A stretch of 60,542 nt of DNA from Ruditapes philippinarum (Eukaryota). Below are positions 1 to 60,542 of this stretch, in pieces. The stretch covers positions 124,001 through 184,542 of the forward strand of contig NW_026858762.1 in NCBI RefSeq assembly GCF_026571515.1. Direction: 5' to 3'. How positions within the stretch are numbered: the first letter of the stretch is position 1; every line of letters begins with the position of its first letter. A program made the translations under genes and the position numbers. A model generated the notes under the pieces. That model worked only from the letters and a program-made list of their open reading frames with translations, did not search any database and had not been told where the DNA came from.

Positions 1-160
1 GAGCAATACCCATTTGATCAATAGTTGCCACATCCAACTCGCCAATTTATTAAATACATGTTGTTTTCATGGATCTATTAAAGATGTTTAAAAGGTGATT
101 GCTCCATATATGAATATGTGATTCCTTTACTCTGACTCCAGTTTATAGACTTATTCGTCA

Positions 161-590
161 CCGTTTTCCGGTATGTTACGGGTTTACCTCTGGGGAATTA
201 CACCAAATGAAGTACGTACGCACTGTTACATTTTTACTTTTCTATCATTATTTCGCCGTGTAAGGTGAAAAAGTTTCACGTGTTTGAAAATTATCAATGT
301 TTTTTTAACATTTATTGCAAATTTTTATAAAAATTGAATTCTTTATAATGAAATTCAATGAAATTAAAAAAGTCGTTGTGGCATCTTCCAAAATAAATAA
401 CGAGAGATGTTTTGTGATTAAACTTGTGTATTTTACTTTATTTTTGTATAGAATTATACCTACAATGATAATTTATTATTTTCCTACATAGTAGTATCTG
501 TTAATTCAATAACGACCAAAAACGAAGAATTCGTTATTACACTCCATTAGCGGATTCCCACAAGTATGTAAAGAAAGTACCGGAAAACGG
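161..590. mobile_element. Possible MITE bounded by a 13-bp inverted repeat
   Basis: ccgttttccggta (161-173) is the exact reverse complement of taccggaaaacgg (578-590). No TSD recognised. Confidence 0.35.
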
Positions 591-1020
591 CGTTTAGCTA
601 GGTTTTCGAATTCGTGAATGTTTGCCGCTAAAGGAATTTAATTTAAACTTAATGTTAGAAAGTTTCTATAGGCTATTTCGAAATGCATTTCTTTTATTAT
701 TCATACTATTTCGCAATCAATCTTCACCTCTTCGTCTATATAATTATGAAGATGCGCAGATCTTCATCTAAATATGAAAGTGCGTGAAGTACAGTAAACT
801 TTGAGAAAAACTCTAAAAAATATAGCCCAGTAGGACACATGAGACATACTCGACAGAGTCCAGTCTATCGGGGACCAATCGGAACGTCCTCGGCTATTAT
901 CTATAATAATATCAAAGGGCCGAAAAGTTGCAATTGATCGGAGACAGTGTACCTGCCTGGAAAAGAAAAAAAAAAAAAACAAAAAAAAAAAAAAACAACA
1001 AAAAAACAAAAAAACAAACA

Positions 1021-2180
1021 AAGTTCAATAATTTAAAAAAAATAAAAATCGCGATACTGAAATAAGACATGGAATGGTCTAAGTATGTACTACCGATTCA
1101 TTTCTGACGGTGTTCATGTTTGTATTATCCTTAGTTTTCTTTAGGATGCTAGGCTGCCAGGCTGCTAGGCTGTTAGGCTGCCAGGCTGCTAACTTCACAA
1201 ATTTCGAAGTGTCAAAAAAAAACAACAACACAGTTCAATATTTAAAAAAATAAAGATCGCGATACTGAAATAAGACGTGGAATGGACTAAATGTGTGCTT
1301 CCGATTCATTTCCGACGGTTTTCATGTTTGTATTATCCTTAGTTTTCATAAGGCTGCTAGGCTGCCAGGCTGCTAACTTCACAAATTTCGAAGTGTCAAA
1401 AAAACAAAACAAAAAAAAACAAACAAAAAAAGTTCAATATTTAAAAAATAAAGATCGCGATACTGAAATAAGACGTGGAATGGTCTAAGTATGTGCTACC
1501 AATTCATTTCCGACGGTTTGCATGTTTGTATTATCCTTAGTTTTCTTTAAGCTGCTAGGCTGCCAGGCTGCTAGGCTGCTAACTTCACAAAATTCGAAGT
1601 GTCAAAAAAAAACAAAAAAAAAAACAAAGTTCAATATTTAAAAAATAAAGATCGCCATACTGAAATAAGACTTTGAATAGTCTAAGTATGTGCTACCAAT
1701 TCATATCCGACGGTTTTCATGTTTGTATTATCCTTAGTTTTCTTTAGGCTGCTAGGCTGCCAGGCTGTTAGGCTGCTAACTTCACAAATTTTGAAGTGTC
1801 AAAAAAAAAAAGAAAAGAAAAACAACAAAAAACAAAGTTCAATATTTAAATTTAACTAATTTAATTATTTAAAAAAAATGAAGTACGCGATACTGAAATT
1901 AGACGAATGGTCTTAGTATTTGCTGCCGATTCATTTCCGACGGTTTTCATGTTTGTACTATCCTGCTAGTCTGCTAACTTCACAAAATTTCGAAGCGTCA
2001 GAATGAAAAGATTATGTTAAGATAAAGTTCAACATCTTAAAAAAATAAAGGTCACGATATTGAAAAAGTCGTTGAATGATCTAAAGAAGTGCTACTAATG
2101 TATATGTTTGTACTATTCTTAGTTTTCTTTAGGCTGCCAGGCTGCTAGGCTGCTAGGCTGCCAACTTCAGGCTGCTAGGC
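1021..2180. repeat. Tandem array of ~6 x ~200-bp units with nested 8-bp repeats
   Basis: The unit aagttcaata...gcgatactgaaataagac...gtattatccttagttttc...(ggctgcta/ggctgcca)n...aacttcacaaatttcgaagtgtc-polyA recurs at ~1021, 1232, 1430, 1627, 1834 and 2025. The last copies are more diverged. Confidence 0.9.
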
Positions 2181-2420
2181 TGCTGGGCTGCCAACTTCAC
2201 GAACATATACATTTTGCATTTTATTATTTATTTTTTTACTTTCTATTTTAGATACCTGTATAGATATTTTCCAAGTTTTTATTCACAAGAATGCTATAGC
2301 ATATATAATAAGTAACAATTCAACAATTCAAACAATGCCTTCAACCTCAGTGGCACTCTCAATCGCACTGCCGCTGGCCTGTTCGTCTCCTGTGCCAAGA
2401 GAGTACATTGTACCTCAATA

Positions 2421-2660
2421 GGTGATTACCACGGAGAAATGAATGGCGAGGTTTTCATTAAGTAGTTTTATCAAATTTAAAGCTAATCCCTAATCTTCCA
2501 GCACACACCGTCGTGGTAATAGACAATGCACCTTAACACTTTTGCAATTACAAGTTTCTAACGTAGTAGAGTACTAAGTGTGATGAGTCCCTCTAACAGC
2601 GCCATAACATACAACTCAACCAAACCAAATGTCACTTGTAGCACAAAAGCTCAATTGAAT
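2421..2660 (+). pseudogene. Relic of an IS630/Tc1-mariner (DDE_3-type) transposase
   Basis: Manual translation gives GDYHGEMNGEVFIK*F, then after a frameshift KLIPNLPAHTVVVIDNAP*H. This matches the DYHxEMN..F..WF...LPNL...VIVMDNAxYH motif, with stops at the expected W and Y positions. Confidence 0.7.
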
Positions 2661-2819
2661 TGTATTAAACATGAGATTTCGTATTTGGCTGAAATGATTG
2701 ATTCTTATTATAACTTTTACTTATAAGATACTATTAGTTTCGTCTTTTCGAGACGGTCTGTTTATCTTGTTATTTATATGCATGACACAATTTGAGAAGT
2801 ACCCTTGTATTGAAAGAAA

Positions 2820-3132
2820 TTTAGTGTCCAGCTTTATTTGTCATCCAATGAAAACACTTCATTTCTTAAATATTATGTGTGTTAATTTTCATAGAAGAAA
2901 AAAAGTCGATACTATATTGAAATCCGTTCATAGTCGCCTTCTATTTTTCATAGTGCTTCATATAGTACCGCGTAGTGACGTAATGAAGGGCCAAATAAAG
3001 CTTGACACTAAATATGTTAGTGTTCATCCTTTGCTGTTCTACAGAAATTAGAAACATTCTCCTGTCGCTATCGCTCCCGTCGAAGTTTCTAATTTCTGTA
3101 GAATAGCACGGATGAACACTAACATATACATA
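2820..3132 (-). mobile_element. Non-autonomous hairpin+IR element (family E), copy 1
   Basis: 21-bp IR pair at 2820-2840/2992-3012, followed by a ~115-bp hairpin (3012-3127). The whole element is the reverse complement of 3564-3874. Confidence 0.8.
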
Positions 3133-3312
3133 GTATTAAAAAAAGGAAATGCTGAGAAGACCAGCGCGCTACCACTACACTACAATGTCTCACTGCAAAT
3201 AGTATGACTAACAAAAAGTACAATACTACCCATACACACATGACTTACCTTTTCTGAAGTGCACTGATCCATGTTATGTTTACAACGGTTCCGAAATAAA
3301 TTAACTTCAACA

Positions 3313-3506
3313 GTAGTGTCAAGCTTTATTTGGCCTCATTCTTATTTACTTTATTACGCCACTATGCGGTTTTATGAAGAACTATGAAAAATAGAAGTCG
3401 TCGATATTGTAGATCTATCGGTTTTTGTTCTTCTATGGAAATTAACGCAGATATTTTTTAAGAAATACAGCGTTTTCATTGGATGACAAATAAAGCTGGA
3501 CACTTA
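3313..3506 (+). mobile_element. Family E, diverged body-only copy
   Basis: tagtgtcaagctttatttggcc...ggatgacaaataaagctggacactta matches the IR-bounded body of 3684-3874 but lacks the hairpin. Confidence 0.7.
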
Positions 3507-3563
3507 TGTTAATGTGATAATTGAGATAAGGAGTGTCAATGTGATATTTTTCGAATTAACTGT

Positions 3564-3874
3564 TATGTATATGTTAGTGTTCATCCGTGCTGTTCTACAG
3601 AAATTAGAAACGTCGACGGGAGCGATAGCGACAGGAGAATGTTTCTAATTTCTGTAGAACAGCTAAGGATGAACACTAACATATTTAGTGTCAAGCTTTA
3701 TTTGGCCCTTGATTACGTCACAACGCAGTACTATGAAGCACTATGAAAAATAGAAGGCGACTATGAACGGATTTCAATATAGTATCGACTTTTTTTCTTC
3801 TATGAAAATTAACACACATAATTTTTAAGAAATACAGCGTTTTCATTGGATGACAAATAAAGCTGGACACTAAA
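3564..3874 (+). mobile_element. Non-autonomous hairpin+IR element (family E), copy 2
   Basis: Hairpin ~3569-3684 with apex cGAcggGAgc-gata-gcGAcagGAg, then IR pair 3684-3704/3854-3874. Confidence 0.8.
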
Positions 3875-4559
3875 TAATTATGATGTTAACTAATCAAACT
3901 GGATTATTTTGATTTAAAAATAGCTTAATTATAAGGTTGTATGAAGTTGACCTTTTCAATGTTTTTTTCTTAGTCGAACTTTGTTTATTGTTTACGTCAG
4001 CCATAAACATCTTTTTATTGGTCGCTTCTGATTTTGGCGGTAAATATTTTTGTCCATTTATTTCCTGACAACATTTTGGTCATTCTGTATTTCGTTGACT
4101 TAGAGATCACATGTTTTAAAAATTAAAAAATTACTTGATATTTTCGTACAGAACTGTTCAACGTTGTTGAAAATTTTAATTTAATTTATTGACTGTTATG
4201 TTTATCAGGCAGTTAAAACATACTAATTGAGAGGAATTTCGGAAACTTTTTAAAATTCTTCGTTTTGTTTAAAAACAAAACGTGCACATATTTTCTGCAC
4301 GTGTCAACATTTATTATTTAACATTATGATGTTAATCAAACAGATATTTAAGATAAACGTAAGTTGTTACAATGTATAATTTGTATAGACAATTTTAACT
4401 GTCATTTTCTTGAACTCACAGTAAATGATAAATAAAAATAACGTCTAAAAAGTATTCGTTGTATCAGTCAAATCATAAATGTATGTGTACAACAAAACCA
4501 TTCATGAATCATTACGTTTTCTTCTAAAAAAATTTGACAGGGGTCACAGGGCTATTATT

Positions 4560-4702
4560 GATGATGGTGTTAGTTGTGGTGGTTTTGGTGATTATATTGA
4601 TGGTGGTGATGATAGTGTTACTGGTTTTGTTGCTGATAATGGTGGATGTGGATGATTATATTAGACAGTGGTGGTTTTGTTGTGGGTGATGGTGATAATG
4701 AT
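4560..4702. repeat. Degenerate (GGT/GAT)n low-complexity tract
   Basis: Runs of gatggtggt/gttggt trinucleotides. Confidence 0.7.
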
Positions 4703-4736
4703 ATTTCAAACTAAACAAATATATATAATAAAAAGT

Positions 4737-4840
4737 TTATTATACATATGACTGTACAATATCGGCTCGTCCATTAAGACTTTTTCAGCTGTGTACTCGT
4801 CCAAATATATTCCCGTATTGTACAGTCAAATGTATAATAA
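4737..4840 (-). mobile_element. Partial terminal hairpin of a hairpin+IR-type element (family D)
   Basis: Outer arms ttattatacatatgactgtacaata / tattgtacagtcaaatgtataataa. The interior keeps two CTCG motifs, consistent with a right arm whose left partner has been deleted. Confidence 0.5.
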
Positions 4841-5719
4841 CCCTATAAATATATCTAATCACTTTCCCATAATCTCTTCATTATATAAGGACACCACAGG
4901 TGTTTACTTAATTAATTTTAGCTTTAAAGATATACCAGATAATTTATGTATACTCTAATGCTATTGTTTCTGTATAAAATAAGCACTTTCAAATACATTT
5001 TGTAAGCAGGTAAAAGAAAGGACCAGCGCAGCTTCCCATATTAGTTTATTCATTCTTTTATTCAAATTTGACATATTTATTAAGAATTTTATAGATTTCA
5101 ATAAACTTCCATGATTAAAATATTTTATTCAAGGATGAGCATAGTATATCTTTAACATATACAAGAGTATATATTAACTATGAAATACAGCCAGTTTTAA
5201 TTATATTTATATATAGAGAGATGGGTAGGGTATTTCCAAACATTTAAGGTGAAACATGCAGTATACTATCACTTTAAAATTAACCAACTTATCATACCAA
5301 AGTCACTCAATTAATTATCAGTATAGTATGTCCTTAATATTTAATAGCAGTGTTTATTCTGGTTGAACACTGGTTATGTTAAATCTTAAGATTTTATCAT
5401 TTGTGCTATTATGTTTTAGATGTTTAAGCCCAGAATGGCTATATATTCATGTATTTTATATAATGTTGTGTATAGATGAGACTGGAATAAATAAATAAAT
5501 ATTAAAATAAACAATATGTAGTCGTTTGTGAAGGATTACTGTGCGAATGACACGGTCGTAAACTAGCGCGAAAGCAATATGTTATGCTTGGTTTAACACG
5601 TCCTTAAAAGTGCATATGTATTAAAAGTTAATACGGGTTAATTCTACTTTCGGTTTTAGCTAGAGTTGTGTTGTATCTTGAAATTATTTTACACATTTTA
5701 AGACATTTAATGTATAAAT

Positions 5720-7425
5720 ATGACATACTATATATTGTCATTTTTAGTTCTTTGTCTCAGTTTAGAGATGATATTTTATATACAAAAACTGGAGACGTTA
5801 CAGCTCGAGTACCGTTCGTTATCTGCTCATGTACATGGGCATGGTGAGTTTTTATATTATTTACGTCTCAAATTTAAATCAAGTAAATTAAATTCAGTTA
5901 TGGGCATTTTGACAGTTTAAGCCAATATGATATGTTTTTGTATTAAGACCGTCAATTTCTGTTAACCAGGAACGTTTATTATACTTTATAAATCCAGAAT
6001 TTCCTACTTTCGATTTTGATGTGGCTGATTTGCCATGTCGTATTTTCACTCCATGTTACGCAATGCCAAACACGACAATACGACAAAGTGGCACACATCA
6101 GCCACCATAGCATCTTTATTTATCATCTATAACCCTTCTTACCTCAACGCAGCACACCCCTAGATATAAAAAAAATCATGAAACATTCGAAACATGTATT
6201 TACAAATAAAATATTGTGAAGTGAATTGCAAGAGCTCAAATTTTGCAAAATTAACCCTTACTGCGTTAGTCAGGCAGTAGAAATATGGTGATAAATACTG
6301 AAAAATCAGTCATTTATCGCACATACGATCTAGCTTGGATCTTAAATATTTCTACTTTTCTTAAAATCTTACAACTTTTTTTCGCAACTTTGATTTTTTA
6401 AAAAAAATATTTTGGCTCATTTGGAGGCATGTAACTTTAAAGATAAGAAAAAACATATACATTCTATAAAAGGTATTTATCCTATTTTACTTGCTAAAAC
6501 AATTAAGGTACTTTAAACATAACCTGGATTTTAGAGACACCTATAAAAAGTTTTATTCATCTGCCTAAAAGCCCTTTGATATTTTCATTACAGAACCTTG
6601 AGGGCGGGAGTACAGGGCTGCGTTCCATGACAGTTACTCTTCCCTGTTGATCTGTCTTCTATGTGCTCTCATATCTTAAATTACTGATAAAACATTTTTG
6701 ATTTGATTTGTATTTCAATCAAATCTAATGTTCCAGAGTAATTAAGTTTCAACTAAAAATTTACATGCTAATTACTTTACGACTTTTAATTGTTTTATCA
6801 TATTTTTAAATGGCAAGTAGATTGAATATAATTTTTTAATTTAAATGAAAACTCATGAATAAACATGTATCTTTATTTTGTAGGCAGAAAAAGGGAAAAT
6901 TGCCCAGAGCAAACAGAAGCAACATGTGTCCGTGATAATACATCTGGAAACAGTCGACCTATCGTGAACGCATTCTCCGTAAGTGATTCAAGATCTGTGT
7001 CTCCAGCAGAATCTCAAAATAAACTACACAACTATGCTAAAATTCATTTCAACGAAGGAACAGATTTTAACGCGGACACAGGGACATTTTCTTGTAGTAA
7101 ACCCGGAGTGTATTATTTCACTGCCTCTCTGATCAAAAAGCGTGCATATGAGAATTCCGAAAAAGTTGATCTGGTACATTGTATTATTTACAAAAACACA
7201 GAAACTATGCTGGAATTACTTGTCGATCCTAACGACGGCCCTAAAGTTGATGTAAATAATATCTCTGCAGATATTGGAAGTACGGCTGTGACTAACTCGA
7301 TGGTTGTACGACTTGAAAGAGGCGACACAGTTTATCTAGGGGATTGTGACAACCCACTGACATCTCTGGAGCCTTACTCTTCTTTCTCCGGATTTTTGTT
7401 GTACCAAGATGTCGGAAGCATTTAA
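5720..7425 (+). CDS. C1q-domain-containing protein, copy 1 (exons 5720-5843, 6884-7425)
   Basis: Exon 1 encodes MTYYILSFLVLCLSLEMIFYIQKLETLQLEY (hydrophobic N-terminus) and ends in phase 1 at G|gtgagt. Acceptor ttttgtag|GC joins in frame. Exon 2 has gC1q motifs: AFSV, FNEG..FN..TG.F.C..PGVYYF, L..GD.VYL, SSFSGFLLY. Confidence 0.9.
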
Positions 7426-8104
7426 GCGTTAAGATATTCATATTGTCAATGTAAGCCGTAAACAGATATATGTTTGTCATTTAAACTTATAACGACAATA
7501 GTTGTTTTCGAATGTGTTTTTACGACAGTATTGGGGATTGCAGTAAGGGAATCATGCAATTTCATGCTATCTATATTATCATTTTATCTAAGCTCACCGT
7601 TGTTAAAATATTATTAACAGGAGGCACACCTACATGACTATTTAGATAAGACCACAAGTGATCCATTGTCACACCCTAAAGTAATCAACGTGAATAGAAC
7701 ACCAAGGGATGTACTTCTGGTAGTTTGTTCTTAAGGATCATTATATCACAAAATTTAATAAGGAGCTGTATACAGGGTAACTGTTTGTTTTTGTCAGATT
7801 GAGGTCCTCGTTCATCTTATATAAAAAATGAAACCTCATAAACCAGGCTGTAAAAATGCCACCCTAAATATTGGCACATCCACCCGTCTGTCCGTCTCTC
7901 TGTCTGTTTTGCGAAAATGATATTTCATTTTGTTACTTTTTATCATTTTATTTATCTGTTGCCGGTCCTGATTAATGACTCAACTTTATATTATTAGTTT
8001 TTTTATTAATATCTTATGTTTTGTTTTTATAATCCAAAATTATCGCATGACCGCCACAACTTTCCTTTGAAGATCGGCGTTCTCTAAATTCCAGTATTGG
8101 AAAA

Positions 8105-8168
8105 CTTTGGGGTGCTCTAAATGAGGTATCAGTACGCTTTGGGGTGCTCTAAATGAGGTATCAGTACA
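8105..8168. repeat. 32-bp direct tandem duplication
   Basis: ctttggggtgctctaaatgaggtatcagtac occurs twice. Confidence 0.9.
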
Positions 8169-8194
8169 CTTTCTCGCGCATGTCCAGTTTATTA

Positions 8195-8650
8195 TTTTAA
8201 GTTCTCATTCCTTAGAAATAGAAACAGGGAGATATATGAGAACTGATAGAAATAACAGATTGTGTAAATTATGCCCGTATAAAAATGTTGAATCAGAATA
8301 CCACTTCTTATTATGTTGTCCCTTATATTCAGAACTGAGAAAATCTTTTATAAAACATGATCTTTTCCACTCTTAAATAAGTTCTATTCTATTATGTCAT
8401 CAGGAAATAAAAGTAGAATATTGCAACTATGTAAATTTTTAGATAAAGCATTCGCATTAAGATCTAGTGTTTTAGAAAAATGCAAGAATTGTAAATTTGA
8501 TAGTTTCTGCATTTTTATGTGAACATTGTATATTTGTATTGAATGTATTGAATGTATGTCATATTTCAAGTGATTTATGTATGTTTTGTATGTATTGCCA
8601 AAGGCAAAGTTTTGTCGAAAAATGCAATAAAATTTGAATTGAATTGAATT
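8195..8650 (+). mobile_element. 3' fragment of an RTE-X-like LINE nested in the Crypton-like element
   Basis: Translates as LSSHSLEIETGRY...RNNRLCKLC...VESEYHFLLCCPLYSELR (ORF2 C-terminal Cys/His motif). Ends in aataaa and a (tgaat)n tail. Confidence 0.85.
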
Positions 8651-8768
8651 TTATTTCAAATGATAAAGTGAGCATACCTGAAAAAGAGCAAAGCAAAACC
8701 GAAAACATTGAAAGAACTTATTTTTATTTATCAAATTTACAAATCATGTCTATCTTTTTTTTTCTTCT

Positions 8769-10874
8769 TCAAAACTTAAAAATACAGTTATTATAAACAT
8801 GTTGTCCTCCCCGGAACAAATTTCCGGGTTTCAAAGCGGTTGATTGGTTGTTTTTGGATTCGTCATCACTTGCGTGAGTTGCGTCATGTAGAAGCGTTTC
8901 TGTTGATGGTTTATTCAACATTTCGCTTTTGACCTATTCCCTTGCATTCCATTCTGGCGGATTTAATTTATTTGGAAATGTCTACCAAACATTTCAATTT
9001 GTGGGTTTATTTTAACGTCGGACACCGGCCACGGATTTTCGATGGCCTGTTCGTTTTCATGATTTCTTGTTCGGATAAAGACTTGTTTGCGCAAGTCTTT
9101 TTTCCAGAGTGATTAGTGTAAACACCTTTAAGTTCCCGCGAACTGACATATTTCTTTCATAAAACCTTATAGTTTATTCACGCCTACAACTTGATTTTGA
9201 AAAACGCACTTTTCCTGGCTTTCTGGGAAATGAATTTGGTCTCTTATATAAACGCTCCATCTCCAAAGGATTTCAAAAATTGGTCATTATAGTAATCCAC
9301 TATGTTTTGCCGATTGTTGTAGTGTTTTTATAACTTTAGGTTTCAATACGGCCGGTGTTTCAGGCCACCAATATACGTTTTAGAGTTCTTTCCTGTTATA
9401 AACTATAACCTTTTCATTAGAATCTGAAACCTATTTCAAAAACTGATCAGTTTTCCAAAATTTCCTGTGTTCGTCATATCCCCTTAAAACCGAAGAGTTT
9501 TATGTACAGTTATAGAAGAAAACAGTGTGATGATTAAAAGAAAGAGCGTTCTTTATTACCAAATTATTCCCTTTTCCCAAATAACTTTTTCTTCGTCTTC
9601 TAAAATGGGCTGAGCTTTCCCGTCTTTTGCCGACGACGCCTTCTATTCGTTAGAAATTTCATCTGTGCATACAAGAACACTCCTAAACCTTGCATAATCA
9701 GGATTTTTCTCGTCCAAAAAGTTCATACCAGATGTTCCACAATCTCGCAGCTTTCTAAGAAGGCCACATACTAAATGGTAGAGGGAAAGTAATCGCCATT
9801 CTGCTTCCTGACCTCGACGACAAATCTGAAACAATGATCAATTTTTTAATTTTTAGCTTTAAACAATGTTTAACAGGAGATACTGACCGAAGAGCCAGTT
9901 AGTGAATCACAATCGGAACGTCCTTGACTATTATCTATAATAACTTCGGAAATAATACGGATTGAAAGTAGTTCTACCACGTGGTTTTTGATGTAAACAG
10001 AAACAGTGTGTGTTATGTAAAACGAATGTATATTTTGACATCCAAAGGAAAATAATGTTTCGGTACAATTATGTTTGAAAATATATCTAACAACACTTTT
10101 TAATTAAACAATTAATTAAACAATCCCCACTGATGTACAATTTTAATCAAATTCGACTTGATGTCATTTAGTACTTTTGGTTTCTACAACCCTATTAATA
10201 AAATATATATAATAATGTATTGTTTTGCTTTTGTATCTATGAATTCACTTATATTAGGTGGACTTTTACTTGATATAATCGAAATAAAACTTTTCAACTA
10301 CTCCCAACATAAAATTTACGAATATATCTCTGAAATATAAAGTAGAGAATTTTCTAGATTTATATTTGAAATCGAGGTAGAAATTAATATTTAACACTGA
10401 GAATAGATTCATGAACTTACCTCGACAAATGGATATTAATGTCCAATTCCTCCAACACTGGTATTCCAGGCTTCGTTTTTCTCCACGCCTCAAATGTATT
10501 GTAAGCCCATTGCGTGTTACGGTCCGTGTTCTTTGACCTTGAACCAGCGCATCAAGGTCAGAGTCGGACACGCTTTCTCCAAAACGTTCTCTTTTTTCAT
10601 TATTGAAGGGTTTCTCTTCCTGCTTAAAATCCTGGTCAAAGTCAATCAATTGGAAGTTGCCGAAATAGTTCGGTTGTACATCATTTTCAAAAGTGTCTAT
10701 TTGACTACTTGTCAGTAGGCCTATGTCATTAAAAACACCACTACGCTCAATTTCACTTAATGTCTGTGAAAGTAACAAATCATCCTGTGTAACGTTTTCA
10801 CTATTAAACGTAGTGCTCATTTCAAACAAGTCCAAAGCCTGCGATAAAACAAAATCATTATTATCTAACTCCAT
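8769..10874 (-). pseudogene. DUF3504/Crypton-type tyrosine recombinase, two exons (10874-10421, 9825-8769), many frameshifts
   Basis: Across frames: RFGESVSDSDL, NTDRNTQWAYNTFEAWR, intron gtaag...tttcag, FVVEVRKQNGDY, SLYHLVCGLLRKLR, AQPILEDEEKVIWEKG, TVFFYN..LFG.RGYDEH (catalytic R), TNHSGKKTCA (HxxK/R), EIM..TGH (H), C-terminal VYNNCIFKF*. Confidence 0.85.
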
Positions 10875-11122
10875 ACTTGTCCCACGACGGGCAAACTGAA
10901 AATGACAAGAATTTGGCGCTAAATAAGGTAAACTGCTAGGGCTTAGCGAATTTGATTGTTCATTTTTCTAGGGGTTCACTATATCTCTGCCAGCGAAGGA
11001 GCAGAGGCACCGAATGGGTGTATTTCTATGTGTATCTCTAAAATTATCATTTGTTTAAATCATGCGATAATACGAAATATCGAAAATCTCCAAAAGAAGT
11101 TGTGGCGGTCATGCGATAAAAC

Positions 11123-11300
11123 AGTTACAGAATATTAACTCGGACTTCACCGGCTGGTATCAGCGCATGGGGCGACAAAAAGGGTCAATCATGGAAATTA
11201 ATCTCGACGTTCCGTCTCGATTAATTTCCTATGATTGACCCTTGTTGTCGCCCCATGCGCTGATACCAGCCGGTAAAGTCCTCGTTAATATTCTATAACT
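11123..11300 (-). other. Long imperfect palindrome with strand-specific tandem G.A pairs and a GAA triloop
   Basis: Top strand: aatattaa-CTCG-gactt...aaattaat-CTCG-acg-ttc-cgt-CTCG-attaattt...aagtc-CTCG-ttaatatt. On the bottom strand this gives two CGAG/CGAG pairs and an acg-GAA-cgt apex. Confidence 0.9.
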
Positions 11301-12234
11301 ATTACGTAAAAGTCATGTCCGAGATCATAATAAGAGTCATCAGGCACTGTACTCGAGGAATTGACTTCTTTTATTTTGTTTATGTTTCTATAACCAGTAA
11401 CAGGTTTTGTCTCCCGGCTTTCTGTCATCATTTTGATCACGAGTGCAATTCATCGAAATGAGCTTCCTTCGGAAGGATCATAATAGGGTGTGACAATCAA
11501 TCATGCTATAGTTGATACTCTAGCGGCCTATTTGGAAATTTACGAACTTTTATAAGCCTGTTGGATAAATATGTTTCGATAAGATGACAAAACTCATCTT
11601 CTGGAAAGAACATTTACTGATATTCTAACAAAATTTACAAATCGTTATGTAAGAGAAATCGAATAAATAGAAAATTACTCTAAATTTGGCCGATACTTAG
11701 ATACTTGCATAAATGTTGGTTAATTATAAATTATTACATATATAACCTCGTCAGATTTTATTCTTTTATGAAGGAAGACAATATTTTTTGTAGTATCTAG
11801 TAATATACAATGTAGGAAATAACAATTATGTCTTGTCTATAACGATTGTTTCTATAAGTCTATGTTTTACTTTTGATTAATCAACGGGTATTGTTACGAT
11901 GGCCGTCTGTACTTGTTGTTGTTGTTGTTGCTTTAATAAAATTGTTTACAATCAAAATGAAGTTTTATCAATAGTGAAATACTGTACTCACATATATTCA
12001 TATTGAGATTACATGACGAAAGTTAAACCAAAGTAAACCGTAAAACATGATCAAAGTTCAGTCTTTTTACAGTACTTTTCCGACAACTGTCAAAAATATA
12101 TTAATTACCGTGAGGTTTTAAAAGAAGAACTTACTTAATTCGGATTTTTTTTATGAATGACGTATTTTCTAACAGACACCTTTTAAGCGTTTATTTGCAA
12201 TATAAAATTGAATAAAACATAAAACAACAACTAA

Positions 12235-13194
12235 AGTTTGACTATTCGAAGTACATGGATAGCTGATCCACTCGCCCCGGATTCGGCGTCCGCGTCCAGA
12301 TTTCAGATTAAAGTTTTGGTGCAGTAAAATATTTTTTACTATAAGTTTTTCAATTCTTAAGGCATCAACTTCAAACTTCAAATATATGTTCCTTATCATC
12401 AACCACATCCTATGTGACAATTTTCATAACTCTAGCACCAATATTGTCAGATTTATCTCCCCTTGAATTTAGAATTTTCCTTAAAAATAATGTTTTTACT
12501 GTTACTTCTTTATTTCTTAAGGGATCAACTTCATACTTCAAATGTATGTTCCTTATCATCAACAACATCTTATGTGACAAGTGTCATAACTCTTGCACCA
12601 ATATATTCAGATTTATCTCCCCTTGAACTTTAAATTTTCCGTAGAAATGTTATTTTTACTGTTACTTCTTTATTTCTTGAGGGATCAACTTCACACTTCA
12701 AATATATGTTCCTTATCATTTACTACATCTTATGTAACAAGATTCATAACTCTAGCACCAAAATTTACTTAAAAAATATTTTTTTTACTAACTTTAGTTT
12801 TAAAGGTATCTACCTCAAACTTCATACACATATTCCTTATCAGCAAACACATCTTATGTGACAAGGTTCATAACTCTTGAAGCAATATTTTCACATTTAT
12901 CTCCCTTTGAACTTAATATTGTCTTTAAGAAAAAATATAACTTCTTTACCTTTTTAAGGTATCTACTTCAAACTTCAAATATATATTTCTTATCATTACA
13001 CACATGTTGTGTGACAAGGTTCATAACTCTAGATTATTTCCAGAATGATTCCCCCTTGAACTTGGTATAAATTTTAACAACTATAATTCTTGTCATAAGA
13101 AGAAATATATTTATATCATAATTGGTTTTGTCTTCCTTATTGCGTCAAGTATTTAATTAGTCGAGCTTCGCTGTCTTCTGTGACAGCTCTTGTT
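12235..13194 (+). mobile_element. Helentron-associated (HINE/DINE-1-like) non-autonomous element with internal ~155-bp tandem repeats, copy 1
   Basis: (gcgtcc)n microsatellite near the 5' end, ~5 internal repeats, 3' subTIR tagtcgagct, short hairpin gctgtc..gacagc, terminal tcttgtt. Confidence 0.75.
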
Positions 13195-13559
13195 ATTAGA
13201 ATATTTTTTAATATAATCAATCACTTATTTTTAATGCCATAAACTTAGACAAATTGTCAAATTAAAAAAAAAAACAGTTAACTTGTGTCCCTAAATATAA
13301 AATACGATTTTGGATTCATGCACTATTAATCATTTCTTACTAATATGAACATAAATGTCAGATTTTCATCATTTTACTTATTCACTGTGATTGATAAATA
13401 TTTTAAAGAATCTTTTTCAACATTTGCGATTGATTAATTTGCTGAAAAAAGGTTAAAAAATTTAAAACAATTCAGAAGATTAAAATTTGAAAATTGTTAT
13501 GTGATACAAAATTAGTTTTTGAAATAGGCTGTTAAATTTTGTGGCATGGGTGGCATTCA

Positions 13560-14280
13560 TTTAAATCTTCCAAAAAAGATAGCTGTTTGATGACAGCATT
13601 TTTGCATCGCAAATGTGTATGCTATTCCATGGACAATAATTCTCCAATGTATACATGTTTTTTAAATGCGTCCACACTTGGATTTCTTCATTGTTACCAT
13701 TGCGCATGGAGTGCCAGACAAAATATTTTGTTGACATTTGAGTAAATATAGGCAATTTATTATTATGTAATGCTTTGATTTAAAATATCAGCTGTTGTAA
13801 AATGTATAATAGTGTATTGTATATCGAAATTGATTTCCACGCGTGTAATTAGATAAACATTGTATCGAGTCTGTAAAAGGCGTTGTATTCCTTGTGTTTA
13901 TTTATAGTAAAGAGGGATATGTTTGCCTTTACTTTTTAAATTATTTGCTTATATTCTTCAATTTTTTACAGAATGTCAAGCTCTTGTGTTGTTACTAAAA
14001 CAGTATAAAAGTGGTATTGATATATCTTTGTTTCAAATATTTAAATCTTTCTCGAAAACTGTTACAGGTATGTAAAATCAAATGGATTTGTCTCCGACCG
14101 CTTCCCCGTGCTGCAAGGTACACGCCAAGGACATGAAGGACAATGTTGTAGCCCACAATTCTATATCTTCTTTATAAATGAACATGATTGATATGTGTAA
14201 AAGTCCAACCTCAGATATGGTCATCATTTCAAATGTCAAAAAGGACTCGATGAACTTACAGATACATGTTTTAAGTACAC
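13560..14280 (+). pseudogene. Highly decayed non-LTR reverse transcriptase fragment
   Basis: KKDSCLMTAFL...YSMDNNSPMYTCFLNAS resembles the region before the CFLD..AFD motif. NGFVSDRFPVLQGTRQG..CSPQFYIFFIN resembles the GxxQG/SP motif. Confidence 0.6.
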
Positions 14281-14909
14281 AAAAAAAACGCAGCGTTTTT
14301 AATAATAAATGTAGCAACCTAATTAAGACTATGGAAAATGGGAATTAAATTATAATGAAACTAATTCATATACCCATCTGGGCGTTCTTTGTACACATAG
14401 CATAAATCTTCGCAAAAATATAAGTGAAAACTTCATAAACCTGGGAAAACGTTCTTTAGCTTAACTAACAGTGGAATAGGGAAAATGGACTTCAAGGCGT
14501 ATTTACGAAACTAAAGTTCTCCCAGCTGCTCTATACGAGAATGAATTATGGAGCGGTTTCTCCTTTATTCAAATTAGACATATTTAGATTTCAATTAATT
14601 TCCTTGCTCAAGGATGATCACAGTATATCTTTAATATATACAAAAGTTGATTTGTGATATTAAATATGCAATACAGCCAGTTTTAATTATATTTATATAG
14701 AGAGATGGTTAGGTATTTCGAAACATTTAATGTGAGACATGCAGCATCCTAGCGCGAAAGCAATATGTAATGCTTGGCTTATCACGTCCTTAAAAGTATA
14801 TATGTATTAAGTAAATACGGGTTAATTCAATTTTCGGTTTTTGAAAGACTTGTGTAGTATATTGAAAATATTTTACACATTTTAAGACGTTTAATGAATA
14901 AATACATGT

Positions 14910-17900
14910 ATGACAAATTATATATTGTCATTTCTAGTTCTCTGTCTCAGTTTAGAGATGATATTTTATATACAAAAACTGGAGACGTTACAGCTAGAGT
15001 ACCGCTCGCTATCTGCTGATGTACATGGTGAGTTTTTCAAATTTAAATCAAGTAAATTAAATTCAGTTATGGGCATTTAGACAATTAAAGCTGGCCAATA
15101 TGATATGTAAGACCGTCAATTTCTGTTAACCATGAACGTTTATTATACTTTATACATCCTGAATTTCCTACTTTCGATTTTGATTTCTGCATTTTATGGT
15201 TGCTGATATGTGCCATGTCGTATTTTCACACGATAATACAACAAAGTGGCACACATCAGCCACCATAGCATCTTTAGTTATCATCTATAACCATTCTTAC
15301 AACAACGCAGCACACCTCTAGGTATAAGAAATCATGAAAAATTCGAAACATGTATATATAGATGATATTGAAGAGTGTAGATTTAATACTAAATTTATCG
15401 AACGAGTTGAATAAAATCATATTATGCGAGCCTCTGGCGAGCATAATATTGTTTTAATAAATTTAGTATTGAAACAACACAAATATAATATTTTATTTAT
15501 CACATAATTATATAAAATAAGAACGGTAAACTGTTAACAAGAGTCATTTTTATTTGATGCACCTATAGTGTAAAGGTAACAAGTCAAAATAGTTTATTGG
15601 CATAAACGTTTTACACGTTCATCGCCAAGTTATATAAATGGCGGTTAATAATTTCACATAAAACATTGCATATACAAATACAAATTTTGTAATAAATACA
15701 TGTACAAAACATACATAATATTTAAGTACAGAAAAGCATGGTGATGAATTTAACATAGCTATATAATTACAGGCAAATAACAGTGAAACACAAAAAACAA
15801 CATTGATTTTCAGATTAATATTGTTTGTAAATAAAGAAAAAAATATTAACAGAAAACTAGACAGTATTTCTTTTTTCAAATGATAAGTGAATATATTTAG
15901 CTAATTTTATCATAACGTTTTTAGAAGAAGCAGTCATTATACTTTTAAATTTGTTTATATTTGGCCAAGTATAATAGTATCTTGGTAGATAAAGTGCTCT
16001 TAAATCAGAATAATATGGACATATCAATAACAGATGATACTCATTTTCAACCACTTTCATATTACATTTCACACATAATCTATTGTTTCTATCTATATTT
16101 CTGAAGCGACCTTCCTCTATAGCTAATCTATGAGCCGAACATCTAAATTTTGAAAGGGATTTTCTATGTTTATCATTTGTTATAAAACTAAGATATTTTT
16201 CATAACCAAAATCAGTTTTTAATTTCTTTATAAACTTCTCATTTTCTAGATACACGCAGTTCAGCATACCAATTTTGCATATTTTGATCTTTAATACGTT
16301 GGATAATACTATTTAATTGAGAATTATTTAATACTAAGTTTGGATCCCACAAATATTGTAAACCAAGCGAATTTAACAAACGTTTTACATTTAATGTCCA
16401 GGCATTGACTAAATTATCATTCTGGTCTTTTAACTTCATAATTTTATACATAAGTGTACCTGGGATTTTCCTAATTCTAGACCAAAATTTTATTATTCTG
16501 ATATTACGAATGACTGATAATGGAAATTTACCCGATTCTCCATAAACGGTAACATTAGCGCGCTTTAACGCTATGTTTATAGCGCAAATGACGTCACGTC
16601 AAAGTGTTATTACACTAGTGTAATATCGTCTAGTGTAATATCGTTTTTATTAAAAGGCTTACACTCCTGCGCCACGGTTTATGTGATAATTAAAAATAGT
16701 GTATTGTTAAGTGAACGAAGAAAGTTATTTACACATTGCAAGAGCTCAAATTATTGCAAAATTAGCCCTTACTGCGTTAATCAGGCAGTATAAATACGGT
16801 GATAAATACTGAAAAATCACTCATTTATTGCAAATAAGATCTAGATGTAAACAATCTTGAATATTTCTACTTTTCTTAAAATCTTACAACTTTTTTCTCA
16901 ACTTTGATTTTTAAAAAAAATATTTTGGCTCATTTGGAGGCATTCAACTTTTAAGATAAGAAAAACATATACATTCTCAAACTCCTCACAGTGATTACCT
17001 CCCTTGGCAGAATTGTAATCACTGCCTTCAAAGACGTCACATGATGATGAAAGTCACATGACGTTACGTCGAAATTCAAATGTAAATATCGACCGTTACA
17101 AAGAAAATCTAACGTCATTTTTCTCTTTCTGTTTTATTTTTAACTTTTTGTACCTACGTCCGTTATATTTTAACAAAAAATTATCAAAAGTACACAAAAT
17201 AATGAAAAATAAATTAAAAAGCTAAAAAATATAAATATCCAAATTTGGATATTTCAATGTTTGTGATGGAAGAGATCTCTGTACTGATAAGGGGAGATCA
17301 CTGCGTAGGAGATTGATACATTCTATAAAAGGTATTTATCCTATTTTACTTGCTCAAACAATTTAGGTACTTTAAACATAACATGGCTTTTAGAGACACC
17401 TATAAAAAGTTTTATTCATCTGCCTAAAAGCCCTTTGATATTGTCAGGTACAGAAGCTTGAGGGCAGGAGTACAGGGCTGCGTTCCATGAAAGTTACTCT
17501 CCCCTGTTGATATGTTTTCTTTGGATATGTTTTCTATGTGTTCTCATATCTTTAATTACTGATAATAACCTTTTGATTTGTATTTCAATCAAATTTAATG
17601 TTACAGAGTAATTAAGTTTCAACTAAAATTATAGATTTTAGATTTTATTTCCAAATACATGTGGGTTATACCCATGAGTACACAGCATATATACAAACAT
17701 ACATACATACAGAGACATACTATCAAAGTCATTAAATTTATATAGCATATATTTAACATTTACTGTATATTTGAGACATAAGTTTGGTTTAATATGAACG
17801 GAATTATCATATTACAGCAAGGTTTAAATGAAGCACAAGTTTTGCATAATGATACCGATTACATTACATTTACCTTCCTAGCTAATATAATTTACGAATA

Positions 17901-18707
17901 GTCAACATTTGTTCTTGATTCAAACATTTTAAGATAAACATGATAATTTTCTTATAATATTTTTAATTTGAGATGTTAACAATTCAATAAATTTTGGTAT
18001 ATTTGTTTTTTTTTTCCAAATATACATGTTGATTACTTTACGACTTTTAATTGTTGGTTGTTTTATCATATGTTTTAAGTTGGCAAGTAGATTGGATATC
18101 ATTTTTCAATTTAAATGAAAACTCATGAATAAACATGTATTATTATTTTGCAGGCCGGAAAGAGAGTTGTTCAAGGGAAAATTGCCAAGAGCCAACGGAA
18201 ACAACATGTATCAATGATAAAACATCTGGTAACAGTCGACCTATCGTTAATGCATTCTCTGTAAGTGACCCAAGGTCTGTGTCTCCAGCAGAATCTCTAA
18301 ATAAACTACAGAACTATTCTAAAGTTCATTTCAACGAAGGAACGGATTTTAACGCGGACACAGGGATATTTTCTTGTAGTAAACCAGGGGTGTATTATTT
18401 CAGTGCCTCTCTTATCAAAAAGCGTGCGTATGAGAATTCCGAAAAAGTTGATCTGTTACATTGTATTATTTACAAAAACACTGGAACCATGCTGGAATTA
18501 CGTGTTGATCCTACCGACGGCCCTAAAGTTGACGTTGATAATATCTCTGCAGATATTGGAAGTACGGCTGTGACTAACTCGATGGTTATAAGACTTGGAA
18601 AAGGCGACACAGTTTATCTAGGGGATTCTGACAACCCACTGACATCTCTTGAGTCTTGGTCTTCTTTCTCCGGATTCTTGTTATACCCAGATGTCGGAAG
18701 CATTTAA
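14910..18707 (+). CDS. C1q-domain-containing protein, copy 2 (exons 14910-15027, 18154-18707)
   Basis: MTNYILSFLVLCLSLEM...SADVH G|gtgagt, acceptor ttttgcag|GC in frame. Intact gC1q exon. Confidence 0.9.
15360..16690 (+). mobile_element. Non-autonomous hairpin+IR element (family C), interrupted by a LINE fragment
   Basis: Hairpin 15375-15480 with atattatg-CGAG-cc-tct-gg-CGAG-cataatat. 11-bp IR ttatcacataa (15497-15507/16679-16689). Absent from the intron of C1q copy 1. Confidence 0.75.
15582..16547 (-). mobile_element. 3' fragment of an RTE-X-like LINE with 7-bp TSD
   Basis: ORFs 16239-16451 and 15857-16267 (FRCSAHRLAIEEGRF...LCVKC...ENEYHLLLICPYY). ggtaaca is duplicated at 15575-15581 and 16548-16554. 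Empty site at ~27038. Confidence 0.88.
16978..17315. mobile_element. MITE with imperfect TIRs and 9-bp TSD (Mutator-like by TSD length)
   Basis: atacattct is duplicated at 16969-16977 and 17316-17324. Ends caaactcctcacagtgat / atcactgcgtaggagattg. Empty in units 1 and 3. Confidence 0.8.
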
Positions 18708-19382
18708 AGGTTAATATATTCAAATTGTCAGTGCATGCAGTAAACAGATATATGTTTGTCATTTAAACTTACAACGACAATAGTCAGCGATTTCGAATGT
18801 GTATTTACGACAGTATTGGGGTTTGCAGTAAGGGAATCATGCGGTTTCTTGCTATCATCTTGCTATGATTATTATCATTTTATATAAGCTTACCGCTCTT
18901 TGAATATAAGGCACATATTTGTTACTACGTGACCACAAATGATCAATTGTCACACCCTTAAGTGATCAACGTGAATAGAGCATCTAGCGATGCACCTTTG
19001 GTAGTTTGTGCTGGAGGATCACTATACATATATTACGCTTTTCATCTACTTCATCCGGGGTAACTGTTTCTTTTTGTCTTATAGATGCCCTCGGTTATCT
19101 TATATAAAGTGAATAGGAAATATCTTGCATAAACAGACACTCCCCAAAAACCCTGACTGTCCTCTGGGGAAAGATCCAATGGTTTATGAGCTACATTGCG
19201 ATTACTTAAAAAAAAGAAATTTCATAAACCAGCATGTAAAATGGCCACCCTGAATATTGGCTCTGTGTCTCTTTTTGCGAAAATGATATTGCATTTTGTT
19301 GCTTTTAATCATTTTTTTTGCCTGTTGTCGGTCCTGATTCATGAGTCAAATACATAGTATTAGTTTTTTATTATTAATATTT

Positions 19383-20381
19383 TAAAATAGATAAATACAG
19401 AATCCCTAAAGAAAGCCCAACACGGCAAAATTGAAAATGTTGCAGGCTCGGTTTGATTGAGCGTGTTCATGGACGGTACTGGAAGGTGCAAGTTACCGTC
19501 CACGCCCCCTAGCACCGGCTTAAGCAGAATTCAACATTTAAACGTGAAATAGTAAAATTTTGAATTTAGAAACATCCGCAGATGTGTTCATACGGCGGTT
19601 ATCATGGAACCTTCAATGTGACACTTCCGTGCCATTCCATGAAAAGCGGCGTATGGTCCCCAAGTGATAAAAAGCGTGTGCCCTAAACGAGAAAACAATG
19701 GGCAGAACTAAATAAAATGGAATTTTGATAGGGGATCAGAGGTTATGAAGCCTGCGTATCACAGATAAGACGTCAAAAGACAAATTTAAAAAGCAGGCAA
19801 CATATCCTTAGGGTGATTCAACATTATTCAAGTAGGAATATTGGAACCACCCAACTAGAAAATGCCGAAAAGGTGAAAATAAAAATACCACAAGCACAAC
19901 AATAATGTCGTGCTGAACGATCTTCAAGGATCGAAAATATAACATCATTGATTAAATGTACGGGGAGACTTTTTACAGCCGCCACACGGCACAAATAACA
20001 CGGATGTGATCATAAAATAGATAAATACAGAATCCCTAAAGAAAGCCCAACACGGCAAAATTGAAAATGTTGCAGGCTCGGTTTGATTGAGCCTGTTCAT
20101 GGACGGTACTTGAAGGTGCAAGTTACCGTCCACGCCCCCTAGCACCGGCTTAAGCAGAATTCAACATTTAAACGTGAAATAGTAAAATTTTGAATTTAGA
20201 AACATCCGCAGATGTGTTCATACGGCGGTTTTCATGGAACCTTCAATGTGACACTTCCGTGCCATTCCATGAAAAGCGGCGTATGGTCCCCAAGTGATAA
20301 AAAGCGTGTGCCCTAAACGAGAAGACAATGGGCAGAACTAAATAAAATGGAATTTTGATAGGGGATCAGAGGTTATTAAGC
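19383..20381. mobile_element. Dispersed repeat inserted as ~1.6 head-to-tail copies of a 630-bp unit
   Basis: 19383-~19750 is repeated at 20013-~20381. Absent from units 1 and 3. Related pieces at ~27945-28025, ~42280-42450, ~43180-43560 (inverted) and ~53200-53275. Confidence 0.8.
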
Positions 20382-21354
20382 TTTGGTTTTATAATCGAAA
20401 AGTAAAAGTCATGTCTGAGATTATAATAAGAGCCATCACGCACTGTACCCGAGGAAATTGACTTCTTTTATTTTGTTTCTATAACCAGTAACAGGTTTAG
20501 TCTCCGGGCTTTATGTCAACATTTTGATCACGAGTGCAATTCATCGAAATGAGTTTCCCTTTGGTATTTTATTCGGAACGATCATTATAGGGTGTGACAA
20601 TCAATCATGCTTTAGTTGATACTCGAGCGGCCTATTTGGATATTTACGAACTTTTATCAGCCTGTTGTATAAATATGTTTTGATGAGATGACAAAACTCA
20701 TCTTCTGGAAAGAATATTTACTGATATTCTAACAAAAGTTACAAAATGTTATGGAAGGGTATTCGAATAAATAGAAATTTTCTCTAAATTTGGCCGATGC
20801 TTAGATACTTGCATAAATGTTGGTTAATTATAAATTATAACATATATAACCTCGTCAGGTTTTATTGTTGTATGAAGGAAGACAATATTTTTTTGGAGTA
20901 TCTAGTAATATACAATGTAGGAAATAACAATTATGTCTTGTCTATAACGATTGTTTCTATAAGTCTATGTTTTACTTTTGATTAATCAACTGGTATTGTC
21001 ACGATGGTTTGTACTTGTTGTTGTTGTTGCTTTCAAAGATTTGTTTAATAAAATTGTTTACAATCAAAATGAAGTTTTATCAATAGTGAAATACTGTACT
21101 CACATATATTCATATTGAGTTTACATGACGAAAGTTAAAACAAAGTAAACCGTAAAACATGATCAAAGTTCAGTCTTTTTACAGTACTTTTCCGACAACT
21201 GTCAAAAATATATTAATTTCCGTGAGGTTTTAAAAGAAGAACTTACTTAATTCGGATTTTTTTTTATGAATGACGTATTTTATAACAGACACCTTTTAAG
21301 CGTTTATTTGCAATATAAAATTGAATAAAACATAAAACAACAACTAAAGATGCA

Positions 21355-22443
21355 TTTTAAGATTGACTATTCGAAGTACATGGATAGCTGATCCACTCGC
21401 CGCGGCGTCGGTGTCCGCGTCAAGATTTCAGATTAAAGTTTTGGTGCAGTAAAATATTTTTCACTATAACTTTTTCAATTCTTAAGGCATCGACTTCAAA
21501 CTTCAAATATATGTTCCTTATCATCAACCACATCCTATGTGAGAATTTTCATAACTCTTACACCAATATTTTCAGATTTATCTCCCCTTGAACTTAGAAT
21601 TTTCCTTAATTTTTTTTTTACTGTTACTTCTTTATTTCTTAAGGGATCAACTTCATACTTCAGGTATATGTTCCTTATCATCAACCATATCCTATGTGTA
21701 AATGTTCATAACTCTAGCACCAATATTGTCAGATTTATCTCCCCTTGAACTAAAAATCATGTTTTTACTGTTACTTCTTTATTTCTTAAGGGATCAACCA
21801 TATACTTCAAATGTATGTTCCTTATCATCAACAACATCTTATGTGACACGGTTCATAACTCTAGCACCAATATATTCAGATTTATCTCCCCTTGAACTTT
21901 AAATTTTCTGTAGAAATGTTATTTTTACTGTTACTTCTTTATTTCTTGAGGGATCAACTTCACACTTTAAGTATATGTTCCTTATCATTTACTACATCTT
22001 ATGTAACAAGATTCATAACTTTAGCACAAATATTCACTTAAAAAATGTTTTTTTACTAACTTTAGTTTTAAAGGTATCTACCTCAAACTTCAAACACATA
22101 TTCCTTATCATCAGACAAGGTTCATAACTCTTGAAGCAATATTTTCACATTTATCTCCCTTTGAACTTAGTATTGTCTTTAAGAAAAATTATAACTTCTT
22201 TACCTTTTTAAGGTATCTACTTTAAACTTCAAATATATATTTCTTATCATTACACACAAGCTGCAGTGTGGCAAGGTTCATAACTCTAGTATGACTTTTT
22301 CCAGAATGACTTGGCATAAAGTTTAACAACTATTATTCTTGTCATATGAAGAAATATATTTATATCCTAATTGGTTTTTTCTTCCTTATTGCGTCAAGTA
22401 TTTAATAAGTCGAGCTTCGCTGTCTTCTGTGACAGCTCTTGTT
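21355..22443 (+). mobile_element. HINE/Helentron-like element, copy 2 (~6 internal repeats)
   Basis: Paralogue of 12235-13194 with the same 3' end. Confidence 0.75.
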
Positions 22444-22804
22444 ATTAGAATATTTTTTAATATAATCAATCACTTATTTTTAATGCCATAAACTTAGACA
22501 AATTGTCAAATAAAAAAATCCAGTTAACTTGTGTCCCTAAATATAAAATACGATTTTGGATTCAGTCACTATTAATCATTTCTTACTAATATGAGCATAA
22601 ATGTCAGATTTTCATTATTTTACTTATTCACTGTGATTGATAAATATTTTAAAGAATCTTTTTCAACATTTGCGATTGATTAATTTGCTGAAAAAGGTTC
22701 AAAAATTTAAAACAATTCAGAAGATTAAAATTTGAAAATTGTTATGTGATACAAAATTAGTTTTTGAAATAGGCTGTTAAATTTTGCGGCATGGCTGGCA
22801 TTCA

Positions 22805-23685
22805 TTTAAATCTTCCAAAAAAGATAGCTGTTTGATGACAGCATTTTTGCATCGCAAATGTGTATGCTATTCCATGGACAATAATTCTCCAATGTATACA
22901 TGTTTTTTAAGATGCGTCCACACTTGGATTTCTTCATTGTAACCATTGCGCATGGAGTGCCAGACAAAATATTTTGTTGACATTTGAGTAAATATAGGCA
23001 ATTTATTATCATGTAATGCTTTGATTTAAAATATCAGCTTTTGTAAAATGTATAATAGTGTATTGTATATCGAAATTGATTTCCACGCGTGTAATTAGAT
23101 AAACATTGAATCGAGTCTGTAAAAGGCGTTGTATTCCTTGTGTTTATTTATAGTAAAGAGGGATATATTTGCCTTTACTTTTTAAATTATTTGCTTATAT
23201 TCTTCAATTATTTACAGAATGTCAATTTATAGTAAAGAGGGATATATTTGCCTTTACTTTTTAAATTATTTGCTTATATTCTTCAATTATTTACAGAATG
23301 TCAATTTATAGTAAAGAGGGATATATTTGCCTTTACTTTTTAAATTATTTGCATATATTCTTCAATTATTTACAGAATGTCAAGCTCTTGTGTTGTTACT
23401 TAAACTGTATCAAAGTGGTATTGATATATATTTGTTTCAAATATTTAAATCTTTCTCGAAAACTGTTACAGCTATGTAAAATCAAATGGATTTGTCTCCG
23501 ACCGATTCCCCGTCCTGCAAGGTACACGTCAAGGACATGAAGGACAATGTTGTAGTCCTCAATTCTATATCTTCTTCATAAATGCACATGATTGATATGT
23601 GTAAAAGTCCAACCTCAGATATGGTCATCATTTCAAATGTCAAAAAGGACTCGATGAACTTACAGATACATGTTTTAAGTACACA
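22805..23685 (+). pseudogene. Decayed RT fragment, paralogue of 13560-14280
   Basis: Near-identical sequence, with an internal 79-bp triplication. Confidence 0.55.
23146..23382. repeat. 3 x 79-bp tandem repeat
   Basis: tagtaaagagggatatatttgcc... occurs at 23151, 23230 and 23309. Single copy in the paralogous region at ~13905. Confidence 0.9.
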
Positions 23686-24285
23686 AAAAAAAAACCCGCA
23701 GCGTTTTTAATAGTAAATGTAGCAACCTAATTAAGACTATGGAAAATGGGAATTAAATTAAAATGAAACTAATTAATATACCCATCTGGGCGTTCTTTGT
23801 ACACATAGCAAAAACATAAGTGAAAACATAAACCTGGGAAAACGTTCTTTAGCTTAACTAACAGTGGAATAGGGAAAATGGACTTCAAGGCGTATTTACG
23901 AAACTAAAGTTCTCCCAGCTGCTCTATACGAGAATGAATTTTGGAGCGGTTTCTCCTTTATTCAAATTAGACATATTTAGATTTCAATTAATTTCCATGC
24001 TCAAGGATGATCACAGTATATCTTTAATATATACAAAAGTTGATTTGTGATATTAACTATGCAATACAGCCAGTTTTAATTATATTTATATAGAGAGATG
24101 GTTAGGTATCTCGAAACATTTAATGTGAGACATGCAGCATCCTAGCGCGAAATGCTTGGTTTATCACGTCCTTAAAAGTATATATGTATTAAGTTAATAC
24201 GGGTTAATTCAACTTTCGGTTTTGGAAAGACTTGTGTAGTATATTGAAAATATTTTACACATTTTAAGACATTTAATGAATAAAT

Positions 24286-27200
24286 ATGACAAATTATATA
24301 TTGTCATTTCTAGTTCTCTGTCTAAGTTTAGAGATGATATTTTATATACAAAAACTGGAGACGTTACAGCTAGAGTACCGCTATCTGCTATCTGCTGATG
24401 TACATGGTGAGTTTTTCAAATTTAAGTCAAGTAAATTAAATTCAGTTATGGGCATTTAGACAATTAAAGCTGGCCAATATGATATGTAAGACCGTCAATT
24501 TCTGTTAACCATGAACGTTTATTATACTTTATACATCCTGAATTTCCTACTTTCGATTTCGATTTCTGCATTTTATGGTTGCTGATATGTGCCATGTCGT
24601 ATTTTCACACGATAATACAACAAAGTGGCACACATCAGCCACCATAGCATCTTTACCCAGCAGGCACATCAACGTTGTTTCAACGTTGAATTATGGTCAG
24701 ATTTCAACGTTGAAATAAGGTTGTATTTATATTCGGATTTGAAAGTTGAAACAACGTTGAAATTTCAACGTTGATACAACGTTGCAGCTTCAACGTTGGC
24801 ACAACGTTGAAGTTTCAATGTCATTTCAACGTTGAAAACCCACCATACTTTAATTTTTGGATATAAAGCAAAGTAACCAAGTTTAACAAAATATCAAGAC
24901 AATATTAAATACTTCAGATATTTTATTTCAAAAATACAGTTGAAGTGCAGCTTAAATTCACTTTAAAACTACAATATGTTCCAATCTTTTCTTCTAGATC
25001 TTTCTGGGTATGTCAAGTGTTTGAGTACTTCTTAGGCTGTCTCTTACTGCTTCTGCAAATAAAAATAAGAAGTTTGTAGTTAAAAGTGACTTGGTCAATC
25101 TCAAATTTTACATATAATTACTCAACTTAGTGATTTGTTTTTATCTTAAAATGCTTTTCTCTAAGATTTACATCATAAAACAGCATAGAAATTGAAACAT
25201 AGCTAAGTTTCATGTTGACAGCAAATACTGTATATAAGACAACAAAATCTTTTTAAAAAGAAGCTATTTAAAAGTCTCACCTATGATTGGTCAGCATATT
25301 CCCAAGAAATTAACATTCTAGGCTCTAGCTAAGACCATTTTATGCAGCATCCTGAAATCAACAAACATGTAAATTTTATATAAATAATGTTACATGAATA
25401 TTCCGAAAATCATATTTTTTAAGACAAGACAAATATCCAGTAGAATCTAGTTAAAAAATTTATACATAATCATTGTATTTTAAAGAAATTCAAATATATA
25501 AAATAATAAGAATAAATTTCAATTTAACAAACCTGACAGTCCTTTTCATGTTGAATGTATGGTATACAGGCTACAGCTGCAATACTCTAAATTCCAACCA
25601 GGACCAGGATCTAGAATATAAAATAATATATAATAAAATAGAAATAGATTTATTATTCCCCATAAATTTACGACTATTAAACTTTAAAGTTTAACACTCA
25701 AATTTGTTATTTAACTTAATAATATTGTGTTTTTTTTTCAAACTAATTAACACTGTATTATACTTTCACTAAAATATAAACATAGTTATATATATTGACG
25801 AATCGTCTTGGGACGTAAATTATGTGGGCCGAACTACTTTATAGGTTTCAATTTTATAAATGATTAAATTCTTATTAGGATATAGTACAGACAATTGTTT
25901 AATAATATGAAAAATAAATTAAAGAAAGACAAGATTTGTAAAATCATAAAATGCCAAGGACATCAATAACTTCATGCTTACGAGGCCTACAGAACCCAAA
26001 TCTTTCAATTAGGTCGCGAAAACGTGTCAAATCAACTCAATCATGTGTTTTCATCTCTCATTTATTTCATAAAGTAAATTAAAGTAGAACTTTAAGAATA
26101 AATAATAATAATTTAGAAAATAATCAGTAAGCTAAAGTAAAACATTACGGTAATACCTTCGAAATCCAAATAAATTGCCAATCGTGTTGTTTTTCAAATT
26201 TTCCAAACAGCGCCACCATTTGCACGAACGATAATCATAGACAACAAACAAAATCATAGACCGCAACAATTACTTCCCCTGACCAGCGTTACATTTTGTA
26301 TTTTATAAACGGGGTTTTGACTAATATCAATTTATAATTAATCTTATTCATAAAGAACTAAAAAATAAAACAACAAACAATAAAAGGTATTAATTAATAT
26401 TTAAAGCGTTAATAGAAAGTGAAAAATTATTTTCAACTTTATTTGTTTCAGCGCTAATTTTGAATATACGGAAAAAGATTGTAACGCAAATTTTCCTGAC
26501 AAAAATCACTTACAGACTTATTCAATAAAGGAATAATAACACAAAATTAGTGGTATGAAAGTTTAAATAATGATCAAAATAAATGTAAAACTTCGACCAT
26601 AAACAACGTTGAATCAACGTTGAATATACATCGGCTGTATATCCGTATGATCGTCCATAGTTGAATATTGGTTGAACAACGTCACGACCATATTTCAACG
26701 TTGTTTCAACGTTGAAACAACGTCGTGTGCCTGCTGGGTAGTTATCATCTATAACCATTCTTACATCAACGCAGCACACCTCTAGATATAAGAAATCATG
26801 AAAAATTCGAAACATGTATATATATAGATGATATTGAAGAGTGTAGATTTAATACTAAATTTATCGAACGAGTTGAATAAAATCATATCATGCGAGCCTC
26901 TGGCGAGCATAATATTGTTTTAATAAATTTAGTATTGAAACAACACAAATATAAAATTTCATTTATCACATATATAAAATAAGAACGGTAAACTGTTAAC
27001 AAGAGTCATTTTTATTTGATGCACCTATAGTGTAAAGGTAACATTAGCGCGCTTTAACGCTATGTTTATAGCGCAAATGACGTCACGTCAAAGAGTTATT
27101 ACACTAGTGTAATATCGTCTAGTGTAATATCGTTTTTATTAAATGGCTTACACTCCTGCGCCACGGTTTATGTGATAATTAAAGATAGTGTATTGTGAAG

Positions 27201-29108
27201 TGAACGAAGAAAGTTATTTACACATTGCAAGAGCTCAAATTATGCAAAATTAGCCCTTACTGCGTTAATCAGGCAGTATAAATATGGTTATAAATACTGA
27301 AAAATCAGTCATTTATTGCAAATAAGATCTAGATGTAAACAATTACTTGAATCTTGAATATTTCTACTTTTCTTATAATCTTACAACTTTTTTCTCAACT
27401 TTGATTTAAAAAAATAATATTTTGGCTCATTTGGAGGCATTCAACTTTTAAGATACGAAAAACATATACATTCTATAAAAGGTATTTATCCTATTTTACT
27501 TGCTCAAACAATTTAGGTACTTTAAATATAACATGGCTTTTAGAGACAGCTATAAAAAGTTTTATTCATCTGCCTAAAAGCCCTTTGATATTGTCAGGTA
27601 CAGAAGCTTGAGGGCAGGAGTACAGGGCTGCGTTCCATGAAAGTTACTCTCCCCTGTTGATATATTTTCTTTGGATATGTTTTCTATGTGTTCTCATATC
27701 TTTAATTACTGATAATAACCTTTTGATTTGTATTTCAATCAAATTTAATGTTACAGAGTAATTAAGTTTCAACTAAAATGATAGATTTTATTTCCAAATA
27801 CATGTGGGTTATAGTGTTACACTAGACGATATTACACTAGCCGTAAAAAGTTGCCCCGTACTTCGCTTCAGTGTTGTTATATTTTCTGGTCCTTCGGGAT
27901 CATTGATGCCAACACTATAAAGTGTTGAGAATTGAGTACCGCTCAAGCCGGTGCTAGGGGGTGTGAGTGATGTTGCACTTATTCATTATCACTCATGTAC
28001 AGACTCAATCAAACCGAGTCTGCAATTCTTATGTTATTTTGTTGTGATTAATGCTTCCGAGGGATCACTTTGTTTCCAGAATTTTATACCCATGAGTACA
28101 CAGCATATATACAAACATACATACAAACAGAAACATAATATCAAAGTCATTAAACATATAAAGCATATATTTAACATTTACTGTATATTTGAGACATAAG
28201 TTTGGTTTAATATGAACGGAATTATCATATTACATGAAGCACAGGTTTTGCATAATGATATAACTTACATTACAGTTACCTTCCTAGCTACTATAATTTA
28301 CAAATATTCAACATTTGTTCTTGATTCAAACATTTTAAAGATAAATATTAATAATTTTCTTATAATATTTTCATTTTGAGATGTTAACAATTCAATAAAT
28401 TTTGGTATATTTGGTTCTATCCATATATACATGTTCATTACTTTACGACTTTTAATTGTTGGTTGTTTTATCATATTTTTTAAGTTGGCAAGTAGATTGG
28501 TTATAATTTTTCAATTTAAATGAAAACTCATGAATAAACATGTATATTTTGCAGACCTGAAAGAGAGTTGTTCAAGGGAAAATTGCCAAGGGCCAACGGA
28601 AACAACATGTGTCAATGATAAAACATCTAGTAACAGTCGACCTATCGTTAATGCATTCTCTGTCAGTGACCCAAGATCTGTGTCTCCAGCAGAATCTCTA
28701 AATAAACTACAGAACTATTCTAAAGTTCATTTCAACGAAGGAACGGATTTTAACGCGGAAACAGGGATATTTTCTTGTACTAAACCAGGGGTGTATTATT
28801 TCACTGCCTCTCTCATCAAAAAGCGTGCATATGATAATACCGAAAAAGTTGATCTGGTACATTGTATTATTTACAAAAACACAGTAACCATGCTGGAATT
28901 ACGTGTTGATCCTACCGACGGCCCTAAAGTTGACGTTGATAATATCTCTGCAGATATTGGAAGTACGGCTGTGACTAACTCGATGGTTGTAAGACTTCAA
29001 AAAGGCGACACAGTCTATCTAGGGGATTGTGACAACCCACTAACATCTCTGGAGTCTTGGTCTTCTTTCTCAGGATTCTTGTTATACCCAGATGTCGGAA
29101 GCATTTAA
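24286..29108 (+). CDS. C1q-domain-containing protein, copy 3 (exons 24286-24406, 28555-29108)
   Basis: MTNYILSFLVLCLSLEM...YRYLLSADVH G|gtgagt, acceptor ttttgcag|AC gives DLKESC in frame. Intact gC1q exon. Confidence 0.9.
24656..26738. mobile_element. 2.08-kb non-autonomous TIR transposon with TA TSD (animal EnSpm/CACTA-like)
   Basis: TIR cccagcaggcaca / tgtgcctgctggg with TA on both sides. Empty site catctttagttatc in unit 2. Many subterminal palindromic tcaacgttga motifs. Superfamily assignment is inference. Confidence 0.85.
26825..27180 (+). mobile_element. Family C hairpin+IR element, uninterrupted copy
   Basis: Hairpin ~26840-26946 with a CGAG-cc-tct-gg-CGAG apex. IR ttatcacata 26963-26972 / tatgtgataa 27169-27178. 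Confidence 0.75.
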
Positions 29109-30761
29109 CCGTTAAGATATGCATATTGTCAGTTTACGCCGTTTACAGATATGTGTTTATCATTTAAACTTATAACGACAATAGTCAGCGATTTCGAATG
29201 TGTTTTTGCGACAGTATTGGGGTTTGCAGTAAGGGAATCATGCGTTTTTTTTGCTATCATCTTGCTATATTATCATTTTATATAAGCTTACCGCTCCTTG
29301 AATATTATTAACAGAAGGCACATATGTGTTACTACATGATCACAGATGATTAATTGTCACACCCTTAAGTAATCAACGTGAATAGAGCATCTAGCGATGC
29401 ACCTTTGGGAGTTTAGGCTATATTACGTTTTTCTTCTACTGCATCTGGGGTAACTGTTTCTTTTTGTCTTATAGATGCCCTCGGTTATCTTATATAAAGT
29501 GAATAGGAAATATCTTGCATAAACAGACACTCCCCAAAAACCCTGACTGTCCTCTGGGGGAAGATCCAATGGTTTATGAGCTACATTGCGATTACTTAAA
29601 AAAAGAAATCTCATCATCAGCATGTAAAATGGCCACCCTGAAAATTGGCACATTTGTACGTCCGACCGTCTCTGTGTCTGTTTTTGCGAAAATGATATTG
29701 CATTTTGTTGCTTTTAATCATAGTCTGTTGTCGGTCCTGATTCATGAGTAAAATACGTAGTATTAGTTTTTTTATTATAAATATTATATGCTTTGTTTTT
29801 ATAATCGAAAAGTAAAAGTCATGTCTGAGATCATAATAAGAGCCATCACGCACCGTACCGTACCGACTTACAGGTTTTGTCTCCCGGCTTTCTGGCATCA
29901 TTTTGATCATGAGTGCAATTAATCGAAATGAGCTTCCCTTTGGTGTTTTATTCGGAAATATCATTATAGGGTGTGACAATCAATCATGCTTTAGTTGATA
30001 CTCGTGCGACCTATTTTCGAACTTTTATCAGCCTGTTGGATAAATACTTTTTGATGAGATGACACAACTCATCTTCTGGAAATAATATTTACTGATACTC
30101 TAACAAAATTTATAAATCGTTATGGAAGGGTACTCGAATAAATAGAAAATTACTGTAAATTTGGCCGATACTTAGATACTTGAATAAATATTGGTTAATT
30201 TCCGGTGCAATATTATAAATTATTACATATAACGTCGTCAGATTTTATTTTAATATTTCTCAATGTTGTGTTAAGGAAGACAATAATTGTTTTGTAGTAT
30301 CTAGTAATATACAATGTATGAAATAACTATTATGTCTTGCCCATAACGATCATTGTTTCTATAAGTCTATGTTTTACTTTTGAGTAATCAATGGGTTTTG
30401 TCGCGATGGTTTTTACTTGTTGTTGTTGTTATTGCTTTCAAAGATACATTTAATAAAATTGTTTACAATCAAAAAGAACTTTTATCAATAGTGAAATACT
30501 GTTCTCACATATATATTAATATTGAGTTAAAATGACAAAAGTTAAACCAAAGTAAACCGTAGAACATGATTAAAGTTCAATCTTTTTACAATACTTTTCA
30601 GACAATTGTCAAAAATATATTAATAAAGAAATTACCGTGAGGTTTTACAAGAATAACTTACTTTAGATTTTCTTTGTGAATGAAGTTTCTTATAACAGAC
30701 ACATTTAAAGCGTTTTTTGCCATATAAAATTGAATAAAACATAACAAAACAACAGATGCAT

Positions 30762-31612
30762 TTTAAGCTCGACTATACGAAGTATATGGATAGCTGACCT
30801 ACTCGCCCCGGTGTCGGCTTCGGCGTCTGCGTCCGCGTCCAGATTTCAGATTAAAGTTTTGGTGCAGTAAAATATTTTTCACTATAACTTTTTCATTTCT
30901 TAAGGTATCAACTTCAAACTTCTAATATATGTTGCTTATCATCAACCACATCCTATGTGACAATGTCCATAACTCTAGCACCAATATATTCAGATTTATC
31001 TCCCCTTGAACTTTAAATTTTCTTAAGAAATTAAATTTTTACTGTTACTTCTTTATTTCTTGAGGGATCAACTTCACACTTCAAATATATGTTCCTTATC
31101 ATTTACTACATCTTAAGTAAAAATATCTATAACTCTAGCACCATTATTGCAAGAATTATCAACCCATGATTTTGTTTACTTATTTTTTACTAACTTTAGT
31201 TTTAAAGGTCTCTACCTCAAACTTCAAACACATATTCCTTATCGTCAAACACATCTTATGTGACAAGAATCATAACTCTTGAAGAAATATTTTCACATTT
31301 ATCTCCCTTTAAACTTAAAATTGTTTTTAAGACAAATTATAACTTCTTTACTTTTTAAGGTATCTACTTCAAACTTCAAATATATAATCTTATCATTACA
31401 CGCATGCTGTATGACAAGGTTCATAACTCTAGTGTGACTATTTCCAGAATTATTCCCCCTTGAACTTGGTATAAATTTTAACAACTATAATTTTTGTCAT
31501 AAGAAGAAATATATTTATATCATAATTGATTTTTCTTTCATAGTTTTGTCTTCCTTACTGCGTCAAGTATTTAATTAGTCGAGCTTCGCTGTCTTCTGTG
31601 ACAGCTCTTGTT
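30762..31612 (+). mobile_element. HINE/Helentron-like element, copy 3 (~4 internal repeats, intact subTIRs)
   Basis: agctcgacta (30766-30775) / tagtcgagct (31576-31585), (gcgtcc)n tract, 3' hairpin gctgtc-ttctgt-gacagc. Confidence 0.8.
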
Positions 31613-33243
31613 ATTAGAATATTTTTTAATATAATCAATCACTTATTTTTATTGCCATTATTAGACAAATTGTCAAAATAAAAAAAATCCTGTTAACTTG
31701 TGTCCCTAAATATAAAATACGATTTTGGATTCAGGCACTATTCATCATTTCTTACTAATATGAACATAAATGTCAGATTTTCATTATTTTACTTATTCAC
31801 TGTGATTGATAAATATTTTAGAAAATCCTTTTCAACATTTGCGATTGATTATTTTGCTGAAAAAAGGTTCAAAAATTTAAAACAATTCAGAAGATTAAAA
31901 TTTGAAAATTGTTATGCGATGCAAAAAAAAATTTTGAAATAGGCTGTTAAATTTTGTTTTGTGACAAAATTATTGACTGCATCCTCCAGCCTCCTTCGTG
32001 CACAATTAAATTTCTTTTGCATTCCAATTAGTCATAATTAAAGATGCTAGAGGAATTTGCTCATCGATCAGTTAATACACGGTCAACACAACAATACTTC
32101 TTTATTGGTACTACGTTTTGGACAATTATAATATAAATTTGCTTAATGAAAAATATATATAAAAGAAATGTCACAAAACAATATGTTTTCTTCAAAATTA
32201 TTTGTAAGGTCATGTATTAACACGGATAAACTCGATTTTGGTTGATTTAAAGATTTTTCATCATTTTCTGTTAAATGTAGTTTTATATATGGCATTCTGA
32301 CAGATTCAAGGGTACACGATGGCCAAGTTAATCAATAATTAGTTGGGTTTAATTTGTACAACATAATACATTTTATCTTTTGTCATAATTGACACTTATT
32401 GTGTTGTCTGTGATAGAACAGATACAGCACGATTAACTTCAATAAACAACACGAAACATTTGTAGTACTTAAATTATATCAGCTTTCAGATAAAATGAAA
32501 TTAACTGACAATTGTGCGAGCATACGTCTGAATATAACAATACAAAATACAATCAGAGACATTGCCTGAAAACTGGTCAAATATATCATGATTTTAGTTG
32601 TTCGACTTTCATTATAAATATCATTAAGGGAAATAATTTTATTCGAGATAAAACACAAAAGTATTATCAGAATACTTAACTGCAACTTAGAACGAGGCAA
32701 GTATAAGTATACATATTGTCTCTATTAATAATTCCTTGGAGTATATTAAAGACTGGAATTATAGAGGCAAACATGAGAAAGAACATTCATGATACTGTTC
32801 CAAATGATTTCATTTACATGTTGTTTTTTTTTGACATCGCTAAAGAAAATCGGTCCGTATTGAAATGTTTGCAATATACTATAAAAATATGATGATATAT
32901 TATCGGATATAAACATATTTATATCTAGCACAAAATAGTTTTATTCATCACACATTTGCAATCATTGTAGAGCCAGGACAGCATGCACAGCTGTACAGTC
33001 AGACCAGGTTGAACGAATTTTAGATTTTTAATTGTTTACTTATCGATATAGAAAATTGTTTTATATCATGCAAGTGATTTTGTAATTTAACCTATGATTA
33101 AATAAGAGACAAATCAAATTCATTACTGATGACATCCTAGCTAAAACTTCTTATCACACTATACTGAGGTATGATTGTAATTTATACTAATATTTCATTA
33201 TTACAGTTATTATACAACTTGCCAAAAAAGGTTAAGATGTGGA

Positions 33244-34398
33244 TCAAATAGTTTCTTTTTCACATATGTAATGAAGTCTTATAGCGCAACGCTCAACTCG
33301 AATCATTGTTTTTAAGATATATGCACACTTTTGAGAACTGGGAAGGTTGTCGGGTATTTCTGAACTTAACTGTTCAACAATTTGTTCAGAGCTTTCCCAA
33401 AGGAATGTCCCGTTAACGGCTTTATCTATAGCACCGATCCAACCTTGAAATGATCTTTGTATGTAATCCATTTCTTCCTTTGTAACTGGTTCAGCGAGTT
33501 TAGCATTTAAATCCTGACACATCATTAAAGCAGTTTTCCAATCTACAGCAACGTCGATATACTTATAGCATTTAGTTTGATGTTGAACCCAATGTTGTGG
33601 GCAAGATTTTTGGATTGTGATTGCTTCTGTACTCATTTGATCAAGATGAAGCTCCGTTTTTATTTCTTTGATTTCCTTTTTTGTGTCGTCTTTAAATGTA
33701 CCCAAATCGAGTGCCAATTCACGAAAACGTCTTTCTATTTCAACAAGGTTGTGATCTAGACCCGAAACAACACGGTAGTTACGATCAATCTTTTCAAGGA
33801 AATCATCATCTTTTCTGTCCAGTTTTAACAAATGTTGCCCAATATTATCTATGCTTTCGCTTTGTCTTGTGATTGACTTAATCATTTTCTCCAGGTCATT
33901 GTCAAGAACAGATATCTTATGTTCAAACATCTTCATTTGGTCATTTTTGATAGATGGTGATTTCCGATGTTTTCCTTCTAGTTTCCTTACGCTGTTTGAG
34001 TTAAATCTGATCTTTTGATTCATATTTCTGTGTTGATTCATAAGAACTGTGAGTGTGTTTTGAAATTCATCCATCAGTGCATGAGAATTTTTCTCAATAT
34101 AAGCAAACACTTTATCTATTTCATCTTTTATCGTTTTGTTGATATTATCCATTTGTACCTTTAGCTCATATGTTGATATTGCCGTCTCATTAGATACATT
34201 AACATTTGCTTCGTTACAGAGGTGCAAATTACAAGTACCAACCTTTTGAATTTTTTCTTCCAATTCCAGAATACCAATTTCACTTTTATTCAAGACATTC
34301 TCCAGTTTTGTTTCGAGAATATCCAGTCTCTGTTTATTATTTAAAGAATCAAAACCTGTTCCAATACTTAACAGAAGTAACAACTTAATGTAAAACAT
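33244..34398 (-). CDS. Secreted coiled-coil plus C-type lectin-like domain protein (single coding exon, 384 aa)
   Basis: Signal peptide MFYIKLLLLLSIGTG and a long heptad-rich region. CTLD: CP..W......CY......W..A...C....A.LA, WIG, F.W, C...C...YICE. Confidence 0.88.
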   Translation of the reverse strand: MFYIKLLLLLSIGTGFDSLNNKQRLDILETKLENVLNKSEIGILELEEKIQKVGTCNLHLCNEANVNVSNETAISTYELKVQMDNINKTIKDEIDKVFAYIEKNSHALMDEFQNTLTVLMNQHRNMNQKIRFNSNSVRKLEGKHRKSPSIKNDQMKMFEHKISVLDNDLEKMIKSITRQSESIDNIGQHLLKLDRKDDDFLEKIDRNYRVVSGLDHNLVEIERRFRELALDLGTFKDDTKKEIKEIKTELHLDQMSTEAITIQKSCPQHWVQHQTKCYKYIDVAVDWKTALMMCQDLNAKLAEPVTKEEMDYIQRSFQGWIGAIDKAVNGTFLWESSEQIVEQLSSEIPDNLPSSQKCAYILKTMIRVERCAIRLHYICEKETI

Positions 34399-34658
34399 TT
34401 TTCTTGATGATTATAGAAACCGTTTATGAAACGCTGTAACCGGCAGAAACGTTCAAATAACTTTATGTGATAATGTAATATAGTCTTAGTTAATTGATAA
34501 AGATATTGTCATTAAAAGAAGATAATACTGATAACATTGTTCTCCTTACTCATTTATCTAGATTGGCAATTTGGACTTAATTAAACATAATGCATTGTTT
34601 AATCTGAGATTTTTTTTTTAAAAAGTGAATTACTACATGTAAATATATTAGTAGTATT

Positions 34659-35167
34659 TCCTCAGTTGGTTGTTATGTTGTTCCTTTTAATAAGAAGAGG
34701 ACTTTTTCTGACAGAGCTTTTAGCACGATAGGACCAAAATTGTGGAATGAACTACCTATTAATATGAGAAAATGCGAATCTGTTGAAATTTTCAAAAGAC
34801 AACTGAAATCATTTTACTTCAAGGACTTTTTTGCACTTTTTTAAGTGACGCTGAAGGAATTGTCTGTTCCTAATTGTTTTGTGCATGTTTGTATATTTCT
34901 AGTGTTTTTATTATTTTCAATGTATTATATATAATAAAGTCTAGCCCATGTGTTATCATGTGCAGGGGTGCTTAGGGGTGTAGATTGTTACATGTTGGTG
35001 GGGATTGACCCAATCACTGTGACCGTCGCACTGCTGGGAGTATTGTGTATGGTAGCACTGGGAGTAGCACATATAAGGTATATAGCTGTACAACGCCATT
35101 GAATATGTATTCTATATGTAGAAATAGGCGTTAAATCAAGTTTTCAAGTTTCAAGTTTCAAGTTTCA
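34659..35167 (+). mobile_element. 3' end of an L2/CR1-group LINE with (ttcaagt)n tail and 9-bp flanking repeat
   Basis: VVPFNKKRTFSDRAFSTIGPKLWNELPINMRKCESVEIFKRQLKSFYF is a typical L2/CR1 ORF2 C-terminus. agtagtatt at 34650-34658 and 35168-35176. Confidence 0.8.
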
Positions 35168-37093
35168 AGTAGTATTCAGACATGCTCTTACAAATGTTAA
35201 AAAATGTGCTTTAGACCGAAATATTTACGAAATAAACAATTTAATGTATGACATTAGACATACTGACATTTACAATGAAAACACATTAACAAGTGGTTAA
35301 GATGTCTCTACATCCGGGGTAGTCGGTCCGACCCCTCTAAAATAAGGACCATTGATTGCATATCATGTTTTCTTTGTCTGCGCTTTGGCAGGTCAATTTT
35401 TTCACGTGTATTTCATGACCGGGTCTGTTTGACTAGAACAGACCTGTGCACGTGCAAAAGATAAATCTCATAACGGACTTTCATTTGTTTAAACAGGTCT
35501 ATCCGAAAAATATAGACCTGTCACAAACAATAGAGGAGGTGTGTAATTACAGTTTGACACCATAGTGACAAGATGAAACCCTGGTTATCCTCGGCACTAC
35601 AACAGTGTTGTATTTTGATGGCCACCAGTCTTGATGATTTCCGATGACTTCTTTGTGATTATTTTTTAAAGTACCGGGACCATTTACTTTATTTACGTAC
35701 TATTTTAAATGACATTTGCAGCATATTTTTACATCAGTTATTTCGTCAATAGTACCTTCATAAAACTTTCTGCTTGGGTATTTACAGAGACAACAAAGGC
35801 AGTAATAAGTATATTGTACTGCGTTAGGCACATATTCATTATCAGTAGGCGCATTCAATTTCGCCCAAAATAAATAACCTACTACCTAACGAGACTTTCC
35901 TCTATTTTGTAATCATTTAATCTTATTATAGCTATTAATTGAAAATAATTAACAAAAACATCAACAATTATTGTCCTTTTGTATTTATTTTATTGTGTAC
36001 ACGTGCACCCCGAGTCTTACTTTCGGGATATTATCATACAAAAGGGAATAGACTGATAAAGCCAAGGTAATGCCAATATAAAAGGAAACTACAAAACAAA
36101 ATAGACGGACATAGCAAACTAAATATCAAAATGATAAGGTCATATAAAAGGAAATAGACTGATATAACAAACTTTATTCCACAATGGTAATATAATAAAG
36201 AAAAAGACTAACATAGTAAACGTAATGCCAACATGAAAAAAGTAATAGAAAAGAAATAATCTAGCATAGTAAATGTAATGCAAACATGATAATATAATAC
36301 AAATAGAAAAAGACTGACACAGTAAACTTAATGCCAAAATGATAAATTTCAATAACATAATATAGGCAAATTTTCATTTGGTTAAAGCTCTATTACTTGT
36401 ACTATGATATTTAATATAGGAAATCTCAAGCTTCTTATATTGTTTATTTATGATCAATGTAGCGAGTTAAAATGTTGCAAGTCTATAAAACGAATATTAT
36501 TCTCCATTGGCCTAGTGGTCAAAGAGGACCTGCTGCGTAAAGCAACAGTAGTCAAAGGAAGATATACATCGGACAAAATGTTAAAAAGCGAAAACGCAAC
36601 ATTGGTGTAAGAATATGCATAGTATTTGTTGAATAATCAAGAAACAGTGTCCACAGAATGTAAATTAATGTTCGTGAAAAATCATTTACAAATTACCAAT
36701 ACATATACTTTTCTTTAATAGGACTTCTATGTATCGGATGCTATTTTTTCCCTTCATCGTTATTGATATATATTAACAAGTTGTTTATTTCTAAATTCGA
36801 ATTGTTGAAAAAAAATCATTTATAATTTTTGAATTCTATTCTTTTAAATATACCAAGACGTTTATTCAAAACTGTCAACTATAACTCGCATGAAGTTCTG
36901 TTTTATTCCTTTATTATTGTAGTATCAGCACACACAATGTTATATTTCAATTATGAAATTCAACACGCTTTTATATGGAAAGATGACAAAAAATAATTTT
37001 AAATGTTTGATAGAATACTAGAAATTAACTTATTTTGTGTTTAAGTTCTTTCATTCCGCTTGAACATACATTTACAGTGTAGGCATGCTGTGT

Positions 37094-37714
37094 TTATTCT
37101 ATGTTATCAGATGTTTCCGCGTCACTTTCTTTATCACTGTCGATGTCATTATCTTCATACATGAGATCATTACTTTCATATTCCTCATCTTCATCTTCTT
37201 CAATTGTATCTACACCATAAGATTGAACGTTGGCATTGTAAGATTTATTTTGATGATAATAATCAAACTCATCTATACCACTTATTTCCTGTGATTTACT
37301 GGATGTTAATGTATTGAAAGCTTGTATAGCAATACGGTGTACATTTATTTGTTCACGCTCCTTTTCACTGACAGGTATTCCTCGAAAGAAGTCATCAAGC
37401 GTCCGTTCCTCGTCAACTTCATGCTTTTCCCTTTTCAAATTTTTCATTATCATGAAAAATATTCCACATGAATATAATAAAAGGACTGTGACAATATACA
37501 TGAGAGCACCGAAATCTTTGTTTATTTCAGGTTCCTTGTCAGTCTCAACTAAGTCAACAAACAGCTGAAGTGATGAACTATTTCTATAAAGGCAGCCTCG
37601 TAAAATAGTCAACAAAATTGGAAATGATGTTGTTTTATTTGTAACTAATGTATTATTCAATGTATTATTCCTGTCAAACTGGGAACACGAAATTTGCAGT
37701 ACACGCTGCTTCAT
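37094..37714 (-). CDS. Uncharacterised single-pass membrane protein, copy 1 (206 aa)
   Basis: Open frame kept in both duplicates, with only a 12-bp indel. N-terminal NxS/T sequons, TM segment GALMYIVTVLLLYSCGIFFMIM, basic juxtamembrane KNLKREK, acidic tail. Confidence 0.8.
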   Translation of the reverse strand: MKQRVLQISCSQFDRNNTLNNTLVTNKTTSFPILLTILRGCLYRNSSSLQLFVDLVETDKEPEINKDFGALMYIVTVLLLYSCGIFFMIMKNLKREKHEVDEERTLDDFFRGIPVSEKEREQINVHRIAIQAFNTLTSSKSQEISGIDEFDYYHQNKSYNANVQSYGVDTIEEDEDEEYESNDLMYEDNDIDSDKESDAETSDNIE

Positions 37715-40700
37715 TGTGACAGCATCAGCATGTTTTCATTCAAATACTAAAATAAATAAAAGTCTTATGATCTATTATGACTTGAAGTATGCAATTAACA
37801 TTCCTTTTTACTCTCTCAATGCTTATAAATATCCAGAGTTTTCAGTTCAAATACCCCCAATATCAAACACTAGAAACTCTGTTCAAGAAAATACCTACAG
37901 TGCTTATTAATGTACAATAATGTACAATAATCACCGATCCTTTAAAAGTATTAGTTTTAAAAACATTAAATAATAAGATATATTTCCAATGTATTTGGCA
38001 AACTTGCCCTTTATAAATTTGCAATTATGTTTTATAAATGTTAAACAAAAACATAAATGATGCTGTAGGTTCCGATAAATCGAAATGATATAAAATAAAA
38101 GAATATTACCTGATAAAGTTGTAAGGCCTGAATACAATTTCATGATCTAAATAAAGCACGTATATCCCATGTAGCGCATGTGGAAAACTTGTATGGTTGA
38201 TTAATCAGTCCATAAAACCTCGTCTCTCACACAATAAAACTTTTCCAATAATATTAATTAGCATGCAGGAGTTGCAGCAAACGCAGCCTGGTACCAATAG
38301 ATTGATCGCCATTAATGTCCGATATGAATATCCAATCATGTGAAATGATATTATCTTAAAAGTTTCATATTTCATTTTAAGACACACATAAAAAATCTTA
38401 TTACGTTTTCAAAGAAAAGTGGTTCCTGACACGTTTAGTGGCGAACAGTAACATCTCTTCATCACGATAGGCAACTGTAATATACAATGTCGCGAAGAAA
38501 GTATGACCAGTTTCCTGTGTTTTTTTAAATTCAATTTCGCTTGCACTCTTTACTGTCGTCCATGAACAGGCTCAACGAACCGAGTAAACAAAAAAGCTTT
38601 ACTGGATTTATTTTTTATACATGAGATTGCCTAAAAGAATCATAAATAATTACTTGATAATTAAGTAGTAAGGACACGTTACAAATATCTTATCGCGTGT
38701 ATGTTTATCTGATTAATGCCATTAAAGAATAGGCGTTGTATAATTAAATCAAGACACTGGTGAACGTAAAAATTTAATATCTGAGATAACATCTGTCAGT
38801 GTTTTGATTGACAGTAACATGTTACAACAATAGTCTGTATTGCAATAAAAGAAGTTTACTGCTAAGGTTACCTTTATATATATAAAATCACTAAAATAAT
38901 AACAGTGAATAATATTTTGATGATACTAACTACTACTATATTTAAATGCAATTGAATAATATATATATCATAAATCAACGGAATTTTAGCAGAAATACTA
39001 AACATCGTTTCATTGGTAGTCACGTCAAAGGAATAACTTAAGTACATTCTTTTAATTTTTGAAACATGTATTTATTGTGACGGTAAAAAATATAAGACTG
39101 CCATTTTAAAATCCGGAAAAAATTGTGTTAGAATACTTGATTTGTAGTGATTTTAATATTCAATAAAGATATATAATGTTTTTTTTCCATAATAATTATA
39201 AATATCTGATAATATAATATCATCTAGTGGTCTTTGATATTTATCATCACATATTCAAATAATCATTTCAAACAGTGAATTATCTTAACATATATAAAAC
39301 ATAGTAAAAATATATAAAATGCAAATACAATAACATGTATGAATAATCTGAAGTAGCATGGTTAATCGTGATATAAAGTAGAGGATCGCGGTAGACAGAG
39401 ACCACATATGATTGGAATTAATTCTATTAAGTTGTTAGATTAGTGTCTGTAGATTTGTCTGATATATCAAATTACATGTTCCTGTGATAGTTTGGACATT
39501 TACAGTTGAAACATCATGATTATATTCTTTATCTGAAACATAAATAGTCCTTTGCGAAAATTGACCCTACACTGAATTGATTTTCAACTATTAAATTTAA
39601 AATATGGACGTCATCGGTAACCAGACCTATAAGCTCATTGTTATGAGGCCATCTGGAACAGTTAACATTCATCATAATAATAATGTCTTATCAATATTTT
39701 ATTACTTCTGGCGTGTGTACGTGATGCTTTTATACTGTTTATTATTGTTATATGCATAAAACTGTCTTTTTATTCATACAAATTATGCAAAAACCCAACA
39801 ACAAACAATTGTTTACAACGGGAAAAAACACATTTGTATCTTTTCAGCACTGTATGTTTAGAGTTAACGTGCAAGAACATATCAGTTTGAACATAAACAT
39901 AGATTTCTCTCATCACATTGGCAAGTGTTAAATTAATAAATATTTAACATGTAACTAGAAAAATTAAACGTGAAATCCATTAATGATCAGCAAACAACAC
40001 GTAACAACATGTATTTTTACGTTGTATTATAGTTTTTATTTTATCATTTTAATGTGTATTTTATTTTTAAAACAATATGCATTTGCATTTGTAGTCACAG
40101 TTAGTGACGGATCATCTTAATTTTGAAAAAATGACTGTTGTAGACCTCAAAGTACATTTTATTCTTATTTGACTATAAAATATACTCATTTTTCCTAAAT
40201 GTATTTATGTATTTTTAAAGCTGTCATTTAAGCCAAATACAATGAAGTATAGACTTTAGAGTGCTCCCAACATTCAAATTGAAACAAAGTGTGAACAAAA
40301 TAAAAGTTCATTTTAATAAATAAGCCAGACATCAGATAACATTACTGTTAATCGTTTTATAGTATGATTATATTCTAGAAAGTAAAATGTCAGGAGGAAT
40401 ACGTGTGTCACATCATGTTCAGATGATCAATTCCAATCAAAACGAGTAAAGTTGTTAGCTAGATTGAATTCTGTATGAGTGACATATATCTAATTACTTT
40501 TCGCAGTGACATTCCGACATTCACCTTACAAATACTCTAGAAATATTTTCAATTCTGATGGGACATGTTGCAAATAAAGTGATAATTGACTCCGGCATAT
40601 CTTGTTATAAATTGATTTCCGCTAAATCTTTTGCTAAGGGACCTGATTGATATTGTACTAGCCTTCCATATGTGTTCATAATCAGGTCCTTCAGGGAATT

Positions 40701-41119
40701 TGCACTTTTCCACTGTCAGAGTATACTGGTTAGACGTTGTTCAGTTTGGTTACTTATGGAATACTTCAAAGAGATTGAGAACTAAAACAAAATTTAATGT
40801 ATTTGGCGAGTCTTTTGTTTTTTTGTATAATTTTAGATTCAATGAACTTTTAGATTATTTTTGGGTGTGGAATGTAAATATTTTTAAAAAATATAAACAA
40901 AAATTAAAATTTTTTAAAAAAAAATGGTATAATGATTCTAAGGCGGTTCTTTGTATTTTTGTTTGGGAAGATTTTAAAAAAAATTAGGTTCCCGTTTAAA
41001 ATTATTATAATAATTTTTTAAAAGGGATAAACCTAAGGCAATTTATTAAGGAAAAATGAAATTTTTCTTAAATTAAAAACTTCTTTTTTTGGGAATTTCC
41101 TCTATTGGATTAATAAATT

Positions 41120-41460
41120 GTCTTGTTTCTGTTCGGCGAAAACCGTCCCCAAGGGGGTTACCGAGGGGTGATATTCCGATCCAAAACCCCAAAAATTTCG
41201 AGATATTTTTTCTTGCATATTCTACCATATTCCATTTTATATTAAATTCTTTATCTTTTTCAATGGTAATTAGTATCATTACAACCGTAACTACTTTCTT
41301 TCAACAGCGTATGAAGTTACAACTTCATTCATAACGGTAAAATGACGTCATCCTAAGCGTGCCATTGTACAGCACGCGACTCATCTGGCATCCCCCATGC
41401 CAGATGAAATTTCCGGCATGGGTAAAACTAACGGAAACGCAAGTCTGACATGCAAGAAAT
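41120..41460 (+). mobile_element. Non-autonomous hairpin+IR element (family G), hairpin degraded
   Basis: 10-bp IR tttcttgcat 41209-41218 / atgcaagaaa 41450-41459, preceded by a CGAG-containing arm remnant (ttacCGAGgggtgatattccgat...tttCGAGa). Absent at the paralogous position ~51250. Confidence 0.55.
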
Positions 41461-44375
41461 ATTTATTTATTTATAATCCTTTCCTTACTGGAACAGAAAG
41501 TAAAAAGATTTTGTCACATCTGCGCAGTCTGACCAGGCTTTAGGCTGTTAGCTAAAAACTTTAATTTTTAATATTGATATCCCAAAGCTAATACAAGAGC
41601 AATAAATTGAAGTCATCTTATGTGAGCATGAAAGGTGTCTGTGTTCGTTTATCAGTTTTAATAATTTTAAGTGTTCAGTACTTTCTTTATGCGTAGTTAC
41701 AACTGCTCTCTCTTAATTTAAAATGAAGCTTGCTTACTTTCCTATGGGATTTCGAAGTAGATGCAGTAATTGTTTATCTCGTTTAGGAATAAGACATTTA
41801 AGAAAAGAAGTAAATAAACATATGACAGGAGGTAAAGGAAGATGCATGCAGAATTTAGTTAAACCCTAAGATGGATACTAAATTCCGACTATTTCCGAAG
41901 ACATTCTAAATCATGTTATTCCATTTTAATATCTTTCCTTGACGCAAGAAATGTTTAGTTAACTAGAATTTCACTCAATAAATACACTCTAGTTACAATA
42001 CGGGCACATGATACATCATCAGGAAAAACTTCATGAATATTTTATTGTGATGTCATAGGATACTAACGACAAAATATTGTAAATAATCTGGTGAAACTCA
42101 ACACAATGTATATGTTAAAGTATTAACAAAGAAGTATTCATTATTTCCGACACTTTATCCCGTGTTTTTCAATACAAGTAATTTGGACACTCACACTCTG
42201 GCATATACACGTTCATTGTCTTTTTCTTCGCAGTGATACCCTGTACATTCAATCAGAGATGTTATGTATTTTGATACCTGCATATCACAGATAAGCTATC
42301 AAAAGACAAATAAAAAAGATAGGATGATTATACAGGCTCCAAGTAAGGAATAATTAGAGCCACCAACTAGAAAACAAAAAGGAAAGAACTAAGAGTACCA
42401 CAAACATAACAATAATGTCGTGCTGAACAATCATCAAAGATCGGTTATAACATCTCATAACATCTATGACATTTACGTTACTCATTCAAGTTTCTGTGAT
42501 AAGCACCGTATTAACAAATTTGCAATTGTTTCTAAATTCAAAATTCAGAATTTTATGTTAAATATTGAATTCTTCTTAAGGTAGAACACAAACTTTCAAG
42601 AAGCGTCTTAAAATTGGCATGCAAAATGTCGACCATATTTCTGATTAGATTCCGTTGATTATATACCAATAGTTTCAGCCATTTTGTGTACACACGACGT
42701 CAAAGTTGACCATCAAAGCCAGTTTTTGAGCATGACGACGTTGCGTACCCTTGGCAACTGTTACGGGTATCACAACGCCATGGGCGGACAAAATATCTTA
42801 AATTCTACAACATTTGAAATTATTTTTTCCTTTAAAGCTGATATGAAAGTTATGGTTTCTTTGCCGAAAAATAGTTGAAAAGTGGAAACAAATGGTTACG
42901 AAATAAATGATTTAATGTATAACATTAGACAAAATGACATTTGAAATGAAAACACATTAACAAGTGGTTAAGATGTCTCTACATCTGGGGTAGTCGGTCC
43001 GATCCCTTCTAGAATAAGGACAAGGTCTCCGATACATTTAAAGAACTTATATCACAAATTCTCACTAATATTAAAAGCTTGTAATAACTTACACATTTTT
43101 GGGCAATATGTTTCTTAAGATAACCAACCTTCTATTCAGTTCCCATTATCTTATGCATCCGGAGTGCACATAACAGGAATTAGGATATGTTGCCTGCTTT
43201 TTGACTGAAAACCTCAGATCCCCTTTAAAAATTTCATTTTATTAAGTTCCGCCCATTATTACACGCATTCTTTTACTTGGAGACCATACACCGCATTTTA
43301 TGGAATGGCACTACTATGTCACATTGAAGCTTCCATGATAACCGCAATACTAACACATCTGCGGATGTTTCTAAATTACAAATTTCACCATTTTTGTGTT
43401 TAAATGTTGAATTCTGTTTAAGCCGGTACCAGGGACGTGAACGGTAACTTGCACTTTCCAGTACCGTCCATGAACAGGCTCAATCAAACCGAGCCTGCAA
43501 CATATCTCAATTTTGCCATGATGGGCTTTCTTTAAGGATTCTGTTTTCTCTGTTTTATAGTTTGCTTCAGCTGTAGCACCGATATCCTGACAGTATTTAA
43601 GTGACTAGAAACCGATTCATCACGGTATATCCGGTACATACGGTACTAGCATCTGTTTTATGTGGCATATGAAACTGTACAATACACGTCGAACACATCT
43701 CGTATAGTTAATAAAATAATTGTCATCGTCAGAAAAAGATATCGTCTGGAAAAGAAACAACAATATAACTTATTGAAATTACTGTGAAGCAAACGTTACA
43801 TGCTATTTGTTGAGTTGATATAAAATAGATGATGAACGTAGCTCATGATCACAAGTTACTAAACGGAATGAACAAATCAACTCCTCTTTCTCCAGCTGGG
43901 ATGTTTAGAATACATATCCCCTCAATGGATATTATACAGTCGTAGAGAATACTATTACCGTTTGTAACCATTGTCCAATCGTGGTGATACTGGACATGCC
44001 TGTTTGAAATAACTTCCAGTAGATCTTCAGTGTCAGGTCTTATTGAAACCTTTCATATCTGTACCAAGGTTATACCAGCTTTTGCTGGTACTGTATCCTC
44101 GGCACTACAACGGTATTGAATTTTGATGGTCATCATTCTTGTTGATTTCCGATGACTTCTTGTTGATTTTTTTTTAAAGTACCTGGACCATTTACGTTAT
44201 TGACACGGTTCTCAATTGCAGAGAGTTTGGCTAACATGTGATGGGAGCGTAATATTTTAAATGACATTTGCAGCATATTTTTACATATTTTCTATGAGGT
44301 TTTGACAAAACAACAGAGAATACTTTCACAGGCGTGCCGCTTCAAGATTGGATCAGCATATATTGTACATGTGAA

Positions 44376-44419
44376 GTGTGTGTGTGCGTGCGTGCGCGTG
44401 CGTGTGTGTGTGTGTGTGT
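44376..44419. repeat. (GT)n/(GCGT)n microsatellite
   Basis: gtgtgtgtgtgcgtgcgtgcgcgtgcgtgtgtgt... Confidence 0.9.
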
Positions 44420-46604
44420 TCTCTACCATTTACGGAGATAATTTTGAAAACTGAGTTGAAATTGGTGTCATCTCTTTGACTCTTATGCTTTTCATAATAA
44501 CTTTATTGATGATTTAAGAACGTAAGTTTTATTATGATCATTTATAAATTACGTCATCAAGTTGTATTTATTTACGCAATTCAGTTTTATTCCCATCATT
44601 GAATCTTGTTTCTATATTTATGAGGACATTTTAATTAAAATTCATCCAATGCATATAAACACGACATCCATATCAAAAACATGTAACAAGTATTTCTCCT
44701 AACAATCAAAAACACAACTAATGATCATTTGTACCTCTGGAGGCTTCTTCACAATCAAACGCTAATGGAACTAAGATGTTGCTTGTGTTCTGTGTTTAGA
44801 TTTAGCAGAAGAAAAAGATGAAGCTTTAAGTAGAACCAGTTATTTAAACACAATTTCGTCAATAGTAACTTCATAAAACTTTCTACTTGGGCATTAACAG
44901 AGACAACAAACGCAGTAATAAGTATATTGTACTGCGCGTTAGGCACATATTCGCCGCTATTTGTGACAGTTATTTTCATTAGTTATAGGCCAATCAAATA
45001 TGCCGTTTCGACGTTTAGGTCATACAAGTATGTAAATAGAAAAGGATCTAATACGCTAATTAAAGACGGCTTGCGAATTTCTGAACGGAGTTTAAAACAG
45101 AGGCCAAAAGCGAAAATGTTAAACCTGGGACTTTCTTATCAAATGCAATTAGCAGTGAATTTAACATCAATATTTCTATCCAATAGGACCTGACAACGTT
45201 TCCGGAAATCGACATCTTACAAACAATAGTACTTAAAATTTAACACATATGTTACAAGCAAAGGGATGGCTTTATTTTAATGTCTTTAAAAACTAACAAA
45301 TTTCAAAGGAAATATATAAATAACCTGAATGTAGCTGTAAAAAATAAGATATTTTTACAAAAGTTAATAGACTCTTAGTACAATAAATGAATCCCTCCCC
45401 TTTGAAACTTAAGATTAAGATGCTCAAGAAAAATGAAATAAATAAAAAAAAGAGTGGTAGAAATTTTAATAAATACAAAATTGTGCACGAAATACGTCCA
45501 CCTAACGAGACTTTCCTTTATTTTGTAATCATTTAATCTAAATATAGCTATTCATTAAGTGAAAAAAATTAACAAAAACATCAACAATTATTGTCCTTGT
45601 ATTTATTTTATTGTGCACACGTGCGCTACAAGTCTTACTTTCGGGATAATATTTTACAAAAGGGAATAGACTGTTGAAGCAAAGGTAATGCCAAAATAAC
45701 AGGAAAATACAAAAGGAAATAGGCGGACATAGAAAACTAAATATCAAATGATAAAGTCATATAAAAGAAAATAGACTGATATAACAAACTTAATTTAACA
45801 ATGGTAATATAATGCAAAAGAAATAGACTAACATAGAAAACTTAATGCCAGCATGATGAAATAATAGAAAAGAAATAATCTAGCATAGTAATGATAAAAT
45901 GATACAAATAGAAAACGACTGACGCAGCAAACTTAATGCCAAAATGATAAATTTCAATAGAAGAATATCGGCAAATGTTTCCTTATGATCTATGTAGCAA
46001 GTAAAAATGATGCAAGTCTAACAAAGGACTATCATTTTTCCATTGGCCTAGTAGTTAAAGAGGACATGCTGCTTAAAGCCACAGTAATCAACCGAAGACA
46101 TGCATCGGACAAAAGGTTAAATAGCGAAAACGCAACATTGGAGTAAGAAAAGCATATAATTTGTTGAATAATCAAGAAATGTCCACAGAATGTAAAAGAA
46201 GTTCAATATTTCGAGAAAAATATCATTGATAAATTACCAATACATGTTAATTGCTTCTATGTATCAAATGCTATTTTTCCCCCATCGTTGTTAATATATA
46301 TTAACAAGTTGTTTATTTCTAAATTCCAATTGTTGAAAAAAAGTTTGTCTTTGATAATGTTTCAATTCTATACTTTTAAATATACCAAGAAGTTTATTCA
46401 TAACTTTTTATCTTTTTATCATATCCTATGGAATAATACTCACACGAAGGTTATGCTTAATACCTATTATATCGTAGTATCAGCAGATACCATGCTGTAT
46501 TTCAATTAGAAAATATACTAGAAATTATGTAGTGTTAAACAAAGTCTGTGTTGATGTTCTTCCATTGCACTTGTTTATACATTTACAGTGTAGACATAAT
46601 ATGT

Positions 46605-47213
46605 TTATTCTATGTTATCAGATGTTTCCGCGTCACTTTCTTTATCACTGTCGATGTCATTATCTTCATACATGAAATCATTACTTTCATATTCCTCATC
46701 TTCATCTTCTTCAATTGTATCTACACCATAAGATTGAACGTTAGCATTGTAAGATTTATTTTGGTGATAATAATCAAACTCATCTATTCCACTTATTTCC
46801 TGTGATTTACTGGATGTTAATGTATTGAAAGCTTGTATAGCAATACGGTGTACATTTATTTGTTCACGCTCCTTTTCACTGACAGGTATTCCTCGAAAGA
46901 AGTCATCAAGCGTCCTCTCCTCATCCACCTCATGCTTTTCTCTTTTCAAATTTTTCATTATCATGAAAAATATTCCACATGAATATAATAGAAGAACTGT
47001 GACAATATACATGAGAGCACCGAAATCTTTGTTTATTTCAGGTTCCTTGTCAGTCTCAACTAAGTCAACAAACAGCTGAAGTGATGAACTATTTCTATAA
47101 AGGCAGCCTCGTAAAATAGTCAACAAAAGTGGAAATGATGTCGTTTTATTTGTAACTAATGTATTATTCCTGTCAAATTGGGAACACGAAATGTGCAATA
47201 CACGCTGCTTCAT
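46605..47213 (-). CDS. Uncharacterised single-pass membrane protein, copy 2 (202 aa)
   Basis: Nearly identical in protein sequence to 37094-37714. Confidence 0.8.
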   Translation of the reverse strand: MKQRVLHISCSQFDRNNTLVTNKTTSFPLLLTILRGCLYRNSSSLQLFVDLVETDKEPEINKDFGALMYIVTVLLLYSCGIFFMIMKNLKREKHEVDEERTLDDFFRGIPVSEKEREQINVHRIAIQAFNTLTSSKSQEISGIDEFDYYHQNKSYNANVQSYGVDTIEEDEDEEYESNDFMYEDNDIDSDKESDAETSDNIE

Positions 47214-49646
47214 TGTGACAGCATCAGCATGTTTTCATTCAAATACTAAAATAAATAAAAGTCTTATGATCTATTATGACTTAAAATATGCAATTAACAT
47301 TCCGTTTTCTTCTCTCCATGCTTATAAATATCCAGAGAAATAAGTTCAAATACTCCCAATATCAAACACTATAAACTCATTACTGTTCAAGAAATACCTA
47401 CAGTGCTTATTTATGTACAACAATCACCGATCCTTTAAAAGTATTAGTTTTAAAAACATTAATAATAAAATATTTTTACAATTTATAAATTTGCAATTAG
47501 GTTTTGTAATTGATGTTGTAGGTTCAGATAAATCGAAATGATATAAAATAAAAGCATATTACCTGATAATGTTGTAAGACCTGAATACAATTTCATGATC
47601 TAAATAAAGCACGTATATCCCATGTAGCGCATGTGGAAAACTTGTATGGTTGATTAATCAGTCCATAAAACCTCGTCTCTCACACAATAAAATTTTCCAA
47701 TAATATTAATTAGCATGCAGAAGTTGCAGCAAACGCAGCCTGGTACCAATAGATTGATCGCCATTAATGTCCGATACCAACATCCAATCCTGAGAAATAA
47801 TTTTATCTTAAAAGTAATATATTTCACTTTAAGACACATATAAAAAAACTTATTACGCTTTCAAAGGAAAGTGGTTCCTGACACGGTGAGTGGCGGACAG
47901 TAACATCTCTTCATCACGATAGGCAATGACGCGAAGAATGTATGACCAGTTCCCTGTTTATTTTTGAAATCCGCTTGCAATCTCTACTGTCGTCCGTGTA
48001 CAGGCTCTATCAATCGAGTAAACAAAAAGCTTTACAAAAATATTTTTTTATACATGAGATAGCGTAAGAGAATCATAAATAATTACTTGACAATTAAGTA
48101 GTAAGGACACGTTACAAATATCTTATCGCGTGTATGTTTATCTGATTAATGCCATTAAAGAATAGGCGTTGTATAATTAAATCAAGACACTGGTGAACGT
48201 AAAAGTTTAATATCAGAGATAACATCTGTCAGTGTTTTGAAAGAGAGTAACATGTCACAACAATAGTCTGTATTGCAATAAAAGAAGTTCACAGCTAAGA
48301 TAACCAGCATTATGAAATCAAATTAATGTACATTACTTAAATAGAATATAAACAGTGTTCATTACATGAATTTTAATACATCTCTGAAATCATAGCAGTG
48401 AATTATATTTTGATGATACATTATTACTATGTATGATTGCAGGTAAAAAAGTATATATCGCTAATCAACAGAATTTTAGCAGAAATACCAACCATCGTAA
48501 CATACGTAGTCACGTCAAAGCAATAACTTAAGTACAATGTACATTCTTTTAATTTTTGAAAAATGTATTTTTCACGGGAAAAAATAAGATATGTGTTAGA
48601 ATGCCTGATTAGTAGTTATTTTTATATTAAATTTTCTAAATTAAACACGGCTTATTGTATGTTTATGACTAGTAGATATCATCACTTGCTTAAAGAATAA
48701 AAGAAAAAGAAAACTTCTCAAGTAGGCCTAAAGTACACTTTAAACTTAAAAGGTAAGGATAGTTCAGTTACTGTTTACTCTTGGTTTATTTTTGTTGTAG
48801 TTAGATTTAGTTGACAATTTCAGATCATCACAGTATTTTTGTTTCCTACGCCTCGGGTAACAGTATTTTCCTCGGGATGATATTTTTACTGTTACCCACA
48901 AACCCATGTCTTATTGATATAATATCATCTAGTGGTCTTTAATGTTTATCATCACATATTCAAACAATCATTTCAAACAGTGTATTATTTTATCATATTT
49001 AATACACAGTAAAAGAATATATAAAATGCAAATACAATCACATGTACGTAATAACCTGAAGTAACGTAGTTAATCGGTTTATCGTGATATAAAGTAGAGG
49101 ATCGCATAGACAGAGACCACATATGATTGGAATCAATAATATTCTATTCTATTAATTCTGTAGATTTGTCTGATATATCAAATTACACGTTCCTGTGATA
49201 TTTGGACATTTACAGTTGAAACATCCTGGTTAAAATCTCTATATGAAACGTTAATGGTCCTTTGCGAAGATTAAACCTATACTGATTTTCAGCTATTAAA
49301 TTTAAAATATGGACGTCATCGGTAACCAGTAATATATGCTCATTGTTATGAGGCCATCTGGAACAGTTAATTCATCATAATAATAATGTCTTATCAATAT
49401 TTTATTGCTTCTGGCGTGTGTACATGATGCTTTTTTATACTGTTGATTATTGTTATGCATGTAATTATCTTTTATTCATACAAATTATGCAAAAATCCAA
49501 CAACAAACAATTGTTTACAACGGTAAAAACACATTTGTATCTCTTGAGCTCTGTGTGTTAAGAGCTATCGTGCTTTAACATAAACTTTAACATAAACATA
49601 GATTTCTCTCATCACATTAGCAAATGTTACATTAATAGTTACTTAA

Positions 49647-50003
49647 AGATCCTGTAACACAAATTTGTTATGGTTTTATATCATAAATATGATGCTCAAA
49701 TTAAAATTTATCAATATTGTAAGTTCCCATTAGCATTATTTATAAATATATTACCGAATTTAACATTTCATGTAAATAAAGGGAGGCAATTAGAAATTTA
49801 TTTTCTATAAAGTCTAAGTCAAATTTGTCAATAAGAAATTAATGAATATATTTTAATGATTACATATAATGTGCCCAAATATTTGCAGTATATATTTTAC
49901 ATATTCTTCGATGTTTATAAATTGTTTTATAAGCATAATTATATACATATATAACATTTCATTTAAGTGTGATATACAACCTCAATTACAACATACAGCA
50001 TCT
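49647..50003. mobile_element. MITE with TTAA TSD and AG...CT termini (Kolobok-like)
   Basis: ttaa|agatcctgta ... tacagcatct|ttaa. Absent from the paralogous site at ~39945. Confidence 0.7.
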
Positions 50004-50899
50004 TTAACATTTACACATGTAACTAGAAAAATGAAACGTGCAATCCATTTATGATCAGCAAACAACACGATGTATTTTTACGTTGTATTATAGTTTTTAT
50101 TTTATCATTTTAATTTGTATTTTATTTTTAAAACAATATACATTTGCATTTGTAGTCACAGTTAGTGACGGATCATCTTAATTTTGAAAAAAATGACTGT
50201 TGTAGACCTCAAAGTACTTTTATATTCTTATTTGACTATGCAATATACTCATTTTTCCTAAATGTATTTTAAAAGCTTTCCTTTAAGGCAAATAAAATGA
50301 AGTATAGACTTTAGAACGCTCCCCACATTCAAATTGAAACAAAGTGTGAACAAAATAAAAGTTCATTTTAATAAATAAGCCAGACATCAGATAACATTAC
50401 TGTTAATCGTTTTATTGTATGATTATATTCTAGAAAGTTAAATGTCAGGAGGAATACGTTTGTCACATCATGTTCAGATGATCAATTCCAATCAAAACGA
50501 GTAAAGTTGTTAGCTAGATTGAATTCTGTATGAGTGACATATATCTAATTACCTTTCGCAGTGACATACCGACATTCACCTTTCAAATACTCCGAAAATA
50601 TTTTCAATTCTGATGGGACATGTAAAGTGATAATTGACACCGGCATATCTTGTTATATATTGTTTTCCGCTAAATCTTTTGCTAAGGGACCTAAATGATA
50701 TTGTACTAGCCTTCCATTTTGTGTTCTTTTTTTTGGTTAGAATTTTAATTTCATGGAAATATAGGTTAAAATTTTGGGCTTTTAAACAAAAGGGGTAATA
50801 TTTTTAAAGTTAAATTAAACCAAAAGATTTTAAAATATTTTCAATTTTAATAGAAAATTTGGGTAGCGGAAAAAACTTAAAAGATTAACCAAGAGCAAG

Positions 50900-51190
50900 A
50901 AGTTACTTTGTAATTTTGTCCTGCAAGCATATCATAAAAAAGTTAGGATAATCTTTATCACGTTCCAAAACTTCTTCATATAGATTAAAGGTAGAAACCA
51001 GTAGAGGGCATTAGGGCATTAACCTGAAGCAATTCCATATAATGAAAGAAAATCTAATATTTTCTCTAAATTAAAAGATGCATTTAATGTATTATTGGAA
51101 TAACCCATGTACAATGATTTGAGAAAACAGCTTTTAGATGAATATTTTTGGAAAAGTCCAAATATACCAAAATTTATTGAATTGTTAACA
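50900..51190 (+). pseudogene. Decayed RTE-X-like ORF2 3' fragment
   Basis: DAFNVLLE*PMYNDLRKQLLDEYFWKSPNIPKFIELLT resembles the C-terminus of ORF 57445-57849. Confidence 0.55.
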
Positions 51191-52479
51191 TGACAACATG
51201 CATTACGTCATTAATTCCAAAAACCCCTTTTTTCATTTTCCTCTATCAGGATATATTTTTTTAATTTATTATCCTTTCCCTACACGAACAGAAAGAAAGT
51301 TTTTGTCACACCTGTGCAGTCTGGCCAGGCTTTAGACAGTTAGATAAAAAAAATAATTAATTTTTAAAATTGATATCCCAAAGCTAATACAACAGCAAGA
51401 AATTGAAGTCATCTAATGTGAGCATGAAAGGTGTCTGTGTTTGTTTATCAGTTTTGATAATTTTATGTGTTTAGTACTTCTATGCGTAGTTACAACTGCT
51501 CTCTCCCTCTCTCTCTCTCTCTTAATTTAAAATGTAGTTTGCTTACTTTCCTATGGGATTTCGAAGTAGATGCAGTAATTGTTTATCTCGCAACTCGTTT
51601 AGTTTAGGAATATGACAATGGTAAGAAAAGAAGTAAAGAAACATATGACAAGAGGTAAAGAAAGATGCATGTATAATTTACTTAAACCCTAAGATGGATA
51701 CTAAATTCCGACTATGTTCCGAAGACAATCTAAATCATGCAATTCAATTTTGATATCTATACTTGACGCAAGAAATGTTTAGTTAACTTAAATTTCACTC
51801 AATAAATACACTCTAGTTACAATACGGACACTGATACATCATTTAGGAAAAAAATTCTAATATTTTTTGTTGTATGGATTAGACCAAATATTAAAAAAAA
51901 TTTGGTGAAATTCAACACAATCTATATGAGTATGTTTAAATTTATATGTTTAAAGATCATATTTCCACCCTTAAACCTCTTTTTCAACAAAAAATTTGAC
52001 ACCACACTCAACATATACAGTTCATCTCAGCTGTACCCTTTTAATTCATCAGAATGTTTTTTCTGATCTTTTATTATTGTTCAGCACACATTTTTTTTTG
52101 TTTTGAGTTCGTTTTTAGTTGCATGTTCTAATTTTTCCTTATGGGGCCTGATAATCATCCATCTTTTTCAAAAACCTACCTTTTATATGCAGGTTACACC
52201 TCTGAATCCAGTTCGCTTTCCATTTTATTTTGTTTCGCCTATTGTTTTCCTGTATAAGGTACACACATTCATTTACTTTTTTCGTGATATGTCATTAATG
52301 TGACTCATTAAAGTTTTTGTGATAAGCACCGTATGAACAAATCTGCACACGTTTCTTAATTCAAAATTCAACATTTTATGTTAAAAGTTGGACTCTTCTT
52401 ATAGTTATTATTGCTGCCAAGTTGAATTGAACTATTATTTCCAAAGATTGACTATTATAATGGTAATTGACCAATAATT

Positions 52480-52556
52480 CGTCACCTTAGTTCAGTAACG
52501 GGTTAACTCCTATTTAATTATGTAAGGAGTTAACCTGTTACTGCACTAAGGTGACG
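52480..52556. repeat. Near-perfect 32-bp-arm palindrome
   Basis: cgtcaccttagttcagtaacgggttaactcct / aggagttaacctgttactgcactaaggtgacg, two mismatches. Confidence 0.85.
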
Positions 52557-53526
52557 TATTGATAACGAAAACGTATATGACCATGATACAGTACAAAAAC
52601 TACTTAAATTATAAAAAGGATGCCCAACCCATTTTTTAAGATTGAGCGTTATCGATACATTTTGCGCGATATTTATAGAAAAAAGAAAAATATTCACCAC
52701 AGGCTCGTACATATATATGGAACTAGATGAATGATACATGTTTTGTCCGTTGAATCTAAGTTTTTTGGCAATATTTATCAAGCTGTAATTTTAAACCATT
52801 GTAATGTTTTATTTGGTAAATATTGACTTTAATAATAAACACACCCGTTAACTGGTTGTAAGTATATCCGTTGGTTGTGGGTAGAAAAGTTGTTAGCTTT
52901 GTAACTTTTTTATCCTGCAATCGACTGCTGCTTAATATATCATAGAAAATTATGTCTATAAATAGAAACAAAAAAATATCCTGATAATCCGGTTTAAAAC
53001 TGGCATTTATATAGTAATTTCTACCTGTCCTACTCGGAGTGATAATAGGTGTGTTTATATCTGTGTCAATTAAAACATAACAACGGTTAATTCACAATAA
53101 TCTCGTGGAAAAACTGCATATTTTACTTGTATGCAAATTTTATAACTGTTAACAATAATTATGTTGATGTTTTTACACCCGTTTTGTGTGGGACAGTCCC
53201 GTTAAGCAGGTGCTAGGGGCATGAACGTTAGCTTGCATTTTTCACTACCGATCATGAAGAGGCTCAATAAAGCGTTCAACATTGTCAATAAGTAATAGTT
53301 ACCGTACGAGGAAAAGGTCTGCATAGTATTTACAGACACGGGTGGCGATTTGAAGACCGAGAGAGCGTAGCGATCGAGGTTTTTAAAAGGCCACCGGGTC
53401 TGTAAATACTATGCAGACCTATTCCGAGTGCGGTAACTATCTTACCTACATGCTCTTTTGTTTTTCTATCCGTACATCGGTTTTTAACTCAGTATTTATT
53501 AATATTACTCACAAGAAACATATTAT

Positions 53527-54405
53527 TTGTGTACTTTATCATGTTTAAGACAGCATTCCAAAGCAATTCAAAGATATCAACTGCTACGCTCCTGTAATTC
53601 ATTCGTTACACATCAGGTTGCTAACAAAAGTGACCACTCCCCACCCAGTCCAGTGACAGTAAATACGTCAGATAAGACTATGGAGCCAGCTCATTTGGAA
53701 ATTATGACTTGTTTAAAAAATATTGAAAGCAGATTATCAGCAGTAGAAACACGTCTAAAGTCTTTGGATTCACTAGAAAATAAGGTGGATAAATTTGACC
53801 AGGAAATGAAGAAACTTTGGACATATATTCACGATAATCAAAATAGGACGGATGAGCGATTGCGTAAGGTGGAGGACATGACAGAAAGTGCGAACTTTAA
53901 CCTTGGGCTTATGAACGATAAGGTCGTTACGCTAGAAAAAGAGAGAGAAGGTATTCGGGACGATTTGGCCTACTTGCAGTCGCAATCTATGCGTAATAAC
54001 CTGGTATTTGGCAATATATTTGAGGCCCCGTCAGAGACACCTGCGGAGACTGAGGATATACTTCGGGGATTTATGGAAAAGGAATTGGAGATTGCGAAGG
54101 ATATAGTGGAAAGTTTTCAGTTTGAGAGAGTTCATCGTATGGGAGCAAAGTCAGGGGACATGAAGAGAAATATCGTTGCGAAGTTTACGTTGTTTAAGGA
54201 ACGGGAATTTGTACGGAAACAATGGAAACACCTCCAAGGTACGAACTTTTTTATGCACGAGCAATTTCCGAAGGAAGTTAACGATAAAAGAAGGTTGTTG
54301 CTGCCAAAACTGAAGGAAGCAAAAAGGGCTGGTAAGAGGGCATGGCTGTCCTATGACACGCTATATGTAGACGGGAAGCGGGTAGCGGTAGGTGCAGATT
54401 CCTAG
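53527..54405 (+). CDS. LINE ORF1p (coiled coil plus L1-type RRM/CTD); the first codons probably lie outside the element
   Basis: Heptad region, then SMRNNLVFGNI.E, FERVHRMG, RNIVAKF, EQFPKEV..KR, LYVDG. Confidence 0.85.
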   Translation: MCTLSCLRQHSKAIQRYQLLRSCNSFVTHQVANKSDHSPPSPVTVNTSDKTMEPAHLEIMTCLKNIESRLSAVETRLKSLDSLENKVDKFDQEMKKLWTYIHDNQNRTDERLRKVEDMTESANFNLGLMNDKVVTLEKEREGIRDDLAYLQSQSMRNNLVFGNIFEAPSETPAETEDILRGFMEKELEIAKDIVESFQFERVHRMGAKSGDMKRNIVAKFTLFKEREFVRKQWKHLQGTNFFMHEQFPKEVNDKRRLLLPKLKEAKRAGKRAWLSYDTLYVDGKRVAVGADS

Positions 54406-57400
54406 GGATTCGACGAAGGTGAGCTTAAGCTAATTTCATGGAACATTAATGGGCTTACGAGTGTAAAGAAGCAGTCACCAGACTTTGTTAATTTAGTTTC
54501 AGGCAATGACATTGTATTTTTATACGAGTCGTGGACAAACAAGGATAGTGATGTGGAACTTTCAGGCTACACTGCACATAACTTTTATAGAAAATGTCAA
54601 AATCGCAATGCAAGACGGTGTAGCGGGGGCGTCGTAGTGTATTACAAGAATCATTTGGCACCGGGAATCGAAATCGTCAGGACTCATTTTGACACTTTAG
54701 TCTGGATAAAACTAGATCATAGATATTTTCATTTTGAAAAAGATGTATATGTTTGTGGAGTTTATATATGGTGTGAAGATTCGCCAATGTATAATATTGC
54801 TAATGTTGATTTATTTGATATTTTACAAAATGATATACACGATTTTGAAGATTTAGGGCATTTATATTTAGCAGGTGATTGGAATAGTAGAGTGGGTAAA
54901 AAAAATGACTTTATAACTTGTGATACTTATATTAGTAATATTGATGATGATGATTATGTTCCCGACACGTACCTATTCCGGGCCTCACATGATAATATAT
55001 GTAACAGTTTTGGAACTAAATTGCTTGATCTTTGTCGGTCTAGCGGTTTCCGTATTTGTAACGGTAGAATTGGCCATGATTTTAACTGTGGTATGTACAC
55101 ATTTGCTAACAAAAACGGTGCGTCCGTGATTGACCTATTGTTGGCGAGAGATAAAGACTTTCCCCTATTGTGTGATTTTTGTATAGACTCATTCAATGAA
55201 TATAGCGATCATGCACCTGTTTTGTTTACATTGAGATGTAATTTTTATGTTGATGTCTCTGAGGTAAAAAATGAGGTCAGGTACAAATGGAAAGAGAATC
55301 TTAAACATACTTTTCGAGCAGGAGTTATATCTAAATTACCTGAGTTAAATCGATTGACACATGATATTAACATCACAAGCAGAGATTCAGTGAACGATAT
55401 TTTGAGCAAATTTACAAATATTGTTAGAGATGTAGCGGACCCATTGTTCTCGAAGTCATGTAATTTTAACAATAAGTCATCGTATTTTACTGATAAACCG
55501 ATAGTTAATCATGCAGAGTGGTTCGATTATGATTGTATACTTGCTAGAAGGATATACCTAGAAGCGTTAAGTGTTTTTAATAGGCTTAAATCTAGTTATA
55601 GTAGAGAACAATTCTGTGTTTTCAAAAAAGATTATAAAGAGTTATGTAATAAAAAACGTAAGTCGGCTGAAAATAAAAAGTTGATAGAAATCGGCAAATT
55701 AAAAAATGCACAGCCTAAACAATTTTGGAAATATTCTAAACGTAATAACAAAAATAAACATAACATTTCTACGGACGATTTCAAACGTTATTTTTCGGAG
55801 TTGGCCAATGATATTACGCAATGCACAAACCCGGAAGCTGAAGAGTTTTGTAGCGGATATGACTTTAATAGTTCAAATGCCGATTTCGATCAATTAAATC
55901 AGCGCATTACTGTTGCAGAAATTTTAGAATGTGTAAAATGTTTAAAAAGAGAAAAGGCTATGGGTAGTGATTATATTATGAATGAATACATTATAGAAAG
56001 CATTGATATTTTATCTTCACATGTTTGTGATATTTTTAATGCCATCTTTAGATTCTGGTTATTTTCCGGAAAAATGGACTGAAGGAGTTATCGTCCCTTT
56101 ACATAAAAAGGGCGACATTAATGACGTGAATAACTACAGAGGTATTACGCTCGTTAGTTGTTTTTCGAAATTATTCACCACTATTTTGAATAAAAGAATT
56201 GTAACATTTTGTGAACAAAATAATACTATATCAGATGCACAATTTGGTTTTAGGAAAGGCCGATCTACGACTAATGCTTTATTTATATTACTTAATGTTG
56301 TACAACAGTATTTAAATGAAAATAAGAGATTATATTGCGTATTTGTTGATATGAAAAAATGTTTTGATACTACAATGTATATACAGAAGTGCACTATGGT
56401 TAAAGCTCTATAATAATGGAATTCAGGGTAAATTGTTAAGAATAGTGAGGGACATGTATCAAAAGGTTAAGTCATGTGTTAGAAATTGTAATAACTATTC
56501 GGAATATTTTGAGTACGCTGTAGGATTGAAACAAGGGGAGATAATGTCACCGATTTTGTTCTCACTTTTCGTAGAAGATTTAGAGCTTTTTTTGCAAGAT
56601 GATGTAGATTCTGGTTTAGTCATTGATGATATTGTATTAATTTTGTTATTATTTGCAGATGATATGGTAATTTTAGGAAAGTCAAAGGAGGAATTGCAGA
56701 AAAATTTAAACCTATTGTATGATTATTGTAGTAAATGGGGATTAGAAGTTAATACTGAAAAAACTAAAATTATGGTATTTAGAAAAAGAGGGGGTTTATT
56801 GTTAAATGAACATTGGACATATAATGGGAAAGAATTAGAGGGTAGTGAACGATTTTAATTATTTAGGAACTGTTTTTCATTATACTGGAAATTTTACGAT
56901 AAATCAGGAATATCTCACTGGAAAGGCTCTTAAGGCATTGAATTTATTAATGATTAATTGTAAAAAGATTAAGTTAAGGCCTAAAGTTTTATGTCAATTA
57001 TTCGATGCATTTGTTGGTTCGATATTAAACTACGCAGCAGAAATTTGGGGTTATACAAAGTCAAAAGTTATTGAACGAATCCATCTGAAATTTTGCAAAC
57101 ATTTATTAAAGGTTAGAAATAGTACTTGTTCTGTTGGTGTGTACGGTGAATTGGGCAGATACCCATTGTATATTAAGCGTTATGTAGCCATGATAAAATA
57201 TTGGTTAAGATTAATAAATAGTGACAATATTATATTAAATCGTGTTTATGTAATGTCATTGGAACATTGTAACAAAGGTTTTAAAAACTGGGTGAGCAAT
57301 GTTAAAGCTCTATTATGTGACTTCGGATTTACATATGTTTGGGACAATCCATGCTCTATTGATAAAAATTTTGTATATATATTTAAGGAGAGAGTGATAG

Positions 57401-58720
57401 ATTGTTTTTTACAAGGATGAAATGTAAATAAGGAAAGTAGCGAAGTGTTAGATTTGTATAAAAACTTTAAAAATGTTTTTGGATACGAAGCATATTTAGA
57501 TATTTTACCTAGTTCATTAAGATGTTACAGCACTAGATTAAGAATTTCAGCGCATGCTCTAAGAATTCAAACTGGAAGGTTTGCCAGAAATAGAATACCT
57601 AGAAACGAAAGATATTGTCAATGTTGCCATTCACTAGATTTAGAAGATGAATACCACTTTGTTATTATATGCCCTATCTATTCAGATTTACGTAAAAAAT
57701 TTATAGCAAAATATTATTATATCAAACCAAGTGTATATAAGTTTTTAGAATTGTTACAAACAGAAAATAAGACTGCTCTTTATAAATTAGGGTTATACTG
57801 TAAAAACGCAATGTCTATAAGAAATTCGATTATTAATATTATCAATTAGTGTAAAATTGTCTTGAAATATTGAACGTGCTCTATTTATTATGTGCCGGTT
57901 AGTGTTTATATGGTTGCTTTGGTCAACCAGACTGTGTTAGTTTGTATATATGTATGTTTATAGTTTGATGTTGTAAATAAGATGTTATTTATTATAAGCT
58001 TAATAGTGTTTATATGGATGTTTCTGGTCAACCGTACAGTTCTAATTTAATAGATGATGAGTTATATTTAGTTATGCAAATATATTATAAGTAAGTCAAA
58101 CATTGTTGAAAAGATAGCAAACTTTATATGGATGTTTCTGGTCAACCGTACAGTTCTAATTAAATAGATTATTAGTTATATGTCTTATGACTGTGCACAG
58201 TTAAGAAATGTATTAAGTAGATTATTTTGTCTTATGACCCAAGTTAGTCGTAAGGCTTTTTTTTAAATTACAAGTTTGCAATCGAAATATTTTTTGGAAT
58301 AGCCAATTGTTAACCTTCCCTTTCGTTTCGTTTAAGGTTAACTGTAGTTTTGGAGTACTATTCCCCTACAAAATAGTATATAGTGTGATACTATAGTTGG
58401 TTATTCACTTGTATCGGATGTTGATTACGTATATATAGATAACTTTATTGCAAGTGGCACAAAAATGTATGTGAAATTCACGCTATCTTTGTCAACATGT
58501 TCGTAACACAATATTAAACTATGTAATATATGTTAAACTGATTATGTCATATCCTATACTGAAGGAAACAAAATAGATTAAACTGTTCACCTTCAAGAAA
58601 TTTGCAGACTATACATTGATTTTGTGATTGTATATATGTATGTATGAATGAATGTATTAATGTAATTGACTATGTACTTTGTATACGTCAAAATAAACTT
58701 TCTGTTCTGTTCTGTTCTGT
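53560..58720 (+). mobile_element. RTE-X-like non-LTR retrotransposon, 5'-truncated, ORF2 disrupted
   Basis: ORF1 plus APE-RT ORF2, ~870-bp 3'UTR, aataaa and (ttctg)n tail at ~58699-58720. The 5' boundary is approximate and the clade call is inference. Confidence 0.9.
54406..57849 (+). pseudogene. LINE ORF2p (AP endonuclease, reverse transcriptase, C-terminal Cys/His motif)
   Basis: LISWNINGL, ESW, SGGV, GDWNSR, SVID, SDH; NYRGITL, QFGFR, GLKQG..MSP, LLFADD; C..C...EDEYHF...CP. Frameshifts near 56045, 56370 and 56845, and an in-frame TGA at 57418-57420. Confidence 0.92.
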
Positions 58721-59178
58721 TATTTGAATATTCTCGTGTTCGTCGTGGGTATTCATTATGTAATAAGGTCAGGTAATGTATTTGTTGAGTTAAGTCGAGA
58801 TTCTGTTTCGTGAAGGCAAAGGTAAGATCATTATTTTGATATATGAGTATATAACATAATAATAATATATAAAAATATTGTAGAAGATTACAGTTTTCTA
58901 ATTTTTATATATACATTGTAATAAATTTCAAAATAGTCGATCAGGCTATTTCTAATATAATTAAAATATACGATTATTTCAAAGGAAAGTAAAAGACAGG
59001 GTTCTATAAATATTTTAGTAATACATGTAAATATACTGTCATGTAAGTTGGATGTAAGTTGGATGTTTTGTTGTTGCTGTTTTTTATGACGGCTGATTTT
59101 AAATATTCATAGAATTTCATTTATGTTTGGAAGAATTTTCTTTCGGTGTATACTTAATTAGCATCATCCCTTATTCAT

Positions 59179-59440
59179 ATGTTTGACGGTAATAGCTTGT
59201 ATAGAAGCATAAGTTATCTACTATTTGAAAAAGAAGATTTTTACCATCGATTTATTCGCGAAGCTATCATTAAGACCATGCTATCAAACAAAGATATCTA
59301 TGACAAAGAGTGTTGTATGTATACAAATTATGAAACTGTTGAAAGCTACATCTGTGAAACGAAAGCAAATACATATGGTAGACAACCGAGAGGCTTTCTT
59401 GCGAAGAACAGTCGAGTACTGGTATTCAAAATCCAAATTG
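59179..59440 (+). pseudogene. Degenerate OTU-like cysteine protease fragment
   Basis: DGNSLYRSISYLLFEKEDFYHRFIREAI matches the OTU DGNCL(F/Y)R..S......E..H..IR pattern, with Ser at the catalytic Cys position. Confidence 0.55.
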
Positions 59441-59916
59441 TAATGAGAAATGAGAAAAAAAAGTTCTTATGCCTAAGATGAACTATACTCTCACTGAAAG
59501 TAATTTTTTGGGAAAGAAAGATGCAGAAGTTGACTTTGATTCGATTTACACCAATCGTCGTATATATCCCATAATGTAGAATTGTTAAAATAATGCAGGA
59601 TTGTGCAAAATAAGACATAGTTGTGGAAATAAATGCCGAAAACTAGTATCTTATGAAGATATATAGTTCGGCAAATGTGTTAGGTATGTCGAAAACCAAA
59701 CTATAAATGAAGGCTAAATGTGCGTTGTTGTACTCATTAATATCGGCGAAACGCAAACTTCAACCCAGTTCGTTTTTCTCACAAAAAAAACTGGAATATA
59801 TGTTATGAGGGTCCTTATAGCCGTATGCGCTAATTTATTTCTATTAATTTGATGAAATGTACTTTAAAATATATATCGTCCCTTTTCCTATCGAAGTGGT
59901 CATTACCCCCTTCCTC

Positions 59917-59961
59917 CACACACACACCCACTCACACACATACACACGCGCGCGCGCACAC
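59917..59961. repeat. (CA)n/(CG)n microsatellite
   Basis: cacacacacacccactcacacacatacacacgcgcgcgcgcacac. Confidence 0.85.
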
Positions 59962-60167
59962 GTACCGGTCTTCCCAACATATAGAGGTATCTTATTCTGT
60001 ACATACGTCCTGAGGTCTACCCTTATAATAAAGGTATTCTACTTCTAAATCCATAGTTCGGCAACAATTTAAATCCTTATTTATGTAATCACTTTTGTTT
60101 AACCGTATCTCAACGTTTTAAATATACGTACATCACATACATACTGAGGCCCTTACCTCGGCCTGTA

Positions 60168-60442
60168 CCACACACAACACACGTGCATGTACATTACCAA
60201 GTGAGGTTAACACACATACAACTAACGCAGTTCCATCACAGAGAGGTTATCTAACGGGTTGTTACCTCAATATGTCACACACAAAACACACGTGCATGAC
60301 ACAGACCTGGTGGGGTATACACACATAACTAACGCCGGTCCATCACAGGGAGGTTATTTAACGGGAAATTACCTCAATATGTCTCACACACACAACACGC
60401 GTGCACGTCAAAGACCTGGTGGGGTATACACACATAACTAAG
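60168..60442. repeat. ~2.3 copies of a ~120-bp tandem repeat
   Basis: The unit cacacaacacacgtgca...acacacataactaacgc..ccatcacag.gaggttat.taacggg...ttacctcaatatgtc is repeated. Confidence 0.8.
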
Positions 60443-60542
60443 GCATGGTGCATATGTGGTCTAGACACGTATCTAATGCAGTTGACAGTTCTATTGTAAA
60501 AGGGGTTTTGTACAGGCACTAGTGCAGTCTTTTGTACCGGAC

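Follow-up and report, generated by a model that had tools for sequence, protein, structure and literature searches.

Strand-specific hairpin ends with tandem G.A pairs in clam mobile DNA families, one of which carries a Crypton-type recombinase gene

Short terminal direct repeats (4-6 bp) occur in the Cryptons of fungi and oomycetes. Hairpin recognition and a 3-nt target are typical of HUH enzymes. In integrons, the bottom strand of a cassette reads hairpin, GTTRRRY, body, RYYYAA-3', which matches the layout of the clam elements described here; we know of no eukaryotic tyrosine recombinase that acts on folded single strands. Animal Cryptons were reported without terminal repeats, direct or inverted (PMC3212892), which bears on their recognition and mobilisation, and we describe here one Crypton-type element with exact ends. 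Helitron2 elements are defined by a 5' inverted repeat (IR) lying 0-2 nt from the end and a 3' IR directly upstream of a terminal hairpin (PMC3627910), and the end layout that we observe has been published as a hallmark of these Helitron2/Helentron (HUH) elements (PMC3627910, PMC4067079). For Helraiser, the plus strand is the active strand (PMC5876387). The layout in the clam, namely hairpin, IR, body and a second IR ending in TAA, corresponds to the ends of Helitron2/Helentron elements as well as to integron cassettes.

The window analysed is a stretch of 60,542 nucleotides from Ruditapes philippinarum (contig NW_026858762.1). The long palindromes reported for it in the initial annotation are present (Table 1), and those of elements A to D are parts of genuine interspersed families, which have exact ends and make no target-site duplication. 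The ends of B are identical across 30 loci, and two empty paralogous sites (29811|29812 and ~20401|20402) prove them to be exact: comparison of filled and empty sites gives AAAA|GTAA with no target-site duplication, as in Cryptons. The element ends read TTATCGC...CTATTAC. Most copies of B, C and D carry TAA, TAT or TAC in the flank on the 5' side of the hairpin; the targets are TA(A/T/C) beside the hairpin end, and the 3' end ..TAA is common to families A, B, C and D. The junctions display a 3-nt direct repeat formed by the flanking TA(A/T/C) and the terminal TAA of the element. For family A, a first look gave at least 1,551 candidates, and the scored copies are ~99% identical.

Table 1. Coordinates of the elements and their parts in the window
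Feature	Position	Strand	Remarks
Element A, copy 2	3567..3873	+	hairpin 3567-3686, IR TTAGTGTCAAGC.., 3' end GGACACTAA
Element A, copy 1	2821..3129	-	hairpin 3010-3129; inverted relative to copy 2
Element B, full-length	8040..11305	-	exact ends, no target-site duplication
B terminal hairpin, 187 nt, 78-nt arms	11119..11305	-	
B IR adjoining hairpin foot	11099..11119	+	GTTGTGGCGGTCATGCGATAA on + strand
B IR, opposite end	8040..8060	+	TTATCGCATGACCGCCACAAC; GA strand terminates ...GCGATAA
Recombinase gene in B, Crypton-type	8841..10874	-	degenerate, frameshifted, multi-exon; tblastn
453-bp interspersed repeat nested in B	8197..8650	.	foreign to element B
Element C, copy 1	15358..16689	+	hairpin 15375-15480, IR TTATCACATA at 15497, 3' end TTTATGTGATAA
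Element C, copy 2	26824..27178	+	355 bp, uninterrupted; palindrome 26840-26946
Element D, truncated	53292..53618	+	hairpin 53292-53441; IR TTACCTACATGCTCTTTTG at 53442
Possible decayed relative	4720..4857	-	42-nt arms; weak

On the strand that bears opposed GA steps (the GA strand), all four families read 5'-hairpin, IR, body, IR'-3'. The polarity originally proposed for them extends to three further families, which have the same order of hairpin and IR and no IR adjoining the other side of the hairpin; a 5' hairpin followed by the adjoining IR is therefore seen in 7/7 families with a findable IR pair. The initial annotation had regarded the families as unrelated and devoid of obvious common sequence. 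This was not quite right because end motifs coincide: the 5' terminal GTAATAGTTA and an ACGAGGA motif are common to B and D, and all families have '..ATAG..' starts, TTA-initial IRs and TAA 3' ends. Given these motifs, the families are best explained as a single superfamily of DNA transposons that inserts in one orientation without target duplication. Likewise, B is best explained as the gene-carrying form, with A, C, D and at least 10 further families in this genome being gene-less derivatives.

The imperfections of the palindromes are not random, as had been claimed, and in every family consensus the opposed GA steps can be read on a single strand. In the consensus stems of A, B, C and D, the strand with the hairpin at its 5' end has 9 tandem GA/GA steps, 6 of which are CGAG/CGAG, as against a single C.T mismatch; the same strand has 11 G.T wobbles and no A.C. 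The hairpin of B (minus strand) combines two CGAG/CGAG steps and 4 G.T wobbles with the apex GACG-GAA-CGTC, and that of D has three GA/GA steps, one GA/AG step and the apex GC-GTA-GC. In A, two GA steps and single G.A pairs occur within an apparent 29-nt loop, with GC-GATA-GC at the apex, while the consensus of C has two opposed GA steps (the outer one lacking one arm in the window copies) around a GCC-TCT-GGC apex; the GAA, GTA, GATA and TCT apexes are all as first described. C(GNA)G triloops are known as a motif of DNA mini-hairpins. A scan of 336 kb of this genome bore out the predicted enrichment: GA/GA (or its complement TC/TC) accounts for 29/61 of the tandem non-Watson-Crick steps in 31 distinct palindrome families, against ~1.5% expected from base composition, and 14 of the 31 families have such steps. 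Strand-specific G.A hairpin ends thus occur in many clam mobile DNA families, more than had been noticed at first. In all 12 hairpins with multiple steps these are confined to one strand (extra steps concordant in 15/15), and the GA strand is the better-folding one in 13/14 families. The B hairpin shows 98% conservation across the long and 1-kb subfamilies and has one compensated stem change. In every family the G.A steps fall on the same strand as the G.T wobbles and the GNA-type loops, which supports one defined strand being built for folding. This one-strand signature (opposed GA steps, G.T without A.C, GNA apexes) identifies the working strand and can serve as a search pattern for any genome.

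Among the members examined, the only protein encoded is a recombinase, and it is seen in family B alone, where a recombinase-type gene, complete in type, is the sole gene within the element. It matches intact QRICH1+DUF3504+Phage_integrase proteins (tblastn P0003, E 6e-24; P0017, E 8.5e-19), for which Pfam recovers the domains QRICH1, DUF3504 and Phage_integrase. The window copy is dead; better exons are found in loci L002-L004, and in at least 8 full-length genomic copies (78-95% identity) the same ends still enclose the gene, which is invariably encoded by the GA strand. In a comparison of the R-H-R-Y tetrad with XerA, the His and the Tyr nucleophile of the closest intact relatives align, and all of these relatives have Lys at the position of the second catalytic Arg. 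The abundant 1-kb forms of B derive from it by internal deletion and retain fragments of the gene; their ends are 97-98% and 87% conserved, far more than their bodies (73-80%). The initial annotation equated the GA strand with the sense strand of the recombinase, which holds for the full-length copies; as a fixed rule it fails since in two B derivatives at separate sites the body is inverted between the IRs, with the crossover within their outer 13 nt. Such inversions would be expected if inverted sites were the substrate of a site-specific recombinase.

These features can be brought together in an attC-like recombinase reading, which we judge to have an even chance of being correct. In a free circular form, IR', hairpin and IR would make up one long imperfect palindrome, one strand of which would fold; this strand would be both stabilised and marked by its tandem sheared G.A pairs, its G.T wobbles and an apex of the C(GNA)G type. 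Pairing of IR with IR' would bring the 3' end of the element (...TAA) directly up to its 5' end at the foot of the hairpin, where a Crypton-type tyrosine recombinase would cleave 3' of TAA and swap a single strand with a target cleaved 3' of TA(A/T/C), the insertion then being made permanent by replication. The wider proposal that bivalve Cryptons and their gene-less superfamily transpose via a folded single strand, with an attC-like site marked by sheared G.A pairs, we hold a little more tentatively, at somewhat under an even chance. The original suggestion of Crypton-type elements with an end recognised as single-stranded DNA agrees with the strand-specific fold, the polarity and the gene in B, while the recombinase remains a putative mover, the link being drawn from one family, B.

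The proposed topology and strand polarity would be those of the integron cassette and its attC site. In linear form the cassette likewise consists of a short IR, body, IR' and the remaining hairpin, which form an extended imperfect palindrome in the circle, and in both cases there is a single folding strand with the hairpin 5' on it and no target duplication; the mechanism proposed for the clam would also share the recombination of that strand, the cut at the hairpin foot after ..AA and a tyrosine recombinase as the enzyme. The layout and polarity of the clam elements thus display the split-palindrome topology of attC, this being a likeness of mechanism only. Integrons are bacterial, mark the strand with extrahelical bases rather than tandem G.A, and use a fixed attI site as opposed to the dispersed TA(A/T/C) sites, and IntI is not a Crypton-type enzyme; membership of the clam elements in integrons is excluded by the eukaryotic host and the lack of IntI. 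Insertion sequences of the IS200/IS605 group (IS608) also have strand-specific imperfect hairpins, insert 3' of a 4-5-nt motif without target duplication and set their cleavage sites through pairing with bases at the hairpin foot; however, they are prokaryotic, have hairpins at both ends and use a Y1 HUH transposase, a gene for which was not seen in the clam elements. The likeness to Cryptons (CryptonA) extends to the QRICH1/DUF3504/Phage_integrase type of the sole gene in B, the absence of target duplication, the short direct repeat at the junctions and the great excess of gene-less derivatives over the coding form. In contrast to Cryptons, which are described without terminal inverted repeats, the clam elements combine an IR pair of 21 bp with a strand-specific terminal hairpin of 100-190 nt.

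An alternative, which we consider rather unlikely but weighty, is that these are unusual rolling-circle elements of the Helitron2/Helentron type (HINE-like). A HUH nuclease of the RepHel kind would then recognise the single-stranded hairpin, cut after TAA at both ends and so move the elements, with the recombinase of B as a passenger. The asymmetric terminal IRs, one at the very end and the other adjoining the terminal hairpin, are present in A, B, C, D and the three further families, and together with the missing target duplication and T-initial end they are a Helitron2/HINE hallmark (PMC3627910, PMC4067079, PMC7492417). Short derivatives are abundant in bivalves, where HINEs are major repeats (PMC7492417), and in HUH transposons it is normal for folding to depend on the strand, for the target to be a short motif and for insertion to be orientation-specific (PMC10288648). 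This genome has at least 117 RepHel candidates, >20 of them with open frames of 1,600-2,640 aa, intact frames of ~2,000-2,600 aa among them, and the very high copy number of family A at near identity would also suit a rolling-circle mode. Against this, RepHel is absent from every member seen: the full-length B copies have the recombinase gene alone, kept through ~20% divergence. The targets and ends differ from those of documented Helentrons, which are TT sites and T-runs (supplement of PMC4067079), T-rich insertion and T-run ends being absent from these families, as are a 5' IR, a microsatellite and a central tandem repeat, and the hairpins are 5-10 times longer and contain G.A steps. Moreover, the hairpin stands at the 5' end of the folding strand here but close to the 3' end of the active strand of Helraiser (PMC5876387). 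The Helitron rule places the hairpin towards the 3' end of the strand that is transferred, and the clam strand is opposite to the one so expected, a comparison inferred across subgroups. The folding strand, the non-T-rich targets and the gene in B lead us to prefer the attC-like recombinase over the HUH nuclease.

Two further explanations dispense with a folded DNA strand as the substrate. The palindromes might be protein-binding sites in double-stranded or cruciform form, or be kept by hairpin-templated repair, with no defined single-stranded intermediate; long palindromes can extrude cruciforms and the hairpin sequence itself is strongly conserved across B subfamilies, but we regard this as improbable because a duplex or cruciform site leaves the one-strand G.A and G.T (11:0; 12/12 hairpins) unexplained, a cruciform extruding both strands so that one arm would bear T.C and A.C mismatches. 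Still more improbable is that the selected fold is an RNA hairpin from the GA strand, such as a 5'-leader structure or small-RNA precursor. The gene of B has the GA strand as its sense strand, and RNA is also stabilised by G.U wobbles and tandem CGAG/CGAG G.A pairs; yet the hairpin lies exactly at the element end and sets the insertion junction in gene-less families, the B body can be inverted relative to it, C(GNA)G triloops are a mini-hairpin motif of DNA, and the hairpins matched no Rfam family.

Cassette-like single-strand movement, not yet described in animals, is pointed to by the tyrosine recombinase since this is what the only gene-carrying member encodes. If bivalve Cryptons do transpose through a folded strand, single-strand tyrosine recombination of the integron type would have its first counterpart in a eukaryote, and ends would be defined for animal Cryptons for the first time. 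A recombinase as the enzyme would imply attC-like single-strand recombination in animals, and RepHel as the enzyme a new Helentron branch with a working strand opposite to the Helraiser model. Under either reading the families are a large and partly very young (~99% identical) fraction of the clam genome, which standard annotation would label as unclassified MITEs.

The remaining observations concern individual copies in the window. Of the proposed remnants, those at 41150-41205 and 48845-48910 are weak, as is the region of 4737-4840, a possible decayed relative with two ACGAG motifs in its 54-nt spacer (minus strand) and one TC/TC step (+ strand). The two C copies lie in tandem segmental duplications and are paralogs of one insertion, with copy 1 split by an unrelated 963-bp insertion (15582-16544). 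Family D has a full length of ~1,540 bp, terminating in ..GGTAGGTAA, and the window copy is truncated by the coding element that follows it, which is a LINE. The 453-bp repeat nested in B is missing from the other full-length B copies and has many separate copies of 92-98% identity.

The long terminal palindromes that the initial annotation had located in the window are indeed present, and each belongs to a genuine interspersed transposon family, here called A, B, C and D. A search of the genome (1.41 Gb in 15,874 contigs) yielded at least 1,551 candidates for A, whose scored copies are ~99% identical, at least 154 for B, at least 2,134 for C and at least 538 for D; these are first-look candidates and the counts are hence lower bounds. 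Exact ends were read from alignments of 30 loci per family. The ends of B can be regarded as exact, with zero target duplication, because two paralogous window segments lacking the element read AAAA/GTAA across the site; B thus inserts without target duplication, as Cryptons do. Elements of family C are 355 bp long, the first window copy being interrupted by an unrelated 963-bp insertion, and the two copies are paralogs that arose by segmental duplication rather than separate insertions. Copies of D elsewhere measure ~1,540 bp, while the window copy ends at 53618 with a LINE beyond it. This LINE was ruled out as the coding partner of D, as other D copies run past 53618 into unrelated D sequence.

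Despite differences in sequence, all families show one order of parts on the strand bearing the opposed GA steps (the GA strand): start, hairpin, IR, body and IR′, where IR and IR′ are a short inverted-repeat pair, the latter forming the end of the element. The start, consisting of G/A-TA...ATAG-like bases, leads directly into the hairpin in all families and is common to B and D, and the flank preceding it mostly ends in TAA, TAT or TAC. The IR starts with TTA at or near the foot of the hairpin, and the last bases of IR′ are TAA throughout. Given that these end motifs and the order of parts are common to A-D, we unify them in a single superfamily, contradicting the earlier claim that the families are unrelated. 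The same order was seen in three further families met by chance in the fetched loci, in which no repeat adjoins the other side of the hairpin; hence, the proposed fixed polarity of the GA strand relative to the IR pair extends to these as well.

Palindrome-ended elements and neighbouring features of the window
Feature	Position	Strand	5′ start	3′ end	Remarks
Element A	2821-3129/3567-3873	GA strand	GTATATGTTAG	GGACACTAA	gene-less
Element B	8040-11305	GA strand	GTAATAGTTA...ACGAGGA	CATGCGATAA	carries the recombinase gene
Element C	15358-16689/26824-27178	GA strand	ATAGAGGATA	TTATGTGATAA	gene-less
Element D	53292-53618	GA strand	GTAATAGTTA...ACGAGGA	CCGGTAGGTAA	gene-less
Diverged A-like unit	3314-3505	+			IR, body, IR, without hairpin; between both complete A copies
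453-bp interspersed repeat	8197-8650				nested in B, unrelated to it; at least 25 further copies, 92-98% identity
Tandem segmental duplications, 9-11 kb	5600-33000 and 36000-55000				
C1q-domain genes	6865-7425, 18135-18707, 28530-29108				within tandem segmental duplications
C-type lectin gene	33244-34398	-			within tandem segmental duplications
Non-LTR retrotransposon (LINE)	53619-57849	+			RVT_1 E 1.9e-18, weak endonuclease match; adjoins and truncates D
~110-bp tandem repeats	57890-58170				3′ region of the LINE truncating D
Short tandem arrays, ~150-160-bp and 197-bp units	12278-12954, 21403-22208, 30821-31356; 1001-1800				

Read on the GA strand, the consensus hairpins of A-D contain nine tandem GA/GA steps (two each in A, B and C, three in D), six of which are CGAG opposite CGAG, together with 11 G.T wobbles, one C.T and no A.C mismatch; their apexes are, as had been claimed, C(GAA)G, C(GTA)G and C(GATA)G, with C(TCT)G in family C. 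A palindrome scan of 336 kb of genome DNA recovered 31 distinct palindrome families, 14 of which have GA/GA steps. Of the 61 tandem non-Watson-Crick steps there, 29 are GA/GA or the complementary TC/TC, where base composition predicts ~1.5%. Whenever a hairpin has more than one GA/GA step all of them lie on the same strand (12/12), and DNA energy parameters assign the better fold to the GA strand in 13 of the 14 families. In single decayed copies this strand shows 28 G.T against 11 A.C pairs. The hairpin of B is 98% identical between two subfamilies with bodies differing by 20-27%, and its sole differing stem segment is altered on both arms, a compensatory change. Neutral decay of palindromes can be ruled out as the source of these patterns because converting CTCG to CGAG requires two adjacent transversions, and because strand-symmetric mutation predicts equal numbers of G.T and A.C. 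DNA is known to form very stable C(GNA)G mini-hairpins, and also very stable tandem sheared G.A pairs where the GA is preceded by a pyrimidine and followed by a purine; the complement of the GA strand would bear T.C and A.C mismatches. The initial observation on the hairpins is thus confirmed and generalised, and the proposal that selection keeps one defined strand able to fold is well supported at the sequence level. We found no publication describing strand-specific, G.A-marked hairpins at the ends of transposons, or Crypton hairpins with G.A pairs.

Among A-D, only B has a protein-coding gene, which is multi-exonic, lies on the GA strand, and is degenerate in the window copy but cleaner in three other loci (L002-L004). 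Stop-free pieces of the window gene gave no Pfam match because they are too short; however, a HMMER search with the cleaner L003 exon recovered intact relatives with QRICH1, DUF3504 and Phage_integrase domains, which in tblastn matched the window at 8841-10533 (E 6e-24). The closest protein is from Ruditapes philippinarum itself (88% identity), with further relatives in Mercenaria and Mytilus. In the closest intact relatives a Lys takes the place of the second catalytic Arg, and the His residues and the Tyr align with XerA. A census of whole elements found at least eight full-length B copies (78-95% identity), all of which share the hairpin and the far end. The GA strand had been equated with the sense strand of the recombinase: this holds in seven full-length copies, where the DUF3504 match lies on the GA strand (two with open frames of 352-360 aa), but not in two B derivatives from different genomic sites (L006:1504-2497 and L008), in which the body is inverted between the IRs, the crossover falling inside their outer 13 nt (TTATCGCATGACC). 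The 1-kb forms of B, which are common, arose by internal deletion and retain gene fragments, their ends being far better conserved than their interiors; going by their sequences, they relate to the full-length forms as dependants usually do to an autonomous element. This genome has hundreds of DUF3504 loci, and a metagenome scan with a relative of the recombinase gave three distant and uninformative loci, none with long palindromes.

That the enzyme of the superfamily is a Crypton recombinase is plausible, with the chances about evenly balanced. The layout alone leaves the enzyme undecided because it is matched both by integron cassettes and by Helentrons with their non-autonomous derivatives (HINEs). 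In integron cassettes, the short TTRRRY at the start pairs with RYYYAAC, located directly before the remaining hairpin of attC, the cassette recombination site; joined in the circle, the three make up a single extended imperfect palindrome. The bottom strand alone folds and recombines, with its hairpin 5′ and ...AA as the cassette end. The layout of A-D is the same, with the hairpin likewise at the 5′ end of the folding strand. Against a recombinase, we know of no eukaryotic tyrosine recombinase that uses folded single strands as its substrate. It is favoured by the fact that the sole gene of B encodes one and has persisted through ~20% divergence, and since the body flips of the two B derivatives are exactly what a site-specific recombinase yields when its sites are inverted; the link, plausible from sequence, is drawn from family B alone.

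It is also possible, though less likely, that a Helentron-type HUH enzyme moves these elements. The layout of A-D is identical to the published hallmark of Helitron2/Helentron and HINEs, in which a repeat 0-2 nt from the end has its partner adjoining the terminal hairpin and target duplication is likewise absent (PMC3627910, PMC4067079), as also described for oyster HINEs (PMC7492417). Moreover, HUH enzymes routinely recognise hairpins and use 3-nt targets (PMC10288648), and this genome has more than 20 intact frames of 1,600-2,640 aa for RepHel, the Helitron2/Helentron HUH nuclease. However, documented Helentrons have T-run ends and TT sites, unlike the ends and targets of A-D, and in the experimentally defined active strand of Helraiser the hairpin is located close to the 3′ end (PMC5876387), whereas in the folding strand here it is 5′, as in attC; both differences favour the recombinase. 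In 86 loci, no ORF of 110 aa or longer matched a Pfam family, and hence no RepHel lies beside the sampled elements; among the 40 matches scored per search, too few to be informative, no contig has both RepHel and hairpin matches. As for Cryptons, animal members are stated to have yielded no terminal structures (PMC3212892), and their ends have been called variable (PMC13465315); we found no report of such structures in animal Cryptons, from which B differs in its hairpin and IR ends.

With a recombinase as the enzyme, we envisage that the element would exit as a circle, or that one of its strands would become exposed, and that the GA strand would fold. The foot-side IR would pair with the terminal IR′, which would stack the final A of ...TAA onto the base that opens the hairpin. 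Cuts by the enzyme at this TAA/hairpin foot and after the target TA(A/T/C) would allow it to swap the GA strand, with replication completing the insertion. Such a mechanism would explain why insertion duplicates no target bases and has a fixed orientation, why the junctions bear a TAA/TA(A/T/C) direct repeat, and why the code is confined to one strand. Some insertions fit the target rule TA(A/T/C), among them one immediately behind the terminal TAA of a D copy (L060) and those of two different GA-hairpin families at an identical site in C elements (L066:1772-2582 and L071:1766-2737, equivalent to window 16580/16581). The latter site follows ..GCTATGTTTAT (...GTTTAT) and lies ~20 nt downstream of the small perfect palindrome CGCTAAT/ATTAGCG. 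Since two families have hit one exact site near a palindrome, target choice may require more than TA(A/T/C).

The window itself is AT-rich animal DNA (G+C ~31%) composed of segmental duplications in tandem with C1q and C-type lectin genes, and it has no match to any Rfam family. The unit size of its short tandem arrays is typical of the central repeats in bivalve HINE/pearl elements. At 24666-24858 the palindromic octamer CAACGTTG forms a dense array, which gives rise to many overlapping inverted repeats.

Follow-up and report, generated by a model that had tools for sequence, protein, structure and literature searches.

Cryptons are the closest described relatives of the element reported here. 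To our knowledge, the way in which animal Cryptons move has never been shown, and earlier descriptions treated the ends of these elements as undefinable. Two bacterial systems offer a structural parallel. An integrated integron cassette carries half of an outer repeat at its 5' end and the other half, together with an inner palindrome, at its 3' end. When the cassette circularises, an imperfect palindrome is restored, and strand exchange takes place at one side of the palindrome's foot. The folded attC site has unpaired bases at the foot, and IntI is a tyrosine recombinase (YR) with a loose target. In CTX-phi, the attP(+) site acted on by XerCD is a YR site that arises when two inverted segments within a single strand pair with each other.

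Published animal Cryptons are reported to lack terminal repeats, either direct or inverted (PMC3212892), and in fungal DUF3504 elements the terminal repeats are reported to be variable or poorly conserved (PMC13465315). Here we analysed a 60,542-nt stretch of the Manila clam (Ruditapes philippinarum) genome, referred to below as the window. Our results indicate that positions 8040–11305 are quite probably a dead Crypton-type DNA transposon, whose family would have excised as a circle and recombined at a hairpin site.

Results

Comparison with two paralogous empty sites showed that the element is an exact 3,266-bp insertion (8040–11305, forward strand, gene antisense). The filled site reads ...ataatccaaaa^TTATCGC...CTATTAC^gtaaaagtc, where carets mark junctions, and both empty paralogues read ataatcgaaaa^gtaaaagtc (20391–20412, junction 20401^20402, and 29801–29822, junction 29811^29812; both on the forward strand). 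Over more than 1 kb, the flanks align with the two empty units at about 83–84% identity. Because the element ends and the opposite flanks have zero bases in common, there is neither a target-site duplication nor any ambiguity in the boundaries. A sequence-only reading of the window had already placed the insertion in unit 1, with two empty units and no clean target-site duplication, and the exact comparison agrees with it on all three points. Its extent of 8040–11301 had the correct start and stopped 4 nt short of the true end, and its two empty sites, given as ~20391 and ~29801, are real, with figures about 10 nt away from the junctions.

We next refer to this element and its close copies as family A. 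Genome-wide alignment of the ends, as that reading had proposed, turned up at least 30 copies that, like the element in the window, begin 5' with TTATCGCATGACC and finish 3' with ...TATAACTATTAC and are set in unrelated flanking DNA. Among 34 3' flanks, the first base was A or T in 30 (A in 15, T in 15), the second was T in 30 and the third was A or G in 32. The resulting W-T-R-W mirrors the first bases of the element itself, TT followed by A or G and then by T or A. Base −1 was T in only 8 of 30 copies, and a tally of the 5' flanks of family-A copies found no base preference. These data show that family A inserts immediately upstream of W-T-R-W without target duplication. We also observed that the insertion in the window has no base in common with its target, in contrast to classical YR recombination, in which a core is shared.

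The ends of the element are asymmetric, as had been noted from the sequence. Two inverted repeat (IR) arms, at 8040–8062 and 11097–11119 (forward strand), are complementary at 23 of 23 positions, and a scan of the window with the pattern hit these two places and no others, against 0 hits expected by chance. One IR is terminal and has the first 13 nt of the element, TTATCGCATGACC, as its core. The other lies 186 nt inside the 3' end, where it directly abuts a 184-nt hairpin. Repeat analysis and folding delimited this terminal hairpin (11120–11305, forward strand) with arms at 11120–11197 and 11226–11303, each 78 nt long and 90% complementary; its predicted DNA fold has a dG of −86 kcal/mol (z = −22 against shuffles). 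The foot begins with AACAG; the 3' end reads CTATTAC, of which the final AC stays unpaired. Counted upstream from the ATG (10874, minus strand), the hairpin begins after 246 nt. IR and hairpin form one unit that ends at the same base in at least 40 genomic copies, which fits the earlier idea that the hairpin is mobilised together with the IR-bounded part. A separate insertion of the hairpin was rejected, since all copies end at the same base past it.

The family-A IR has about 119 genomic matches with at most one mismatch, and in the abundant short derivatives complementarity is kept only in its first 13 nt. Repeat analysis also detected an extra internal copy of the IR core, CATGCGATAA, at 11060–11073 (forward strand), 49 nt inside the 3' IR; this copy is present in other family-A elements as well. 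In the 5' region there are two tandem 32-nt repeats with 84% identity (8094–8157, forward strand).

The sole gene of the element is antisense and encodes a DUF3504/phage-integrase YR. Searches with the protein were made one exon at a time, and P0001, a database protein, was the sole sequence taken at full length. The open exon of copy L034 matched Pfam DUF3504 (3.6e-16) and Phage_integrase (1.8e-8), both above the curated cut-offs. A profile search of solved structures matched QRICH1, an integrase (3nkh) and XerA (5hxy), and the H, H and Y residues line up with those of 3nkh and 5hxy. An AlphaFold model (pLDDT 72) matched QRICH1, Cre, XerA, lambda Int, IntI, Tn1549 Int and Flp at probability 1.00, so that the fold is predicted to be Cre-like. 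The profile hits and the fold matches to Cre, XerA, lambda Int, IntI and Flp uphold the Crypton-type YR that had been read from the sequence.

The catalytic residues R128, H246, H272 and Y281 are present in the family-A YR. At the position of the second catalytic arginine, family A and 11 mollusc homologues invariably have lysine (HSGK(R/K)T), which leaves family A without the complete R-H-R-Y tetrad of a Crypton; more distant relatives with the same ends retain HSLRAT. Family A, whose YR has the lysine form, did amplify. The 2.8-kb family sequence holds two YR exons only and has no reverse transcriptase, LTRs or split direct repeats, which excludes DIRS and Ngaro elements. Comparison of ORFs among family-A copies found no other long ORF in common. 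The DUF3504 and QRICH1-domain matches fit CryptonA, the clade to which the family may belong. In public annotation the homologues are called KIAA1958-like, QRICH1-like or ZMYM2-like. In assembled Logan contigs from RNA libraries, exon coverage was thin and no spliced exon joint was found; this thin coverage could be DNA carry-over.

The window copy is old and inactivated by frameshifts, stops and a nested, putative retrotransposon tail. Using the open exon of L034 in tblastn, we found the remnant of the large exon, with broken core-binding and catalytic (DUF3504/YR) domains, at 8772–9869 on the minus strand, as one read-through alignment with 22 stops and with coding pieces spread over all three frames. 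The first-exon remnant (10420–10874, minus strand, ATG at 10874) encodes an acidic N-terminus and a KNT...W...W motif and has one frameshift, between 10551 and 10509. Copy alignments revealed that 8200–8647 (forward strand) is foreign to the family: other full-length copies align only to element positions 1–160 and 609–3266, and many dispersed copies (92–98% identical) align only to positions 158–611. As read from the sequence, this piece contains an ORF tail with a CX2C...HX4C pattern and a (GAATT)n end, and it is probably the 5'-truncated tail of a LINE, a non-LTR retrotransposon. Because its gene is broken and it carries the nested fragment, the window copy is not autonomous. The earlier description of this copy as the candidate autonomous type therefore has to be abandoned; open exons exist in other copies of the family.

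Without the nested fragment, full-length family A measures about 2.8 kb. The family comprises about 100 copies, most of which are 1–1.3-kb internal-deletion derivatives that retain both ends of the element in identical form, and at least 40 3' ends were found in the genome. Full-length copies are 90–95% identical and have unrelated flanks, and in one of them, L034, both exons are open. Head-to-tail copies exist (L026). In two independent copies, L006 and L007, the body between the IRs lies in the opposite orientation and the crossover falls within the 13-nt core, an arrangement that site-specific inversion at the IR cores would produce. Among the joints listed from assembled Logan contigs, none connected the 3' end to the 5' end as in a circle.

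We found the same layout of ends in related YR families. For two further clam families, B and C, we used loci that included 1.5-kb flanks; in family B, a single base of 3' flank was visible beyond the terminal C. At 51–53% protein identity, these families have their own IRs, TTAACCTATAGCTC and TTGTATCATAGC. Both have the layout, AACAG foot and CTATTAC end of family A, and their IR and stem sequences differ. Family B also has an analogous second IR copy, about 89 nt inside its 3' IR. Eight environmental relatives (33–41% protein identity) repeat the layout, again with different IR and stem sequences, and whole environmental contigs of 1.4–3.5 kb consist of hairpin, IR, YR gene and IR only. Of nine environmental relatives with an upstream hairpin, eight have an inverted partner of the hairpin-adjacent bases downstream of the gene. 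The hairpin foot and the 3' end (...CTATTAC) are conserved or closely similar across the clam families and environmental relatives; furthermore, many environmental IRs have a common ...CATG core, and the hairpin apex a common TTCG-like loop. At least 11 YR families, the most distant at 33% identity, keep both the layout and open YR frames with H...Y motifs; the hairpins measure about 100–190 nt. Judged by these alignments, an end architecture of 5' terminal IR, 3' subterminal IR, long hairpin, ACAG-like foot and ...AC as last bases has been conserved together with the YR gene even where protein identity drops to 33%. Copies L047 and L070 have a compensatory change across the IR pair. Among the papers searched on Cryptons with hairpins, stem-loops or integrons, none reports such ends.

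In families A, B and C, the 3' end joined to the 5' end is predicted to fold into a single continuous hairpin, with a 2-nt AC bulge exactly at the junction. The sequence-only reading had suggested a composite att-like site made by the joined ends. Folding supports such a site in the three clam families; the circularisation itself we infer. In family A, the gene-sense strand folds 3–4.6 kcal/mol better in 11 of 11 copies because its G.T pairs become C.A mismatches on the other strand. By family, the gene-sense strand was clearly better in 6, about equal in 5 and the worse of the two in 1, which suggests a modest strand bias of predicted folding. DNA palindromes can maintain themselves, and paired changes in the stem are therefore weak proof of selection.

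Discussion

The structure of the ends suggests how these elements may move. The YR would excise the element as a circle, and the joining of 3' to 5' end would rebuild a palindrome of about 230 nt, in which the two IRs would pair and lengthen the hairpin stem. The point of strand exchange would lie at the unpaired AC at the stem foot, and the rebuilt site would then recombine with a loosely defined target, N^WTRW. Topologically, the predicted site corresponds to an integron cassette with its attC. The YR may therefore act on a single strand folded on itself, or on a cruciform extruded at the site. We put forward tentatively, as something possible that we would not call probable, that a widespread clade of animal Cryptons recombines via a folded hairpin site and is the eukaryotic counterpart of integron attC and CTX-phi. 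Possibly only one strand would be exchanged, with replication resolving the product. With recombination through a folded hairpin, it would be understandable that the target is loose, that no core is shared and that the element side of both junctions never varies in sequence.

The same Crypton could instead use a duplex mechanism, in which the YR recombines double-stranded IR cores and the hairpin, rather than being a recombination substrate, serves as a promoter, a regulatory element, a replication or packaging signal, or a region bound by an accessory factor. The position of the hairpin, about 250 nt upstream of the ATG, would suit such roles, and IR cores of 13 nt have the usual size of YR binding arms (PMC3212892). 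The extra IR-core copies in the 3' region resemble accessory sites, inversion of the body between the IRs fits duplex site-specific inversion, and the strand bias of folding is small. We nevertheless regard this mechanism as rather unlikely. The element extends past the 3' IR and through the hairpin to the conserved ...AC; enclosed in this way by the two exchange points, the hairpin has to move with the rest. Moreover, families with different stems have kept the foot, the AC bulge at the joint and the apex loop.

A second explanation is a non-autonomous Helentron/Helitron2 (HLE2) that captured a Crypton-derived gene and was moved in trans by Rep/helicase through rolling-circle transposition. 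Published HLE2 elements have short terminal IRs, a stem-loop after the right repeat and no target-site duplication (PMC11417382, PMC4067079). Like them and HINE/DINE-1, the clam element has an IR at the 5' tip, its partner inside the 3' end, a stem-loop, no target-site duplication and deletion derivatives. The clam genome also contains at least 94 Helitron-like Rep matches (PF14214), many with long open frames, and head-to-tail copies such as L026 would be in keeping with this origin. However, the clam stem-loop of about 100–190 nt is far longer, roughly tenfold, than the 5–10-bp palindromes or short stem-loops of HLE2 (PMC4067079). Insertion does not fall at T^T, since A^G is the empty site that was verified and T precedes the element in only the 8 of 30 copies counted above. 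No Rep/helicase was found in or near copies, and on the listed contigs none of the 94 listed Rep matches shares a contig with a listed family-A IR, the listing covering all but 19 of the IR matches. In addition, the layout travels with open YR frames across at least 11 distant families. On target rule, missing Rep partner among the listed contigs and co-conservation with the YR gene, the Helentron reading was rejected, and we give it very little probability. That the locus is instead an immobile KIAA1958/ZMYM-like host gene between chance repeats, or a segmental duplication, as the annotation of its homologues might suggest, has practically no likelihood and is refuted by the exact insertion against two empty sites, the dozens of copies with identical ends and unrelated flanks, and the internal-deletion derivatives.

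For a Crypton that recombines through its joined ends, family A offers parts that can be tested: the ends are exact and have an empty-site control, the junction structure is conserved, a target rule is available, and there are open YR genes and ready-made 1-kb mini-elements. The recombinase and its site can be tested as a pair at the bench and could become a new tool for site-specific recombination. The vertebrate DUF3504 genes (ZMYM2-4, QRICH1, KIAA1958, KCTD1) are now placed beside an ancestor with a known DNA site. If the folded-strand reading is true, animal genomes would be added to bacterial integrons and phages, the only places where such a mechanism is known.

Among known systems, CryptonA (Kojima & Jurka 2011, PMC3212892; Glomhopper, PMC13465315) resembles family A in having a single DUF3504-type YR gene without reverse transcriptase, in showing no true target duplication and only loose microhomology with the target, and in having non-autonomous deletion derivatives that outnumber coding copies. 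Family A differs from CryptonA in the lysine at the second catalytic arginine, and the clam families differ from published Cryptons in their sharp ends, 5' IR, 3' subterminal IR and 100–190-nt terminal hairpin. The proposed clam site would, by analogy, resemble CTX-phi attP(+) as a YR site formed by intra-strand pairing, whereas CTX-phi is bacterial and uses host recombinases. The predicted joined-end site shares the topology of integron attC, along with a YR, a loose target and unpaired foot bases (here AC, with conserved C.A/G.T positions); its use as a single strand is putative. The two have no sequence homology, the clam palindrome is much longer, and the clam element carries its own recombinase, whereas integron cassettes rely on the IntI of their platform.

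An exact insertion carrying a dead recombinase gene

The window is AT-rich eukaryotic DNA whose best protein hit is from the Manila clam, Ruditapes philippinarum. It holds three paralogous units, about 9.4 kb apart and 78-90% identical (6500-13300, 17359-22546 and 27509-31715), with internal periodic repeats of ~160 bp around 12330-13075. The Crypton copy is confined to the first unit. Its filled site reads ...ataatccaaaa/TTATCGC...CTATTAC/gtaaaagtc, and the two empty units read ataatcgaaaa/gtaaaagtc, with junctions at 20401/20402 and 29811/29812; the flanks of the insertion are ~83-84% identical to the empty units over more than 1 kb. Comparison of the filled with the empty sites delimited an element of 3,266 bp at 8040-11305. 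The element ends have no base in common with the flanks opposite them, leaving neither a duplication nor any ambiguity of the boundaries. The insertion is real and exact. The sequence-only reading had recognized the insertion, its two empty sites and the absence of a clean target-site duplication, all of which were borne out, but it had placed the 3' end at 11301, 4 nt short of the true end.

A perfect 23-nt inverted repeat (IR) pairs 8040-8062 with 11097-11119, the only two matches to its pattern in the window. The 5' IR is terminal, while its subterminal partner adjoins a terminal hairpin with arms of 78 nt each (11120-11197 and 11226-11303) and a folding energy of -86 kcal/mol (z = -22). 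Two further long hairpins, at 53295-53440 (47-nt arms) and 52476-52560 (36-nt arms), have no obvious link to the family of this element (family A).

Two large exons on the minus strand make up the gene. Exon 1 is frameshifted near 10510-10550, and the exon 2 remnant (8772-9869) contains 22 stops on read-through; the window copy is dead. It also carries a nested stretch of 448 bp (8200-8647), a retrotransposon-like tail from an abundant repeat: only element positions 1-160 and 609-3266 align with other family-A members, and dozens of dispersed repeats, 92-98% identical, align to positions 158-611 only. This stretch has a short ORF end with a CX2C...HX4C pattern and a tail of (GAATT)n; it resembles a non-LTR retrotransposon truncated at its 5' end, or a SINE-like derivative of one.

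Family A encodes a predicted tyrosine recombinase

Both exons are open in another family-A copy (L034, contig C5123), and the protein was searched exon by exon. The open exon matched the Pfam families DUF3504 (3.6e-16) and Phage_integrase (1.8e-8), both beyond the curated cut-offs, and gave a weak match to the QRICH1 domain. Searched against solved structures, a profile of 12 homologues matched QRICH1 (9hjt), an integrase (3nkh) and XerA (5hxy), with H, H and Y aligned. An AlphaFold model (pLDDT 72) matched QRICH1, Cre, Brujita Int, XerA, lambda Int, VchIntIA, Tn1549 Int and Flp, each with a probability of 1.00. As modelled, the protein has the tyrosine recombinase (YR) fold; the search against the DUF3504 and phage integrase profiles that the sequence-only reading had proposed, and its requirement of this fold, both came out in its favour. 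The second catalytic arginine aligns with a lysine that is invariant across family A and 11 mollusc homologues (HSGK[R/K]T); relatives that are more distant but share the end layout keep the canonical HSLRAT.

The hairpin moves with the element

We searched the 1.4-Gb clam assembly for family-A ends and found the IR-plus-hairpin end in at least 40 copies, and ~119 sites matching the 23-nt IR with one mismatch or none. About 10 copies approach full length (2.7-2.8 kb, 90-95% identical, with unrelated flanks). The copy on contig C12014 carries the annotation of a 481-residue protein. Most are internal-deletion derivatives of 1-1.3 kb that keep both ends. Every copy starts with TTATCGCATGACC and ends beyond the hairpin with ...TATAACTATTAC, indicating that the hairpin is co-mobilised and is not an independent insertion, the possibility that would have undone the sequence-only reading.

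Other arrangements were also seen. In L034, a 358-bp insert between the exons (3698-4056) is an extremely abundant repeat, with a contig depth ~1,000x that of the rest of the element. Derivatives L020 and L021 (contig C10208:67363-70560) lie in tandem with a period of 1,095-1,098 bp that includes ~145 bp of identical flank, and at L026 two copies lie head to tail with TTAT alone between them. A related short family (L045:204-420, L045:3344-3667, L057:371) starts with TTATCGCATG[G/A]CTGTGAGC and ends with ...TATAACTATTAC; its motif GCGATAA-TTCAGTA-TTATCGC (L045:3351-3371) looks like two inverted half-sites with a 7-bp spacer.

In short derivatives IR complementarity is restricted to the first 13 nt, and its survival there alone points to these bases as the functional IR core. 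In two independent derivatives (L006, 1501-2493, and L007, reverse strand) the body is inverted between the IRs with the termini unchanged and the crossover within this 13-nt core. This is exactly the pattern that site-specific inversion at a pair of inverted YR sites would produce; 13 bases are few for homologous recombination.

The end layout is shared by related families

The open exon detected many clam paralogues (36-54% identity). Among them, two multi-copy families (51-53% identity) have the layout again but differ in sequence: family B (L047, L049, L050, L051, L070) has the 5' end TTAACCTATAGCTC and a hairpin of ~186 nt, and family C (L056, L061, L065) has the 5' end TTGTATCATAGC and a hairpin of ~105 nt. 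In both, the inverted partner adjoins a hairpin beginning AACAG and ending CTATTAC, and the hairpin lies upstream of the start of the antisense gene. Between the family-B loci L047 and L070, a change in one IR is mirrored by a paired change in the other.

In a scan of metagenome contigs, relatives (29-53% identity) were encoded at 39 loci. A large palindrome precedes the YR gene in ~10 of the ~14 with enough upstream sequence, and the bases adjoining it have an inverted partner downstream of the gene in 8 of 9 relatives tested. The 3' ends are CTATTAC, CTATCAC, CTCTTAC, CTTCTAC or TTATAAC, with AT, TT or GT as the next bases; many of the IRs have a ...CATG core in common, and a TTCG-like apex loop recurs as in the clam families. 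Some contigs of 1.4-3.5 kb contain only hairpin, IR, YR gene and IR. Across families, the ends stay with the YR gene. At L064, a more distant YR paralogue (36% identity) has a 280-nt, 94% palindrome (2947-3225) on its downstream side instead of upstream, which may be a different arrangement.

Joined ends and target

The sequence-only reading had proposed that circularisation forms a composite att-like site. When the last 170-240 nt and first 50 nt were concatenated and folded as DNA, families A, B and C each gave one continuous predicted hairpin, consistent with that proposal; the 5' IR pairs with the 3' IR, lengthening the stem, and only the terminal AC is unpaired at the joint. Among the joints listed from assembled contigs matching the element, none linked the 3' to the 5' end, and contigs from RNA libraries gave thin exon coverage and no spliced junction. 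The hairpin foot has conserved C.A mismatches on the element top strand and G.T pairs on the gene-sense strand. The latter folds better by 3-4.6 kcal/mol in all 11 family-A copies tested and also in family C; the strands are about equal in family B, and of nine environmental hairpins, four clearly favour the gene-sense strand, four fold about equally well on either strand and one favours the opposite strand. At most, these predictions are suggestive of a folding bias toward the gene-sense strand.

Among 34 independent 3' flanks, 30 have A or T at +1, 30 have T at +2 and 32 have A or G at +3, a consensus (W-T-R-W) resembling the elements' first four bases, TT[A/G][T/A]; the 5' flanks (n = 30) show no base preference. 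The element side is invariant at both junctions, which random resolution of a mismatched overlap would not be expected to produce and which would fit exchange of a single defined strand.

Comparison with Helentrons, Cryptons and integron cassettes

Helentrons (HLE2) have a published layout like that of family A, in which short IRs lie at the termini, a stem-loop follows the right-hand IR and duplication is absent (PMC11417382, PMC4067079), and the clam genome has at least 94 Helitron-like Rep matches. However, none of the matches listed shares a contig with any of the family-A IRs listed, the empty site and flank counts do not follow the T/T target rule, the hairpin is far longer than those described for HLE2, and the layout is kept with open YR genes across very distant families. 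On these four grounds the Helentron reading was rejected as unlikely. Several Rep matches lie within open frames of 2,000-2,640 residues (for example C4213:20759-21298 and C14714:220690-221229), indicating that the clam also carries apparently intact Helitron or Helentron elements.

The family-A element resembles a Crypton of the DUF3504 (CryptonA) type in the way it works, and is best classified as one. The paper defining animal Cryptons found no terminal repeats (PMC3212892), whereas family A has IR and hairpin ends; in fungal DUF3504 elements terminal repeats are variable or poorly conserved (2026 study, PMC13465315), in contrast to the identical ends of every family-A copy. In our search of the literature on Cryptons in connection with hairpins, stem-loops or integrons, no account of ends like these was found. 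Formally, we take the family-A layout to be that of an integron cassette together with its recombination site, attC, a likeness that would be one of mechanism, not of descent.
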